Below are positions 1 through 64,000 of a stretch of 64,000 nucleotides of DNA, one piece after another. The position numbers and the translations under genes are program-made. The DNA is from Cyanophora paradoxa CCMP329. Lineage: Eukaryota > Plantae > Glaucophyta. Where the stretch lies: NCBI GenBank assembly GCA_004431415.1, contig QPMI01000561.1:25075-89074 (forward strand), read 5' to 3'. Within the stretch, counting starts at the first letter, position 1. Every line of letters starts with the position of its first letter. The notes under the pieces are model-generated. The model had not been told where the DNA came from, did no database searches, and was given only the letters and a program-made list of their open reading frames with translations.

Positions 1-3000
1 GAGGGCCGCCGGCGGGGGCGGCCCCGGGCTGGGGTACGAGGGCGGGGCGCCCTGGAAGGAGCGGGGGTGCCCAGCAGGAAGCGGGCGACCTCGGCGCGCG
101 CCCGCTCCAGCTCCTCCCGCAGCTCCTCGATCTGGCCCTGCAGGCGGCGGCGCGCCCCGTCAGCACAGCCGCCGCAGGCTCGAGCGCGGGCGGCGCCGCC
201 CGGCGGACCTCGGCGGCGCGGCGGTCGGCGCGGGCGATGGCGACGGCCTCGCGGTACTCGGCGTCCCGCATCCGCAGGTGCTCCGCCAGCTGCAGGCTCG
301 ACTCCGCCGCCTGCCGCCCCCGCCCGTCAGGCCCCCGCGCCGGGCCCCGCCTGCGCCGGACCCCCGGCGCGCCTCGTGGGAGCGGAAGACCTCGCGATCC
401 TTCTCCAGCACCTCCCGCTCGAGCTCGGCCACGCGCCCCTGCGCCGCCGCCAGCTCCGCCCCGAGCCGCCCCGCCTCCGCGCGCGCCGCCTCCGCCTCCG
501 CCCGGGCCGCCTTCTGCCCGGCCTGCAGGGCGTCCAGCTCCCGCCAGAGGCGCTCGGTGTCCCGGTTGTAGTCGGCGAGCATCCCCTCCCGCTCCCGCCG
601 CGCCGCCCCCGCCGCCTCCTCCGCCTCCGCGCGCGCCCGCTCCGCCGCCGCCAGCCGCGCCCGCATCTCGTCCCGCTCCGCCACTGCCTCCTCCGACTGC
701 ACCACCGCCAGCGCCTGCCGTTGCCGCCCGGGCCGGTCAGGCGGGCGGGCGGCGGCGGCGGGGCAGGGCGCACGTGCTGCTTGAGGCGCTCGCACTCGCC
801 GCGGACGATGCGGAGGCCCTCCTTCAGCTGCCCGATGGTCCCCTCCTTCTCCTCGCACGCCCGCTGCCCCACCGCACCCCGCGCACGTCAGCCGGCGCCG
901 CGCCGTCGCGCCCGGCGCGGGCGGGCGGGCGCGGGCGGGGCTCGCCTGCAGGGCCGCGCGGTCGTCCAGCAGCACCTCCACCCGCACCTGCGCGACCCGG
1001 CGCTCGACGAGGCAGGCGGGAGGCAGGTTGCGGGGCGGGAGAGGGCGACGGGGGGCGGCGGGCCTGGAGCTGGCCGACGACGGACTCGTCGCCGGAGCGG
1101 AGCTCGTCGAGGGCGCCCCGCAGCCGCGCCCGCTCCTTTTCGCTCGCGTCCAGCTTCACCTGCCCGCCCGCCCCCGACCCGACCCGGCTCGGGCCCCGGA
1201 GGGGCACGCGGGGCGGGGCGGGGCGGGGCGGACGCGGAGCTCGGCGGCGGCGCGGGACTCGCGGGCGAGGCGGGAGCGCTCCTCGGCGAGCTCCTCCAGC
1301 AGCCGAACCTGCGGCGCCGCACCGGCTCGCCCTCTCCGACGGGCCGGGCCGGGCGGGACGGGGGCGAGGCGCGGGAGGCGGACCCGCTCGCCGTCGGCGT
1401 GCTCGAACTTCTGCTGCAGCTCCCGCGCGAGCGCGCCCGCCCCTCCCCGCCCGCCCGCCCCGGCCCCGCCGCGCCGCCGCCGCCCCGCCGGCCCCGTCCG
1501 CCCGCAGCGCCACCAGGTCGGCCTCCGCCTTCGCCTTGCCGGCCCGCAGCTTCTCCATCTACGCCGGAGCTGAGGGGGCAGCCGCGGGGCGCGCTCGGCG
1601 GGGCGCGGGGCGGGCCTCCTTGGAGAGGGAGAGCTGCTTGCGGCGCGAGGCCTCCGCCTCCGCCCGCGCCTCGTCCAGCTGCGCCTGCGCGGGGGAGGGG
1701 GACGGTGTGGGGCGGGGTACGGGCTCCCGGGAGGGTCGGGAGGGGACCTTCCAGGCCTCGGCCTCGGCGCGGGCGGCCTCGACGGTCGCGCGCGCCTCCT
1801 GGCCCCTCCGCTCCGCCTCCCCCACCTGCGCCGGCCCCGCTTCGCCGGCCGTACGGGGGTACCCAGGAGGGGTGCGGGGTACCTGGTCGCGCATCGCCCA
1901 CCACTTGCGCTGGGCGTCAGCCACCTGCGGGGGCGGGCGGGGCAGGGAGGGGAATGTCAGGCGCCAGGGAGGAGAGGGGGGCGGGGGGCGGCGGGAGGTG
2001 GGCGGCGGGCCTCATTGGCGAGGCGGGAGACGGCGCGGGCGGCGGCGCCCTGCGAGGAGGCGACGGAGGCGCGCATCTCGTCGAGGGTCGCCCGGCTCGC
2101 CTCGACGAGCACGCGGTGCGCGCGCCGCAGCCGCCGGCACTCCCCCGCCACCCGCCCCGCGTAGTCCCGCACGCTCCGGTGCTGCACGGCGGTCGATCTC
2201 GGGAGGAGAACGGGGGCGGGCTTCGAGGAGAGACGGAGGGGGCACCTGCAGGACGAGCTGGATCCAGCGGTGGAAGATCTGCCGCGGCGCGGCGCGCCCC
2301 GTCGCTCGCTCGCGCTCCCCGGCCGCGGGGCGGGGCGCAGCAGGCTCGGGCGGGGCCCCTCCCGCACCTCGAGCTCGACAGAGGCCATCTCGTCCGAGAC
2401 GCGCACGGCGATCCCCTGCAGCATCTGCCCCCGCACGCCCGCTCTCACTCGGCAGGCGGCCCAGCGCGGCGGGGCCGGGGGCGCGGGAGGCGGGGCGGCA
2501 CCTTCTTCTTCTGCTCCTCCTCCTTGCGCGCGCCCGACGTGAGCATGTCCATCCCGACGCTCTTCAGCAGCGCGAACGGAGACTCGGCGCCGCCGGCCGA
2601 GCACGCCGTCGATGCCTGCCGGGAGGCGGGCGGGGCGTCGGGGCGAGGCGCGCGGGGCCGCCGAGCGCTTCCCGCACCTCCGGCGAGGATTCCGGCTTCA
2701 GGCCCGCCGTGCTGACGAAGTTCGAGAAGAGGTGCTCCTGCGGGCACGCCCGTCACCCGCGCGCCCCGGCTCCGAGCGGACCGAGGCGTACGATGCGAGA
2801 CAGCGACTCCTCTAGGAACGTGATGTCCGGGTCACCTCGCGGCGTCGTCAGCATCAGCTGCGGCGCCGTGTCAGGGGGCCGTTGAGCGCTCGAGCGCCGG
2901 CTCTGAGCGCTACATTGGCGACGAGGCGCTAGGCGGCGTGACGCATGCATTCGAATCTAAGTAGTGCGTGCGTGCGAGCGGCGGCGGCGGCAGCGGAGGC

Positions 3001-3072
3001 GGCCAAGACGAGGATGGGTCGAAGGCGGACCTCCTGGACGCGCGAGACGAAGGGCGACCTCGCTCCCTCCAT
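1..3072 (-). CDS. Multi-exon coiled-coil protein of unknown function (3' end outside window)
   Basis: Short exons with heptad-like E/R/A/L-rich peptides (HRSVRDYAGRVAGECRRLRRAHRVLVEASRATLDEMRASV, EQREGMLADYNRDTERLWRELDALQ-like segments) separated by GC-rich introns ending in CAG; candidate ATG at 3072. Confidence 0.6.
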
Positions 3073-3463
3073 TCGAAGTTGTGTTAATCCTGCTGTTAAT
3101 CCCGCTGCGACCGCCCTCTCCCGCGTGCTGGCTGCGTTGAGCTAAACTTCAGTTTGAGCGCGGGCAGCCGAGTTCGGCGAAGGGCTTTGTACGAACGCGG
3201 TGGGCTTAGAGGACGGTCCTCGCTGCCCGCCAGCTTGCTTTCTCGCTCTGCTACGTTGCGAATGAAGTCTGCCGTACCCCCAGAATCCCCAGAATGCCAG
3301 TTCGGTGCAGGCAGATAGCAGATGCACCGGCGATGTTAGTACTTCCTCTTTAGTGCGCCAAGTGCGCATATCACAGGCACGATGAGCGGTGTGCCTGCTA
3401 CGCGGAAGGTGTCCCTGGTCAGCCAAGGAGGCGATCACCTTCCGCGCCTGGGATCAAAGCCGA

Positions 3464-6400
3464 ATGTCGTCGGCACCCTACAAGGACCCGGAGCTGGTAA
3501 GCTTCGCCATGCCTGCTTTCCATGACCCTTGAGCGTGACCTACTGCTCCAGCGCCCCGTCCGGTCGCTGGCTCGGTTGCGGGAGCATCCATACGTAGCCC
3601 GACGGCCGCGCTGGATGCCATGCGGAGGAACCTGTCGCCGGCCCCCGCACCACCTCCTGCTGCGGGCCCCTTGACGCCCGCCGCTCCCAAGGGGGCCGTG
3701 AACGCCGTGCGACCTAGGCCGCGCCTAAAGCCCCCCATACCGACCTTCAACACGGCCGCCAAGAAGGAGGCGAAGGGCGCGTCCTCCTACGCGCGCCCAT
3801 TGCTGCGCGCTTGCCCCTGCTGACGCCGGATTAGATGTGGTGGAGAAGCCGCCCCCACCGCCGGGCCCCGCGCCCCCGCCGCGCCTCTCGGCACCGGCGC
3901 GGCTCCCCAGCGAGCTGCCGGGGCCGTCGGGCGCTGCGGCGGCCGCCAACACGTCCAAGCGCGACGGCGTCCTCGCGCCGCCGCCGCAGAGGAAGGACGG
4001 GCGGGCCGCGCGCGACGTCTCGCCGGGCGCGGCGATGTCGCCCGTCGTGGCCGTGGCACAGCGAGCGGTGGGCGCCGTGAGCAGCTCGGAGGCCCTGTCG
4101 CCCGGCGGGCAGAACGTCACGGTGAGGCGCAAGACCAGCATCGGCGGCAGCAGCGTGCGCCCGCGCTCGGCGTCCTCCACGCAGCGGGTCAGTCGCGCCG
4201 CGCCGCGCCCCTCCCGCGCGCCTCGCGCCGTGGCGCGCCCCGACGCCCCGCGGCAGACCTTCAACCTGCCGCCGGGCGACGAGATCCCCGTGCCGCGCAA
4301 GTGCGTCACGGCGGTCGCGCTGCAGAACGCCGGCAAGCTGCGCGACAAGCCGGCCATCGTGCGCCCCCGCCCCGCCCCCGCCCCTCCCCGCCCCGCCCGG
4401 CTCGGGCGAGCGAGGGGCCGGGGCCAGATCGACGCGGGGACGGGCCGGGCGCTCTCCTACGCGGAGCTGGAGCGCTCGGTCAAGCTCGCCGCCCTCGGCC
4501 TCAGGAGGTCCCGCCCCGCCCCCGCCTCCCTCGCCGCCCACGCCCCCGCCTTCGCCCCCGCCGAGCAGCGCCGCGCAGGTTCGGGTACCGCGCCGGCCAC
4601 GTCTTCGCGTTCCTGGGCGGGGGCGGGGCCGAGTGGGCGGTCGCCCTGCACGCCGTCGCCCTCATCGGGGGGACGGTCACGCTGGTGCCCCCCAACGCCA
4701 ACGTCGACGCCGCCGTCGCCCAGGCCCGCCCCGCCCCGCGCCCCGCCCCGCCCCGCCCCGGGCGGCTGAGGGGCCTCGGGCAGATGCGGGAGGGGGAGGC
4801 GGTGGCGGCGTTCGCGACGGAGCCGGCCTGCGACCTCGCCCTCGACGCCGCCTCCCGCGACGCCCAGGCCCGCCCCGCCCCGCCCCTCTCCGCCGCGACT
4901 CCCCCTGCTCGCCTCTCTCTGAGGCGCGGGGCGGGGGCGCAGATCCAGGACGTCTTCGTCTTCGGGTCGTGCAGCGGGGCCACCCCCTTCGCCGAGGTCC
5001 CCCCGCCCCGCGCCGCGCGGCTCCGGCGCGGGAGGGCGCTGAGGCGGGCCGGGGCCGGGCCGGGGCAGGTGCTGGCGCGCAACCGGCGGGCCTCGCGCAT
5101 CCGCTCCTCCATGGACGCCTCCGCCATGGGCCTCGTCCTCTCCGGCGTCACCGCCTCCGGCTCCGGCCTCGCCGGTCCGCCGCCCGCCCCGCCCGCCCCC
5201 GCGCCCCCGCGCCCCCTGAGCCGGCGGGCAGGGTCGGTGCGGTCGCCGCAGCGGGCGTCGGGGCGGACCTACGGAAGGAGCTGCTGAAGAGCGCCGTCGA
5301 AGACGACGAGGCGGAGCTCGCCAAGTGCGCCCCGCCCCGCCCCGCGCCCCCGCCAGACGCGCGCCCCGACCCGACGCGCGCCCCGCGCAGGTCCTCGAGG
5401 AGATGCAGGCGCCCGTCAGCATCTACTCCCACCCCCTCCTCCTCCTCTACAGGGTACAGCCCCCTCGTCCCGGCCCGCGGCCGGCGCCCCCGCCGACGCG
5501 GCGGGCAGCATCCAGCGGGGGGCGGGGGCGGGGCGGGGGCGGGGGCGCGGGGGCGGGGTGGCGGCGGCGAGGGCGCTGGGCACGCCGCGCTCGGGGAGCC
5601 TCAACGCCGCCGCGGAGTCCTCGCGCCTCGCCCTCACCCACCACAACGTCGCCGCCTCCCTCGTCCAGCTCGCCGCCGTCCGCCCTCCCCGCTCCCCTCC
5701 CTTCCGGAAAGCGGCCCCGCTCGGATTCGAACCCGCGCCCCGCAGGCGGAGGACTGGGACGAGTCCGACGTCACGGTGCTCCTCCCCCACGCCTACACCC
5801 CCTACCAGCTCATCGTCTCCTACATCCTCCCCCTCTACCTGGGTACCCCCCGCGTCCCCGGCGCCGCGTACCCCCCCGACCTCACGCCCTCCGCCACGCG
5901 CGCCAGGCTCCACCGTCGTGGCGATGTCCTCGTACAGCGGGCCGCCCTCCCCCTCCCCGCGCTCCGTCACCACGGCGCTCTCCTCGGGGGCCTCGGCCGC
6001 GCCCGTGCCGCCGCTCCTCTCGGGCGCCGGCGCCTCGTCGCCCATCGAGAACGGCGGGGCCGGCTTCGAGGCGTGGCTGGCGCTAGTGACGGAGCACCGG
6101 GCGACGCGGGCGGACGTGACGGCGCCCGTGCTGCTGGCGCTCCTCAAGTCGCCGGCGGTGGACGCGCACCTCGCCACCCTCTCCCGCCTGCGCTCCCTCA
6201 ACCTGGGGCCCGTCCCCGTCGCCGAGCCCTTCCAGCGCCTCCTCGCCGTCCGCCTCGGCGCCCACGTCCGCCTGCGCCTCGGCTACGGCTGCTTCGAGGC
6301 GCCCCTCACGCACCTCACCTCCCCCGCCAAGCCCCAGTTCGGCGTCGCCGGCGCCGCGCTGCTCGGCACGGCCTGCCGCGTCGTCGACGAGCGGACGGGC

Positions 6401-7798
6401 CAGCAGGCGGCCGCCGGCAGGTCGGGGGCCATCTACGTGCGGGGCCCGCAGGTGGCGCGCCCCGTGCCGCCCCTCCCCGCCCCCGCCGACGAGGAGCCGC
6501 CGCCCCTCCTCTGGCTCCCCACCGGCGACCACGGCTCCGGTCCGCCTGCCCCTCCCCACGCGTCGCCTCTGCCTTGGGGCTGACGCGCCGCCTCCCGCAG
6601 TGGACGAGGAGGGGTGCCTGCGGGTGTCGGAGCCGCGGCGGGACGTGCTGCACTTCGACGGGCTGCTGCGCGTGCCCCTCGCCCACGTGGAGGCCGTGCT
6701 GCTGAGCCACCCCTCCGTCCACGACGCCGCCGTCGTCCCCGTCCCCGACGAGGAGCACCACCAGGCGCGCCCGGGCCGGCCGGCGGCCACGCGGGGCGGG
6801 GGCCCGGGGCGGCTTCTGACGGGGCGGGCGCAGGTGGCGAAGGCGTACGTGGTGCCGTCGAGCACGCACGCGACGCACGCGAACCTCGCCCAGCTCGAGC
6901 TCTTCAACTGGATAAAGGCCCGCCCCCACGCCCGCCCGCCCGCCCCGCCCGCCCTGAGCTCGCTCTGACGCCCTTACCCTCCTCCGCAGGCGGGGGACCC
7001 GGCGTCCAAGGCGGCGGCGGCGGCGTCGGGCCAGGCGGCGGCCGAGGGGCATGCGGCGGCGGAGAGGGCCGGGGAGGAGAGGGGCGGGGGCGGCCTGAAG
7101 CCGGCGAAGTCGATGAAGGGCGGGGGCAGGACGCCCGGGCGGACGGCGCGGGCGGAGAGCCCGCGCTCCTCGCCCCGCAACGGCGGGCCCGGCATCGCCG
7201 TCCACGACGCCCCCGCCTCCGCCCTCGGCTCCGACTCCCCGCGCCCCCCCGGCATGGACCGCACCGCCGGCGGCGGCGGCGGCGGCGGCGGCGGGCTGGC
7301 GGTGGGCGGCGGGGGCCACGCGATCAGCCACGCGGGGAGGAGCAGCGCCGCGGTGGCGGGACGGCGCGGCCGCACAACCGGGGCATGGCGGACAGCGACG
7401 AGGAGGAGGCGGGGCCGGGGCCGGGCGCCGGGCCGCCGCGGGCGCTGGCGACGCGGCGGGCGAGCCGGAGCACGCCGCAGGGGGCGGACTCGGACGGGCC
7501 GGAGGAGAAGGACAGCGGGAGGCTGCGGGAGCTGCTGAGCCCGTCCGCCCCGCTGGAGGAGGCGCCGCCGGGCCCGGCGACGACGGGGCTCTCGCGGCAG
7601 GCGGCGGAGCTCATGGCGCTGGCGCAGGAGATCAAATCGTACATCGCCGACCGCCTCTCGCCCTACGCGCAGCTCCGCGCCGTCGAGTTCATGCCCCGCC
7701 TCCCCAAGTCCCCCTCCGGCCGCACCCTCCACCGGCGCCTCCTCGAGAAGGAGGACAACGCCTACTCCGACGAGGAGACCGCCGCCCCCGCCTTCTAG
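3464..7798 (+). CDS. AMP-binding (ANL superfamily) 4-coumarate-CoA ligase/luciferase-like protein with degenerate catalytic motifs, multi-exon
   Basis: Exons give IDAGTGRALSYAEL, LTHHNVAASLVQL, GYGCFEA, GAIYVRGPQV, WLPTGDHG, VEAVLLSHPSVHDAAVVPVPDE and QLRAVEFMPRLPKSPSGR; first exon MSSAPYKDPEL followed by GTAAGC; stop at 7796-7798. Confidence 0.8.
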
Positions 7799-8127
7799 CC
7801 CCGGGGGCCCCGGGGCCCCCCTTCTTTTTCTAGCGTAGAGCAGCGTACCAGCGTAGTAGCCGTAGCCGCGTATCGTAGCCCGCAGCCAGCGCGTACTAGG
7901 AGTCTTTTTTGCCCCTTTGCGTCGCGCCCGACTCGACTCGACTCGGCGAGGGCGGCGCACAGTATTCACCCCACTCCGCGGCGAGGGCGCTCGGAGGCGG
8001 CGAATCGGTGGCGCCCCGGTCCAGCGATCGCGCGCCCACGCGATTCTTTGAGTTCCAACGCGTATTCTAGATCTAATGATGTATCCTAAGAAGAGAACTT
8101 TCAAGTCCGTGGAGCGGCGACGGGGGC

Positions 8128-9285
8128 CTAGAGGCAGGTGCCGCCCTCGTTGAGGAGGCAGTTCTCGATGCGGCGCACGGCCTTGAAGATCGCCTGCGGG
8201 GCGAGGGCGCGCGCGGGGCGGCGGCCTCAGAGTCGGGGCGCGCGCGGGCCGGGGGGCCTCGAGCTCGGAGGGCGGGCCGGGGCGCACGGCGTCGGCGTCC
8301 TTCTCGAGCTCGCCGGCGCTGCCCTTGGTGAAGGTCTTGTTCCCGTAGTCGCTCTTCAGCCGCGTCCAGAAGGACTGCGGCAGCAGCAGCTGCACCTCCT
8401 GCCCCACGTTGAAGCTGGCCCCGCCCGCCCGCCTCAGGGCGGGCGCCGGGGCGGGGACGGGGCGGGGCGGGGGCACTTGAGGCGGTTGGGGAAGGTGTCG
8501 TCCACCACCATCACGATCGAGCTGTCGTCCAGGCCCCAGAACTGCCCCCCCCGCCCCGCGCGGCGTCGGCCGAGTCCCGCCGAGGCGCGCGCGGGGCGGG
8601 GCACGGGCCGGGCCGGCGCGCACCTCCTTGATGCTCTCGCCGGGCGTCTCAGGATACGACTGGGTCAGCACGCGTATCTTGAATCCCTTGGCGTCAAGCT
8701 CCGTCAGCTGCGCCGCTAGCTTGCGCTCCTGCGCCGGCTGCGCGCGCATTCGAGCTCAGCCAGCGGCCGGGCCGCGGCTCGCGACGGCGCCGACGGGAGG
8801 CAGAAGCGGCGCGCACGCTGAGGTAGTCCATAAGATCGATCTGCCGAGCGGAGGCGGGGGCGTTAGAGTTCGCTGGCGGCGTTGCGCGTTCCCGAAGCAC
8901 GTGCGGCGGGGCTTCAAGAAGCGGGCGCGACGCACTACTGGCGTTTTCTCCTTCGGGAGCAGATCCGGGCGGTTGACAGCGAACACCGGCGCCGCCGGGA
9001 TTAGCGCCGCGGCCAAGGCGGCAGCGGCGACCCACGAGCGAGCGGCGGTGACGAACGAGCGGCCTGCCAGAGGCGGGTCAGAATCGATTGCCAGCTCGAT
9101 TCAAACACCAGGCGCGCACTCGCAGCCGGGGCGCTGGGGCCGTCCGCCGAAGCGCAGGTTGGACCCACACCGGCTGGCGCGGCCTGGCGGGCCTGGCGGC
9201 ACAGGCGCTCTTGTGCCAGCGAGCTCGAGCCGCTGGAGGCGAGCTGCCTAGCGCCGACGACCGGAGTGATCGAGAACGCGTGCAT
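8128..9285 (-). CDS. Thylakoid lumenal 15 kDa protein 2-like (TPM domain) with bipartite plastid/thylakoid targeting peptide
   Basis: Spliced product: MHAFSITP...AAALIPAAPVFA|VNRPDLLPKEKTPV-IDLMDYLS...[35 protein letters not shown]...FNVGQEVQLLLPQSFWTRLKSDYGN...IENCL. This resembles the plant/cyanobacterial family as I recall it. Confidence 0.85.
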
Positions 9286-9340
9286 CGTGGCTGGCCAGGC
9301 CTGGTCTCTCTGAGGGGGTAGTCGAATACAGAAGCCACGG

Positions 9341-10227
9341 ATGATCCTCCGATCCGGGCTTGGGATCGGTCGGCTGTGCAAGCCCGCTGGAATCCCGCAG
9401 AGCCAGGCTTCCACGCTCGCAAGACCGGTGTGCACGTGTCTCCGGCATCGCAGCGCCGCCGCCACTGAGCGCGCCGCGACCAGATCGTTCGGCACGTCCG
9501 CGTAAGCACGCAGAGTGACGGCAATACATGTAACGTTGCAGTGGTGCGCGCGGGAACTTTCCCTTCAACATCAGCGTGCAGATCGGCTGATCGGCTGACC
9601 ACCCAGTGCGCGCGCAGCCTGGTACATCCGGATTCAAGGTGAACAAGGAGACACCATGCGCCCTGGACTACGCGCTAGGTGGGCCAGCGCTCCCTCTCCC
9701 CCTGCTAGGTGCCAGCGCTTCGGCAGGGGCCCTGGCCGCGTGCGAACAAAGCACGGCGCTGGATCTCGCACGGCAGCGGAACATCAACATTCGAAGCATG
9801 AATTTTGACATGGAGGCAACGGCGCGCCCGTTCAGCTGATGCGCCGGCGCTAGAGCGTCGCTGACTCTGCGCGCCTCGGCAGCTCGACGTAAGAGGCTAC
9901 AGAGGTGTCCCGGGCGTCCCCTCGCAGTTCCAGGTGCGCCGCCGCTGCCTGCGGTCGCTCGGAGCGCCCCAGCTTGATCATGAGGCGGGGCGGGGCCAGA
10001 CGCTCCGCTCGACGGTGCTGATCGACGCGGACGCGACGGAGGAGCAGCTCCGCGAGCTGAAGGAGCTCGTCTCCGAGCGCTGCCCCCTCCACGCCCTCTT
10101 CAGGGGTCCGCCCCCCGCGTCCCGCTCCGCGTCCCCCGACCAGGCTCACTCCGGGGCAGCCGCCGGCGTCAAGATGAGCGTCGCCTACTGCTTGCTCCCA
10201 CGCCCGAAGGCGGAGAGGCCGCCCTGA
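9341..10227 (+). CDS. OsmC/Ohr-family protein, multi-exon (start uncertain)
   Basis: PCALDYALG-ALAACEQ (first Cys), LDVRGYRGVPGV, IDADATEEQLRELKELVSERCP (second Cys). Confidence 0.7.
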
Positions 10228-10589
10228 TCGGCTCGGCGGACTTCCTCCCCACGTGTGAGAGCCCGAGCCCTCCCCTGCTCACGGCGCGTTCCGCACCACG
10301 ATCGGTCCAGCAGCAGCCCTCGCCAGCCATCTGATTTCGACTTTTCAATCTCAATTTTAAGCTCTAGATATAGTCCCTGCTTCAAGCTGCTTGCCCCCAT
10401 GGCCAATCCTTCAATTTCGGAAGCCAGCCAGGCTGAGTCAGCTAGAGCTCGGCGCCGGCGCCCCATTCGGTCCAGAGGTAGCAGCGTTTCGACAGCGAGC
10501 GACAATCAAAATTGTTGTAATATACAGATTGAGTTCTGAGTTGTATGTGGACCTGTGCTAGCCTAGCTAATGTACAATGAAGCTGAAGA

Positions 10590-11154
10590 TCAGGGCGCGC
10601 TGTCCTTGCTGGGTCGCGCGGGGCTTGCGCCGGTGAGAGGGATCTCGCGCATCTCTTTGCGCATGCAGAAGAACTCGCCCAGGACGGACATGATGATGCA
10701 GGAGAGGATCATCGCGATCCACCACTCCCACGCCTTCGGAAAGCCGCCGTAGATCCACGTCGCCACGAAGTGGATGAGGTGAAGCGTGAGGGTAAAGTCA
10801 AGGCACTTCTTCGACCGCTCCACGAAGACCCGGAGCGCCCAGGCGCTGCGCCGCGGTCGCCGGTCAAACCACATCAGCGGGTCGACGCTCTGCGGGGGCC
10901 GCGCGAGCGTGCCCCACAACGGAAGCGCACCTAGCTAAGGAAGCAATGACGAAGATGATGCACGCGAGCCAGCCACGCCCGTCTGTGAATCGAATGGAGC
11001 TGTACGAAAAGAGCTGCTGGAGACCGAACTCGTAGCCGAAGATGGCATCGAACCCGAAGAAGAGGACGCTAAGCGCCGCGTAGTACGAGAACTGCATGAG
11101 CGCGATCTGCCTCAGGATGAGCCGCGGCTCCCATCGCTCGGCGCCGTAGAACAT
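10590..11154 (-). CDS. SYS1: SYS1 Golgi integral membrane protein (2 exons)
   Basis: MFYGAERWEPRLILRQIALMQFSYY...FVERSKKCLDFTLTLHLIHF...FPKAWEWW...LGEFFCMRKEMREIP, typical SYS1 motifs. Confidence 0.9.
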
Positions 11155-11307
11155 CACCGCGGCCTCCGACCACGAAGCAAGCTACGTTAGCAGGCGGCTG
11201 GCGCGGCGGCTGCGTGGGCGGCTGCTGGGCGGCGGACGCCGGCGGTTTCCAGGAGGGTACGCAGCTCGAGTTGCTGGGTACAATCGCGCTCGGCTGAAAG
11301 TCGCAAA

Positions 11308-11578
11308 ATGAGCTTCCTGGTTCGCGCCCTCGCCAAGGACAACGTGGTGCGTGCAGGCTTTGCCACCTCCCGAATCGCCCTGCCGCCCGAGCGATTCGCG
11401 TCCGCGCGGGCGGCCTAGCGACAGTCTGGCGCGTTCTTTCAGCGCCCCTGACGTCCTGCAGGTCACCCTGTGCTTCATTGTCGGTGGCATCGGCTGCCTC
11501 TTGCCCGTCTTTGCCCAGCCCAAGGCGGTCGGCCAGAAGGGCTACGAACCCGTCCCGCGGCCCACCGCCCAGCAATAG
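11308..11578 (+). CDS. Small single-TM protein (51 aa), possibly complex I subunit NDUFA3/B9-like
   Basis: Exon 1 (11308-11346) MSFLVRALAKDNV, GT-AG intron, exon 2 (11462-11578) VTLCFIVGGIGCLLPVFAQP...; the xCxxGGIGxxLP pattern recalls B9. Confidence 0.5.
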
Positions 11579-12147
11579 CTTCGCTCCAGCCGCGCGCTTT
11601 GCGCCGCCTCCCCAGCGGCCCGTCATTGCACCCATCGCGCCTCCGCCCTGCGCCGTGGCGGCTCTGTTCATGAGCATTGTACAATAACAGGGTATCTTGT
11701 TTAGCTGCATCAACATCCAGTCGCGATGCGCCGCCGGAGCCGCGCCCGGGGTTGCCGACCTCCGACCGTCGCGCCTCTGCTGGACGGGGCCCGACGCCGC
11801 GCGCACGCGGCTGGGATCCCCGCCGCTGCGGCAACTGCGGGTCTCATTCGCGCAGACTGGCCTGGCGAAAGGCTTCACAGCATGGGCGACCGTGCGCTCC
11901 GCATCGACCGCTGGCTCTGGGCGGTGCACGGCCAGTGAGTTCCTCTAGTTCACCCCGAATTGCACGATGCCCTCTCAACGCGCGCCGGTCGGACTGCGGG
12001 CGTCCTTTCCTGGCTATCCTAGCGCCGCATCTGGTCTTAACATCCGAGGCTCCAGCTGGACGCGCTATAAGCCTCGAGCCTCTGCGCGCGGCACATAGCT
12101 AGTGCATGCATTATGAACAAATGCTCTAGGCCGAGGAGAAGATGAGA

Positions 12148-12172
12148 GGGGGGGGGGGGGGGGGGGGGGGGG
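12148..12172. repeat. G25 homopolymer
   Basis: 25 consecutive G downstream of the minus-strand membrane-protein gene. Confidence 0.9.
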
Positions 12173-12216
12173 CGCGGGGAGGAAGAGGGCGACATGTACA
12201 GCTGCAGCTTCCCCTG

Positions 12217-13282
12217 CTATGCTAACCGCATGGCGAACTTCTTGTCGCCGGAGGTCGCCACGGGGACGCCACAGTGGTCGTGGTCGAGGTCACCCGCCCG
12301 CCCCGTCGGGACCTGCAGCACCGTGACCTGCGCACCGCCGGCCTGAGCGGCGGGCCGGGCCGGGCCGGGCGCCAGGGAGCGCCCGGGGCGGGGTCGGGCC
12401 TTGAGCGTGCTTGCGATGCACACGCCGAGGAGTATCGCGAAGACGTAAAAGAGATCCACCATCATCGCCTGCCCGCGGTCGCCGCGGTGAGAACCCGGCA
12501 GGGAAAGCGCGGCGCTCACGGGCCGGGGCCTGGGCCGGGCTGACCTGCATGTTGATGACCTGGGCATGAGAGCAGCGCGGTCAGTTGGGCTCGAAAAGCA
12601 ATATGCGCTCTAGATTATAGAAGCTGTCTGCCGTGAGCGGCGCTGCCGCGCGGCAGTGCTGTCCGAAGTCGAAGCGCCGCCGGCTCCGATCCGAACGCCG
12701 GCGGCGCCGTGCGGCGGAGCGAGGACGCACGTGCGGGATCACATAGGCCATGTCGAACAGGACGGTCCCAGAGCGGAAGCCGGCGCTCGTCTTGTCGAGG
12801 GCGGCGAGCTCGGTCGTTAGGCGGAGCCGCTTCACCAGGAACTCCGCGATCTGACGGGGCTGCGGTCAGCAAGCAGCTGCGGCGTGCTGAGTGCGGGGCG
12901 ACAGCAGTGCCTGGACGAGAACGGTGAACACAGCGAATCCGTAGTAGAAGGCCTGTGGTCAACGCGGTCAGCAGCGAGCGCGGCTCGGGACCGGCTCGAA
13001 CGCTTGAACACGCACATTGCTGTCCAGAGAGTAGCCGAAATACGTCGCGCTCTTGGGGCCGAATGCTGCGGCGGGTCGAGGCGATGTCAGCAGGCCGCCG
13101 CCCGTGCCGCGCTCATCCAACGAGACGCGCACCGAAGAACGAGGACACTGCGCCTTGTTGCGAGTGCGGGCACATTTGGGTGAAATTGATCCAGGCGACT
13201 CGCACGTATCCCCCCCTGGCAGCCGCAGCTGAGCCGAGCCGCCACTGAGCCGCGACTGAGCCGCCGCCGCACCCTCGAGCAT
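12217..13282 (-). CDS. Multi-exon membrane protein of unknown function
   Basis: Splice-compatible exons FGPKSATYFGYSLDSN / AFYYGFAVFTVLVQ / IAEFLVKRLRL...VLFDMAYVI / VINMQ / AMMVDLFYVFAILLGVCIASTLK; one junction unresolved. Confidence 0.5.
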
Positions 13283-13329
13283 GCGCAGTTCATCGAACGC
13301 GCGCGGCCGCGGGCCTCTCGAGCGCTGAG

Positions 13330-16300
13330 ATGTCGTCGGCACTGGACGAAGCGGCCGCTGCTGCTGCTGCCGCGGCGGCCACGGACTGGGTCGTCGTGTC
13401 CGGCGGCAGTGAGCTCGACGTGTGGAGCGCCGCGAGCCTCGAGGGCGCCCGCACTGCGTTTGTGGAGGCTGAGTTCGATGCGACGATAAGCGCGCTCGTC
13501 TCCTTGGCCATGGGCGCCTCGTCCTCCACGAGCGAGGCCGGTTTCTTCGCGGCAGCGTCCGAGCTGCGCCAGCTCAAAGCCCACGTCGTGCGCGCGGGCC
13601 GCGCATGCGCAGCGCTCTGCATCCGCCGGGAGCTCATGCGGTCGCCGCAGATGACCCTCACGCGCACTCTGGATGCAAGCGCCGCGAGGTCCGATTTGGG
13701 CCGAAACACGCGCGCTCTCCCTTCAGGGCCTTCACCCCCTCACGCCGCCTCGCAGCCCGAGGCGGCGGCGCGACGGGCGGCACCTCGGGAACGACGGCTT
13801 TGTCTCTGTGCTGACGCTGTGCATCAGCATGGCGCGTCGGATGAGAGCGGTATGGCAGTTTTGTTTCAGGAGTTTGTAGTTCTGGAGCCCTCGGCCCGCG
13901 ACGTTGCGGGCAGGCGGCGGAGCAGCTGGCCGAGAAGCGGCGGGGGATGATGCGGATCATGCTCGCGCTGGAGGAGAAGAAATTGGCGCGGCGCATCGGC
14001 ACGTACCGCGAGCAGCTCGGGGTCTTCGTCCAGGCGCGCCGGCCCGATCCCGCACCCGACCCGCCCCTCGAACGCCCTCCAACGCGGCCCGCCGGCAGAT
14101 GGCCGAGTGCGCGGGGATCATCGCGCGGGACGCGGGCCAGGGCGGTCTCTTCCTCGCCGAGGCGCGCGGCCCGTACCCCTCCCCGCGCCCCGTACCCCCC
14201 CCTGAGGCCGGCCGCCGGCGGCAGGAGAAGAAGCGGGAGCACGACATGCTCTCGCGCGTCGCGCGCATCTCCACGATCCCCTTCTTCGGCGAGGCGTTCG
14301 GCCTCCAGGCGCGCCCCCGGAACTCCGGGGAGGCTCTGGCCGGCTTGGGCTCATCCCCGTACCCCCCCTCGCAGTACGAGCCGCCCTTCCGCACGTTTCT
14401 TCGCGTCATCTTCCTCGCCTGCGCCTCCATGTTTGCTTGTCCCCCCGCAAACCTCCCGCAACCCTCACGCTCCCCAGATCGAGGACTGTACCCCTGGCGG
14501 GATCCATGCCCCTCGCGTCGGCGGCTGCCGTAGCGGCTGCCGCGGAGAGCGTCGACCCACCTCCGTGCGACCCAAGCTCGAGCCGCGCCGCGCCGCCGCG
14601 CCCCTCCTCCCTCCCCTGACGCGGCGGCAGGCCGGCCCCCGCGCGCTCCTCGAACCTCTTCACCTCGCTGTTCCAGCGCGTCTCGAACGACCTGGTGAGC
14701 GGGTGCCGTGCGCCTCGGGGCGCGCCCCGTGCGATGGGCGCCGCAGCTCGGCCCGAGGATCGACCTGCTGCAGAGCACCAAAGCCGTCATGCACGGTGCG
14801 CTGCCCGGCCGCGCCCCCAATCCCGTGCGCGTACCCCCGGCGAGATCCCCCGCACAGGCGCCCTCTTCAACATCTTCCCAGAGCAGGCGGCCGCCCAGGT
14901 GCATCCCACCCCGCGCTCCCGTACCCCTCGAGCCCCTGAATCCGTACCCCAGTTCGAGGAGGCGAAGGCCCGCGCCGACGTTGCTTTCATCCGAACGGTG
15001 CGGCGGGCCGATACTTACTCCCCCCCCGCCCCCCCCGGCTCCTCGAACGCGTACCCCAGTTCTGGAACATTACGGAGATGCCGCTCGTCCGCACCCTCTC
15101 CAAGCTGCCGCTCGTCCAGCTCGCGTGGTACCCCCCTCCGCCCCTGCCGCACCCCCGGGGCCGCCGGGCGCGATGGCGGGGTGCGCAGCATCGACTCGTT
15201 CTGCATCCGCCCGGGGCCCCTGCGGATCTGGGTCCGCGGCAGCGATGAGGAGCTCGTCCTCCAGCCGCCCTCCCTGCCCCCCTCCGTCGTCGCCGACGCC
15301 TCCGGTACCCCCCGGGCTCCCGGGCCCCCGGGGCCGCGATCGGCCACGGGGGCGCCTTTTTAACCCCGCCGCCAGGCGAGCCGATGCCGATCCGGGCGCT
15401 GTACCTGTGCGCGAACCCGCGCACCGCCCTCCTCCCCTCCGCCGCCCTCCTCGCCCCCTGCGCCTACCCCCCGCCCGCCCCGCCCGCCGTCCCCGTACCC
15501 CTCGGCGCCGTCGAGCTGCAGCCGATGGGCCGCTCCCTCGGGACCGAGCTCAGCCCCCTCCCCTCCCGCCCCGCGTACCCGGACGACGACGAGGGCGCCG
15601 AACCCGTACCCCCCACGGTGGCCGTGGAGGGGGAGGACGAGTGGGAGGAGGTCGTCGCGGTGGCCCCCGCGCCCCCGGGCCCCGGCTCGCCGCGCCCGCG
15701 GCCCCGCACCCCGCCCCCGGACCTCCACCGCCACCCCCCCGCCTCCCAGCAACACGTACCCCCCTCCACGCTGGCGGCGCTCGACCTGGAGGGGGCGACC
15801 CCGAGGCCGACGAGGCCCCGCCCCGTTCGCGGGGCACGGGCCGGCGCACCTCCCCCGCCCCCGCACCACGCCCACGCGGCGCGGCCGCCCCCGCGCGTGC
15901 AGTCGCTGCGGGGCTCGGCGCCGGCGGGGCCGGGGCAGCTCAGCGCCGGCCTCATCGTGCACCTCCACGGCGGCGGCTTCGTCGCCCAGACCTCCTGCTC
16001 CCACGAGGCCCGCCCCGCCCCGGCCCGGCCCCCCCCCGCCCCCCTCCTCTCCTCCCTTACGCCGCCGCAGGGCTACCTGCGGGAGTGGGCGAAGGACACC
16101 GACGCGCCGATCGTCTCCGTGCGCCCCCCTCCCCCGGCCCCGCTCCCGCACGGCGCACCCCTCCCGCGACGCCCCGGCCGCGCAGATCGACTACCGGCTG
16201 GCCCCCGAGCACCCCTTCCCCGTGCCCTTCGAGGAGGCGCCCCGCTCGCTCCCTCCCCGCGCCCCAACGCCCCCGCAAGCTGACAGAGGCCCCGCCAGTG

Positions 16301-17329
16301 CTACTACGCCTACACGTGGGCCCTCCAGAACTGCCGCCTCCTCGGTACCCCTGCTCCCCTCATTCTCGTCCCGCCCGTGATTTCCTGCACCCGCAGGATC
16401 GACGGGGGAGCGCGTGGCGCTGGTGGGCGACTCGGCGGGGGGTAACCTCGCCGCCGCCATCGCCCTCCGGGTCGGCGTACCCCGCCCGGACCGCTTCCCG
16501 CCCTCTTACCCGCGCCCGCGCCCAGTGCGCCCAGGAGGGCACGCGGGGGCCGGACGGTCTTGTGCTCGTGTACCCCGCCCTGTACCTCTCGGACGCTGTC
16601 CGTATACCCCCTCCCCGATCCGCGCGCCGGCTCTGACGGGGGCGGCAGCCCTCCCCCTCGCGCCTGCTCTCCGTTATCGACCCCATGATCCCCACCAGCT
16701 TCCTCGTACCCCCCTCGCCCTCGCGCGCCCGCCCGTACCCCGCGCCAATCTCGTACCCCCGCAGCTGCGCTGCCTGCACTCCTACGTGCCCCCCGGGGTC
16801 GACCCCCTCTCCTCCCCCTTCCTCTCCCCCGCCGGTCAGGCGCCTTCCCCCCTAGCCTCTTCCCCCCTCTCACTTCGCACCCCTCCAGTCGCCCCCGACG
16901 AGCTTCTCGCGAAGCTGCCTCCCGTCTACGTCACCGCCGGTACCCCCCGTCCCGCGCGGACCCGGACCCGTTCCCCCACCCACTCCGGGGTACAGGCACG
17001 CTCGACCCTCTGCTGGACGATGCCGTATATTTTGTCCGCCGGCTGCGGGCCCTTTCCCGCAAGGTCTGCTGCCACCGTACCCCTCCCAATCCCCTCCGTT
17101 TCGACCCTGTACCCCCGCAGGTCCGCTTCAAGATCTGGTACGGCTTTCCGCACGGGTTCGTGCGCGGGCCGCGGCGCTCGCTCCGCCCCTCCCGGGCGCC
17201 TGCTGAGCCGCTGGGCCGGGTGGCAGCTTCCTGAACATGGGCCTGGCGGTGCCGGCGACGCGGGCGGCGATCAAGCAGTGCTCGTATTGGCTCAAGGAGG
17301 TCCTCCGCGTCCACATCCGCCTCCCGTAG
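13330..17329 (+). CDS. Hormone-sensitive lipase (LIPE-like, HSL_N plus alpha/beta hydrolase), multi-exon
   Basis: HLHGGGFVAQTS oxyanion motif, DYRLAPEHPFP, GDSAGGNL nucleophile, LDPLLDD, HGF; the N-terminal FFGEAFGLQY resembles HSL_N. Confidence 0.87.
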
Positions 17330-17419
17330 CGCCGCCTGCCAGGCCGGCACTCGCGCGCCTTCAACAGAGTCGCGCTGATTGTGAGCTTTCCGAACGCCGG
17401 GGCCGCCGGGCCGGGGGGC

Positions 17420-17700
17420 GCAGGGGCGCTGCATGCGCATATGCATATGCCGAGCTAGCGCCGCGCGTGCCGCGGCCGCAGTGCGGGTCCGCGAATCTGG
17501 GCCGGGCGTACCGCAGCTCAGCGGCTGCTAGCTACGAGTCTGCAGCTAGCGCGAGCATTCCCCTGAGGCTGCAGGGGCGCTGCGCATGCGGGTCCGCGAA
17601 TCTGGTCGTATAACGTTGCGTGCTGCGAGTCTGCAGCTAGCGCTGCACATTCCAGCTCGTTGCGCCGGCCATGGTTGGAGCTGTGCATGCGCATATGCAT
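17420..17700. repeat. Imperfect local duplication between HSL and legumain
   Basis: TGCGGGTCCGCGAATCTGG, CGAGTCTGCAGCTAGCGC and GCATGCGCATATGCAT each occur twice. Confidence 0.55.
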
Positions 17701-17748
17701 GAGCGTGCTGCGTGCAGCGTGCAGTCAAAAGGGGTACAATCAAATACG

Positions 17749-20299
17749 ATGCGGCTGCTCGGCGTCCTCCTCCTGCTCGCGGCGGCGCATGCGGCGGTCG
17801 GAATCGGTCTGCGCGGCGACGCCGGAGGCTCGCCGCTCTGGCCTCCGCCGTCGTACACGAATGAACGGGGCTCGTACAAGAGCGCGGGCGGAGAGCCCGC
17901 GTACAAGCGGGCGGAGAGCGCGGCGGTTCCACAGAACTGGGCAGTTCTCGTCGCCGGGAGCCGCGGCTGGTGGAACTACAGGCACCAAGCGGACGTGTCT
18001 CACGCCTATCAGATCCTTCACAAAATGGGCTTCCCTGGTGAGCTTCTGACGGTGTAGTGGGCGCTCTGTGCGCGCGCAACCGCCTGACGTATGCGGCTCA
18101 GACTCCAACATCATCACCGTGAGAACCTGTGATTTCCCGCTTCGTACGCGCAGCGCAGAGAGCCCAAAAGTCTCTTGCAGATGATGTACGACGACTTGGC
18201 ATGGAATCCCCAGGCGAGCAGCGCGTTCTCGCGGGTGGCGCGCGCTAGCACTGATCGATCGGCGGCCCGCGGCCGCGGCCGCGTCCGCAGAATCCTTTCC
18301 CGGGCAACATCATCAACCAGGCGCGCTCGTTTCGAGCACGGCTTGTTCTTTCTCGTGCCTGACGCACGGGTCTTCTTCCGTGTACGTGCGTGCAGCCTGG
18401 CGGCAAGAACGTCTACGTCCGCCCGGATTACGGGAACGACAGCGTCTCTGCGGACAACCTCTTCGCCGTCCTGCGGGGCCGTGCGGACAGGATCCGGGAC
18501 TGGAACGGGGACGGGAAGCCCAAGGTCCTGCGCTCGGGACCCATGGACCGCGTCCTCGTCTACTTCAGGTGCCCGCCCCGCACGCGCGCGGGGCGCCGCT
18601 TTCGCGCGCGGGGCGCCGCTGACGCGTCCCCGCAGCGACCACGGCGCCGTCGGGATGATCGCCATGCCGGATGGCAGCCTCGTCTTCGCGAAGGCGTGCC
18701 GGATCGAATCCGAGCCGAGGCCGCCTCCGCCAGCGCTGATCGCGGGGCGGGGGCGCGCGCGCGCAGGACCTGGTGGACCTCCTGCTCGACATGTACCGCA
18801 AGCGGCGCTTCCGCGAGCTCGTCTTCTACATGGAGGCCTGCGAGTCCGGCTCCATGTTCGAGGCGCGCCCGCGCCGCGCGGCCGACCTCGGTCTCGCTCG
18901 GGCCCGGAGCCGAGCGCCGCGCCGCGCCGCAGGACCTGCTCCCGGACAACGCGCGCATCTTCGCCACGACGTGCGCCCGGCGGCGCCCTCCCCGCCGCGG
19001 CGCCGGGGGGCCGGGCGTCGACGCGCGGCGCGCAGGGCGGCGAACGCGCAGGAGAGCTCCTACGCGTGCTACTTCGACGACGCGCGGGGCACGTACCTCG
19101 GCGACCTCTACTCCGTCTCCTGGCTCGAGGTGCGGGCCCCGCCGCCGCCGCTCCCGGTGCGGCCCCGCGAGCGGGCGCGGGGCAGAACACGGAGGCGACG
19201 GCGCCCGAGTGCGAGACCCTCGAGCAGCAGTTCAAGGCCGTGCGCAACCTCACCAGATCGAGGTGCCCCGCCGGGCCCTCCGCCGAGACCTCGGGCGCGG
19301 GGTCTGACGGGGCGGGGCGGGCGGGGCGGGGCGGGGCGGGCAGCCACGTGATGCAGTTCGGGGACCTGGACGTCGCGCGCCAGCCCCTCTCCAACTACAT
19401 GGCCTTCCTCCACGAGACGGGGCCCCTACCCGCGGCCGCCGCCGCCTCCAAGCCGGGGCCCTTCCGCCCGCCCCCGAACCCCTGCCCGTGCGCGGCCCCT
19501 GGCCGCCCGCCGCCGTCCCTCCGAGCCGGCTCGATCGCTGCGCCGCGGCAGGCCTCCGGAGGCCGGAGGGGCGGGGGCCCACCCGGCCGCCGCCGACGCG
19601 TCAGCGCCCGGGACGCGCCCCTCGAGGTGCCCTCGCCCGCCGCGCGCCCGCCCGCGTCCGCCGACTGCGCGCGCGCCTGCAGGCGATGGTCCGGGCCTCG
19701 GCGCGCCTCCCCAACGGCCTGCAGCGGGTGCCCTTCCCACCAACCCTCACCGGGCGCTACCGGCCGCCCCGGCTCCTCTGATCCCCGCCGGCTCAGATGG
19801 CGGCGGCGAGCGAGGCGCGCGCGGAGGTGCAGCGACGGCGCCGGGCGGACGCTCTGTTCGCTGCCATCGGCGAGCGCGCGGCGGCGGCGGCCGGCGGCGG
19901 CGCCTCGCTCGCGGAGCGGCCGCTGCGGGGCGGGCGGCCGCCGCGCGACTGGCGCTGCTACAAGCACGCCGTGCGCGAGTACGTGCGCGCCTGCGGGGCC
20001 GCCGTGCCCCTCGCCGAGTACGCCCTCAAGGTCTGCCCCCGCCCCGCCCCGCCTCCCAAATCCACTCTAGGCCTGGATCTACATGCGGTCCTCTAGACCG
20101 TCACGGCGTCGGGGAGCCCGGCGGGGCGCGGGGCTCGCGCGGGGCTAGCTCACGCGGGGCGGGGCGGGGGCAGTACGCGTACGTGCTGGCGAACTTCTGC
20201 GAGGCGGGGCTCGGCCGCGAGGCCGCGCGCGAGGTCCTCGCCGGCGTCTGCGGCGCGGAGGCCGCCCCCGGCCCGCCCCTCGACCCCGAGCTCTCCTAG
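17749..20299 (+). CDS. Legumain / vacuolar processing enzyme (peptidase C13), multi-exon
   Basis: Signal peptide [15 protein letters not shown]; [35 protein letters not shown], catalytic DHG and [30 protein letters not shown]. Confidence 0.93.
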
Positions 20300-20713
20300 G
20301 CCAGCCCGCGCCCGGCGGCCTGCCGCGCGCCCTGCAGCCGGCGCCGGCGCCCCCGCGGCCGCCCCGGCGCCCGGCCCGCCCGCATCATCGATATCGCGGC
20401 ATCTGCGTGCGGTATCGCATGCGCACGGTATGCGTGCGGCGCGCGCGTCCACGCGTACGGCCGCACGCGATGGAGCCTATATATGTATAGCTATATATAC
20501 CTACAAGAAATGCGCTACAATACGTGTACCCTCCCCACGTCACAGTGTGTACCCTCGCCACGAAAAATCCAGTTACCCCTATTTTGGAGCTCTTTTTGGA
20601 CTCCATTTATATATATTGCATATATTGCATCATTTTTGCAATTGGACTCGGGAGTCGGGACTCCGGGATCCCGAGTCCGGGAGTCCGGGATATCGATGGC
20701 CATGGCCCATGGC

Positions 20714-21047
20714 TAGGGGTGAGTATCGAGTCCACTGGTCGTATTGCTCGACTCGACTCGGTACCCGGTCGAATTGCTCGGACTCGGCTCGAGTCCGGGT
20801 AGAGTCGGAGGACTCGAGTCCCGGGATCGAATCCGGGGGGGGGCTAGAAGGGGCGTTTTGGGGTACTCGCACTCCTGGTTTCCTTGGCCCCCCCAGTTCG
20901 CGGATTCGCCCCCCCGAACTCGAGTCCAAGACTCGAGTCCTGGGGAATCGAACCCGACTCGAGTCGGATGCCCGAATTGCTCGGACTCGCTACCCGGTGG
21001 GTTTGCTCGAGTCGACTCGAGTCGGACTCGGACTCGGTGCACCCCTA
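20714..21047. mobile_element. Non-autonomous hAT-type MITE (334 bp)
   Basis: Termini TAGGGGTG...CACCCCTA; 8-bp TSD CCCATGGC at 20706-20713 and 21048-21055; many subterminal GACTCG/CGAGTC repeats. Confidence 0.87.
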
Positions 21048-21092
21048 CCCATGGCCATGGCCAATCATTTGAATGGCCATATGGCCCGCCGC

Positions 21093-21154
21093 TAGGGTTG
21101 CCACTTACGGCGTAAGTCCCCCAAAAGGTCACCCGGGTGACCGTCGGACCCGGC
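21093..21154. mobile_element. Left end of a hAT-type element (TIR TAGGGTTGCCACTTACG), truncated by rearrangement
   Basis: 17-bp terminus identical to the one at 22852; its 8-bp flank CCCGCCGC is the reverse complement of the flank at 22844-22851. Confidence 0.65.
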
Positions 21155-21206
21155 GCGGCGGCGCCGGCTGCTCTGCGCGGCACTTGTCGGGCCCGCCGCC
21201 CGGGTA

Positions 21207-21953
21207 CTGTAAACGTACGAATATATATCCGCCAGTACTGTAGGATGGCTTAAGCTTAAATTGCCGTGTAGTTAATTTTATAAATTGCCGAATTCGGCCA
21301 AAACCGGAATTAATTGCCGTACGTGGCGATAAATTGCAGAAACTCTGGATTTTTTCTATGGCGCCATACAAAAGCGGCTATTTTGCTCTACCCCCCGAGA
21401 ATTGCCGCGGCTCTAAATTGCCGAATTTGGCGTCTATAGATCTAGCTCGAGATCTAGAATTTGGCGCAAATTGCCGAATTTGGCGTCTAGAATATTAAGC
21501 CTTTGTGTGGATCCCGGAGAGATCTAGATTCTAGAGGGGTCTCAGACTCTCAGGCTCTCAGCTGCTGATCTCTATATATATATTATATAGCGAATTCGAA
21601 GTCGCCGGGCGGCGAAATATCAATCAATTTAAGATGCTGACGGATTATATATAATTTTCGCCAGGATTACCGCGGGCGTTGCAATTGGCGAATTAAAGTG
21701 CCGTGGATATTAATTCGTACGTTTACGTACGTACGAATATATATTGTATGACGAATATATTTGATACTCTTTGACGAATATTTGATAATCTTGAGCGGAA
21801 ATTTTGTATGGAGTGGGGTACTAACGGCTGACCCGTCTATGGCGCCGGCGGAGTCGCGGGGCCGACGAAAATATGATGCCGTCGAACCATATATTTTCAC
21901 GATTTTCGGGTTTTGTCGAAATTAAGTCTCGACGAACATTTCTACGTTTACAG
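21207..21953. mobile_element. TA-flanked MITE (Tc1/mariner/pogo-like)
   Basis: TA|CTGTAAACGTA ... TACGTTTACAG|TA: 11-bp perfect TIR with TA duplication; AT-rich interior with AAATTGCCG and GACGAA repeats. Confidence 0.6.
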
Positions 21954-22052
21954 TACGCCGTCGCACACAGCACTACCTATCCTGCGATTCGTATCCAGTA
22001 CCCCACCGTATGTAAAAAAACCATCAGCAACAGTGCAACGTTAACTTCGATA

Positions 22053-22576
22053 CTGGAGAACCAGCTGCAGAAATATTTAGTACGTGGGCTGCATATTTAT
22101 AGTACAAAAAGTTTTTGAGCGAAGTAACAAAGTTTTATCGCTCATGATCACTAGAGAGGCGGGGAGGGGGGGTACCGTTCGAAAAGGCCTTTAGCGCGGG
22201 AAAGCATGCCGGCGCCGCCCAAGCGTGTAGGCTACGGTGTAGCTAAGCGCCAGGCGTCGCCGCCGAGCTCCAGCGATGAAAGGCCGTCCAGCCGAGCAGC
22301 CACACCGCGCTGGAACCCCGAGCTCGAGGAGATCTGAGCTCGATCGCGAGCAGCTAGGGCTATAGCTAGCGCTAGCGGTTTCTCGACTTGTACAGTAACG
22401 TAACATTGACAGCAGCGATCTGCAGCGGCGGGGGCGGGGGGGGGCGGGGGGGGGCCTCCGCTGACGCCCCCTAGGGAGCGGTTTGGCCGGACCTACCAAA
22501 TATTTCCCGCCCACTAAAATGTCCAAAATCGCGAAGTACTAATTATTTTCCTGTACTAAATTAACCAGTTCTACAG
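22053..22576. mobile_element. Possible degenerate TA-flanked MITE
   Basis: TA|CTGGAGAACC ... AGTTCTACAG|TA (8/10 TIR match) plus an ATTTAGTAC/GTACTAAAT subterminal pair. Confidence 0.35.
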
Positions 22577-22851
22577 TATTCTGCAAGCCGACCCGGCCGT
22601 CCCAGGCTGCCAGCTGCAGGGCCAATCAAAAAGTTTAGGGCCGTCCGAGTCCGCGACTCGGCGAGGTCGGCCAATCGAACGGACCGTCGACGTCCGCCGC
22701 GCGGTCCGCGTCATGAATTTCGAATCGATATCGGACTCGAGCTCATGATCATGAATTGAATCTCCTGTACCGGTCCGGTACCGTACCGGTACCGCGCGGC
22801 GCGCGGCGCGCCGGCGCCGCGCGCGCGCGCGGGCCGCGGCGCCGCGGCGGG

Positions 22852-23830
22852 TAGGGTTGCCACTTACGACCAGTGAAGGAAAAATTTCACTTTCCAAACT
22901 TTCAACTTGAAAATTTTCATGTAAATTTTCAGAAAATTTTCACTGCCAAAAAGAGCCATGAAAACTTTTAATATATTTGCAAAGGGGGTACTTCTGAAGC
23001 TGCTGTTCTGGGGGTGTTTGACGCCGAAAATGAGGGTCAAATACGCCAGAATACGAGATAGTTGAAGGCCACACAGCTCTTGCGGTCTCAGATGTTGTTG
23101 AGGGACCGGGAAAGGCACCCCTAAGGAACCGTACCCCCTTTCTTCAACCTGAAAAGAACGGCAAAGGCGCATGAAATGACATTTAGAGGTCGCGTATGAC
23201 ATTGCAAAGCATAGCGCTTCTGTTTAGACGCTTGTTTGGAGCGAGATGTGTATCACTTTTGCTGTGCAAGTAAACTTTGTATGGTGAAAATATTTGCTGA
23301 AAGTTTTCGAAAGTTTACTGAAAGTTTTCAGGGTCCCTTTGGAATAATAAAATTTCACAAACACTGCTTACGACTTACAGACTTACGCGTAAGTCCGTAA
23401 GTGTAAGTGGCGACTTACACTTACGGGCCCCCGAAATGGGACTTACGGCCGTAAGTCGTAAGTCCCCATGGGGATACCCCCTACGAGCAGCAAAAAGACC
23501 GTAGATTTGTGTTAAAATCGATCTAAATCGAGTAAATTTGCACATCTTACACATGAAGACGTGCTTTTAGGCCTCTGAAAGGGGTGAGAGCCACTGAGAG
23601 GACGCCTGAACGGGCCTCCGGTGGTCATGATGTCTATCTGGGATGGCACTTTTACTGCCCAAACAAGCCCCATTCCTTCCCAAACACACAGAAAAAGACT
23701 GAAGACAATCTATCTCGCAGATTGAGACGAGTTTTCTGTGGTTTCTGGCCGACTTACGGCCGACTTACGGCGGACTTACGACTTACACTTACACTTACAC
23801 TTACACTTACGGCGGGTTTTGGGCCGGGTC
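22852..23830. mobile_element. Body and second end of the ACTTAC-repeat hAT-type element (inverted)
   Basis: TAGGGTTGCCACTTACG terminus followed by dense ACTTAC/GTAAGT subterminal repeats (23367-23465, 23750-23812). Confidence 0.65.
22871..23366. mobile_element. hAT-type MITE (496 bp) nested in the ACTTAC element
   Basis: CAGTG...CACTG termini; exact 8-bp TSD CTTACGAC at 22863-22870 and 23367-23374; AT-rich interior. Confidence 0.82.
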
Positions 23831-25118
23831 GCATCCGATATACCGTATCGATATCGATCCGGCGCGAGGACCGTGACCCGGCCCGCCGGCGGCGGCGCCC
23901 GGCCCGGCGCGCGCAGACTCCCGCAGAGTCGCCGCAGACGTCGACCCACTGGGCCACGGCCACGCCTGGCCATGGCACATGATGGCAGTGACGGACCACG
24001 CGCGCATCATCGCGGCGCATGCCGCAGACTGCCCGCAGTGCGCACGGTCCGGTGCCACGCGGTGCGCATCCGATGATCCGCATGCGCAGCTGTACTAGTA
24101 AGCTTAAGCCGTGAAGGTCCGACGGTCTGTACAGACTGTACTACCGTAGTACGGTACGCATGCGCAGTGTACGGTCTAGCCGCTGATCATGAGCGAACGC
24201 CGGTATATATACGTAGCCTGCTGCCTGCCTCGCGGCCCTCGCGTGGCGACCGTCACTGAAGTCACTCATCAGTGACTGCGGCGTCGGACTCCCAATCCCT
24301 CCGGAGTCCTGGAGTCCTTCTATATCTGTGCGTCGATCACGGCGGCGTCTAGTGCGCAGCTACTGAGCCGCGACGTCGACTCCCGGGAGTCCCGGCACGA
24401 ATCCCGGGCGGCGGGGAAATCCGGTGAGCCGCCGCGCGGCCAGCTGCAGCTGCATCGATATTCGGAGGCCAACTCTCAGGCAGGAGTCTCAGCCCAACCG
24501 TACGCGTGAGCTGCAACCTCTGCAAGGGCGCCGCGCGCGCTCCCCGCGCCGCGGCCGGCACACGTGCACGGGCCGCGGCCGGCAGGCCAGCTCCCGCCGG
24601 CGGCCGCGTCCAGGCGTGTCGGCGTTAGCTCGTGCTCATCAGCTAAGCTGCAACAGCCGCTGAGGCTGCAAGGTCCTGCAAAGTCAACGCCGACCGGTAC
24701 CGCGGGGCGCGGGCGACCTGCGGCGCCATGTCCACGATCATCGGATCAGCTTCTCGAGCTCTGTTCCGCTGGCTTAAGCTTTAGCCATCGGGCCGACCCG
24801 CGGCCTGTGCACGCACGCGCTTCTGACCAACCTGCGCACATGCATAGCCTAGCTGGCAGCTGTACGTGTGCTGCGAAGAATTCGAACGTTTGAGATCATC
24901 TACATGATCATGACTTCGCGTCTGGCCGGCGCTTCGAGCTTGACGGTGTGTACACGTACTTGTAATTGTGCATGTACAGCAAACTTAACAATCGTGTGTA
25001 CGCGCTTCAAAACCTGATCGCGATGGTGCTTACGCAGAGCTCGTCCAAAGATCCGAACACCTCGTTACATTCATCCCTTCGATATTGGCGTCTGGATCGA
25101 ACCAAGAAGCAGGCTCGC

Positions 25119-25474
25119 ATGCCCGACCATGATCGCGAAATCCACCTTTCAATCTTTATTTTCTTCTTTCTGGCACTCCCAATAGGTGCGCCGGCAGCAG
25201 CTCTAAGCTGACCATCCGATGATCACACCGCCGACAAATAGTTAACACAATCCTGCAGCTGCACTGTCATTGGAGCAGGAATACGCGCCCCCGGCAACGC
25301 TGCCGGGGCACACAGGGCGGGTGCTCTCCTTGGCGCTCGACGGCACAGGACGCCTGCTGGCCTCGGCAGGGGACGACGGCACCGTGCGACTCTGGAGCAT
25401 CAATGCGACGGGCGGCACACTCTTGCGCTCACTCAGCAGTGGCGTGCACGTGAGGGACTCCGTGTACTCCGTGT
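25119..25474 (+). pseudogene. 5' part of a secreted/surface WD40 protein gene interrupted by the LINE
   Basis: MPDHDREIHLSIFIFFFLALPI-(intron)-AALSLEQE signal-like peptide, then WD40 repeat GHTGRVLSLALDGTGRLLASAGDDGTVRLW and HVRDSVYSV, cut at the TSD. Confidence 0.8.
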
Positions 25475-25756
25475 ACTCCGTGAGGAAAAAAACAGGAAGG
25501 CGCCTGCCAACCCGCCTCACCCGCAGCGTAGCGCTGCGCGCACGCCAGTAAGTGAGAGAGTAGAGGTCGAAACAGCCAGGGTAGCGTCCGTAGCGATGTC
25601 TACCAAGGTATGCCGACCACTCTCTCCAAACCGCCCAGCCCCAGTACCTGCGCCACCCGGGAGTCCCTGGGTGATGTAACTGCAAGCAGTTACCGCGTGG
25701 GCCTCGCGTCCCGCACTCCCTGGACCGCCCTCTCGATCGTGAAATCTTTCCCCCGC

Positions 25757-28426
25757 ATGACCTCAACCGGCCCCAAGACCGGCTCCCCGCGTTCGCCTCC
25801 CCCGACTTGACGCCCCCGAAAATACTAGACCCACAGCTTCCATAGAGTCGCGGCAAGCCGCGAAAGCTGGGTCGGCCGCCGTGCACACCTCCAGAACGCG
25901 CGCCGAGGCAGCACGCCCGCCAAAGTCTGACACGCCTCCCGGTCCGCAGAAGTCAGAGAAGGCCAAAGACCCGCGCCGGCATACCGAAGACGCGGATGGC
26001 GCCCCTAGCCGGGCTCAGAAGTCCCCGGCTCTGGCCGAGTCCCTCCAGAACCTGAACCTCGCCTCGGCCCCGAAGATCGTCCAGAACCTCCTCGCCGAAA
26101 TCCGGTCGAAGTTCCCCACTCCAGACGGCTCGCCGGCGGACCTGGACCAGATTCACTCGGCCTATGCACCTCCCGTCTGGTGACTGCCTCTCAATCCTGC
26201 GGCACGCAACCTGACCGAGTTCGCGACTCACACGGGCGCCCGCAGTACTGCCAGCAACTGCCGGCAGGAGCGCTAAAGCCGATCCCGCTCGATGACCCGT
26301 ACTGGGATTCGCCGGAGAACGCCCTGCGCTCAATCGTAGCGAACTGGATCTTCCACGCGGAAGGCACCATCCGGCGGCATGAAGAATATGAAAACGCCCG
26401 GCTCGCTGAGGCGGCGGCCCGCAACCAGCAGCACGCGCAACAACAGCAGCAGCAGCAGCTGCAGCAGCAGCTGCAGCAGCAGCAGCAGCAGCAGCAACAG
26501 CTCAATCAGAACGCGGACCCGGCCGCGAGGAACGCCGCCGCGCCCTCGAAGCCGCCGCCCTCGCCGCCGAAAACGATCTGACAGATGAGGAGCTCGGTGC
26601 CGCCCGGCGCCTCCAGTTCCGCGCCGAAATCGATGCGGAACAGCTACTTCAGATCGCCGATTCCCCGGTGGACGCCAACTCGCCGGAAGGTCGGGCGGAA
26701 GCTGAAAAGCTTCTCAATGCCGCGCTCGGAGACCTCGCCCTGCTGCGAGAGGCGCCCGCTGACTACCGCTCGATCGGCCGCACCGGCGAACGGCTCATGC
26801 TCCGCGTCGGCTTCACGTCGCGCGAGGCTCAGCGGGCGTTCTGCAGTGCCAAGCTCCCATGCGTGCGCCTGGGCTGCGCGCCACCCGGGACGGCCGCTGA
26901 TTCGCCCCGCCAGTTTCTCTTGGATGCGGCCACGGAGACATACCTCGCTCGTCGGCCTTTCTACAAAGAAGAGCGTATGGACGACGAAGACGTCAAAAAC
27001 CGAACCTTCCAGGCCCTTGACATACCCCTAGACGCGCGCACGAACGAAATCATAGACGGGCTCGAAGAGCTCATGAAAGAGGCGAGCCTCGCCTGCCATC
27101 GCGTCGGCGGACGGCTGATCCTCGCCCCGCCGCGCCAGATCCTGGGAGACAGCGCCGCGGAAGTCTACGACGAACACCCAACGCTGCTCGGAGACCTCAA
27201 GATCGACTACGTGCAGAAGAAACAACGCATCGCGGATAACAACGCCAAACGTGTACGCAGTTGCCTGCCGCGGCTAGCGCGCTGGGCCCCTCCCGCGCCC
27301 CACTTCACGAGCCCGGCAGGCCGTGTTCACAGTCCCGCCGGCCCCCAAGCTCATTGCGGCCCTCCCGCGCCTCCACTCTTGGGTAAAGCTGCGGACCCTT
27401 GTCCGCATCCGACCGGGCCGCGATCTCCCCCGGAGATGACGCCAGCGAACGCGCTGACGCTAGCGGGGGTGCCGCCCGAAGCCAAGATCAGCGGACTTGC
27501 CAAGCTCCTGGCCTCGCTCGAAGTGGACCGTGTGGTCTGGTACAGCAAGGCGATCCCGAGACCGGGGCAGGCCGCACAGTCGGGACCGCGGACGTGCAGC
27601 GCTGGCAGGAGTCCCACTCCGCCTTCGACCCCGACCCCCTGCTCGCCTGGACGGCCTTCAGCCGCGTGCCGTTTGTCCACCTCGTCTTCCGGACGGCCGA
27701 CGCGCTTGCCGCAACCAAGCAGATCTATCTCGGCCCGGCGGCGGACCCGATGCACGACGACGAGGACGACATCCCGCCCAGCGAGGCGTACCCGCCCGCC
27801 ACGGCCGCAAGTTCGCGGGTCGCTATATAGTCGTCCCCTTCGAGGTTCCCCCTCGCCCGCCCGGCCCGCCCTCCCTGGCGCGCCTAAGGGTCTGCAGCGC
27901 TACATGTGCCCTGACTGCGCGGCCCGGAGGCCCTGGACACGCTCGCTGGCCTTCTCAAGGAAGGGCGGGCGCTGGATGACGTGTCCCATTCGCCGCCGGA
28001 GCGGGACGGCGACCGCAAGTGCAAGCCCGCCACGACGAACGCCGCAAGGCCATCGCGGATGCCCGCGAAGCCGACCGCCGCCAGCGCGAAGAGCAGCGCC
28101 GGCAGGCCCAGTCCGGCGCCACCAAGCAGCGCCTGGAGGAGAGGCAGCGCCGAGCGGAGGCGCAGCGGGAGCAGGCGGCCGAGGCGGCGGCGACCTCTCA
28201 GGAGGTTCTCGCCGCGATGGGGGAGGCTCCGGCGCTCGGCCCAACACCTACATGGAGGCGGCCGCCAGGGGGCGCGGCGCGAGCCGCGGGACGAGCCGCG
28301 GGCTGGGCCGCGGAGCCGGCCGGGGAGCGGGGCGCGGCGCCAGTCTGGGCGGCGGTGGGCGAACCGGGGCGGGGCGCAGACGGGCCCACCCCATGCCGGG
28401 CGCCCGCAGTCGACGGGCCCGTCTAA
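25757..28426 (+). CDS. LINE ORF1 (Gag-like; polyQ, RRM-like segments, Cys/His knuckle-like region, coiled coil), frameshifted
   Basis: Consecutive ORF pieces at 25881, 26180, 26668, 27399 and 28019; RTFQALDIPLDA, ALTLAGVPPEA...FVHLVFRT (RRM-like), MCPDC. Confidence 0.55.
26438..26500 (+). repeat. CAG/CAA trinucleotide repeat (polyQ in ORF1)
   Basis: Visible (CAG)n tract interrupted by CTG. Confidence 0.9.
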
Positions 28427-28737
28427 GCGCCCGCGAAACGCCTAGACTAGAGCTTCTCTTTCGTCAGCTAGTTCGACTGCAGCTGTGCGCATGTGTTGCA
28501 GTAGTACGTGAACGGAGGTGGCAGAACTACGCCCCGCCCGAGTACTGGTATCAGAGAGTCGGCGCGCGAAGACGGTGGCGGCTGTGCCTGCGCCACCCGC
28601 ACTCGCAAGCCGACGCCGGCGCCGCGCCACGCGTGAGCCCAGCGCTAGCTTGGCTGACCCGGGCCGGCTAGCCCCGGATCCGGAGTCCGGACTCCGGAGG
28701 CGTTGCCGGTCGGCTGCCGCGCAATTAACAATCCTTA

Positions 28738-29270
28738 TGACTAGGATCCGGACCATGCATATACACATGTACACGAGTCCCGGAGAATGGACCACACGTA
28801 CCCCCACCAGAATCCACCCCGCCATGGCGACGCCGGAGCCGGCGCCCCGCCCGACCCTCGCGCAACTCATGGCGACCGGCGAATACAATGACGTTACATA
28901 CGAAGTAGCCGTCGACGACCCGGCCATCCGCGTCTTGCAAAGCGTCCTCGGCCTACACCACGCACTCTTCCACCCTAGTCACGGGTTGCTAGTGCTGCCG
29001 GGTACTTTCGAAACCATAGAAGCGGTCAGCTCAAACTGCCGCGGCCACGAGCTCTGGATCAAAGCTCGGACCTCGCTCCTTGGACGAAAGGCGGGCCGCG
29101 CCGCCGCGGACGCATTGGCATTCAATGGTCGGGCCTCGTGGGCCACCTGGACGCCCGGTGCGGAGGTGCACCGCCAGGGAACAGCCCCTCATCCCGTGCC
29201 CTTGCCGCCCGCACCCTCACTGCCTCGCACCGTCGCAGACACACCAGTACCGGCTGGAAGAGACCCGTGA
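28738..29270 (+). CDS. Extra ORF between LINE ORF1 and ORF2, unknown function
   Basis: Globular-looking segment MATGEYNDVTYEVAVDDPAIRVLQSVLGLHHALFHPSHGLLVLPGTFETIEAV...ELWIKART. Confidence 0.4.
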
Positions 29271-29460
29271 CTGCGCAACGCTGGGCAGTAAGCTGCGCGC
29301 CCTGCGCCCCAGACGCCGCGGAGGCGTCGACGGCGCCCCCTGAAAGACACGCAGGCCGCCACCCGTCCCCCACGCCGGCTCCAGAAAGGAGGCAGGACCG
29401 CCCGACATGCCCCCGCACACACTTGCTATCGGTAGATCTCCACCCCCTGGCTATCCCGCC

Positions 29461-32400
29461 ATGAGTGTGACAACAGCGGAACCACCAATAACACTACGTG
29501 ATATCTTCCCACCTGCCCACTACGCCCGAGACAGCCCGCTTGTGGGCCCGTCACCCTCGCTTATGCGCAACAAGCCCGCGGGGCACCTAAGGGTGGTAAC
29601 ATTTAACGTGCGGGGCACGTCCGAGGGCCGGCTCCAGCAGGCCGAAGACTTCGCCGTGAAGTGGGGGGTCGACGTGATGGCTCTCCAAGAGCTCTCAGTC
29701 ACGCGCGCTGAACTGCACTCGGCGCTCTTCACCCCGGCAGCGGAACCCGGCAAGCCCCCCACGAGCTCGATCACGCGAGGCCGCCTAATCCACTCAATTA
29801 AGAAAACAAACCGAAAGGAAACGGAGCGGCGCTATGGTGGCGGCGCCCTGGGCGCGGCACATTGCGCGTCACTATAGCTACCCGGGCCGGCTTGCCGGCT
29901 GTGAAATGCGCTTCAAGGGAAACCGCCAGCTCTTCGTAGTGAGCGTCTACATGCCGGCCACCCAACGGAAGCCTGAGCACAAGACCGATCAGGCGGCGCT
30001 CATCGAATGCATCGAGCGCATCTACGCGGACTTCCGATCGCGCTCGTCCGCGCACCTCATCCTTCTCGGCGACTGGAACTCCGTGAAGACGCCGGCCACG
30101 TCCGCATCCGCGCGGACGATTCGTCCAGTCCTGGACGCCTGAACGCGAGTGGTGGGGAAAGCTGTCCGGCACCTGGGCGCTAGTTGACGCGGCGTCACAG
30201 AAAGGCCACGAACACGAAGTTACCTTCATCAGGCGCGGCCCGAACCCGCACGGCGCCGAAGAGGAGGCGGGGACGACGACGCCGACGACTCGGATTCGGA
30301 ACAGGACCAGCAAATGGACGGGCCCGCCGTCGCCGAAGACGCCGCGGCCCTCTCGGCAGGACGTATCGATGCGGTGTTACACTCTGCAGGTCTCGCGCCA
30401 GCGCTCCTGGCGGTGCACCCGCTGCCGCCAGAGGTGGCGCTACCGCACCCCTCTGACCACTTCCGGTCATGGCCGACTACGATCTGCTCAAAGCCGAACT
30501 CGTCAGGCCGCCCGAGGGCGAGGCCCGCCCGGCGCACCCGCCGCCGCTCTTCGCACCGCACTTGCTGGAGAAGGAGAAGCTGCCGGCCTTCCGAAAGGCT
30601 GTAGAAGACCGTCTGCAAGCTCTGGAAAACGATCTTGAGAAAGCGCTGGGCGCGGCGGGCACGGAACATGAGCGCAGGGACCGGGTCAGCTCTCTCTACC
30701 GACAGGCCACGGAGGCGGTGCTGGCGCTCGCTAAGGAACACAAATGCTTGAAAGCCCGAGGATCGCGCCCGCCCACTCGCAGAACGGTGCCGTGGCAGCT
30801 GGTCATGTCCAAGAAAGTGGAGCGCCTGATCGCTGGATGGTCTGTTGAAGCGCCCGGAGGTTTGCCGTCGGCCCCGCTGGTCGCCCGGATCGAGAAACTG
30901 GAGGCTCTCATCAAAGGGCTCGTCCCCGGACCCGAACCCATGCCCCGCCGCCCGTACGCGACGCTGACGACGAGGCGCCGTTCCCGGGGCGCTACGTAGC
31001 GTGGCGGCTATACTTCCGGTCGCTGAACGCGTGGCGCAACCGCGTCCGCCGGCGCCACCAACACGAGACGCGCGCAGAAAAGCAGCGACAGATCCAGGAA
31101 TTCGTTACTGCGCGCCAGGCCCGGTTTGCAGACCCGCGCAAACTGCGCAGCTATCTAGACTCCATTCTGGAGCGGTCCAGGGGGGAGCCGATCATGCACG
31201 TCACCCGCCTCGCGCGCGAAGGCAACTTCTATGAAATTTACACGGCACCCGAGGAGGTGAAGGCAGTGATGGCGGAGCACTGGCGTCAGTGGTGTGCGAA
31301 GAGAAACCCCCTGGTAGGGGGCACAGCGGACTCAATACCCGACTCCCAGCTAGCTTTCCTGCCCCTGACTTCTGGCGCGCGCTCTACCGCCCCCTCGGGA
31401 CGCACGTGTGACCGCGGAAGCCTTCGCGGGTGTCATGACTGAACCTACGTACGAAGAACTAGGGGCACACGTGCGCTCGCTCACGGACGGAGCGGGAGGG
31501 CCCTCCAACTGCACGAACGCGATCCTGAAGACGCTCTGGAACCTCGACCTGCCGGACGCCATGGATCCAGAGGCGTACCCCCCCCGCGGTCGTCGGCTCC
31601 TGATGGCCATCGTCTGCGAGGCCCTCCGCCTGCGCGACCTGCCCGCCGAGATGTGTGAGAGCAATATCTTCGGGATCCCCAAGAACGGGAGCTGGGACGG
31701 AGACATTGAAGGGAACCTCCGCCCGATCACGCTGCAGGAAGTTGGCCTCAAGCTAACGACGGGCCTCGTCACGAAACGGCTAGCCGAGGCCATCGAGAAG
31801 CACGGAATCCTTAAGGGGGTAAATTATGGCTTCAGGAAAGCTAAGGCGACAGACGATGCCCTTCACCTAATGGTCGCTATTCTAGAGGACGCTAAGGAGC
31901 ACCGCAAGCCCATCTACCTCTTGCTACAGGATATCAGGCGGGCGTACGATTCAGTTTCCTGGGCCAGCATGGAGCTCTCCCTCCGACGCATTGGGGCCCC
32001 GAGACGTACATCGACCTGCACCGCAACATATTCGAACGACGCCGGGCGCGAGCTATCACGGGCCACGGACTGTCAGACGTGTTTGAACTCGAATGTGGGC
32101 TCCCGCAGGGCGGCATCGAATCCCCGCTCCACTGGCTCATCTTCTACGATGCCTTGCTCTGCGCTCAACAAGAATTGGACAGGCTCGAGCAGGAAAAGGG
32201 GGCGCGGGGTCGCGTACGTCATGGGCGTGGGCGAAGACGACGCGGACTTCGCCCCCGCACGGGTGACCGGGAGCGCCTACGCGGACGACACGCAGTGGAT
32301 GAGCGGATCGGCCGAAGGGATCCAGATGCTCGCGGACGTGGCGTCTGAATTCTTCCGCCTGCACGACATCGCAGTCAACGCGCGGAAAACAGAGTTTGCG

Positions 32401-35400
32401 TACAACAACGTCTCACCGGAGCCTGAACCCCCGCTACTCGGCAACCCCGCGTCCCGGTCGGCAAGAAGCTGAAACCGGGCGAGCATTTCAAGCTGCTCGG
32501 CGTCTATCTGACCGCGAACCTGTCGTGAAGGAGCAGATCAGACAGATGGAAGCGCAGGCTCGCGAGACGGTGGCGGTCATAGCTCGTAAGCAGCTGACCG
32601 CGCAAGAGGCCTGCTACGTTGTCGAGGCCGTCGTGCAGGCGCGGATCGCCTACGGGCTCAAAGTGACGCCGCTCACAGAGAAGCAGTGCGATCGCCTAGA
32701 TGCCATCTGGATGCGCGTGGTTAAGCACCATGGGGCCTGGCGGCATCGACTTCCAACTACGCGCTCTGGAGCCACGGCACGTACAGCCTGCCGCGCACAG
32801 CGCACCTGATGGCCAAGAACCAAATCACGGATCTGCTCGTGCGGCTCTGTGGAGAACCGGAAGAGCTGCTATCCCAGGTGATGTTGCACCGCATCCGAGA
32901 CCTCCAGCGAAAGCTAGGCGTCCCGCTGCTGCCGACCGAGTTCCTGAACGCCCCAGTGTCACGCCAGCTTGCTCGATCGAACGCAATCGCCGCAGTGATG
33001 CCGCTCCTGCAGCGCCGGCTCTACCGGATCCAGTCCAACCACGCCCGCTTCCTGTTTACGCCGTACCCCCCGCAGCCACTTGGCCCGACCCCGCGGAACT
33101 GCGCCGGGAATTCGTGCTTGCCTCACACATTCCCCGGAAGTGTTCAGCACGGCCGCGCCCGCCCTCCACCGCGCACGGCTCTACTGGATGTCCGACGTCA
33201 CGGCGCGCGATGGGGAACGCCTCTGCACCTGGCGAGACCTGCACCTCCGCGCCCCTGCGGCACGCTCCCTTGGGCAGCGCCCGCCTGGTGGAAGGCGGTG
33301 GCCAAGGCCCTCACGATCGACGAGCGCGGTTCGGGCGCCCTCCGATACCCCATGCGGCAACCGCCCGGTACCCTTCCTCGGCCATGGTACAGCTTCCGGG
33401 CGGGGCAAGGAAGTTAATTCACCAACCGGGAGACTTCGTCTGCTACTACGACCTCGCAACGATTCACGAGACGGATGCGGTACCGGAAATCGGCCGGGTC
33501 CGCTCCGCCGAGGCTGAGGCCGGCAGCCTAGTAGCGACGGAGTGCCGGCTGGAGCACTGGGTCCCCGTCCCAGAAGAGGCCGACGACGAGGCCGACGGAG
33601 CCTACTGCCGCTGCGATGGCCACTGTCAGCTCGGACCCCGCGAAGGGCCGCCCGCCCCAGCTGCGCGCCGCTTTAATATCGTACCGGGAGAGGGCCGCCG
33701 CCACTGGCACGACGACCACGTCTGCCCTCAAGGCGCCGGCGCGGCCTGCCGGGCGACGAGCACCTGCGATGACGAGGGCAAGTACGGGACGGCGGTGGGA
33801 GGATGGGTAGAGCACGCGTCCGCACTCTGCACGATCCCCGGCACGGTGGAGCTAGTAGAAGTGTCGGGCGCCCCCGTGGAAGAATGCGAGGGGCAGGTAC
33901 AGACGCGCTCGGGGCGCGCCAGTCGCCAGGTCCTGCGCCAAGCCCGTCTTGAATACTTCAAGCCCTCCAGGCAGGCGGCCGCGACCATCACTGCGCACCG
34001 ATGGCGGATGCTGCTGCAGGCAAAGCAGGAGGGCGATGAGCGGGTCAACTGGCACCTCCTCTCCGAGCCCGACGCCGCTCACCTCGCCACGCTCGAGGCG
34101 AACCCGCCCGACTTGCCCCCCTGCCGCAAGATGAAGCGCCCCCGGTCAGCTCCAACAAGGAGGCGCGCGAGCTATATTACTATCAGGCCGACCCGTACAG
34201 TTGGGTTGCATACCTGGAGACCTGGAAGGGCCTCGAAGCCCGCTACCGCAAAGAGCACCTGGAGGCCGAGGCGGCGCCTGGCGGCTCATACGTGGCCGAC
34301 GCCCCAGCGTACGCCTGGACGGACGGGAGCCTGAAAGAGGGCCAGACGGTTAACGCTCGCGCGGGCTACGCAGTACACTGGCCGGAAACGGACCTCAGAA
34401 CTGGCGCAAGCCTGCACCCGCCGGGTATCCTCACGGACTTCTTTGCCCGGCTCCGGGGCCTGCAGGAGATCAACAAGGCGGAACTCCAGGCGGCGCTTAT
34501 GGCTGACCTGCTCTCGCCTTTCGGAGCGGTTCTACACGTCGACAACATGAACGCGATCCGCTGGTACTCCGATTTCGTCCAGCACGCGAGCTGCCGCAGC
34601 CCGCGGGAATACATCCGGCACGCCTGCTCCGCGGAACTGTACGCATGGAGCAAGCTCAGGACAATGCTAGAGGAGCGCGGGCGGCCGCTCAAACTCGTCA
34701 AAGTCAAAGCGCACGCAAAGGGCGACGCCCGCGACCCCCACAACGACGTCGCGGACGCCGGAGCGAACGTGGCGGCCGACCTGGAGCTGGCGGACGAACA
34801 CCGGCATGAGCCTCTCTTTCTGCCGCCGGCCTTCAGCATGCCTGCGGTGCTCACCATCAGCGACCCGACGGGCGCACACGACGGGTGGAAGGGACCCCAA
34901 GGCACACATGGACGCACTTCACGAACACCAGACGCACTTTGCCTGGACCCAACAACCGCTGGCTGGCGCGCTCCTGCGCCGAGGCGCCGACGGCGCAGAC
35001 ATAGCAGGGCTATATGCGGAAACGAGCGTAGGTTCCCGATTCCAAGGCGCCAATGGAGCCCGCAACGCGCTATTCAAGTTTCGGACGCAGCTGCTCTGTA
35101 GCTCGCTACCAGCGAACGAAGTCCGGGTACGTGACCAGAAGGAACTCTACGCCGCCTGCAACCCTGGGGGACGCTGTGCGGGCTGCGCCACCAGAACGCC
35201 GCTCCCTCGTGCAGAGACTAGCGGCCCGACAGCCTCACAGAACAGCCAGACTGCAACAGAGGCCTCGCATGCTCAACCAGCAGCGGGCGCCAGCCGCCCG
35301 ATCCGGGCACCGACGGCTCTCACCGCAGGCCCGACTGAAACTTTCCCGCACGTCTTCCTGTGCCCGGGTCCGCATGCGGTCGCGCACCGCGCGGAGACTG

Positions 35401-36011
35401 CTCGCGAACTGAACCGACTTCTGCTCTGCGCATACAGAGAGGCCCACGGCCTCACAGCGCCGCCAGCAGGAGCCCTCCTTGCTCCCGACCTGGTCCCAAT
35501 CTTCCTCCGCGTCGCGGACGACGACACCGAGGCGCGCAGCTACGATGGTAGGCCGTACGCGTATCCGCGCCTCTGGGTGCTCCAGGGCCTTGCTCCGCAG
35601 AGTCTAGAAAGCGCCCTCACACGCTGCCTGAACCTTGCACCCCGGTACGCGGCACGCGCAGCTAAACGCGTTCGGCAAACGCTTCTGGAACGGGCCCGAC
35701 GCCTCTGGTCACGTCGCTGCGAAATCAACGCGGAGTGGGAACGCGACTGCCGCGTCTCCCAGGCCTCAAAGAAGCGACCGCGCCCGCCCCGCACGGGCGC
35801 CCGCGCCCGAGAGCGGGCCCGCGGCCCCCGGACCTGTAAGGAAGTCTGCGCCGCCTGCGACGGGCCGATTCGCCTTCACAATCTACTCAACGCCGCTCGG
35901 AACGCAGACTGCCCACCGGAGTACGCGGGCTGGAAGGCGGCGCTCCGTGCCCAAGAGCTCTACGATTGCGTCAAGGTACGCCCTTGGGAGTCACATCCTA
36001 GCCCGCTCTAA
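29461..36011 (+). CDS. LINE ORF2 polyprotein: APE endonuclease, reverse transcriptase, RNase H, C-terminal Cys/His motif (several frameshifts)
   Basis: APE: LRVVTFNVRG, DVMALQE, ILLGDWN, RIDAV, SDH. RT: LRPITLQE, NYGFRK, QDIRRAYDSV, GLPQGGIESPLHWLIFYD, YADD. RNase H: WTDGS, AELQA, HVDN, VKAH, NDVAD. Terminal CAGC...ETFPHVFLC. Confidence 0.92.
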
Positions 36012-36034
36012 ACGGTACCCCGAGCCGCGCGAAA

Positions 36035-36054
36035 GGGGGGGGGGGGGGGGGGGG
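36035..36054. repeat. G20 tract at the start of the LINE 3' UTR
   Basis: 20 consecutive G, 23 nt after the ORF2 stop. Confidence 0.85.
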
Positions 36055-37042
36055 CTACGTCGGGAGGAGACTCTCGACACCACCTACCTACTACTTCACC
36101 ATACCTAGTCCTCGAGAAACTTACCTGATCTACTCTTAGCCTCGCACACACTAGATATAGCCGCCCCGACCGACTCGCTGGGCCCCGCCCAAGCGAGCGC
36201 CTGCCTTGCCTCCCTCTCCCGCTCTGCCCTCCCGCTCGCTCTCTTGGCCCTGCCTCCCATTCACGACCTCGCCCGCGCTCCTCGCGCCTCGACAGGGAGG
36301 GAACGATGGATCGGAAGGCTTGGCGGAAGGCTTCGGCTGGTCGTTGCACCCACCAGATACCCCGGCCATCGTGCCAGGACCGTGGGTTGAAGGACCGCCG
36401 CGGAGGGGGGCTCGCAATTGCCCGCGGCGGGGTGCGGCGGCTGGTTCGAGGCTGGAAGCCCTGCTGACCGAGAAATCCGACCCTCCCCCTCCCCGCCACG
36501 GCCGGCGCCGACCTTCTCCGTCCCGCCCCACTTCTTCCCGCAACGTCCCCCTCGCCTCATTCCCCTCGGCCCCTCTACGCCGACGTGCTTCCACCCGCGC
36601 TTCGGCGAGCGGCCCCTCGACGCGGAGCCCGCCGCGCTAGCTGTAGTCGCGGCCGCGTCGAGAGTAGGCAGATTAGACCGCGGGTCCGTCCTGGCTTTCC
36701 TACCGTACAGTAGAACAGCCCGCGAGCTCCGGACGTCCCGACGGTCCCTAGGCAGGCAGCACTAGCAGTAGTAGTGTTTTAATTTACCTCCCTCTCGTAG
36801 ACCCTGGGTAGTCCTCTCGGTAGCCTAGTCCTAAGCTAGGCTAGATGTATAGGTAGTAGCTCTCCGCTCTGGGTTAGCTTTGCTTTAGTTTACGTCTCCT
36901 TGACTAGCTCCACCCTGTCCGATGGCTGATAGGTTCCCTACCCGGCGTAACCAGTAGGCTCATCTTTCGACTTGACACTTTACGGACTCCTCAGTTCTAT
37001 CATTAGCCGTATTGTCTCGGTGTGTGCGAATTCACTAATTAA

Positions 37043-40000
37043 ACTCCGTGTACTCCGTGTGCTTCAACCACAACGCATCGGCCGTGCTCGCAGCGGGTCC
37101 CGACTCGGTCGCTCGCCTCTGGCGCATCAGCGACAGCTCAGTCCAAATGATGCTCAACCACACGCAATTCAGCGAAGTCCGGGCGGCCGCTATCTCGCCC
37201 GATGGCGCGTTGGCGGTGACAGGGACGATGTCCGCGGAGGTCTGCATCTGGTCCCTCGCGAACGGATCGAAGCTACGTTCGCTTTTCAACCACACCAATG
37301 CTGTTTTGTCAGCGGCATTCTCTACAAGCGATGTATTCGCTACGGCTTCTGCGGACGCAACTGTCGTTTTGTGGTCCGCCTCCACAGGATCCGTGCTTCG
37401 TGTGCTGAGGGGCCACACGGACTGGGTCTACGGCATCGCGTTCATACCGCGCTCTGCAATGCTCGTCAGTGTCGCGAACAAGTTGGACAACCAGCGGATT
37501 CGGGTCTGGTCGAAAGACACCGGCGCTCAGCTCGGAGCTGTCAACAAGCTGCAGCTGTCAGATTCCGAAGGCGCAATGTACTCGGTCGCCGCTTCAAAGG
37601 ATGGGTCGTTCTTTGTCACAAGCAGTGCGTAACAGCTTAAATTAGTGTTTCCAGTCGTGATGTGGTTGCCTTGCATCGGAAAAACTGACGACCCTGTGAG
37701 CGCAGGCGAGATGGGGAGGGTTCGTTTCTGGCACAGCTCGAATAAGTCAGAGATGACACAGGCTCGGCCGATCTCTACGCTCTCAGATCCCCTGTGGTCG
37801 GTCGCACTGTCTACAAACGCTTCGGCAAACAGCTCTTTCGTCGTTTCGGGAGCGGCGTCTGGGAATCTGAGCATCTGGAACCTGTCGCCACGTAAGGATC
37901 CCGTTTGACTTTTGACTTGCCCGCGTTTTTTTGAGGCGTCTGAGAGAGTCTCCGCGCTGCAGTGGCCCAGCTCGCTCCATCGCAGTCTTTCATCGACTGC
38001 GTCTCGTTTACTCTGCTCGAGGGAGAGCAGACGAATTGCACCTTCTTCCCCCGCACAGGCAATGGGGACCCACTGGAGGTTCAGTCGACAGCATTTAGTC
38101 TTCTCAGCACTAGCTCGGGCGCTGTGAGGGCGGTGTTTACGCCGGCGGAATGGCCAAGCCGCGTTTCAGCACTCCCTTTTTCCGTTCGATTTGCTCTGAA
38201 CAGCACGGTATCCACAACCAACAGTGCAAGTATTGCGCTGATCCAGGGCTCATCGGGCATCCTCCCGCAAGTCTCGACGTCCCTTGGTTCGGCTTCTGTG
38301 GTCCTCGCTCGGACATTCAATGTGCTTCCACAGATACGGGCCGAAGAGGGGTATGCCTCCAAGTATGCGTCTTGATTATTTTAACCAATTGCGTGCTCGA
38401 ATCAGGGCTTCTATGGTGTGCAGTCCGACCACACTGTATCTTTTGGTGCCCGCGACTTGCGTGTTTACGTCAGCCGTCAAGGTTTGTGTTTCGGCACTGC
38501 CTTGGTGCAGTAGATATTCCTGAACATCGCGGCAGATAAATGCGAGCGAGGTTGAGATGCTTTTCAAAATGCTCAGCAAGCCCGTTGTGAAGCCGCTTGT
38601 GGGATTTACTGCAAACGAGTCCGCGGCCGTCATTTTCGATGTGTCTCCCCTTTCTCCCCTCCTCGACCCCAGCTTCGCGATGGGCAACCCGGCGCTGACG
38701 CGGTTCTGGTTCAACATCACCGCGCGGCTGTCCGTCAACATCGACGAGCTCCTCGGCCTCCCGGACGGCATTGTCGATGTCGCTATTCCCATCTTCCGAT
38801 TCTGCGGCTGCACGGCCAACACGCTCGTGCCCTGGACCTCCGTCAACATAACGGTGAAGACAGGTCAGTCGCTGTCATTCAGGCAATCGATATCGTTTTG
38901 AAATCTGACTGAATTTGGTTACGCAGCCCGCTCCTTCCGACCGCCCGTCTCCGTCGTGTCGACGTCGGGCGCCCTCACCCTGCCGATCGTGAGCCTGCTT
39001 CTTGACGGGTCCCGGAGCTCTGGATCCCAGAGGCTCGTCGGCATGTCGTCCAGCTCACAGGCGACGGTTTCGGTCACGCCCGTTTTCGGCTGGACGAACA
39101 ACACCGCTACAAATTGCTCTTGGGCGGTGGTGCGCGTGCACCGATGCCGTTTATTGCGTATTTTGCACTGCGGCAAACGTCCTGTACATGTGTATTTTCC
39201 CTGAAATCGAGACCCGTGCACGCAGTCGCTGAGGTCTGCGCCGCAAACGCCACTGGAGCTTTCCAATGTGGACTCTACCGGCTTGCTGCGGGCGGCGAAC
39301 TGCTCGATCTTCTTGCTCCGGCCGAGGCTGGGTCTCTACGACGTCGCGCTGACTGTGACGGACTCCCGGGGCTTCGCAGCCGTCGCCCGCTCCAACTTCA
39401 CGGTCGCCCCTCCGCTGAGTGAGCACGCGCGCTACATCAGACGCACACGCACCGGAATCATAAATGCAAACGTGTACTGATCGTAAATTGATTATCGTTC
39501 CAGATACCACGATCTCGATCAGGCTAAGCACGGATTACGATGCGTTCGAGGCCAAGTACATGAACGGCTCCCTCATCTATCTGCAGGACGCACTTGTCAG
39601 AGCTTGCAACAGCACCTTTCAGAGGAGCCAGATCTACGACCTCTCCGTCTCCCGCGGGAGCGTCCTCATCCGGTTCAGGCTGCTGCGCCTCCCCTGGCCG
39701 CAGTACGCGCAGACGGACGCGGAGCTGCGGGCGATCGTTGCTGGCTTGCAGAAGCCAGAGGCGAGGGCGCTGATCAGCTCTGTCTTCGGCGGCGCGCCCG
39801 TCCTCGCGGTCAGCACGCTGGAGGACGAGCCGACCGCTGGTGCGTCGCTTGTTCCGCACGATCACCCAATTTGCAAGTGGATCGCTTGACCGCCCCGGGC
39901 CCCGTGCAGAGACCGGACAGGCGCTGCCGTACATCGCGAAAGCCACCTACTTGAACACGACCTCGACGCTCGTCGTTCTCGTGTCCAGCAACGCGCCGCT

Positions 40001-41744
40001 CCTTCGAAAGCGGTGGACGCAGCTCACCGGCCCCGTGAACCTCTCCGCCGAGCTCGCCGCCTCGGAGTCGAAGCAGAGCGCCTTCGACGCTTCCGTCACG
40101 TTCCCCTACGCGCTCGCCTTCGGCGCCTACTCGTTCGTGCTTTCCGTGTACGACACGTTCAACGTCGAGACGGTCCTCCGCTTCTCGATTACGCTCAGTC
40201 CCGACGCCCCGCCGGCCGTTGTGGTGGAGCCTCCAGTTGCTGCAGGTACAAGACAGTTGGCGCCTTTCTCTAACTGCGCCGTTATGGCAATCGCTAATTT
40301 CGTGGAGCAGAAGACAACAGCGCTGCCGCTCTCGGCAAAGCGATCGGGGCGGCAATGACAGCGGCGGCGGCATTCGCCGCCGGGTCCTCCGCCGCCAATC
40401 CTCCAGATGCATCGGCCGGTGCGAGTGCTCTGAATTTCCAAGCCGCGCAGTGCCGTTCCGAGGGCATGCAAGAGAATGACTCCCGAGCTCCTGCTACTAC
40501 AACTGCAGGCGCAGATGCGGGCGGGGACATGGGCGGAGACGGCGGTGGCGGGGAGGGGGACGGCGGCGGGGAGGGGGACGGCGGCGGAGAGGGGGAGGCC
40601 GACGATGCTGGTGGCGAAGAGGCGGTGCGGATTTTCGGTCGAATACCTTTTTTTTCATGGTTTGATTCGTTTTCGCGGTTCTCAATGATGCGGGCGCAGG
40701 AGGCGCCGGGGGATGAGGAGGAAGATGCGCCCGGTGACGAGGAGGAAGAAGCGCCCGGGGACGAGGAAGAGCAGGAGACAGAGGCGTTTGACGAGGCAGC
40801 GGATGCCGAGGGCGAGGACGCGCGAAGGGAGAGGCGGGAGCGATCGGACAGCCTGGCCCCGAGCATCGGATTTGGCGACGCCGGCGCCGACGCCTCTGCA
40901 AGTGCGGGGCCGGCGGCAGGGCCAGGGTTCGGGTCGGCAGTGTCAGGGATGGCGGCCGGCGCTGCGGCGCTCTCGGCGGTGACGTACGCTCTGCCGGACG
41001 GCTCGCGGCGCCGGAGGCGGAGCTCCCTCGCAAGCGCGTCTGGCATCCCGCCGCGCGCTCGCCGCCGCTCGAGCGTGCAGTCGCAAGAGTCCGACATTAG
41101 CGCTGCCGCCACCGCTGCAGCCAAGGCCTCGGTTGCCTCGGCATCGGCGTCCAAGGTACCCGAAACGGGCGGGACACTTGTCGTATCAGGGACGGCAGCG
41201 GGCGCAGGAGTCCCCTCAGCGCTAGCATCAACATCGGTCGCACCGGACGGCTCGCGCCAGACGATTCGACGGAGCTCTCTTGCGGGTGCTTCGGGCATCC
41301 CTCCTCAAGCTCGTCGCCAATCGCGGGTTCAGTTCCAAGAGGAGACCGCCGCCGCCACAGCTGCAGCCGCAGCAGCGGCCGCCAGCGGCGAACCCGAGTT
41401 TGGGACAACAACGTCAACCGGTCCCGGCGCTGGTGCAGCAGCGCCGGGGATGGCGTCAGGCGCTGCGGCGCTATCGGCGACAGCACACTTGCTTCCCGAT
41501 GGCTCGCGCCGGAATGCGCGACGCCGCTCCCTCACGAGCGCGTCGGGCATCCCCCCGCGCCGACGCTCGAGCGTCCAGTCGCAATCATCCGCCGCCGGTT
41601 CTGCCACCAATCCTCCGCCAACGAGAAGCGCTCGCGGTCGACTTTCCAGCGCCGGCAAGAGCGCCGAAGGCACGGAGCTGGCAGCCCGCGCGGGAGACGT
41701 CCATGTAACGGTCGTGAATCTACAATTGACCGACGACGTGCGAG
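37043..41744 (+). pseudogene. 3' part of the WD40 surface-protein gene (WD40 repeats, SEA-like, PKD/REJ-like, Ala-rich hydrophobic segment, repetitive tail)
   Basis: WD40s (NHTNAVLSAAFS, GHTDWVYGIAF); SEA-like IYDLSVSRGSVLIRF; KRWTQLTGP...GAYSFVLSVYD (PKD/REJ-like); LGKAIGAAMTAAAAFAAG; last visible donor GTAAAC at 41745. Confidence 0.7.
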
Positions 41745-41787
41745 GTAAACATCTTGAACGCATTCTCAGAGTCTCAGCGCACGGGCG

Positions 41788-41860
41788 ACACATATGAATA
41801 TTCATATTTTAATCCCTCGGCGTTCCGCCTCAGGATTAAAATATGAATATTCATATGTGT
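41788..41860. repeat. Perfect 28-bp inverted repeat (hairpin) at the host-virus junction
   Basis: ACACATATGAATATTCATATTTTAATCC (41788-41815) / 17-nt spacer / exact reverse complement (41833-41860). Confidence 0.95.
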
Positions 41861-42800
41861 GATTCGATGTTATATCAATAAAATCGATTAATTTATTTGA
41901 ATTTTCACATGAATTTTCATATTTTTATATGCATTTCAATTAATTTAATCGATGTTATATCGATAAACTCGATTAATCGATATTGTATCTTAATTGTAGT
42001 TAATCGGAATTATATGAATAACTTCGATTGATCTTAATTGAATCCTAAATGAATCTAATCGGAATTATATCAATAAATTCGATTAAATCATGTTCTTTTC
42101 CGATTAAATCAATTAAATATTTAAATTTGTTACCATAAGTGGTCTAAGTTGACTCACTTTTCATTAACATTTTGAACTCTTAGTCTCCTTGAATTTCTTA
42201 ATATGACTCAACTTAGTCAACTTAGTCAACTTTGTTACCATAATCAATCAGGGTGGACTCACTTTTAGATCAACTTTGAAATTTCAAGCAAAATCAACTT
42301 GGATTTCAAAAGTGGATCTTCTAAGTGGACTCAATATGTTCACTTTGTGATACATGTTAGCTCAAATCCTTACTGTTTATGGTCAGGGTTGACTAAGTGG
42401 GGGGAGTTGACACATTTTTTGAAATCCTTTTTAGAAAACTTTAGGTCCCAAATATTTCCTGTGAAATTTGAGTCAACTCAACCCACTTAGTCAACCCTTG
42501 CATTGAATTCGTAACAAAATCCATATACTTTTACTACTTTTACGATTAATATGAGTCAACCTTGAGTCCACTTAAATATAAATATAATATAATAGGGGGA
42601 ATCAAGGGGAATGTTGAGTTTTACTGTAATGAAATCGAACATTATTCCAATTACTTACAATAGAATTCTATCGTAAAAAATGTCCGGAATCCGGAAAATA
42701 ATCATTGTATAAAGCTACTGTAGTGAAAGGATATATTATATCTTTTTGTTACAGTAGCTTATCAATGTTATTGTTAGAAAACAAAGGAATCGTTTAGAAA
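41861..42800. repeat. Non-coding AT-rich terminal region with short direct repeats
   Basis: Repeated TTATATC(A/G)ATAAA.TCGATTAA and TAATCGGAATTATAT; many GACTCA/AGTCAAC motifs. Confidence 0.7.
42386..42497. promoter_or_regulatory. Long-spacer inverted repeat, copy 1 (candidate origin or cis element)
   Basis: GGGTTGACTAAGTGGGGGGAGTTGAC ... GTCAACTCAACCCACTTAGTCAACCC (24/26 complementary). Confidence 0.6.
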
Positions 42801-42817
42801 TTCATTATAGAAACCCA

Positions 42818-43216
42818 TCAAAACGGGAATCTATCATGTTTATGTCTCTCAGTCTTCTCAAATGTTAAGAAATTCATTGTTTTATCGATCTCATCTGCTA
42901 CTGATTGTGTTTTATGCTGAGCTTCTTTACCACAACTGAATATATCAATTGCTAACATGCCTTCATTGGAATAACAATGAGCTGTGCAATGGCTTTCATC
43001 TAATAGCAGAACCAATGCAAAACCAGGAGGTGATAGTTTGCCATCAAATATCTCACAGTGTTTATGAACAATCCTAATACCTTGTCTCAATATTGCTTGT
43101 TCAAGGGTTCTCATAATCCAATTACCAAGAAAGCTAACATGCTCATAGCCTGTTGCTATAGCTGTTTTAGCCTTGTAATCAAGCATTACATGAAAGCCTC
43201 TGTATTTAGTCTCCAT
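42818..43216 (-). CDS. speD: Prokaryotic-type pyruvoyl S-adenosylmethionine decarboxylase proenzyme (SpeD/SpeH family)
   Basis: GFHVMLD, PPGFALVLLLDESHCTAHCY (ES self-cleavage site), AIDIFSCG. Confidence 0.85.
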   Translation of the reverse strand: METKYRGFHVMLDYKAKTAIATGYEHVSFLGNWIMRTLEQAILRQGIRIVHKHCEIFDGKLSPPGFALVLLLDESHCTAHCYSNEGMLAIDIFSCGKEAQHKTQSVADEIDKTMNFLTFEKTERHKHDRFPF

Positions 43217-43245
43217 TAAGAATACCTTAGAAAAATTAATTAATC

Positions 43246-43518
43246 CTAATCGAACCTAATGCAAATATCCCTGTACTCTACTTTGATTGATGAAGTAGCC
43301 CTTTTCCTGTAAGCCTGAGAATGCTTTTTGTTGCATTCCCTACAACCTGATCCCTTCACATGATTAAAGGGATATGTAAGGATCACCTTGTTACACTGCA
43401 AACATCTAACAGATACTTTCTCTTGAGCTTTGATGTAATGTGTCTCACTGTAATCGAATTTATCTTTACCATGAACTGTCATAGCAGCATCAATAAACTT
43501 TTTTGTTTTACTATCCAT
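43246..43518 (-). CDS. Small zinc-binding protein, DUF723/homing-endonuclease-associated repeat-like
   Basis: FIDAAMTVHGKDKFDYS...VRCLQC...NHVKGSGCREC. Confidence 0.7.
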   Translation of the reverse strand: MDSKTKKFIDAAMTVHGKDKFDYSETHYIKAQEKVSVRCLQCNKVILTYPFNHVKGSGCRECNKKHSQAYRKRATSSIKVEYRDICIRFD

Positions 43519-43521
43519 ACT

Positions 43522-44373
43522 CTATATATAACCAATATTCTTATGGAGCAGTATCCTGCCCAAAAATGGGGAAATATCGATTTGTCCATAGTATTCAGCA
43601 TAGGTATTCTGCTTTGCAATAAAATCGGTTCTCTCAGCATATAATACACACTTGTAGATACCAAACTTGGTGGCTCTAACCAGAAACTGATAATCTTCCA
43701 AACCAAAATTGACTCCATGATAAGCAATTCCGAAATTATCATATGGGGTGATCACAACAGCAAAATTAGGAGTTCCACCCTCTACTTGACAAAGAGCATA
43801 AACATCTGGTGGGATATCCACAACTACCTTGTAGTGGTCACCAATTTCAACAAGAGAGTCTACTACTGCTGTTTGTTCATTTACAACAATGGGGAATATT
43901 TTTATTATATAGGGAGCATTCATGCTGGGGACATAGGTTCGAATTCTTGTGTTGGGATCAATGGGATTGGGTTGATCATTCACAAATAAAGGCGCTCCAA
44001 CAGCCCCACCAACCCTAAGACCATCCCCAATATATGCTCCCCCCGATTTGCAGTTAATAGCTCCCGACCTAGATTCAAAAGAATAAGTAGACAGAGGATC
44101 TCCATAGCTATCTGGGTCTCCATAATGAGCAGAAAAGTTTGCATTTGTGACAAGTAGCTTAGTTGTCTTAACTATTCCATTATTTTTATCACATCTGAGT
44201 TCCTGTAATCTCAGTTTGTGGGTGGAACCAAAGGTGTTCATTGTAGGTTGGACCTCTGTGGATTGGAGACCCTCTACATCATCAAAGGTAGCATGCTGTA
44301 AAACATGGTTTGCTGGGGCAGCTAATGATAGCTGTGGTGTAATAATTCGTTCAAGTGGGGGTTGCTCAGCCAT
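43522..44373 (-). CDS. Fibre/spike paralogue 1 (shared N-terminal domain plus phage-tail-like C-terminus)
   Basis: ELRCDKNNGIVKTTKLLVTNAN, SGGAYIGDG; C-terminus IPPDVYALC...VVITP...YAERTD. Confidence 0.6.
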   Translation of the reverse strand: MAEQPPLERIITPQLSLAAPANHVLQHATFDDVEGLQSTEVQPTMNTFGSTHKLRLQELRCDKNNGIVKTTKLLVTNANFSAHYGDPDSYGDPLSTYSFESRSGAINCKSGGAYIGDGLRVGGAVGAPLFVNDQPNPIDPNTRIRTYVPSMNAPYIIKIFPIVVNEQTAVVDSLVEIGDHYKVVVDIPPDVYALCQVEGGTPNFAVVITPYDNFGIAYHGVNFGLEDYQFLVRATKFGIYKCVLYAERTDFIAKQNTYAEYYGQIDISPFLGRILLHKNIGYI

Positions 44374-44395
44374 TTTACATTAAAGGGATATATCT

Positions 44396-45241
44396 TTATG
44401 GGGTTGGGTCATCAATTACATCTGGCTCCATGTAAAACCCTGTAACTGAAAGAGTATCAGGAGTTACACCTCTAAGAGCTGATACAGCGGCTATATCTGT
44501 TCTCAAACCGATAAGAGTTATAGTATATAACCCAATATCTGTAACAAACAAGTCAAAGGTGAAATTATTATTATAAACACAGTAGCCATAACCGAAATGA
44601 TTATATCCCTGAACATTGAAATAGTATTTATGACCTACTTGATTGTTGTTGGCTCTACAAAGGGAAAGCATTGCAGATGGAATCGCAAGACCTCTCAGTA
44701 CTCTTTTGGTTCCTTCAATTAATTCCGAGTTTTCAAGAGTAACAGTATATCCAATGTAAAATTGAATTAATGGCTGCTGTGCAACAGGAGTATATAATCG
44801 AATTCGTTGGGGGTCTTCTACATTTTGCTCTAGAGTATCTGGGACATCATTATACGAAATTGAGGATGAAAGCTGACCTGAAATTCGACAGCCACCCCCA
44901 ATAAATGCTCCTCCTGATCTCACAGTAACAGCAGCAGAATTCTTATCGAAATCAAGGGCTTTCAGATCAACACTGTAAGCATCAGGACCTCCATTGGTAG
45001 GCTGGAAAAAGTTAGCATTTGTGACAAGAAGTCGAGTTGTTTTAACCACACCAGAATTCTTATCAGCTCTCAGCTCTTTAACTCGAATAATCGAATTTTT
45101 ATCAAAGGAGTTGCCATTGGAATTGGGTCTCTCTGTGGATTCTAAACCACGAACCTCATCATTTACTTCATGCTGGCGAAAATGCATTGCAGGGGATCCA
45201 AGGGAATATATAGGCAGTTGAACTCGATTATATTCACCCAT
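44396..45241 (-). CDS. Fibre/spike paralogue 2
   Basis: ELRADKNSGVVKTTRLLVTNAN, SGGAFIGGG; C-terminus similar to paralogue 1 (IPSAMLSLC...IGLRTD); likely start MGEYNR at 45241. Confidence 0.6.
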   Translation of the reverse strand: MGEYNRVQLPIYSLGSPAMHFRQHEVNDEVRGLESTERPNSNGNSFDKNSIIRVKELRADKNSGVVKTTRLLVTNANFFQPTNGGPDAYSVDLKALDFDKNSAAVTVRSGGAFIGGGCRISGQLSSSISYNDVPDTLEQNVEDPQRIRLYTPVAQQPLIQFYIGYTVTLENSELIEGTKRVLRGLAIPSAMLSLCRANNNQVGHKYYFNVQGYNHFGYGYCVYNNNFTFDLFVTDIGLYTITLIGLRTDIAAVSALRGVTPDTLSVTGFYMEPDVIDDPTP

Positions 45242-45276
45242 TGCTTCTTTTACTAAGAAGGAAAGAAAAATAATGT

Positions 45277-45543
45277 TCATTGTTCTTCTGTGACATAATT
45301 ATATTCGATACCTTTCTTTACAGTTCCCCTTTGGAATGCCTGTAAAACGATGGCTTCCTTTGAGGTTGGTATTTGAATTCCTGATGCAATGCAAGACTGG
45401 ATCTCTTTCTGAACAATATCATCAATTGCAATTCTTGCCCTGTTATGAACCACATTATCAATCCAATCCTGAACAGAAGCTGCACAGAATTCCATTCCCA
45501 GCTTCTCAGTATCTGAGAGAACTACTTGGTAGATATTCGACAT
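45277..45543 (-). CDS. Small protein resembling marine-phage tail-fibre-associated proteins
   Basis: LSDTEKLGMEFCAASVQDWIDNVVHNRARIAIDDIV...IVLQAF; family recognised from memory. Confidence 0.55.
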   Translation of the reverse strand: MSNIYQVVLSDTEKLGMEFCAASVQDWIDNVVHNRARIAIDDIVQKEIQSCIASGIQIPTSKEAIVLQAFQRGTVKKGIEYNYVTEEQ

Positions 45544-45565
45544 TCCTACTTTATAAAGAGAAAAT

Positions 45566-46586
45566 TTATGTGACACTCAAAAGTTCACCTGTGAATGTTG
45601 TTCGATTTGTGTAGCTACCCCATTATTTGTTACAAGTGTTATATACTCACCCATAGCAATGTTAAGAATTACACTAATGTAAAGCGGTTTATTCGTAAGA
45701 GTTGAGTCATTTTGTGTTATGATACTTTGACCCCCTGGGTCTTGGTCATTTACTTTTAAAGAGAGACTTATTGGACTACTTGAAGTTGAATGGGTATATG
45801 CTGTAAATCTGTAATGACCTGCAACAGGAGCAGTGAACCTTCCATTACTGACATTGAATGCCCCCTATTATTCACAAACACTACTCCCCAATTGATAAGA
45901 GCAGTTTCACTGGTAGCAACATGAGGATAATTAAGTTGAACAGAAAATCGAGGCTGATAGTCATATTTTAAATAACAATTTGTGTTGATTGTCAAGCGAT
46001 TGGCTTCCAGAGTAGCCATAATATCACTGTTGCGTTTCAAAACAAGATTCACATTTGCTCCTGTATCGATTTCAGGTGTGACCACCTTGGAAGTTGCTGT
46101 TATTATCGATTGTGTTGTTTCTGGAATACTTATGCCTCCATTGGCTGTTACTGAACCTGTAAATGTGCTTGTTCCTGTAATGTTTACTTGATTGGCTGTT
46201 AGAGTTCCATCAATCCTTGCCCCATCTCCAATATATGCCCCTCCACTTCTAACTGAAAGAGCAGCATTATTAATTGTATTATCAAAAGTAACTATTTTGG
46301 GTGTGGTGAACCCTCCCACATTGTCATAAATTGCTGTATCTGAAACAATTTGACCTGATTGGACTTGGTTCTTGTTAGATACAATGAGTCCTGTGGTTCT
46401 TATTTTTCCCCCATTGCGATCACATCGAATTTCTTTGCATCTAATCACAGAATTTTGTGAAAACGAATCAGCCCCTGTTGTTTCTGTGCAAATAAACCCA
46501 GGTGTTGCATCTGTTACTGTATGGTTCAGTTGATGTATTTTTGGGGCGGCATAACAGAAAACAGGAACTGCTATTTGTGTGGACAT
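45566..46586 (-). CDS. Fibre paralogue 3 with C1q/TNF-like tip (frameshifted near 45850)
   Basis: EIRCDRNGGKIRTTG, SGGAYIGDG; an alternate frame continues RFTAPVAGHYRFTA...TFTGELLSVT to the stop at 45566. Confidence 0.65.
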
Positions 46587-46608
46587 TCTTTATATTATAC
46601 AGATAATA

Positions 46609-47679
46609 TTATGTAGCAGTAACAAGATAACAAGAAAAATAGTATCTGATATCAAATTGAAGACTGGCTCCAGAAGAATTGCGTATATCAAAGGAGTCAC
46701 CTTCAATAACAGAAAGTAAAATTTCATATGAAATTGGAGTTACAAATGTATTAGAAATCCCTGCGGACGGCATTGAAACCCTTGTTTGGATGGTTGTAGG
46801 ATTTCCATTTAAATAAATGCTGGTAGCAATATGAGTATAAGAGGTTGTGCCAGCTCTCATACATGCAAAGAACACCCTATATACTCCGGAAACAGGAGCT
46901 GTAAATTTTGTGGATGAAAAGTTTCCTTCATTGTTTACAAGATAAGCTCCATTTATAAAGTTAAAGGGTGTTCCAGCTGTAAGTATTATGGACCCTGTCA
47001 AACCAGGAGCTTGTCTTGATATATTCATTCTTGGACAATAGGATCGTTTCAGACCACTATTTTCCGGGATTGTGATTGCTTTCAGATCTGTTATTGTCTT
47101 TTCGAGAGTGAAAATGGTATTTCCGTTTCGTTTATAATTCACATTTGCATCTGTCCCATTATCCATCTCAGGTGCATTAACTCTTGTTGTAGCTTTTCGA
47201 GTTTCAACGCTAACATTTCCCAAGAGTCCACCATTGAAGGTCATCAATCCTGTAAATGAACTTGTCCCATTCACATTTAATTGATTCGCTGTTACAGTCC
47301 CTGCAACATTTGCCCCATCTCCAATGTATGCTCCTCCACTCTTGACAACAAGAGCCGAATTATTTATTGTGTTATCGAAAGTTACTATCTTTGCTGTGGT
47401 GAATCCACCCACATTATCATACACTGCTGAATCTGGGACTACTTGACCTGCTTGAACTTGATTTTTATTCGAGATAATAATTCCTGTGGTTCTTATCTTG
47501 CCTCCATTTCGATCACATCGAATTTCTTTGACTCTGAGTATATTATTCTCTGTGAAAGAGGTATTACTTGAAGTTTCAGTGCAAATATACCCAGGTGTTG
47601 AATCAACTACTCCATGAGAGGTGCTATGAAGTGATTTGGCTGCAAGTTCATAGTTTGGGATTTCTAATAGAGAGGTCAT
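46609..47679 (-). CDS. Fibre paralogue 4 with C1q/TNF-like tip
   Basis: N-terminus close to paralogue 3; KFTAPVSGVYRVFF...GDSFDIR...FSCYLV; likely start MTSLLE at 47679. Confidence 0.7.
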   Translation of the reverse strand: MTSLLEIPNYELAAKSLHSTSHGVVDSTPGYICTETSSNTSFTENNILRVKEIRCDRNGGKIRTTGIIISNKNQVQAGQVVPDSAVYDNVGGFTTAKIVTFDNTINNSALVVKSGGAYIGDGANVAGTVTANQLNVNGTSSFTGLMTFNGGLLGNVSVETRKATTRVNAPEMDNGTDANVNYKRNGNTIFTLEKTITDLKAITIPENSGLKRSYCPRMNISRQAPGLTGSIILTAGTPFNFINGAYLVNNEGNFSSTKFTAPVSGVYRVFFACMRAGTTSYTHIATSIYLNGNPTTIQTRVSMPSAGISNTFVTPISYEILLSVIEGDSFDIRNSSGASLQFDIRYYFSCYLVTAT

Positions 47680-47698
47680 CTTTATAATTACGAAATAG

Positions 47699-50600
47699 TT
47701 AAATTGCGACAGCAATGTAATGAATTGTAACTGGAAATCCTGGTCTGTCAAAAGAACTTAATGGAACTATGTCAAGCTCACAAGTGAAATAGCTACTGTA
47801 AACTTGTTTAAGCCTAACATACATTCGATAGTAGTAGGCTGTCTCATTGTGTTGTATACCAGTTGTTACAATAGGAGGGTTAGCAAAGCTGCTGTTGAAA
47901 TTAATAGTGAGGTTAAACCTATGGTCAGGATTTGCCCAAAGATAAGGAGTAGTGTAAACATACGTTCCTGCTTGGATTTTCCCATTAAAATATGCATTGA
48001 GTTGACTGGAAAGATCTGCCTCTGTAATACATCGACTGATGGTCGCATTATTTGAGGGGTTCATAGCATAGAAATTTCTTGCATAGGCATTTCCACGAAC
48101 AAGTAAGGTTTTATCAAAGTAATTCTGCGAATTGTGGAAGAACCATGTTTCTTCAAACATAGGTCCTGCTGGTTCTACAATCTGACCTGATCCTACATAC
48201 ATTGTGTTGTTGGCTCTGATTGTGGTGGCTGTGAAAGGATCAAGAGTTGGTCTATTGGTCAAATCATTGTAGTTTCCTGAGAAAATTGCAGGTTTGTTAT
48301 AGATATCTGTATTCCAATCATGAGTGTGTGCAAAATCTGTAATCTCTGCCTTTGTGTGGGTGTGACCAACATATGCAACATTTCCAAGATCTGTAATCTC
48401 TGCCTTTGTATGGGTGTGACCAACATATGCAACATTTCCGAGATCTAATATCTCTGATTTAACATGAGTGTGAGCGAAATTCGTAATATCTGCTCGGGTG
48501 TGATAGTGTGCAAAATCTGTAATTTGGGACTTGGTGTGGGTGTGTGCGAAATCTGTGATTTCTGCCTTTGTGTGGGTGTGTGATCTATTATTAAGATCAA
48601 GGAAGCTTCCCGAAAATGCAACAGGATGCAGATTTGCAGCAGTAGGTTTATTAATGAGATCATTATAATCTCCTGTAAATGAAATGGTTTTCAGTTCACC
48701 CCTTCCTACATAATCAGAAGGTAGATCAATCTTGATGGGCATGATAGCTGGATCATCTGGAATCTCATACTCACCTCCTGGGTGAACCACAGGGAAGGTT
48801 TGATTGCTTTCAGTGTGGACAAAGAAATTGCATGCTGTTACTGTTCCATCAATAATCCCACCTGTGAGAGGGAGGTAATTTCCTGTGACTCCTATACCTG
48901 CAATGATTGTATTAAGTTCTGTTTCATCTATGTAGTTTTGGGCTTGCAGGTAATCCTCTGTGACCACTCTTGATATGGTCTCATTGTGAATATTCTTTGC
49001 TGCTGCCCTTTGATTAATTTCTAAAACTCCCTCACCCACTCCACCATTATAATTCGTTTTTATCCATGCCATCTCACATCTCTTATAGTCATCTCGATTT
49101 CCTATGAGAGCATCAGGTAACAGTCTCTCCCTGCTGAATATTAATTTTGGTCTTGAACCATCCAAATCACTCACATCAGTAACATTAATTTGGATTGCTG
49201 CATCTTTGTCATCATAGTTGACTGGATCAGATGGGAGTGGTGGTAATCCTGATGTCATTGGGATGTCATCAGCATAGTAACTTGTCAAATAAATACCTGG
49301 TTTGGTGTCCAATGCTCCAAAGTTTCCACCTGCTGCAATCATCTGCATTCTTGTAGGGGTCTGATGTATAATTCACCCTCCATAGTAGTCCCTGCATCAA
49401 TGCCTTTTCGATTTACATAATAGTCATTGAGTTGCAGCCTTTCAGGTATGGCATTGCTCTGGTAAAGACTCACACCATGTGAGAAATCTGTTAACAGATT
49501 GCCTGCAGATGCAAATTTGGGTTGCTGGTCAATTTCACCCCAAGGGTGTCTGTGATTACAGTTGGTGATCTGGGTATAATCATGAGTGTGAGTATCAGGA
49601 GGGAAGGTGATAGGTTTGTCCACAATATTTGACCAGGCATGTGTGTGATCATCTGGGGGAAAAGTCAATGGTTTGTCCACAATATTTGACCAGGCATGTG
49701 TGTGATCAAAGTCTATAATTTGGTCTTTGGTGTGAGTATGGCTTCTGATCCACCCATCCACAACATTTGAAGTTGGATGATGTGGAAGGTTTGCATTAGA
49801 TGTAACTGTAAGATAATCGACAGTGATATTGCTTGCATAAAGGTTACTTGTGTAAAGGTTACTGGTAACAGTTAGGTCCCCTGTGATTGTTCCACCAGTT
49901 TTGAGAAGATACTTTGATAATTCAAGAGCAAGTTCATTTTTCGTTACATAATTTGCAAGCATAGCAAGGGTAACTATATTCACAAGGATCACAGCAGTAA
50001 GGTAATCCTCTGTGACCACTCTCGAAATATTTTCATTGTGTATGTTTTTTGCAGCCATCCTCTGATTGGCTTCCAGAACCCCACCATAATCGGTTTTAAT
50101 CCATGCAAGCTCTGCCCTCCCATAATTATCATTTGCAGTTCCCACTATGGGAATATACGAATATTTATCTCTGCTGAATACTATCATTGGTCTTGAGCCA
50201 TCTAAACTGCTTACATCTGCTACATGAACCTGTATAGCAGAGTTGAAATTTTGGTAGGTTGCTGGGTCTGTTGGGACTCTGAATGTATCTGTGGGAATGT
50301 CAGCCTCCATGTAGCTTGACACAAAGATATTTGGTATGGTTGCTCCTGGTTCAGGTGGTGGATTATAAGAGCCTGGTAGTGTCCTAATATGAAGTGGTCC
50401 TCTCATAGCTGAATTCGCAAGTGTCCCATTCACATGAACATAGTGTTCATTCAAAAAGATTCTTTCAGGGACATTACAAGTCTGATAAAGAGAAACCCCC
50501 AAGTTATCAAGAGGCTCTACCTTTGCGAATTCTGGTTGGTCATTGATCTCATCCCAAATATGTTCATGTTTGCTTGGTGGGAACTCAGTTGGAATCCCAT

Positions 50601-52005
50601 CAATTTCACCCCAATCATGCCTGTGATCTTCTGGTGGATACTTCTGAGGTTTGCCTAAGATCTCATCCCAATCATGATTGTGATCCTCTGGGGGATACTT
50701 TGCAGGTTTATTATTAATTTGTTCATAATCAGGAAAGAACTCCCAGATCTCAGGTCGAAATCCATCTGGTAATAATTCCTCATGGGGTTCATAAGGTTGC
50801 TCATAATCAACAGCTGGTGGATCATGACCATCTGGTAAATACTCCTCATCAGGTTCATAGTTCTGTTCATACTCATATTCTTGTGGGTCAAAACCATCTG
50901 GGAGTATCTCCTCCTCATTGGGGTCAAACTGATCATACTCATATTCTTGTGGGTCGAAACCATCTGGTAAATATTCTTCCTCATCTGGAACGAATTGATA
51001 TTCATCAAGCTCTAATATATCGACTTCAGGAGGTAAATACTGCTCATCTATTTGCTTTCTGGGTTCAATTATAGGTTTATTGCGAACTTGCTCCCAACTA
51101 ACAATATTCTGCCCAAAGGCTACATCTTCAGTTGCTGTGTATTCTCTTCCAGGTTGCTTCTTTGGTGTTAAATCGGGTGGTCCATTGGGAAATGGAATAG
51201 GGAATGGGACAGTAGGTCCATTGGGACCATAATGCTCAATGATTTCCCTTAGAGTTTTCTCACTAACAAGCTTCTCTCCATTTGCATACACATTGCTGCC
51301 ATGGATATTTCGCCATTGCCTGGTTCTAATTCCAAGGTCTTTCACATTGCTATACAAAGGCAAAAGGTGCCTATCCATTTCGACTAAATCAGGATGTAAA
51401 TGGATTGCTACTGGTTGACTGGGGCTACTGTTGATTGTAATTGATGGCTTTTTTTGATGGACATCTTTTGGAGTAAAAAACCCAAAAGGCTCATTCCTCG
51501 CAAAGTCATATGTAATATCCTTGGGGTATACATCATTTGTGTAGGAGACCTGATTTGTGTTGGCAATGGGACCCACTTGCAATACTTGGGGGACCTCAGC
51601 TTTTGCAGTGCTGCCCTCATTGTAAATTCGCAAAGCTGTGTTCTGTTTGCCCTGCTCATCTTGAACATTGAAAATCAATCGACCACTATCGAACCTGGAA
51701 GGTATATCTGGGTGAGTGCCACTGGTTTTTAGTTTCCTAGGTCTCCTTCTTGTTGCTTTGATCTCTGCCACTTGGTTTGCTTTCACATTACCCAAACTAA
51801 AGGCTACACTGACATCCTCTTTATCTGGATCGGTTTGATTCACAGATAAAGCATGCTCCCTTGATTGAGTCTTTGATGAATTATCAGAGCTGTGGTCAAT
51901 TGAAACTGAACCCTTTACTTTAATATTATCAAAGTTCACATGCTTGGTGCTGCTTGCATTATCATCTTGAATGGTTTCTAGATTGGGTGGGTAATTGAAG
52001 CTCAT
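47699..52005 (-). CDS. Giant (~1430 aa) fibre/structural protein with His-rich tail repeats and an H-type-lectin-like C-terminus (one frameshift ~49345)
   Basis: KP..PP..H.H.W..I and HTHTKAEITD repeats, EEYLPDGFDPQEYEY repeats, an internal ~200-aa duplication spanning the ORF break, C-terminal INFNSSFANPPIV...IHYIAV. Confidence 0.7.
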
Positions 52006-52048
52006 GGCTTTTACTATATGGATTTATAAAATTCCTGATAAGTAAAAG

Positions 52049-53601
52049 ATGCCTCTCAAAGTAGTTCTCAGTTTGTCAGGGGGAGGTGCAAGGGGCATTA
52101 TCATAACCAGGCTGCTAAAAGAAATCGAAAATCGAACTGGCAGGAGAATAATCGATCTTGTGGATCTTGTGAGTGGAACTTCCACTGGTGGGATCATTGC
52201 AATAGGTTTGAATATAAGGCATCCTGATAGACCAGGTGAACCTAAACTGACAGCAAACGATTTACACAATATTTACCTAACTCAACTGCCTTTGATTTTC
52301 GCAAATCCTCGAAATATCATTGAAAATGCCCTATTTAACACAAAGTATGATGTGGGACCCTTGGAGACTGCAATCAATTCAGTTACTGGGGAATCACTAA
52401 TACAGGATTCCCTAAAGGACATTGTGATTACATCTTTTGATACTCAGAATATGAAACCAATATTTATCACAAATGATAACAATTACAACTTTATGCCCTG
52501 TAAGATTGCTGCTAGGGCTACTTCTGCTGCTCCTACATACTTTTCACCTGTAAGCATTGTTGATTTCAATCGGGGAGTATATGTCTGTCTCATTGATGGT
52601 GCCATTTCGGGAAACAATAATCCCAGTGTGTGTGGTTACAGCCATGCAAAGAAGATTTACAGTGATGATGATGACATTATAGTAATAAGTATCTCTTGTG
52701 GAGAGGTGGACCCACATTTAGAGTCTGATTATGTGGGTTATGCTTATGAGACTGTCAACAGCTGGGGCATTCTCTCATGGATTGCCTCAACAGATGGAAG
52801 CCCATTGATTAACATGCTCATGGCTGCAAGTGAGCTTTCTGCCCTTGATAAGATGGAGGAGTTGTTACCCTACAACTATGATCAGGATTATGGGAGATAC
52901 TATAGGTTATCAGTACCTCTTCCGAATCACATAGTAAGCTCCCTGGATGACACTTCTAAAATCCCAGATATGCTTTCTTTCACAGAAACATACATAGCAG
53001 CAAACAATGATATGATTAATAAGCTTTGCAGCATTCTAGTAGCAAACTATGAATTAAAGAACCCTACAAAGGCTTACATCTCATCCACTCTCACTACATC
53101 ACCACCTTTGGATGCTAATTGGTATCAGCTTGCAGATGATGCCTTCACTGCCTCATCCTCTGTGACTGGTAAAGAGCCTTTCATGGCTAGACCTTCAGCA
53201 TTTGGCTGGGAAGCTGGAGCCTATGCTCCTGAGCAGATATGGGAAACCCCACTGAATACCTTCAAGTTGCTTTTCCATATACTTTTGAACTCTCTTCTGT
53301 GATTGCCTATGGATCAGGGGACACCAATGCTTTTATTAAGACTTTCAATGTGGCAACATCCACTGATGGGATCAACTGGTCTTTTATTCGATCAGATGGG
53401 CAAAACAAAATATATGTCTGTGAGAACATTAACAATGCTCACAACTCAGGTGATGTGGCTCTATTGAGTGGATTTCCTCTCAGCATCAAGGATGCTTTTT
53501 ACATAGGTTTTTCTCTCAGAATTAAATATATTCGCATTTATCCCCTTGTGTATGTGAATGCTCCACAATGAGAGTTGACTTTACAGGTGCCTTTATTCGA
53601 T
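52049..53601 (+). CDS. Patatin-like phospholipase fused to an F5/8 type C (discoidin) domain (frameshifts ~53250 and ~53570)
   Basis: GGGARG, GTSTG, ATSAAPTYF, IDGA; then FTASSS...W...EYLQV...F.VATSTDGINW...KYIRIYP. Confidence 0.82.
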
Positions 53602-54524
53602 AAACTCCAACTGAAAAGAATTATCGATTCCATTCATATCAATCAGTTCACCAAAGTAATCTTTAAACTCAACTGTGAGTTCCCTTATCACCAGGTTTCT
53701 GTCATTTATCTGAATGAATTCTGCATGTTCACCACTATGGTAAACATAGCCACCTATATCCTTACTCAATTGCAATCTAAGGATTGCCCCTGGTTATGTG
53801 GTTGCGATTTCGGAATTATATTGTGTCTGCTGGCAAAAGGGGCAAGCTCTTTAATGTGCATGTATAGATACTGCTCAGCATTCATATCAGACATCTTTCT
53901 GCTGTCAAAATAATATTGCAAGGGCTTAGATGAGAGTCTGGGTCCTGAAAAGGTGGTTCCCCATGCTGGGTGATCAGGTGTAATAGGTTTGCCATCATAC
54001 TTTAACAGGTTCTCAGGTCGATAGGGTGATCCACCAACAGGAGGAGTGCTATAATACCCATTGGTGTATTCAGTAGAACTCACACCCAAAAGCTTCCCTA
54101 TTCTCTGGTTGCTTGCAATAAAACGAAACTCATGGTTACTGTAAAACTCCACTTTATAGGTAGTTGGGTTATAGAATATCTTGAACTCAAAAGCTACTGT
54201 TTTGCCTGCAATGGTTTGGAAGCTTGAATAGTTCAGCCCATAATTATAAGGGTGTGTTACCCCAAAATGACCCTGATTGATGTAGCCACTGGGAAGGGGA
54301 TACACTTGTTGTGTGATCACTTGGTTATATGAACCATCTTGGTAATTAAACTGAACTGTTAGATGATCAGTTCCCACACTGTTATAGATACTGTTTGGAA
54401 TCTCTGCATAGAGAACCCTACATTCCCTTGGTCTCTCTACTGGAGTTGTGAGGGTGACCCTGTAAGAGTTTTCATTTTGTCCTTGGCTTCTATCCCTGCT
54501 ATCAATATTAACGAGCCGGTTCAT
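53593..54524 (-). CDS. Minor capsid (penton) protein 1, frameshifted ~53770
   Basis: VNIDSRDR...AEIPNSIYN; YLYMHIKEL; ELTVEFKDYFGELIDMNGIDNSFQLEF. Confidence 0.85.
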
Positions 54525-54553
54525 TTTAATATATAAATATAGATAAAAGAAGA

Positions 54554-55564
54554 ATGCCTGTGGATTACATCGAGGTTAGCTCATTTAATACAATCTCTGG
54601 TGATGGTCCCACATCAAGCTTTGTGGCTAGACTCCCCAGTAGTTATGAGAATGTGAGGGCTGTGAGACTGGTCTCAGCCGAATTTTATAACAGCATCCCT
54701 ATGGTGAGTGGTGAAACCAAAGCAGGAGATGTCACAGTTGATAACACATTTAGTATTTATTATTCGGAACAAACTCCAGGAGCTGGAAGCTCAGGAATTC
54801 CAACAACTCGCCCAGCTGCTGATTTTGAACAATGGAAACAATTCATGGTAAATCGCGAGACCCCCATCCAAAGCCACCAACAGCTGGTGAATGTAATCAA
54901 CTCAAAATTCATTGGCAGAACTCCCCAACCATCCATTCGCTGCAAATGGGATGAGTCACTGAAACGAATTATATTCCACTCGGCAGTGCCTTTTTACCTG
55001 GCTTTCTCACTTGCTGTAAACCCAAGCCAACAAACAATCCAAAAGCTGTTGAGTTCAGCTAGACTGCTGGGTCTTGATCCTGGAAGATATGGTAACTCCC
55101 CAATCCAATCACAGGTCTATGATGCTCTCACTGATGGAATCTTTACTGATGGTCGAGTGAATGGCATTATATCTTCTTTTGAGCCTGAGAAGACCAGGGA
55201 CAGTGTTTTGTTTGTGAGAGTAAAGGAGCTGGGTGATCTGGTGCAATGTGGGGATGGTCTTCTGACTGGTTACTTTCACAAAATAGTGGTCCCTGATAAA
55301 GACTATGGTGAGCATGTTGTTTACAATTCAACAGAAGCTCACCCACTTTACAAATACTATAATAAAAAGGTTGGATTATCCACTTTCTCGGTTGATATTG
55401 TAAATGCTATTAATGAACCAATTGATTTTGAGGGTCAACCTGTTCATCTTACCTTTGAAATTCGCTATGGTGATGAGCCAGCTGGGGACCCAGTTTATGA
55501 ATACTTCAAGATGCGAATGTCACAGCTTCACCCTTCCTATCCAGTTATTACAAACTTCGCATAA
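54554..55564 (+). CDS. Minor capsid (penton) protein 2
   Basis: FVARLPSSYENVRAVRLVSAEFYNS; LFVRVKEL; FSVDIVNAINEPIDFEGQPVHLTFEI. Confidence 0.8.
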   Translation: MPVDYIEVSSFNTISGDGPTSSFVARLPSSYENVRAVRLVSAEFYNSIPMVSGETKAGDVTVDNTFSIYYSEQTPGAGSSGIPTTRPAADFEQWKQFMVNRETPIQSHQQLVNVINSKFIGRTPQPSIRCKWDESLKRIIFHSAVPFYLAFSLAVNPSQQTIQKLLSSARLLGLDPGRYGNSPIQSQVYDALTDGIFTDGRVNGIISSFEPEKTRDSVLFVRVKELGDLVQCGDGLLTGYFHKIVVPDKDYGEHVVYNSTEAHPLYKYYNKKVGLSTFSVDIVNAINEPIDFEGQPVHLTFEIRYGDEPAGDPVYEYFKMRMSQLHPSYPVITNFA

Positions 55565-55617
55565 ATTAAGGATCATTGGTAGATTTTTTATGTTGCAGTA
55601 TAATAAAAGAGAATATA

Positions 55618-56986
55618 ATGGATATCACTTCCACTCTTCAAAGACTTTCGCTGAAAGAAGCCCTAACAACCCCAGAAGAGGCGAAAGCCTTTTTCCTGGA
55701 TAACTCCCTTATGCTTGGTCTCGAATCCAAATCTAAGCCAGTTCTAGTTGTTGTGAATCCCAGCAATACTTTTGAGAATAATGTTGGAAATCGCATTTCC
55801 TTCAAGCTACCTCGCTACAATTTCTGTGGAAAACTCGAACTTGCTTTCGACCTTCCAGCCATCACGTTTGCTGGTGATACTGACCTAGTTCGCAATGGAT
55901 ACACTCGCCCAGTTGGTGCTTTAGTTCAGCGACTTGAAATTACCTATGGATCTTACACCTACCATATTCCATCTGATTTCCTTGCTCATTTCCCCTGGTC
56001 TATTATTCGGAGGATCAACTAGCTAAAAAGAAGCGATCAATGGGCATGGTTCATGGCATTCCTGCTCATGGAACCAACCGCCTTGGTGGCTCATTTTTCG
56101 TTGAAATTCCTGTGCCTTGGCTAAATCACTACCTTCCCTTGGTGCTTTATCTGGTGAAATGGTTGTTACTGTTTGGTTTAAGGATGCTGGAAAGGGTTAT
56201 GTTGAAACTTCCTATGGTGGTCGTGGTCTTACTGTTGCAGCAGATGATGTAGATTATTCAAAAGATGACGGTCTTGGAACTGCCCCTGCTGAAACTGTTC
56301 TGGCAAATGTTGGTCAAAACATCACAGACTTTACTCTTGGTGCAACAACCCCTGTCATTTCTATTACTTCTCCTCGCCTTTACATGCATGCTATTAATGT
56401 TTCTGATGAGCTTTTCGCTACTGTAATTGAAAAAGTAAAGACTACTGGCATGGCTATTCCCTCCCTTGATATTGGATTTGTAGATGCTAGTGCTTTCCCT
56501 GCCAAGGGCAATGCCCAACCCAATCGAATTAACCTCTCTCAAATCTCAGGTCTTGTTTATGCTCTGCTTGTTTCAGTTCGTGATAATGCAACTGTTGATA
56601 AATCCACTGGCTCCCACAGTGTTCTTAAGACCTATGCCAACTCCAAAGATATTACTTTCACTGTTGAAATTAATGGACAGCGACTTTATGCCACTGAGCC
56701 AATTTCCCTACTCAAAGGTGCTGAGCTAATTGCTGATGCCTTCAAATGCTCTAACATGGATAAGGTTGCTGATCGCTATGTCCTTTCAGGTTTAAGTTTC
56801 TGCATTGATGGAGAGAAGGCAATTCGAAATATTGCCCAGTCTGGTTATGTTGATTTAACAAATTCCTCCTCTTCATTCCTCACCCTGTACATGCCTTCAG
56901 ATAAGGTAATCGATGTTAATGTTCGCGCTCTCATGCATTCCTATATAATTTTGGACAAGGATGGGCTTCGTCGTATAAATTTGTAG
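55618..56986 (+). CDS. Double-jelly-roll major capsid protein (~455 aa, frameshifts ~56000-56120)
   Basis: Lies between penton and ATPase; beta-rich ISFKLPR, LVQRLEITYG, FFVEIPVPW, FTVEINGQRL, GYVDLTN, and a C-terminal YIILDKDG. Confidence 0.75.
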
Positions 56987-57051
56987 ATTGTGACGATATT
57001 CAGTCTCTCTGCATTATTTTTATCTGTACTTATTTAGAAAGATATACAACA

Positions 57052-57832
57052 ATGCAAGATCTGGAAGAATTTAATGCTGGTGAAATGATAGAACCCCCTT
57101 TCAGACTACTCATACTAGGTAAAAGTGGATGCGGAAAAACTGAAGCCGTAAAATATTATTTGAAACAGCTGCATGATGCCAAAAAGATTGATACAACCCT
57201 TATTATATCCGCTACCTCATTCTCACATTTCTGGACAAAGCTGCTACTGTTCAACTGGGTGCATGGGATCCCCAATACATGTCGAAAATTATAAAAGAAA
57301 GAGAGGCAAAAAGGGAGAAAGGAGAAGAACTTAACCATATGCTGGTGATTTTAGAGGATATGATAGAAAATGACCAGCTGGATCTCAGTCGAGATAAAAC
57401 AGTGGGAATGCTTTATGTTCGTGGCAGACATGTCAATATATCAATTATAACTATTTCCCAAAATTAAGAAAGGTCGCAAGTGTTATTCGCTGCAATAGTG
57501 ATATAGTAATTATGGTTTGTGCAAGCAATCAAAAAGAGCTGGAAGCATTTGCAGAGGAGTTTTCGACTTTTCCTCGCAAAGAAGATTTCTATCAACTGTT
57601 TGAAGAGTATGTCCACTCATATCAATTCCTTGTTTATACATCTTTCAAGTATAATGTGGGCTACTATGTTGATAAAGCCGATTTAGTTGGAGATTTCGAT
57701 TTTCCTCGCTTCCACAGGAAGCCCAAGAAGAAAGAAGATGAACTGAAACCACCAGAGAAAGAGGAAGCCCCTAAAGAAGTGAAAAGCCAAGTCCATAGCA
57801 ATAAATTGATGCGATATAAACGCGGTTTATAA
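57052..57832 (+). CDS. A32/FtsK-HerA-type DNA packaging ATPase (frameshifted)
   Basis: Walker A PFRLLILGKSGCGKT, Walker B LVILEDM, RGRHVNISIITISQ, IRCNSD. Confidence 0.9.
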
Positions 57833-57860
57833 AATTATCTCTCATTCTAATAAAGATACA

Positions 57861-58595
57861 ATGCCTCCCAAACGAAAGATAGGGATTCCAGCTGGGGCTG
57901 TTGGCTATTCAGGTGGTGGAAACAATGGATCCATTAATACTGAACCAATGAAATTCAATGGTATGAATGAGGTGAAGCCCTCACAGCAAGAAGAAGACCC
58001 CCTCAATGCTGCCTATGAGGAATCAGTTGATGACAAAGCCCCACAGGCTTCAACCAGTGACCAACTCAACATCTCACCAGAAGCCTCAAAAATGAAAGCT
58101 GTTGCTGAGGGTGCCAGGCGAATTATTGGGGCTGCTGATGACAAAGGTTTAGGCTTGCAAGATCTTTCACTGGCTCGCAAAGGTGAGGGTCTTAGTAAGG
58201 AATCAGACAAGGTAATTCAGTCTATGGCTGGTGAAGTCACATACAAGACTGCTCCCACTCAAAATATTCATCGAATTCCCAAGGCTCAATGGGATGAGAT
58301 GACTGCTAAACTCAAAGATCTGGAAGCCAAATCAAGTGCCTTGGAGCAGTATGTTACTGAGAAGAAAGAGAGATCCAAGCTAAAGGAGATGCTTCGAAAG
58401 GAAGTTTATAAAATGGGCATTACTGGTGTCCCAGATAAACAGTTTATTGCTAAGAAAGAGAACCAAATTGATGAGCAGGCAGTAGATGAAATGAAAACAA
58501 AGACCCAGAAGGGAACTATTGAACCTGGTGCCACCAAAGCTGAAGTCGAAAAGGGAGTAGCCCCAACAGTATATAAAAGACGAGTTTGGCTTTAA
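57861..58595 (+). CDS. Hypothetical charged/coiled-coil viral protein
   Basis: Intact 244-aa ORF with an AT-rich upstream motif. Confidence 0.6.
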   Translation: MPPKRKIGIPAGAVGYSGGGNNGSINTEPMKFNGMNEVKPSQQEEDPLNAAYEESVDDKAPQASTSDQLNISPEASKMKAVAEGARRIIGAADDKGLGLQDLSLARKGEGLSKESDKVIQSMAGEVTYKTAPTQNIHRIPKAQWDEMTAKLKDLEAKSSALEQYVTEKKERSKLKEMLRKEVYKMGITGVPDKQFIAKKENQIDEQAVDEMKTKTQKGTIEPGATKAEVEKGVAPTVYKRRVWL

Positions 58596-58617
58596 TTTTC
58601 TCTGTTTTATTAGAGAC

Positions 58618-59119
58618 ATGGATATAATACGAAAGTTTATTGAGATGCTCAGTCTGCATGTGGTGAGCAATTGCCACAGTGGATGCTGTGACACAACAAT
58701 AGAGTTTGAGATGTCAGATACTGAGGATAATGTATCTGAGGCAAGAGAGAGAAGGAGATCAACAGTTTCAGTGGAGTCAATGCCAGCAGACCCCACAGAG
58801 TATACATATGAGCAACAGGAGTATCCAAGGAGAAGTTCTTTACCAGGCGAAAACGTTTTCTCAGCAAATATTAATGGAGGATACAATTAGTTTGATCGAG
58901 TTTACTAGTGATGAGCCTTTAACTGAGGGTGCTATTAGACACATTCTAGCAAAGCAGAAACGATATAGAGAGGACCCAGCATATAGAGAGTATAAGAAAC
59001 AACAAGCCCTGGCATCCTATTATCGCAGAAAAGCCCAAAAAGAGGAGCAGAGACCCAGAGGGAGACCGATTAAATATTATTTGCCTACTGATAGTAGCAA
59101 TGGACCCACAGGTCTATAA
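58618..59119 (+). CDS. Hypothetical protein with C-terminal basic helix and AT-hook (probably one frameshifted ORF)
   Basis: KRYREDPAYREYKKQQALASYYRRK...RPRGRPIKY. Confidence 0.55.
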
Positions 59120-59270
59120 GATACTTGAGAAAAAGCGTCTCAGTATGCTACTGAGGCAGCTATTAAAGTTTACAGACAGGAACTGGTGTTCGCAACAAAA
59201 AATGACTTAAAGAAAAAGTAGATAGGTTGTATTGAGGAAAAATTATTTTCGTATCTACTATTAAAGAGAA

Positions 59271-59597
59271 ATGCCGAATATCCGCAAGATACTCACAGAT
59301 GATGAAAAAGCAGAGAAGCTGAGACTGAAAAGGGAGCAAGATGCCCAAAGAAAACGCGAAGCCTATCATAAAAAGAAGGAGGAACGATTATCCCAAGGAG
59401 CCGCTACAGTTCACACACCAGAAGAACTCAAAAAGATTGCCCTCAGACACCAGAGGAAATACAGGGAAAATGAAGAATATCGCGAACAGAAAAGGCGAAA
59501 GCGCTGGAATACTACCACAAGAAAAAAGACGAACTACCCAAGACAACCAAAGAGCATAAACCGGTTGGAAGACCTCGGAAATATATCGAAGAATAAA
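59271..59597 (+). CDS. Basic AT-hook protein, paralogue of the upstream ORF (frameshift ~59495)
   Basis: RKYRENEEYREQK, then in an alternate frame KALEYYHKKK...KPVGRPRKYIEE*. Confidence 0.6.
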
Positions 59598-59813
59598 TTC
59601 TCGATCGAAACAAATTTTGTAGAAATCGATTTGATCGGAGGCAAAAAAATGACAGCTTTCTTCCCTCTTTTTTAAAACTGTACCTATATATCGAGACAGT
59701 ATCCCGACCCAAAACTACTTAAGGACTTGGCAAATAATAGGATATATATAAAAGACAATTCCTCCTTCCGAAATTATTTTCTTCGTTAAAGGTAGAAGTC
59801 CCCAAAATCGAAA

Positions 59814-62404
59814 ATGAACAAAATCGAGAAATTCGCCACCCTGTTGAAAATGCTACATTCCTTAGTACTCTCATTGGTGATCGCAACAAGGTCACCATGT
59901 ATTTGATTCTGCTGAAGATGCCCTTGAAGCCATTGATAATAGCAAGGTTAAGACCTGGGCTGAATGCATTCAGCCTGAACAAGTCACCAGAGTTTACCTG
60001 GACCTGGATAAATTCGCTGATTTGAAGGAGAACATTGCTGAAAACTATGCTGAGGCTGAAACTGTTGTAAGAGAGATGAGAGATAAGCTATGGAAGCGAT
60101 CTGGGACCACTTCGATTAACGATATTGCTGTTGCAGTTCGCCATAGAAGGGTTTATTTGATCAAGGAGGATGTCACCAAGTTCAAGATCTCAGCCCACTT
60201 TATCATTAAATCGCTTGCATGCAAACATGAAGATATCCCCAAGCTTTTCAAAGCTATGGGATTGGTGAAAAATGAGGATTATGACAGTGGAGTTTACAGC
60301 TCCATACAGAACCTTATCTGCCTCAATTGCTGCAAAGGTGAGACTCTGGATGCTCAAAATAAATCAAAGAAAGATGTTGATAAAAACGTTTGCTTTAAGA
60401 AATTCGTTGACTGTGACAAAGTGTTAATGCGAAATGAGGACTTCTTTGTATCTTTCTTCTCAGCTTCTACTAAACTTGTGGATGAATCGAATATTTCTGC
60501 ATTCGCAAATTATAGCCCTGAGCCAAAACCAGTTAAAAAGGAGCCAAAAAGTGATAAAGTGAAGACTGAGAAGGTAGAAGCTGAAAAAGACACTGAACCC
60601 GAAAATCCTGTTACTTTCGAACTGCTACAAAGTGTTATAATGGGTCTGAATGGTGAGAGAGCTAATGAGTATAAAACTTGGATTGATGTAGGACTGGTCA
60701 TCATCAATGTTGGGGAAGACAACAAGTTCACCCCTAAAATGCAAGCTGAACTCTTCCACCAATTCTCAGAACAGAGTGACAAGTATGATTATGATGAATG
60801 CCAGGAGAAGTTTACACAGCTTCGCAGAAGCAAGAAGAAGGCTGAGCCTGGCAAAGTGTTGACCTTCAAATCCTTGGTTTATTGGTTGAGCAAAGATAAC
60901 AATGAGCTTTTCAAGGAACTCTTCCCCAAAAAGTATGCATTCCTACCAGAGGACACAGATGAAATCGATTACAAGACTGCAAGTATCCCTCCTTTGGCTG
61001 AACATTACAATGTGCATAAGAGGTATTTCAATGCTCGAATGCATCATGTTGAAAATGTTGGTTGTGTGATGCTCTGGGATGAACAACTACTTTGCTGGAT
61101 GCCCAAAGATATTGGGAAGCTCTCTACAAAGCATTTCCCCATTTGATGCATAAGGTGATTGTCAATGAGGGAACAGATAATGAGAAAGAGAAATGGGAGC
61201 AATCATTTAGGAAATGGATTGTGGATCCAACAGCCACAAGATCAACTTACATGGATTTCCTTCCCCCTCCTGCTACTCTCAGTGCAAAATGCAAGTCTGT
61301 ATTTAATCTCTATCCAGGAATGAAGGTCGACCATCAGCAATTCGAAAATGCTCCAGAGGATGTAACTGCTGAGATGATTAAGCCTTTTCTAGATCACTTG
61401 TTCTTAATGTCTGGTGAGGATCAAAATACCTATGAATATCTGTTGAAATGGTTTGCCCACATGCTGCAAAAGCCTGGGGAACTCAATGGAGTATCCTTAA
61501 TCTTCATTGGTGAGCAGGGAACTGGTAAAAATGTGTTGGTTGATACTTTCCAAAAGAAGATACTTGGAGATGCCCTAAGTTATGCAACTGGAAAGCCAAA
61601 AGAGGATCTGTTTGGTCGATTTGCCCACAATAGAGAGGATAAGATCTTGATTGTTGTGAATGAAGCCTCAGGCAAGGACACATTCGAAAATAATGATATG
61701 CTCAAAGATCTCATTACTTCTGATAAGATTGTTATTGAACACAAAGGGATAGATTCATACACAAAAAGCAACTTTGCCAGGATTATATTTACCAGCAATA
61801 ATAACATTCCAGTGAAAATTGAAGCTGGAGATAGGCGATTTGTGGTTGTTGAAGTTAGTAAGAAATTCGCAAAGGATAGGTCATACTTCCTTCCACTTGT
61901 AAAATGGCTAAATGATCACTGCAATATTCGAAACATTGCCCACTATTTGAGAACCAAAGTTGACTGTGAGGATGTGAACTGGATTGCTGATAGACCCCTT
62001 ACAAATAAATACTATTTAGCCCAGCAGGTATGCGCCCCAATCATTCTTATGTTCACTAAGTGGCTTGTGGATCGAGGCTTAATTTCCGAGAATAAATGCA
62101 AGTCTGGTAGCCTTGTGGAAACCTGGAAGTGGTTCCAGGAGTTTATTACCAGCAACAAATATAAAACGATTATAATAGTCGCAGATATTATACAGAAATG
62201 CGAAGTGTGACATATATCCAAGTGAAAACTACAAATGGCAAACAATACTATCATTTCTTGTTCCCACAAGTATTTGAGGAATTCAGAAAGATGAAACTTG
62301 TAGATGATGAGACTATTGAGGAAGAAGCTAATCCAAGGATGAAACAAGACCTACCTGCTGCTGATCCTGATGCATCAGATTATGATTCAGATGTTGAAGT
62401 TTAA
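59814..62404 (+). CDS. AEP primase - PriCT-2 - SF3/D5-like helicase (start uncertain, frameshifted)
   Basis: VYLDLD, KISAHFII, DSGVY; PriCT-2 YKTWIDVG...FSEQSDKY; GEQGTGKN, IVVNEA, IIFTSNN, DRRF. Confidence 0.88.
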
Positions 62405-62490
62405 GTTTAGTCAAAGGTGGACTCACAGTTGATTCAAATTTATCATAAAAGACCCAAACAGTCTTTTATTTACGGTTTATTTATCGATTA

Positions 62491-62596
62491 GGTTGACTAA
62501 GTGGGGGGAGTTGACTCATTTTTTCACAGATTCTAAAAAAGGACTCTGCCCTAAAAAGAAATAAAAAGTGCCTCAACTCCACCCACTAAGTCAACC
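62491..62596. promoter_or_regulatory. Long-spacer inverted repeat, copy 2
   Basis: 25-bp arm identical to 42387-42411; the right arm TCAACTCCACCCACTAAGTCAACC is 22/24 complementary. Confidence 0.6.
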
Positions 62597-62647
62597 AAAA
62601 AATGATTTAAGAGATAGAAAAATATATTTATATGTAAGTAGTAAGAA

Positions 62648-63007
62648 ATGGCTGGAACAGATCATGATTCTGGATCGATCTATATGATTGAGAGTCAGGA
62701 AATGAACAAAGTCTACATAGGAAGAACCTCACAGCCACTTCAAAAAAGATGGAGACAACACAAATCAGGTCAAATGCCATCTACAGCAGACCTATGCAAG
62801 GCTTCTGATGTGAAGTTCTCAGTCCTGTATTCAAGTAAGAAGGGTGGGCATGAAGACCTAATGAACAGAGAAGCATATTACATGTATCTCTTTGAACCTT
62901 GGATAGTCAATTTACAAAAACCGAAATCCCGATTTAGGATTAATAGGTTTTTGCGATTCCATTCAGAGGAAGCCAGTGGATCCATTAAACATTTAAATTG
63001 CGTTTAG
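62648..63007 (+). CDS. GIY-YIG endonuclease
   Basis: GSIYMI...KVYIGRT...LQKRWRQHK...REAYY. Confidence 0.85.
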   Translation: MAGTDHDSGSIYMIESQEMNKVYIGRTSQPLQKRWRQHKSGQMPSTADLCKASDVKFSVLYSSKKGGHEDLMNREAYYMYLFEPWIVNLQKPKSRFRINRFLRFHSEEASGSIKHLNCV

Positions 63008-63055
63008 AACATCCTAAAATAAAATATCCCTTAGAATAGGAACAAGTTAGGAATA

Positions 63056-64000
63056 ATGCCCCGAATTACCAACAAACTCATAAGGAGAAGAAATGGGAAC
63101 TCATGGGATTGCTGGGAACACTTTATGCAGCCCATGAAATTACAGAGGCTGAATATGACCGGGAAATAGATTTAATTGCAAAGGGCAGACCCACTTTAAG
63201 CAGATTAACCAGAAAAGCAAATAACCTATATGATAAAATTGAAACTTGGATGAATTGGATAGGCTTAGGCAAATAGAACCAGATGCAGAAGATGGAACAG
63301 CCATGAATGAATTATATCGCTGGCTCACTTACAGAGCCAGAAGGGAAGTTGTTGTAGATGTGATTGAATTCCTGGATAGAATTGCTACATCCTTCCAAAT
63401 CGATTAAAGCAGGGTTTAGATCAATTCAGGGCAATCAAGGTTCGCTTGTCTTTTATCTGCAAGTTCGTTAAAGTGAGCAATCCACAGGTTTGGATATCGA
63501 AATACATTTACAGTGATTACTTTGTATTAACCAGGTCGAGAAATATTCGAACTGAGCTGAATAAAGCAGCCCAAATGTGTCAGGAGCAGATGAATGTGGT
63601 TGATAGCTATCGCTTAGAAAGAATTGAAAATACTCAGAGTGGCTATTATGAGTTATGCTCCAACTGGTGGATGCTTTCTACAAACCCCAGAGTGGATTGC
63701 TAGGAAGAGAGCCACAGTAAATATTCGAAATATTGATGATTCCTGCTTCGAAAATGCAATTTTGGCATATATTCACAGAAAAGCGATAAAACTCCCATAA
63801 GAGGAATGAGCTTTCACAATATCGCAAATGGAAATACTCAGCAATCGCTTATAATCCGCTGGCTCTCAATTTCGATAACATCCCATTCCCTGTTGCCTGT
63901 GATGCTGAATAATTGATAAATTCGAGGCTCAAAATGCAGGCATTAGCATTAATATATTCGGAATCGATGGAGAGGTTGTTTATCCCCTGCATCAATCCAG
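63056..64000 (+). CDS. N-terminal part of a protein-primed family B DNA polymerase (Polinton-type), frameshifted and truncated by the window
   Basis: Across frames: NIRNIDDSCFENAILAY, LNFDNIPFPV, IDKFEAQNAGISINIFG...VYP. This matches the N-x-D-x-x-C-F / LNF-x-x-I-x-FPV / KFE-x-QN-x-x-ISIN pattern of Maverick pPolB N-termini; catalytic motifs are not in the window. Confidence 0.7.

Follow-up and report, generated by a model that had tools for sequence, protein, structure and literature searches.

A Polinton-like virus, probably one of many related copies integrated in a glaucophyte genome, of a type already catalogued in Cyanophora paradoxa

Introduction

Many protists carry endogenous Polinton-like viruses (PLVs) that encode fibres and lipases, and counts and tables of the set in Cyanophora paradoxa have already been published. 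Bellas 2023 reported 366 MCP matches in the C. paradoxa genome, in two clusters of 272 and 94 that were filed under 'Iterative HMM searches' and in no named group, and the HHpred matches published for these MCPs are to irido-, asco- and phycodnavirus-type MCPs (PMC10120064). A second catalogue lists 156 glaucophyte elements (Bulzu 2025, PMC12220804, Table S6), in which AdoMetDC is very frequent (66) alongside lipase (89), RVE (85), PF03175 (49) and PriCT-2 (15), the NCLDV-type penton profile occurs in 15 and the PLV MCP profile in 2, and protease, tyrosine recombinase and MCP-VIR occur in none. The same source names a PTR-PTR-H_lectin fibre architecture for a C. paradoxa PLV and reports the patatin-discoidin fusion in glaucophyte and rhizarian PLVs. 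These elements are published as table rows with one or two sentences. Our literature search, with most subscription papers outside its scope, yielded on Cyanophora PLVs nothing beyond these catalogues and one brief mention (PMC8502044), and found neither a paper discussing AdoMetDC in PLVs nor a report of a terminal palindrome or an internal end-like repeat in those of C. paradoxa.

Three further groups bear comparison with the locus described here. Aquintoviricetes-type PLVs (Gezel-14T/PgVV, TsV) resemble it in their phage-like fibres, in a replication module that varies and in a reduced set of morphogenetic genes, which in the visible part of our locus has no protease; our locus differs in an MCP of a type filed outside the named groups, in two penton-like genes and in belonging to a family with no known helper giant virus or particle. 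Maverick/Polinton elements (Polintoviricetes) share the capsid, ATPase, a putative Polinton-type pPolB N-terminus and a lipase as in group 2 elements, but their cysteine protease is absent from the visible 22 kb, as it is from the 156 glaucophyte elements. In a preprint on Halocafeteria seosinensis (bioRxiv 10.64898/2026.07.28.741278), PLV subtype 4 and virophages have a palindrome at the extreme end (52 nt in subtype 5 virophages versus 73 nt here) and some elements combine pPolB with a primase-helicase; the likeness is by description, however, the host is unrelated and the palindromes there go mostly with elements lacking pPolB.

Here we describe a locus for which the gene set, the GC edge, a terminal palindrome, the high short-read contig depth of related DNA and strong CpG depletion were observed directly. 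We conclude that it is very probably the left 22 kb of a PLV, likely one of tens of related integrated copies in a glaucophyte genome, likely that of C. paradoxa, where its capsid cluster is already catalogued.

Results

The window, by which we mean the whole 64,000-nucleotide stretch of DNA analysed, changes at 41787/41788 from a GC content of 0.681 (1-41787) to 0.391 (41788-64000), with the likelihood change point at 41791. The element is visible over at least 22.2 kb and only in its left part, the window ending at 64000, while whole PLVs are 14-40 kb long and carry paired TIRs and a TSD. About 96% of 42818-64000 consists of ORFs or co-linear gene pieces as delimited in this analysis. A gene-dense block with host-distinct GC and a sharp edge, a double-jelly-roll MCP and an A32-like packaging ATPase are among the features by which a PLV in the broad sense is recognised, and these three were found. 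The original prediction of an endogenous PLV in an algal genome, AT-rich beside GC-rich host DNA (39% versus 68%), is supported, as are its MCP and ATPase, its replication genes (we recover the primase-helicase and the start of pPolB) and its cargo of about 11 kb, which measures 10,754 bp. The 68% GC of the flank is consistent with the 67.6% published for C. paradoxa (PMC6704402), and together with the MCP relatives makes this alga the likely host.

The left end and a related internal repeat comprise:
41788..41860, no strand: left terminus, 73-nt palindrome with arms 41788-41822 and 41826-41860 and a perfect 28-bp outer stem
41860..42817, no strand: AT-rich non-coding end region with four repeats of 55 nt (41860-42109), a stem-loop at 42385-42498 and a hairpin at 42712-42760
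62417..62596, no strand: inverted repeat with a stem-loop fold, 67.5% identical to 42387-42571

The fold of the palindrome is far more stable than chance (z=-14.2, with 0 of 200 shuffles equally stable). The region from 41860 to 42817, whose hairpin at 42712-42760 lies downstream of the decarboxylase gene, is likely the remainder of the TIR, and the internal repeat may be either a relic TIR or a duplicated cis-site. A search for Rfam families gave no match. TCCGGA, a PLV promoter motif, is present at three sites only. TATA/TATAAA is enriched at most 25 nt upstream of 18 starts, but against a background made up of the whole, mostly coding element, so that the enrichment does not argue for a giant-virus promoter. 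The 73-nt palindrome, the frame-broken core genes and the high-copy family are observations that go beyond the original prediction.

The morphogenetic genes are:
53593..54524, minus strand: penton-like protein 1, split over two frames and with weak support
54554..55564, plus strand: penton-like protein 2, 336 aa, unbroken, with ESM Atlas neighbours only
55618..56986, plus strand: double-jelly-roll MCP, three frames in the assembly, three co-linear pieces
57052..57832, plus strand: A32-like packaging ATPase, three frames, whose co-linear pieces share 60-69% identity with a Pox_A32 protein

The best relative of the MCP is P0001 (EukProt EP00741, C. paradoxa), to which the MCP pieces are 55-65% identical over nearly its full length; P0001 itself appears as an MCP in Table S2 with HHpred 98.5% (PMC10120064). 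Bellas 2023 clustered MCPs at 25% or more identity over 30% of the length to a member, a level that the MCP here reaches, and a second published C. paradoxa MCP shares 49 of its first 60 residues with ours (counted by eye). Among 1.84 billion representatives the MCP found 6 matches, of which one is the query and another, P0003, is a bacterial repeat protein that we dropped as spurious. In IMG/VR and JGI metagenomes, searches that were word-seeded and so weak as evidence of absence gave one confirmed stretch and 0 loci for the MCP piece, and no loci for the MCP alignment, penton 2, the ATPase alignment or the helicase, and exact look-up in the protein collection found 0 of 8 window proteins. 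For penton 1, the N-terminal 47 residues match IMG/VR proteins through a seed motif that makes the match circular, and its single-sequence fold (pLDDT 33) renders a structure search meaningless. The Atlas neighbours of penton 2 (0.97-0.98) belong to viral clusters, in one of which 13% of the members carry DUF5901; the recognition value lies below the 2300 mark. Pfam gave no confirming family for either candidate, and the two show no pairwise similarity.

A model of the MCP C-terminal roll, the only roll modelled (mean pLDDT 54), matches NCLDV-type jelly-roll capsids, with Z 13.7 for EhV-201 (rmsd 2.9, 153 aligned) and 12.9 for PBCV-1, versus Z values of 6.6 with Sputnik and 6.1 with mavirus, and so this half model leans against a virophage-type MCP. 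With best folds to NCLDV capsids at Z 11-14, published HHpred matches pointing the same way, two pentons, and a catalogue in which the NCLDV-type penton profile (15 of 156) outnumbers the PLV MCP profile (2 of 156), one could instead assign the element to a lineage of its own, close to the small NCLDV relatives of the Mriyavirus/Zora-like type, and not to the ordinary Aquintoviricetes-type PLVs. We consider this unlikely. PLV capsids generally resemble PBCV-1, and since no named PLV capsid was among the structures listed, the NCLDV matches are the default result; moreover, the ORFs scanned contain no HUH or VLTF2/3 family (Pfam and PHROG, in a set without the Mriya48 profile), and Cyanophora is absent from the main text of bioRxiv 2026.06.19.733378.

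Downstream of the capsid genes lie the replication genes:
57861..59675, plus strand: three or four basic or charged ORFs, uncharacterised and with no convincing family (Pfam, PHROG)
59741..62404, plus strand: primase (PriCT-2)-superfamily 3 helicase in several frames, matching PriCT-2 and DUF5906 (PF08707, PF19263), TIGR01613 and PHROG primases
62648..63007, plus strand: GIY-YIG endonuclease (PF01541, E 1e-10)
63040..64000, plus strand: Polinton-type pPolB, N-terminal part in several frames, matching at about 63600-64000, the gene being cut by the window edge

The primase-helicase may have an AEP domain at its N-terminus, where no match was detected. By tblastn the pPolB piece aligns with residues ~180-405 of IMG/VR proteins of 1250-1440 aa (best E 1e-8), a motif-seeded and hence weak result; one of five such proteins scanned carries PF03175, and the pPolB catalytic domain falls outside the visible part. 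A direct search of the piece against the protein database and plasmids gave no match. As had been predicted, no integrase (RVE or tyrosine recombinase) or protease family was found among the ORFs scanned in the visible 22 kb, and crude RVE, protease and recombinase motif matches fell in non-coding frames only. Considering that RVE is found in 85 of the 156 glaucophyte elements, the missing integrase is probably an effect of the window edge.

At 62417-62596 part of the left-end region recurs, inverted and 67.5% identical, which raises the question of a composite, in which a capsid-helicase element once ended at about 62.4-62.6 kb and GIY-YIG and pPolB are a module that replaced another or part of a second element next to it. 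The preprint bioRxiv 2026.07.28.741278 lends this some weight, reading two replication systems per element as transient and associating palindromic ends mainly with non-pPolB elements, as does the occurrence of PF03175 and PriCT-2 in 49 and 15 of the 156 glaucophyte elements. However, the match extends over only ~185 bp and is followed by neither a palindromic end nor host DNA, and GC and gene orientation are unchanged across 62.4-62.6 kb, so that we regard a composite as improbable and treat the 22 kb as part of one PLV.

The cargo (42818-53571), of which a fibre-like block takes up 8,484 bp, consists of:
42818..43216, minus strand: predicted class 1b AdoMetDC/SpeD-type pyruvoyl decarboxylase (PF02675, E 2.5e-11) with an ESH self-cleavage site
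43246..43518, minus strand: zinc-finger-like ORF of 90 aa, similar to part of phage endonucleases (PHROG 681 and 559, E ~1e-8)
43522..47679, minus strand: four paralogous fibre-like genes with a common ~130-aa N-terminal domain, 33-51% identical in self-comparison
45277-45543, minus strand: 88-aa ORF inside the fibre block
47699..49348, minus strand: fibre with two PTR (PF12789, two stretches) and a C-terminal H-type lectin (PF09458, below cut-off)
49339..52005, minus strand: 888-aa phage tail-fibre-like protein with internal repeats (PHROG 988 and 23676, E 1e-16 to 1e-13)
52049..53571, plus strand: patatin-like phospholipase (PF01734, E 1e-20) and F5/8 discoidin (PF00754, E 3e-7) in overlapping frames

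The decarboxylase aligned with the sequence of a PDB SpeD structure and scored under the family cut-off of TIGR03330. C1q-like heads end two of the four fibre paralogues, one of them split across two frames near 45.8 kb, and for the genes at 43522 and 44396 paralogy suggests a fibre role. The lectin fibre and the ORF upstream may form a single gene, and its protein is 34% identical to the 888-aa protein. GGGARG, GTSTG and DGA are visible as patatin motifs, and the patatin and discoidin frames, judged from sequence, likely make up one fusion gene.

The MCP, ATPase, one penton, lipase fusion, primase-helicase and pPolB are all frame-broken, with at least 10 breaks in core genes. We compared the breaks with short-read contigs up to 60500, which gave 31 indel rows; the 12 of these that were listed, both MCP breaks included, are all one-base differences in runs of 2-4 identical bases. 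Because the short-read contigs differ by one base there, the breaks are likely long-read errors, an artefact of single bases that has been described (PMC10120064), and the published assembly was made from PacBio RSII reads with majority-rule correction (PMC6704402). As apparent assembly errors they provide no evidence against viral reactivation. The number of breaks across core genes could also mean that this copy has died and is decaying, with intact copies elsewhere in the family, and short-read contigs, which pool all copies and drop rare variants, are silent on any single one, so that breaks in this copy could be real. Nevertheless we find real decay doubtful, given that the 12 indels listed are of single bases in short homopolymer runs, and given the origin of the assembly, several sites at which all contigs of a run disagree with the window, and MCP and ATPase pieces that have no in-frame stops and keep 55-69% identity to relatives.

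Related DNA is abundant in sequencing runs. Between 0.77 and 0.81 of the words of 39001-49000 are found in 14 of the 24 runs listed (14 studies; DNA by guess), and the ratio of element to host-flank contig depth has medians of 38 (run X1), 69 (X10) and 40 (X4) and a range of 15-155. This ratio sets the six element contigs listed per run over the two host-flank contigs listed; contig depth is not copy number, and GC bias would raise it. Among the contigs listed none bridges 41787/41788 in the window arrangement. For 41612-41697 a second variant of the host flank exists, at similar depth in X1 and X4 and as the sole variant listed in X10. The element is CpG-depleted (o/e 0.35, and 0.21 across codon boundaries, versus 1.13 in the flank), and C. 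paradoxa has 32% mCG and methylated genes of viral origin (PMC12344493). No RNA run holding the element is among those listed; contigs of X17, RNA by guess and perhaps DNA, cover the left end and the discoidin region.

The unbridged junction and a depth of 15-155 times the flank might be taken to mean that host DNA was wrongly joined to a contaminant or to viral DNA that is free or extrachromosomal, with depth arising from replication. This is very unlikely. The DNA is present in 14 runs of one organism, which come from 14 studies and are dated 2019 and 2024; the variant positions, in the hundreds, point to many diverged copies, and the C. paradoxa assembly has the 366 MCP matches. Moreover, the drop in GC falls at the palindromic end, one X17 contig passes at 41786 from the element into another flank, and the CpG depletion is consistent with a long stay in a methylating nucleus.

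Discussion

Taken together, these results show an element of the catalogued C. paradoxa PLV type, a finding that is real but mostly ordinary, and we infer that the window copy itself is among the elements catalogued. Similar to those elements (PMC10120064 Tables S1, S2 and S4; PMC12220804 Table S6), it combines the same MCP type, A32 ATPase and candidate pentons with a lipase, AdoMetDC, the discoidin-patatin fusion, a PTR-PTR-H_lectin fibre and primase-helicase plus a putative pPolB, and its visible part has no protease. The original prediction of an undescribed lineage mostly fails, since MCPs of the same type from C. paradoxa are in Bellas 2023 Tables S2 and S4, and its cargo was not unusual, AdoMetDC, lipase, PTR-PTR-H_lectin fibre and the lack of protease being already in Bulzu 2025. 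The idea of a distinct lineage survives: the MCP clusters were filed in no named PLV group, the PLV MCP profile matches only 2 of the 156 glaucophyte elements, and the MCP has just the 6 matches given above.

From the gene content one can propose a life cycle in which a copy would exit the chromosome and be replicated by the primase-helicase and pPolB, the ATPase would package the DNA into a jelly-roll capsid that matures with no protease, and lectin- and C1q-tipped fibres would attach to surface glycans of the next cell, where the patatin-discoidin lipase may aid membrane crossing. Reinsertion would fall to an RVE integrase, whose gene likely lies past the window edge, and host CpG methylation likely silences resident copies, while the predicted decarboxylase would most likely supply polyamine synthesis. 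A bolder and quite improbable version is an unnamed, deep, glaucophyte-specific PLV lineage with an NCLDV-like capsid and two pentons, in which the primase-helicase primes from 73-nt terminal hairpins, the decarboxylase drains SAM and so loosens host CpG silencing, and particles are still made in laboratory cultures; if true, this would be the first tractable glaucophyte virus.

The remaining value of the locus is modest and lies in a capsid cluster that has no place yet in PLV taxonomy and hardly any relatives in environmental data. With the terminal palindrome, the hairpin priming proposed for Halocafeteria elements becomes open to tests in another host lineage, in an alga that is culturable and whose methylome is published.

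Gene order and boundary of the element

At 41787/41788 GC falls from 0.68 to 0.39 and stays low as far as the window end, and the first bases of the element form a 73-nt palindrome (41788-41860, z=-14.2), directly followed by ~950 bp of non-coding repeats. The minus strand then encodes a decarboxylase of SpeD type and a small ORF with a zinc finger, followed by 8.5 kb of fibre-like genes. Next are a lipase with patatin and discoidin domains, two divergent penton-like genes, the MCP and ATPase genes and small ORFs; a primase-SF3 helicase, a GIY-YIG gene and the beginning of pPolB complete the visible part. ORF and family searches show that the inventory of the original prediction was essentially correct, including its remark that no integrase or protease is visible: among element ORFs within the window no such family was matched.

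Morphogenetic genes
53593-54524 (-), candidate penton 1
54554-55564 (+), candidate penton 2
55618-56986 (+), MCP
57052-57832 (+), A32 ATPase

One contig of sequencing run X17 (n=1) enters this element end at 41786 from other flanking sequence, which fixes the terminus independently; for the junction in the window's own arrangement, the run contigs listed include no bridging piece. The host flank has a second variant (41612-41697) in DNA runs. A GC-rich open frame of 480 aa (40355-41797, internally repetitive, no Pfam match) reaches the junction and takes its stop from the element's first 10 bases, so that the element may have inserted into a host gene. Behind the helicase, 62417-62596 repeats the stem-loop of the left end (42387-42571) in inverted and diverged form, with arms conserved and loop not. 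Separately, a hairpin with 24-bp arms (42712-42760, z=-6.1) lies ~60 nt beyond the decarboxylase stop and resembles the hairpins at the 3' ends of mimivirus and Sputnik transcripts.

Capsid, replication and cargo proteins

The MCP is found in three co-linear pieces with 65%, 58% and 55% identity to P0001, a Cyanophora paradoxa protein (EukProt EP00741) listed as an HHpred-confirmed MCP in PMC10120064. A model of its C-terminal piece (5 sequences, pLDDT 54) matched PBCV-1 capsid chains in Foldseek (E 2e-7), and in VIA scored Z 13.7 with EhV-201, 12.9 with PBCV-1 and 12.3 with faustovirus, as against 6.6 and 6.1 with the virophage capsids of Sputnik and mavirus. A second C. paradoxa MCP (PMC10120064 Table S2) has 49 of the first 60 window-MCP residues in common, counted by eye. 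The ATPase, likewise in three pieces, shows 69%, 60% and 65% identity to P0009, a Pox_A32 protein. For penton 2 the Atlas neighbours (0.97-0.98) are viral, the recognition value being below the tool's mark; at most the first 47 residues of penton 1 match four of five IMG/VR proteins, in a search for which its own motif served as the seed, and its predicted fold was uninformative. The few distant relatives (P0002, P0004-P0008, P0009 and P0010; MCP 24-40%, ATPase 42-65%) lie on contigs of 1-12 kb from Logan or ENA; were these environmental, they would represent members of the lineage that are free or belong to other hosts.

A motif-seeded scan of the pPolB piece (15 loci) gave 10 motif ORFs with tblastn matches in 63597-63998 (E <=0.03), the best (E 1e-8) reaching past the seed motif. 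Of five matching proteins scanned, one carries DNA_pol_B_2, three Endonuclease_7 and two no family; since the matches are motif-seeded and the polymerase family appears in one of five, this stretch is likely, not firmly, pPolB. The decarboxylase retains the ESH site and scores under the SpeD cut-off, and its homologues can decarboxylate ornithine or arginine instead (PMC9992855, PMC10407285); 'SAM decarboxylase' therefore names its family only. We prefer polyamine supply as its putative role; SAM drainage counteracting methylation is a speculative alternative.

Copies and broken frames

Of the words of 39001-49000, a share of 0.77-0.81 is present in each of 14 runs from 14 studies, among 24 runs listed (one organism); the assembly itself may derive from one of these runs. 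Over 40501-60500, the depth of the element contigs listed for runs X1, X10 and X4 is 15-72x, 34-155x and 16-77x that of the two host-flank contigs listed, which serve as depth reference; this ratio is not copy number. Together with hundreds of variant sites in the run contigs over the element, this depth points to a family of tens of related copies. Low-depth contig joints leave out 66-614 bases where fibres and small ORFs are encoded (45566-59193), which indicates that copies of the family differ in the length or content of their fibres.

In the same interval, where run contigs pool copies of the family, each of the 12 indels listed of 31 is a single-base difference within a stretch of 2-4 identical bases. 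Both breaks of the MCP are among them, as are breaks in penton 1, in the lipase fusion and at the start of the primase; contigs listed for the split fibre and for part of the ATPase have gaps as well. PMC10120064 describes artefacts of this type for multi-copy elements, and the element's frame breaks are likely artefacts.

Host flank

The flank (1-41787) has 68% GC, in agreement with the 67.6% given for C. paradoxa in PMC6704402; together with the two C. paradoxa MCP relatives, this makes C. paradoxa the likely host. It includes a non-LTR retrotransposon-like region with broken frames (26400-36000). Another region (20500-25300; GC 48-64%) has no long ORFs and many short palindromic and tandem motifs; with the 15-mer TAGGGTTGCCACTTA occurring twice, near 21.1 and 22.9 kb, these suggest nested non-autonomous DNA transposons.

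Features of the host flank
6584-7795, host gene fragment, AMP-binding C-terminal (weak Pfam match)
16381-17610, host gene fragment, alpha/beta hydrolase (weak Pfam match)
18133-20067, host gene fragment, peptidase C13 (weak Pfam match)
31369-32469, reverse transcriptase, RVT_1 (E 5e-14)
34040-35098, RNase H (weak match)

Discussion

Taking these data with published catalogues, we conclude that the element is real and that its family is already catalogued. For C. paradoxa, PMC10120064 records 366 MCP hits, which fall into clusters of 272 and 94, both under 'Iterative HMM searches'; Cyanophora appears in its supplement and is unnamed in the main text. The glaucophyte elements tabulated in PMC12220804 (156) have Pox_A32 in 139, AdoMet_dc in 66, lipases in 89, rve in 85, PF03175 in 49, PriCT-2 in 15, GIY-YIG in 5, a PLV MCP profile match in 2, and tyrosine recombinases and proteases each in 0. 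In the same source, 11 glaucophyte PLVs and 23 from rhizarians have discoidin domains, some as patatin fusions, and one C. paradoxa PLV has a fibre of two PTR and H_lectin, the architecture of ORF 47699-49348 here. PMC8502044 mentions C. paradoxa contigs once, and bioRxiv 10.64898/2026.06.19.733378, whose main text does not mention Cyanophora, may place the MCP clusters in its supplements. The suggestion of a possibly undescribed lineage with unusual cargo thus gives way to a known family with the same cargo, although one still unnamed and poorly described. What we add is small: the palindrome at the terminus, the end-like repeat in inverted orientation at 62417-62596 and evidence for artefactual frame breaks. 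Terminal palindromes are reported for Halocafeteria PLVs and virophages, with hairpin priming proposed, in bioRxiv 10.64898/2026.07.28.741278.

By analogy with known PLV biology, the element would excise from the chromosome and replicate by its primase-helicase and pPolB, the ATPase would pack DNA into a protease-free jelly-roll capsid, lectin- and C1q-tipped fibres would bind glycans, the lipase would assist entry, and an RVE would integrate the element. The element is CpG depleted (o/e 0.35; 0.21 at codon boundaries; TpG 1.34), and, judging from PMC12344493, resident copies may be silenced by host mCG. Because that source also reports giant-virus insertions in C. paradoxa, a helper-dependent life of the putative virus is plausible.

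Follow-up and report, generated by a model that had tools for sequence, protein, structure and literature searches.

The low-GC DNA that runs from about position 41790 to the end of the window (the whole 64-kb stretch of DNA analyzed here) is the left part of an endogenous Polinton-like virus (PLV) of the freshwater alga Cyanophora paradoxa. CG dinucleotides in this element survive according to the bases that flank them, a rule that proved unique when the element was compared with its relatives. A second signal, missed by the sequence-only reading of this DNA, appears to be a restriction-like avoidance of short words, which is all-or-none, unlike the graded loss of CG.

GC content drops from 0.59-0.68 on the host side to 0.31-0.42 at the virus boundary, and the element is A/T-rich overall (GC 0.39). 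The low-GC viral DNA therefore begins near 41790 and not at 42800, where it had been placed earlier. Only the left end lies inside the window, and the right part of the element falls outside it. The features found are given in Table 1.

Table 1. Features located in the window, with strand and supporting evidence
Feature	Position	Strand	Evidence
Host LINE retrotransposon (in-window control, not virus)	26585..36011	+	RVT_1 3.7e-14
Endogenous Polinton-like virus, left part	41788..64000	.	GC drop; continues past window end; CG and motif depletion throughout
Hairpin with 35-nt arms, likely the element's end	41788..41860	.	Inverted repeat, 91% complementary, 3-nt loop, at host/virus boundary
Four 55-nt subterminal repeats (family D3)	41860..42109	+	Rich in ATCGAT/TCGA
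S-adenosylmethionine decarboxylase (AdoMetDC)-like gene	42818..43216	-	ESH self-cleavage motif; Pfam AdoMet_dc 2.5e-11; PDB AdoMetDC proenzymes 4e-05
Paralogous virion/fiber-like gene cluster	43522..52005	-	
Phage-tail-repeat and H-lectin protein, within the fiber-like cluster	47699-49348	-	PTR 5.3e-08; H_lectin 1.6e-04
Patatin lipase then discoidin domain, two ORFs	52049..53571	+	Patatin 1.1e-20; F5_F8 3.2e-07
Major capsid protein, in pieces	55618..56986	+	54% to C. paradoxa protein P0001
A32-type packaging ATPase, in pieces	57052..57832	+	Pox_A32 on two pieces, 2.6e-04 and 5.6e-05
Primase (PriCT-2) and superfamily-3 helicase	60076..62210	+	PriCT_2 1.9e-09; DUF5906 8.3e-22
GIY-YIG endonuclease	62648..63007	+	1e-10

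The gene content is that of a PLV. A packaging ATPase of the A32 type is present, and the replication gene, with its PriCT-2 and superfamily-3 helicase domains, has relatives located in PLV and virophage contigs. The capsid protein gave no match in a Pfam search and is predicted to have a double jelly-roll fold: for a low-confidence model of P0001 (pLDDT 38), every Foldseek match listed, the best at 7e-06, was to a capsid or scaffold protein of the double jelly-roll type. Neither a maturation protease nor a virophage-type capsid was found among the 25 ORFs scanned in the window, which covers the left part of the element. A possible start of pPolB was suspected by eye at 63000-64000, where six fragments gave no relevant Pfam match. 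PMC12220804 mentions C. paradoxa PLVs with the same fiber and patatin-discoidin architecture and names the same combination of phage-tail repeat and H-lectin for one of them. Endogenous protist PLVs also share the low-GC insertion, jelly-roll capsid, A32 ATPase, primase-helicase, lipase, fibers and AdoMetDC, and the accessible parts of the two reports on them describe no CpG or motif depletion (PMC10120064; PMC12220804).

The element is multicopy in C. paradoxa. Independent short-read contigs were nearly identical to pieces of it (for example, 617 nt with 0 differing letters and 749 nt with 2), and therefore its sequence is not an assembly artifact. When DNA of close relatives was sought, the capsid query returned one weak locus from viral contigs and the helicase query none; in metagenomes, the capsid alignment returned none and patatin one distant locus. 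The capsid family is very small, with 2 representatives, and ten ORFs of the element had no exact-sequence match in the protein collection.

Between 42800 and 64000, 275 CGs were observed, compared with 831 expected from base composition, and 238 of them (86.5%, versus 51.3% by chance; p=4e-35) were TCG or CGA. The earlier statement that CG survives almost only in these two forms was slightly too strong, as 37 of the 275 were neither, whereas the count on which it was based, made in a stretch (61081-62400) that overlaps the primase-helicase gene, was exact: 13 CGs, of which 12 were preceded by T or followed by A and 6 were TCGA. The observed/expected ratio was 1.19 for TCGA, 0.73 for TCGC/GCGA, 0.36 for TCGG/CCGA and 0.26 for TCGT/ACGA, and it was 0.05-0.17 for the six classes that lack both a preceding T and a following A. 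CpG was below 0.7 of expectation in 20 of 21 element ORFs. At 41790-42800, 9 TCGA sites were found, 3.4 times the expected number. The host part of the window (1-41780) had a CG ratio of 1.13.

As a codon control, the 21 ORFs were subjected to 500 synonymous-codon shuffles, and CG was counted across codon junctions. The NCGN bias persisted in this comparison, which the sequence-only reading had proposed as the one that could refute its claim. TCGA was found 28 times versus 37.8 in the shuffles, one-sided sites 35 times versus 138.3, and VCGB 17 times versus 133.1 (lowest shuffle, 109). Both the CG depletion and the word avoidance described below proved independent of codon use.

CG survival was graded and additive over about four bases per side. 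It was undepleted at T-CG-A in A/T-rich surroundings and reduced about 25-fold with the worst flanks. At position -1, T was favored, and A and C were the most lost; this base and A/T at -2 to -4 each had a significant additional effect, which faded by -5/-6. The two sides did not interact (2dLL 4.2, 6 df), and survival was multiplicative per strand, at 1.26 for TCGA, 0.43 for one-sided sites and 0.10 for VCGB. At synonymous sites, CG was kept in 24 of 49 cases in the best flank class, equal to the non-CG baseline (0.45-0.48), and in 11 of 538 cases in the three worst. The proposal of an enzyme-driven, context-specific CG loss in the viral DNA is supported, with a spared context of some 10 bases instead of a trinucleotide. 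No enzyme that spares TCG/CGA was identified, and the pattern fits no characterized enzyme. Three simple causes were rejected. Non-palindromic ACGG, ACGC and CCGC were depleted as much as the CG palindromes, which argues against the union of these palindromes as the cause; a TCGA adenine methylase acting alone would neither spare TCGB/VCGA nor yield graded flanks; and TTCG was spared as much as ATCG (0.186 versus 0.165), which argues against protection by ApT methylation.

We compared the element with 92 other Polinton-like and virophage loci and with 72 phage loci. None of the 92 showed the CG flank rule, so it is not generic to parasites of giant viruses. Junction CpG was 0.23 in the element (panel minimum, 0.45; median, 0.99), and its TCGA:VCGB survival ratio was 7.8 (panel maximum, 2.6). 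Relatives that erase CG palindromes (L101, L102 and L107) retained CpG at 0.82-0.95. Because none of the 156 glaucophyte elements cataloged in Table S6 of PMC12220804 carries a C5 methyltransferase, the CG pattern is not self-made.

The second signal consists of words depleted beyond codon and dinucleotide expectation, the expectations coming from two shuffles. GGCC was absent from the element (0 versus 19-24), including all 21 ORFs; its last occurrence in the window is at 41377, and the host part has 444. GTAC occurred 3 times (20-39 expected), GTGC plus GCAC 33 times (64-70 expected) and CTNNAG 26 times (65-66 expected). GGCC, GTAC and CTNNAG were avoided in all three reading frames and GTGC/GCAC in two of the three. 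Several other candidates were dropped: CATG, GANTC, TCNGA, CANNNTG and GGWCC were avoided on a Markov model but not under codon control, GGSCC simply has GGCC within it, TGNCA fell short in just one of the shuffles, and CTAG was weak (15 versus 34.5 and 23.7, with the observed count within what the second shuffle gave). At least two avoided 4-base palindromes were found in 63 of the 92 Polinton-like and virophage loci and in 0 of the 72 phage loci. For the giant algal virus AaV, methylation has been measured at CTNNAG and CTAG; since its methylases for these motifs are described without associated endonuclease domains (PMC12700378), a cutter for them is putative. No helper giant virus for the element was found with capsid, helicase and patatin queries of viral contigs and metagenomes.

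We tentatively favor a two-part explanation, which seems quite possible while falling a little short of probable: the CG loss would be an escape from host CG methylation, and the word avoidance an escape from restriction enzymes that a giant virus, presumed to be the helper, would supply. Host silencing and giant-virus restriction had both been named as candidates before; both stay viable, each apparently accounting for a different signal. CGs that host methyltransferases can methylate, and through which the virus can be silenced, would be selected against, reactivation would be more frequent for integrated copies that carry fewer of them, and the context that survives (T-CG-A within A/T-rich flanks) would be one that the host enzymes or their readers disfavor. 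The virus would also pass through a giant-virus infection in which the avoided words are cut. C. paradoxa methylates only CG (32%), including repeats and viral genes, silences both, and has two DNMT1 and one DNMT3 (PMC12344493). These host enzymes may be linked to the CG loss. CpG methyltransferases are likewise graded, at least 100-fold over several flanking bases, with a range of about 100-fold for mouse DNMT1 (PMC7381644) and more than 400-fold for M.SssI (PMC11879396). The ranking in the element, read from a genome and not from an assay, fits neither at every position: it agrees with DNMT1 at -1 (DNMT1 prefers TCCGTA and TACGGA and disfavors G) and is opposite at -2, where DNMT1 disfavors C, yet C sites are lost in the element. 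The AdoMetDC-like gene may be a candidate anti-methylation gene. Against the restriction arm, the idea that giant-virus restriction-modification works against virophages gained no support when it was raised for amoebal mimiviruses: methylation in Acanthamoeba mimiviruses and zamilon did not speak for such a role (PMC7253447).

That base or codon composition or an assembly artifact produced the depletion is extremely improbable. The element is A/T-rich, and in several low-CpG virophages the low CpG comes largely from rare third-position C; however, the codon shuffles, a GC-versus-GT/AC control that shows no such flank effect beyond -1 and the panel of relatives refute this explanation, and the bias is seen in each half of the element, also where the DNA is unannotated. 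Passive deamination, in which methylated CG turns into TG or CA at flank-dependent rates with no selection on the sites, would act on the copies in chromosomes or while viral DNA replicates without repair. TG and CA are indeed raised (1.28), T replaces C before G at two-fold sites (0.08 versus 0.3-0.5), and a mutational process would readily give a multiplicative pattern over the two strands. By contrast, four-fold sites that precede G show no replacement of the lost C by T (log-odds, -0.30 ± 0.15 versus a predicted shift of +0.54; panel baseline over 34 loci, -0.08 ± 0.42), a weak test at about 1.7 SD, and about 0.9 SD on the other strand. The bias persists inside arginine codons, where deamination would alter the protein (CGN:AGR, 60:35 after T versus 31:116 otherwise; CGA:CGT, 53:7, versus GGA:GGT, 134:123). 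The neighboring host LINE, whose reverse transcriptase identifies the host by matching a EukProt set containing P0001 (C. paradoxa) at 76-98%, has GGCC at 0.91 and GTAC at 1.16 of expectation and shows neither CpG loss (VCGB 1.11, junction CpG 1.02) nor an excess of CpG transitions: among the 40 of 111 differences listed between LINE copies, 5 of 29 transitions were CG linked, against an opportunity of 36%. Among the 40 of about 1950 differences listed between element copies, a CG was present in this copy alone at 4 places and missing from it at 2. Lost CG did not come back specifically as TG/CA, and CG transitions did not dominate between copies, at modest power. Given the LINE without CpG loss and the bias inside arginine codons, passive deamination is disfavored, and we consider it improbable; of the earlier alternatives of long-term deamination or avoidance, avoidance is the one favored. 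The LINE belongs to a reportedly methylated class and keeps its CG, and therefore escape from silencing through CG loss is not general in this genome, a point against the favored explanation.

A giant virus could instead be the source of all the depletion, CG included. Besides ordinary restriction enzymes, it would then bring either a nuclease that attacks methylated CG or a CG-directed nuclease or nickase whose site is short and degenerate (CGB/VCG). Such a source would account for the untouched host LINE and for the co-occurrence of both signals in the same DNA, and per-strand multiplicative survival suits an asymmetric site (GTAC at 0.18 and GTGC at 0.37 are similar). Chlorovirus genomes code for enzymes that cut at 2-4 bp sites and for nickases of CCD and RAG format (PMC7019647), and C. 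paradoxa carries endogenized giant viruses (PMC12344493). However, the CG rule is missing from the relatives, many of which show heavy palindrome avoidance, CG loss comes in grades over about 10 bases where GGCC is gone altogether, and no CG-specific viral nuclease was met in the accessible literature on giant-virus enzymes. We regard this source as rather unlikely.

Bacteriophages avoid restriction sites, which are short, mostly palindromic words. The element resembles them in having such words erased in all frames, and it differs in being a eukaryotic virus whose presumed cutter comes from another virus and in avoiding CTNNAG, a giant-virus methylation motif. Fungal RIP and APOBEC3 editing are further causes of C loss in repeated or viral DNA. 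Basidiomycete RIP and APOBEC3 target TCG/TC, the context that the element spares, and its non-CG cytosines showed no depletion. Small DNA viruses of animals likewise show CG loss, in the form of CpG suppression (PMC2396429). In three studies on protists, viral DNA is marked and silenced by the host through CG methylation (PMC12344493; 10.64898/2026.10.09.758095; 10.64898/2026.06.19.733378), and the viral counter proposed is a TET enzyme (PLV TET genes, 10.64898/2026.06.19.733378); that of the element, unlike TET, would be the loss of target sites, with the flank rule reading out the host enzyme. A literature search, with most subscription papers and preprint supplements outside its coverage, found no description of this CG/flank pattern.

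It is conceivable, though doubtful, that PLV and virophage genomes record their enemies, with giant-virus restriction sites mostly erased and, in this element, host-silenceable CGs as well, plus an S-adenosylmethionine decarboxylase that could further blunt methylation. If so, giant-virus restriction enzymes would be an anti-virophage defense, and the element's genome would spell the flank code of an uncharacterized host methyltransferase. Site avoidance as common as that seen across PLVs and virophages is what one would expect if giant-virus restriction acts against virophages, and parasites might be matched to helper viruses with the help of the words they avoid. Whether host CG methylation shapes silenced viruses is open to testing in the existing Cyanophora methylome: the explanation by host methylation and restriction avoidance predicts under-methylated flanks, with mCG per NNNNCGNNNN class lower at A/T-rich T-CG-A.

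The low-GC element, an endogenous Polinton-like virus (PLV), begins at a hairpin near 41790 and continues past the end of the window. Its genes encode AdoMetDC-like, fibre-like and patatin-discoidin proteins, an A32 ATPase, a primase-helicase and a GIY-YIG nuclease. The sole close relative of its capsid was a Cyanophora paradoxa protein (54%), for which a weak structure model matches double jelly-roll capsids. Relatives of the host LINE, the control retrotransposon in the window, were found at 76 to 98% in the protein set that also contains this capsid relative; therefore, the host is C. paradoxa. The window was closely matched by short-read contigs except at single-base indels, which are the probable cause of splits in some genes. 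The element exists as a group of related copies, with about 1950 variable places across 20 kb in four DNA runs from a single organism. Since glaucophyte elements are already catalogued, it is itself of a known kind: Table S6 of PMC12220804 (column mapping checked) lists 156, with AdoMetDC in 66, a D12 adenine methylase in 10 and a C5 cytosine methylase in none. Low-GC insertions are reported in PMC10120064.

Features observed in the window and in two comparison PLVs
Position	Feature	Remark
20400-25000	Host intergenic DNA	Short palindromes abundant; GTAC, TCGA and CTNNAG about 2x expected; GTAC and CTNNAG depleted in the virus
41788-42109	Terminal hairpin, then four 55-nt repeats	TCGA/ATCGAT overrepresented; no other CG context is retained by the element
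42376-42498	GTTGACTAAGTGGGGG-type motif in inverted pairs, near left end	Possible origin or promoter element
42818-43216	AdoMetDC-like gene	ESH motif intact
43522-47679	Four small paralogous proteins	Common N-terminal module; no convincing Pfam family
62480-62595	GTTGACTAAGTGGGGG-type motif, recurring between helicase and GIY-YIG genes	20 kb from left-end pair
L007:15237-16265	C5 cytosine methylase	Its PLV lacks TCGA, GGCC, CTAG, AGCT and CTNNAG
L003:5664-6488	N6/N4 methylase match	Weak

The region from 42800 to 64000 contained 275 CG versus 831 expected, and 238 of the 275 were TCG or CGA versus 51% by chance. In the element, TCGA was undepleted (obs/exp 1.19), sites with only a preceding T or a following A were intermediate (0.26 to 0.73), and the remaining contexts (VCGB) stood at 0.05 to 0.17; the value for all CG in the host part was 1.13. 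The manual count of the sequence-only reading was exact (13 CG at 61081-62400, 12 of them T-preceded or A-followed, 6 TCGA), and the context effect persisted under the control for codons and composition that it had proposed. Compared with synonymous-codon shuffling, CG spanning codon boundaries numbered 28 versus 37.8 for TCGA, 35 versus 138.3 for one-sided sites and 17 versus 133.1 for VCGB.

That reading had CG surviving almost only as TCG or CGA. The bias holds, but the rule is not limited to trinucleotides. When CG was compared with TG/CA sites, T was favoured at -1 and A and C were most lost, and A/T at -2, -3 and -4 each added strongly to survival (p 1e-10 to 1e-12). The effect had faded by -5/-6, with a single blip at -7, and the two flanking sides combined additively. 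Among synonymous sites in A/T-rich T-CG-A, 24 of 49 retained CG, which matches the non-CG baseline, whereas the three worst flank classes together retained it at 11 of 538; distant flanks contributed little further. The rule was consistent between both halves of the element and absent from the host LINE.

For comparison, 125 PLV and virophage loci were retrieved with helicase, ATPase and virophage-capsid alignments; removal of 29 below 8 kb and 4 second loci from the same contig left 92. ORFs were scanned in 16 of the 18 loci retrieved by helicase, most of which carry A32 ATPases or virophage capsids, and the remaining loci were assigned to class by the retrieving gene. The CG rule was found in none of the 92. 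The element lay outside the panel in junction CpG (0.23 versus a minimum of 0.45 and a median of 0.99), TCGA:VCGB survival (7.8 versus a maximum of 2.6) and T at -1 score (1.17 versus a maximum of 0.48). TCGA itself was avoided in 34 of the 92 loci. In one virophage group (L170-L196), CpG o/e was as low as 0.24-0.5 with no TCG preference, and under codon control most of this deficit shrank, to a ratio of 0.45-0.7.

CG could have been lost by selection or by decay, and the TG/CA excess in the element (1.28) is compatible with either. Passive deamination, the third-ranked explanation and an unlikely one, would move lost C to T. At four-fold sites, however, no such shift was seen (-0.30 +/- 0.15 versus a predicted shift of +0.54 from a baseline of -0.08 +/- 0.42), with a weaker result on the other strand. 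The bias was also strong within arginine codons (p 7e-11 and 8e-08), where deamination is non-synonymous, but the gradual disappearance of dispensable arginines could play a part. Among the 40 of 111 rows listed, 5 of 29 transitions between host LINE copies were CG-linked versus an opportunity of 36%, which gives no evident sign of chromosomal CpG decay in the LINE. As a set, the three observations favour selection on sites, though not decisively.

According to PMC12344493, C. paradoxa methylates CG only (32%), covering most repeats; its viral genes are enriched for methylation, which is linked to silence; and it has two DNMT1 and one DNMT3. CpG methyltransferases can show graded flank effects of at least 100-fold (PMC7381644, PMC11879396). 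We therefore tentatively assign the graded loss to escape from host methylation, which would select against methylatable CG sites in the virus. Against this assignment, the host LINE shows no CG loss, and the flank ranking of mouse DNMT1 differs from CG survival in the element at -2. A CG-directed enzyme of a giant virus ranks next and seems rather unlikely; against restriction by a giant virus count the failure to find a helper virus or a cutter, the methylases of the giant algal virus AaV, described without endonuclease domains (PMC12700378), and the anti-virophage role in amoebal mimiviruses, described as unsupported (PMC7253447). The CG-context and word-avoidance pattern is real and a variant of known phenomena, and its explanation is testable at low cost. 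Earlier work has already proposed that PLVs shield themselves from giant-virus restriction with methylases that they encode, and that TET genes counteract silencing (PMC12220804, PMC6459981, 10.64898/2026.06.19.733378, 10.64898/2026.10.09.758095). Neither flank-specific CpG loss nor site avoidance in PLVs or virophages turned up in a literature search of incomplete coverage. The AdoMetDC-like gene might reduce SAM, interfere with methylases or contribute to making polyamines; the AdoMetDC product reportedly inhibits methylation competitively (PMC2933235). A third line against methylation is speculative, and a simple function in polyamine synthesis is equally likely.

The element also avoided short words in an all-or-none manner. 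Under two shuffles, GGCC occurred 0 times versus 23.6 and 19.0, GTAC 3 versus 39.2 and 20.4, GTGC+GCAC 33 versus 70.4 and 64.0, and CTNNAG 26 versus 64.8 and 66.0. All 16 CTNNAG subclasses were below expectation, and GGCC, GTAC and CTNNAG were low in all three reading frames. Avoidance of CTAG was weaker, and several further candidate words dropped out under the shuffles. Both GGCC and GTAC are well-known targets of restriction enzymes. GGCC is the M.HaeIII target (PMC11879396), CTNNAG and CTAG are measured AaV methylation motifs (PMC12700378), and chloroviruses are described as encoding 2-4 bp cutters and nickases (PMC7019647). Taken alone, these words probably reflect restriction-site avoidance against a giant virus.

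In the panel, at least one 4-base palindrome was avoided in 83 of 92 loci, at least two in 63 and at least three in 56, and CTNNAG in 15; near-identical strains were left uncollapsed, so these counts overstate independence. In a phage control (72 loci used of 80 retrieved; phage polymerases, integrases or tail genes in 10 sampled), one palindrome was avoided in 18 of 72 and two in none, but this single, mostly GC-rich and apparently temperate group is an imperfect control. Palindrome erasure across PLVs and virophages extends beyond the CG finding and may be the more general of the two. Most loci from public viral contigs (L002-L019, L101-L207) had several 4-base palindromes erased; L107 avoided 12, and L013 had eight at zero.
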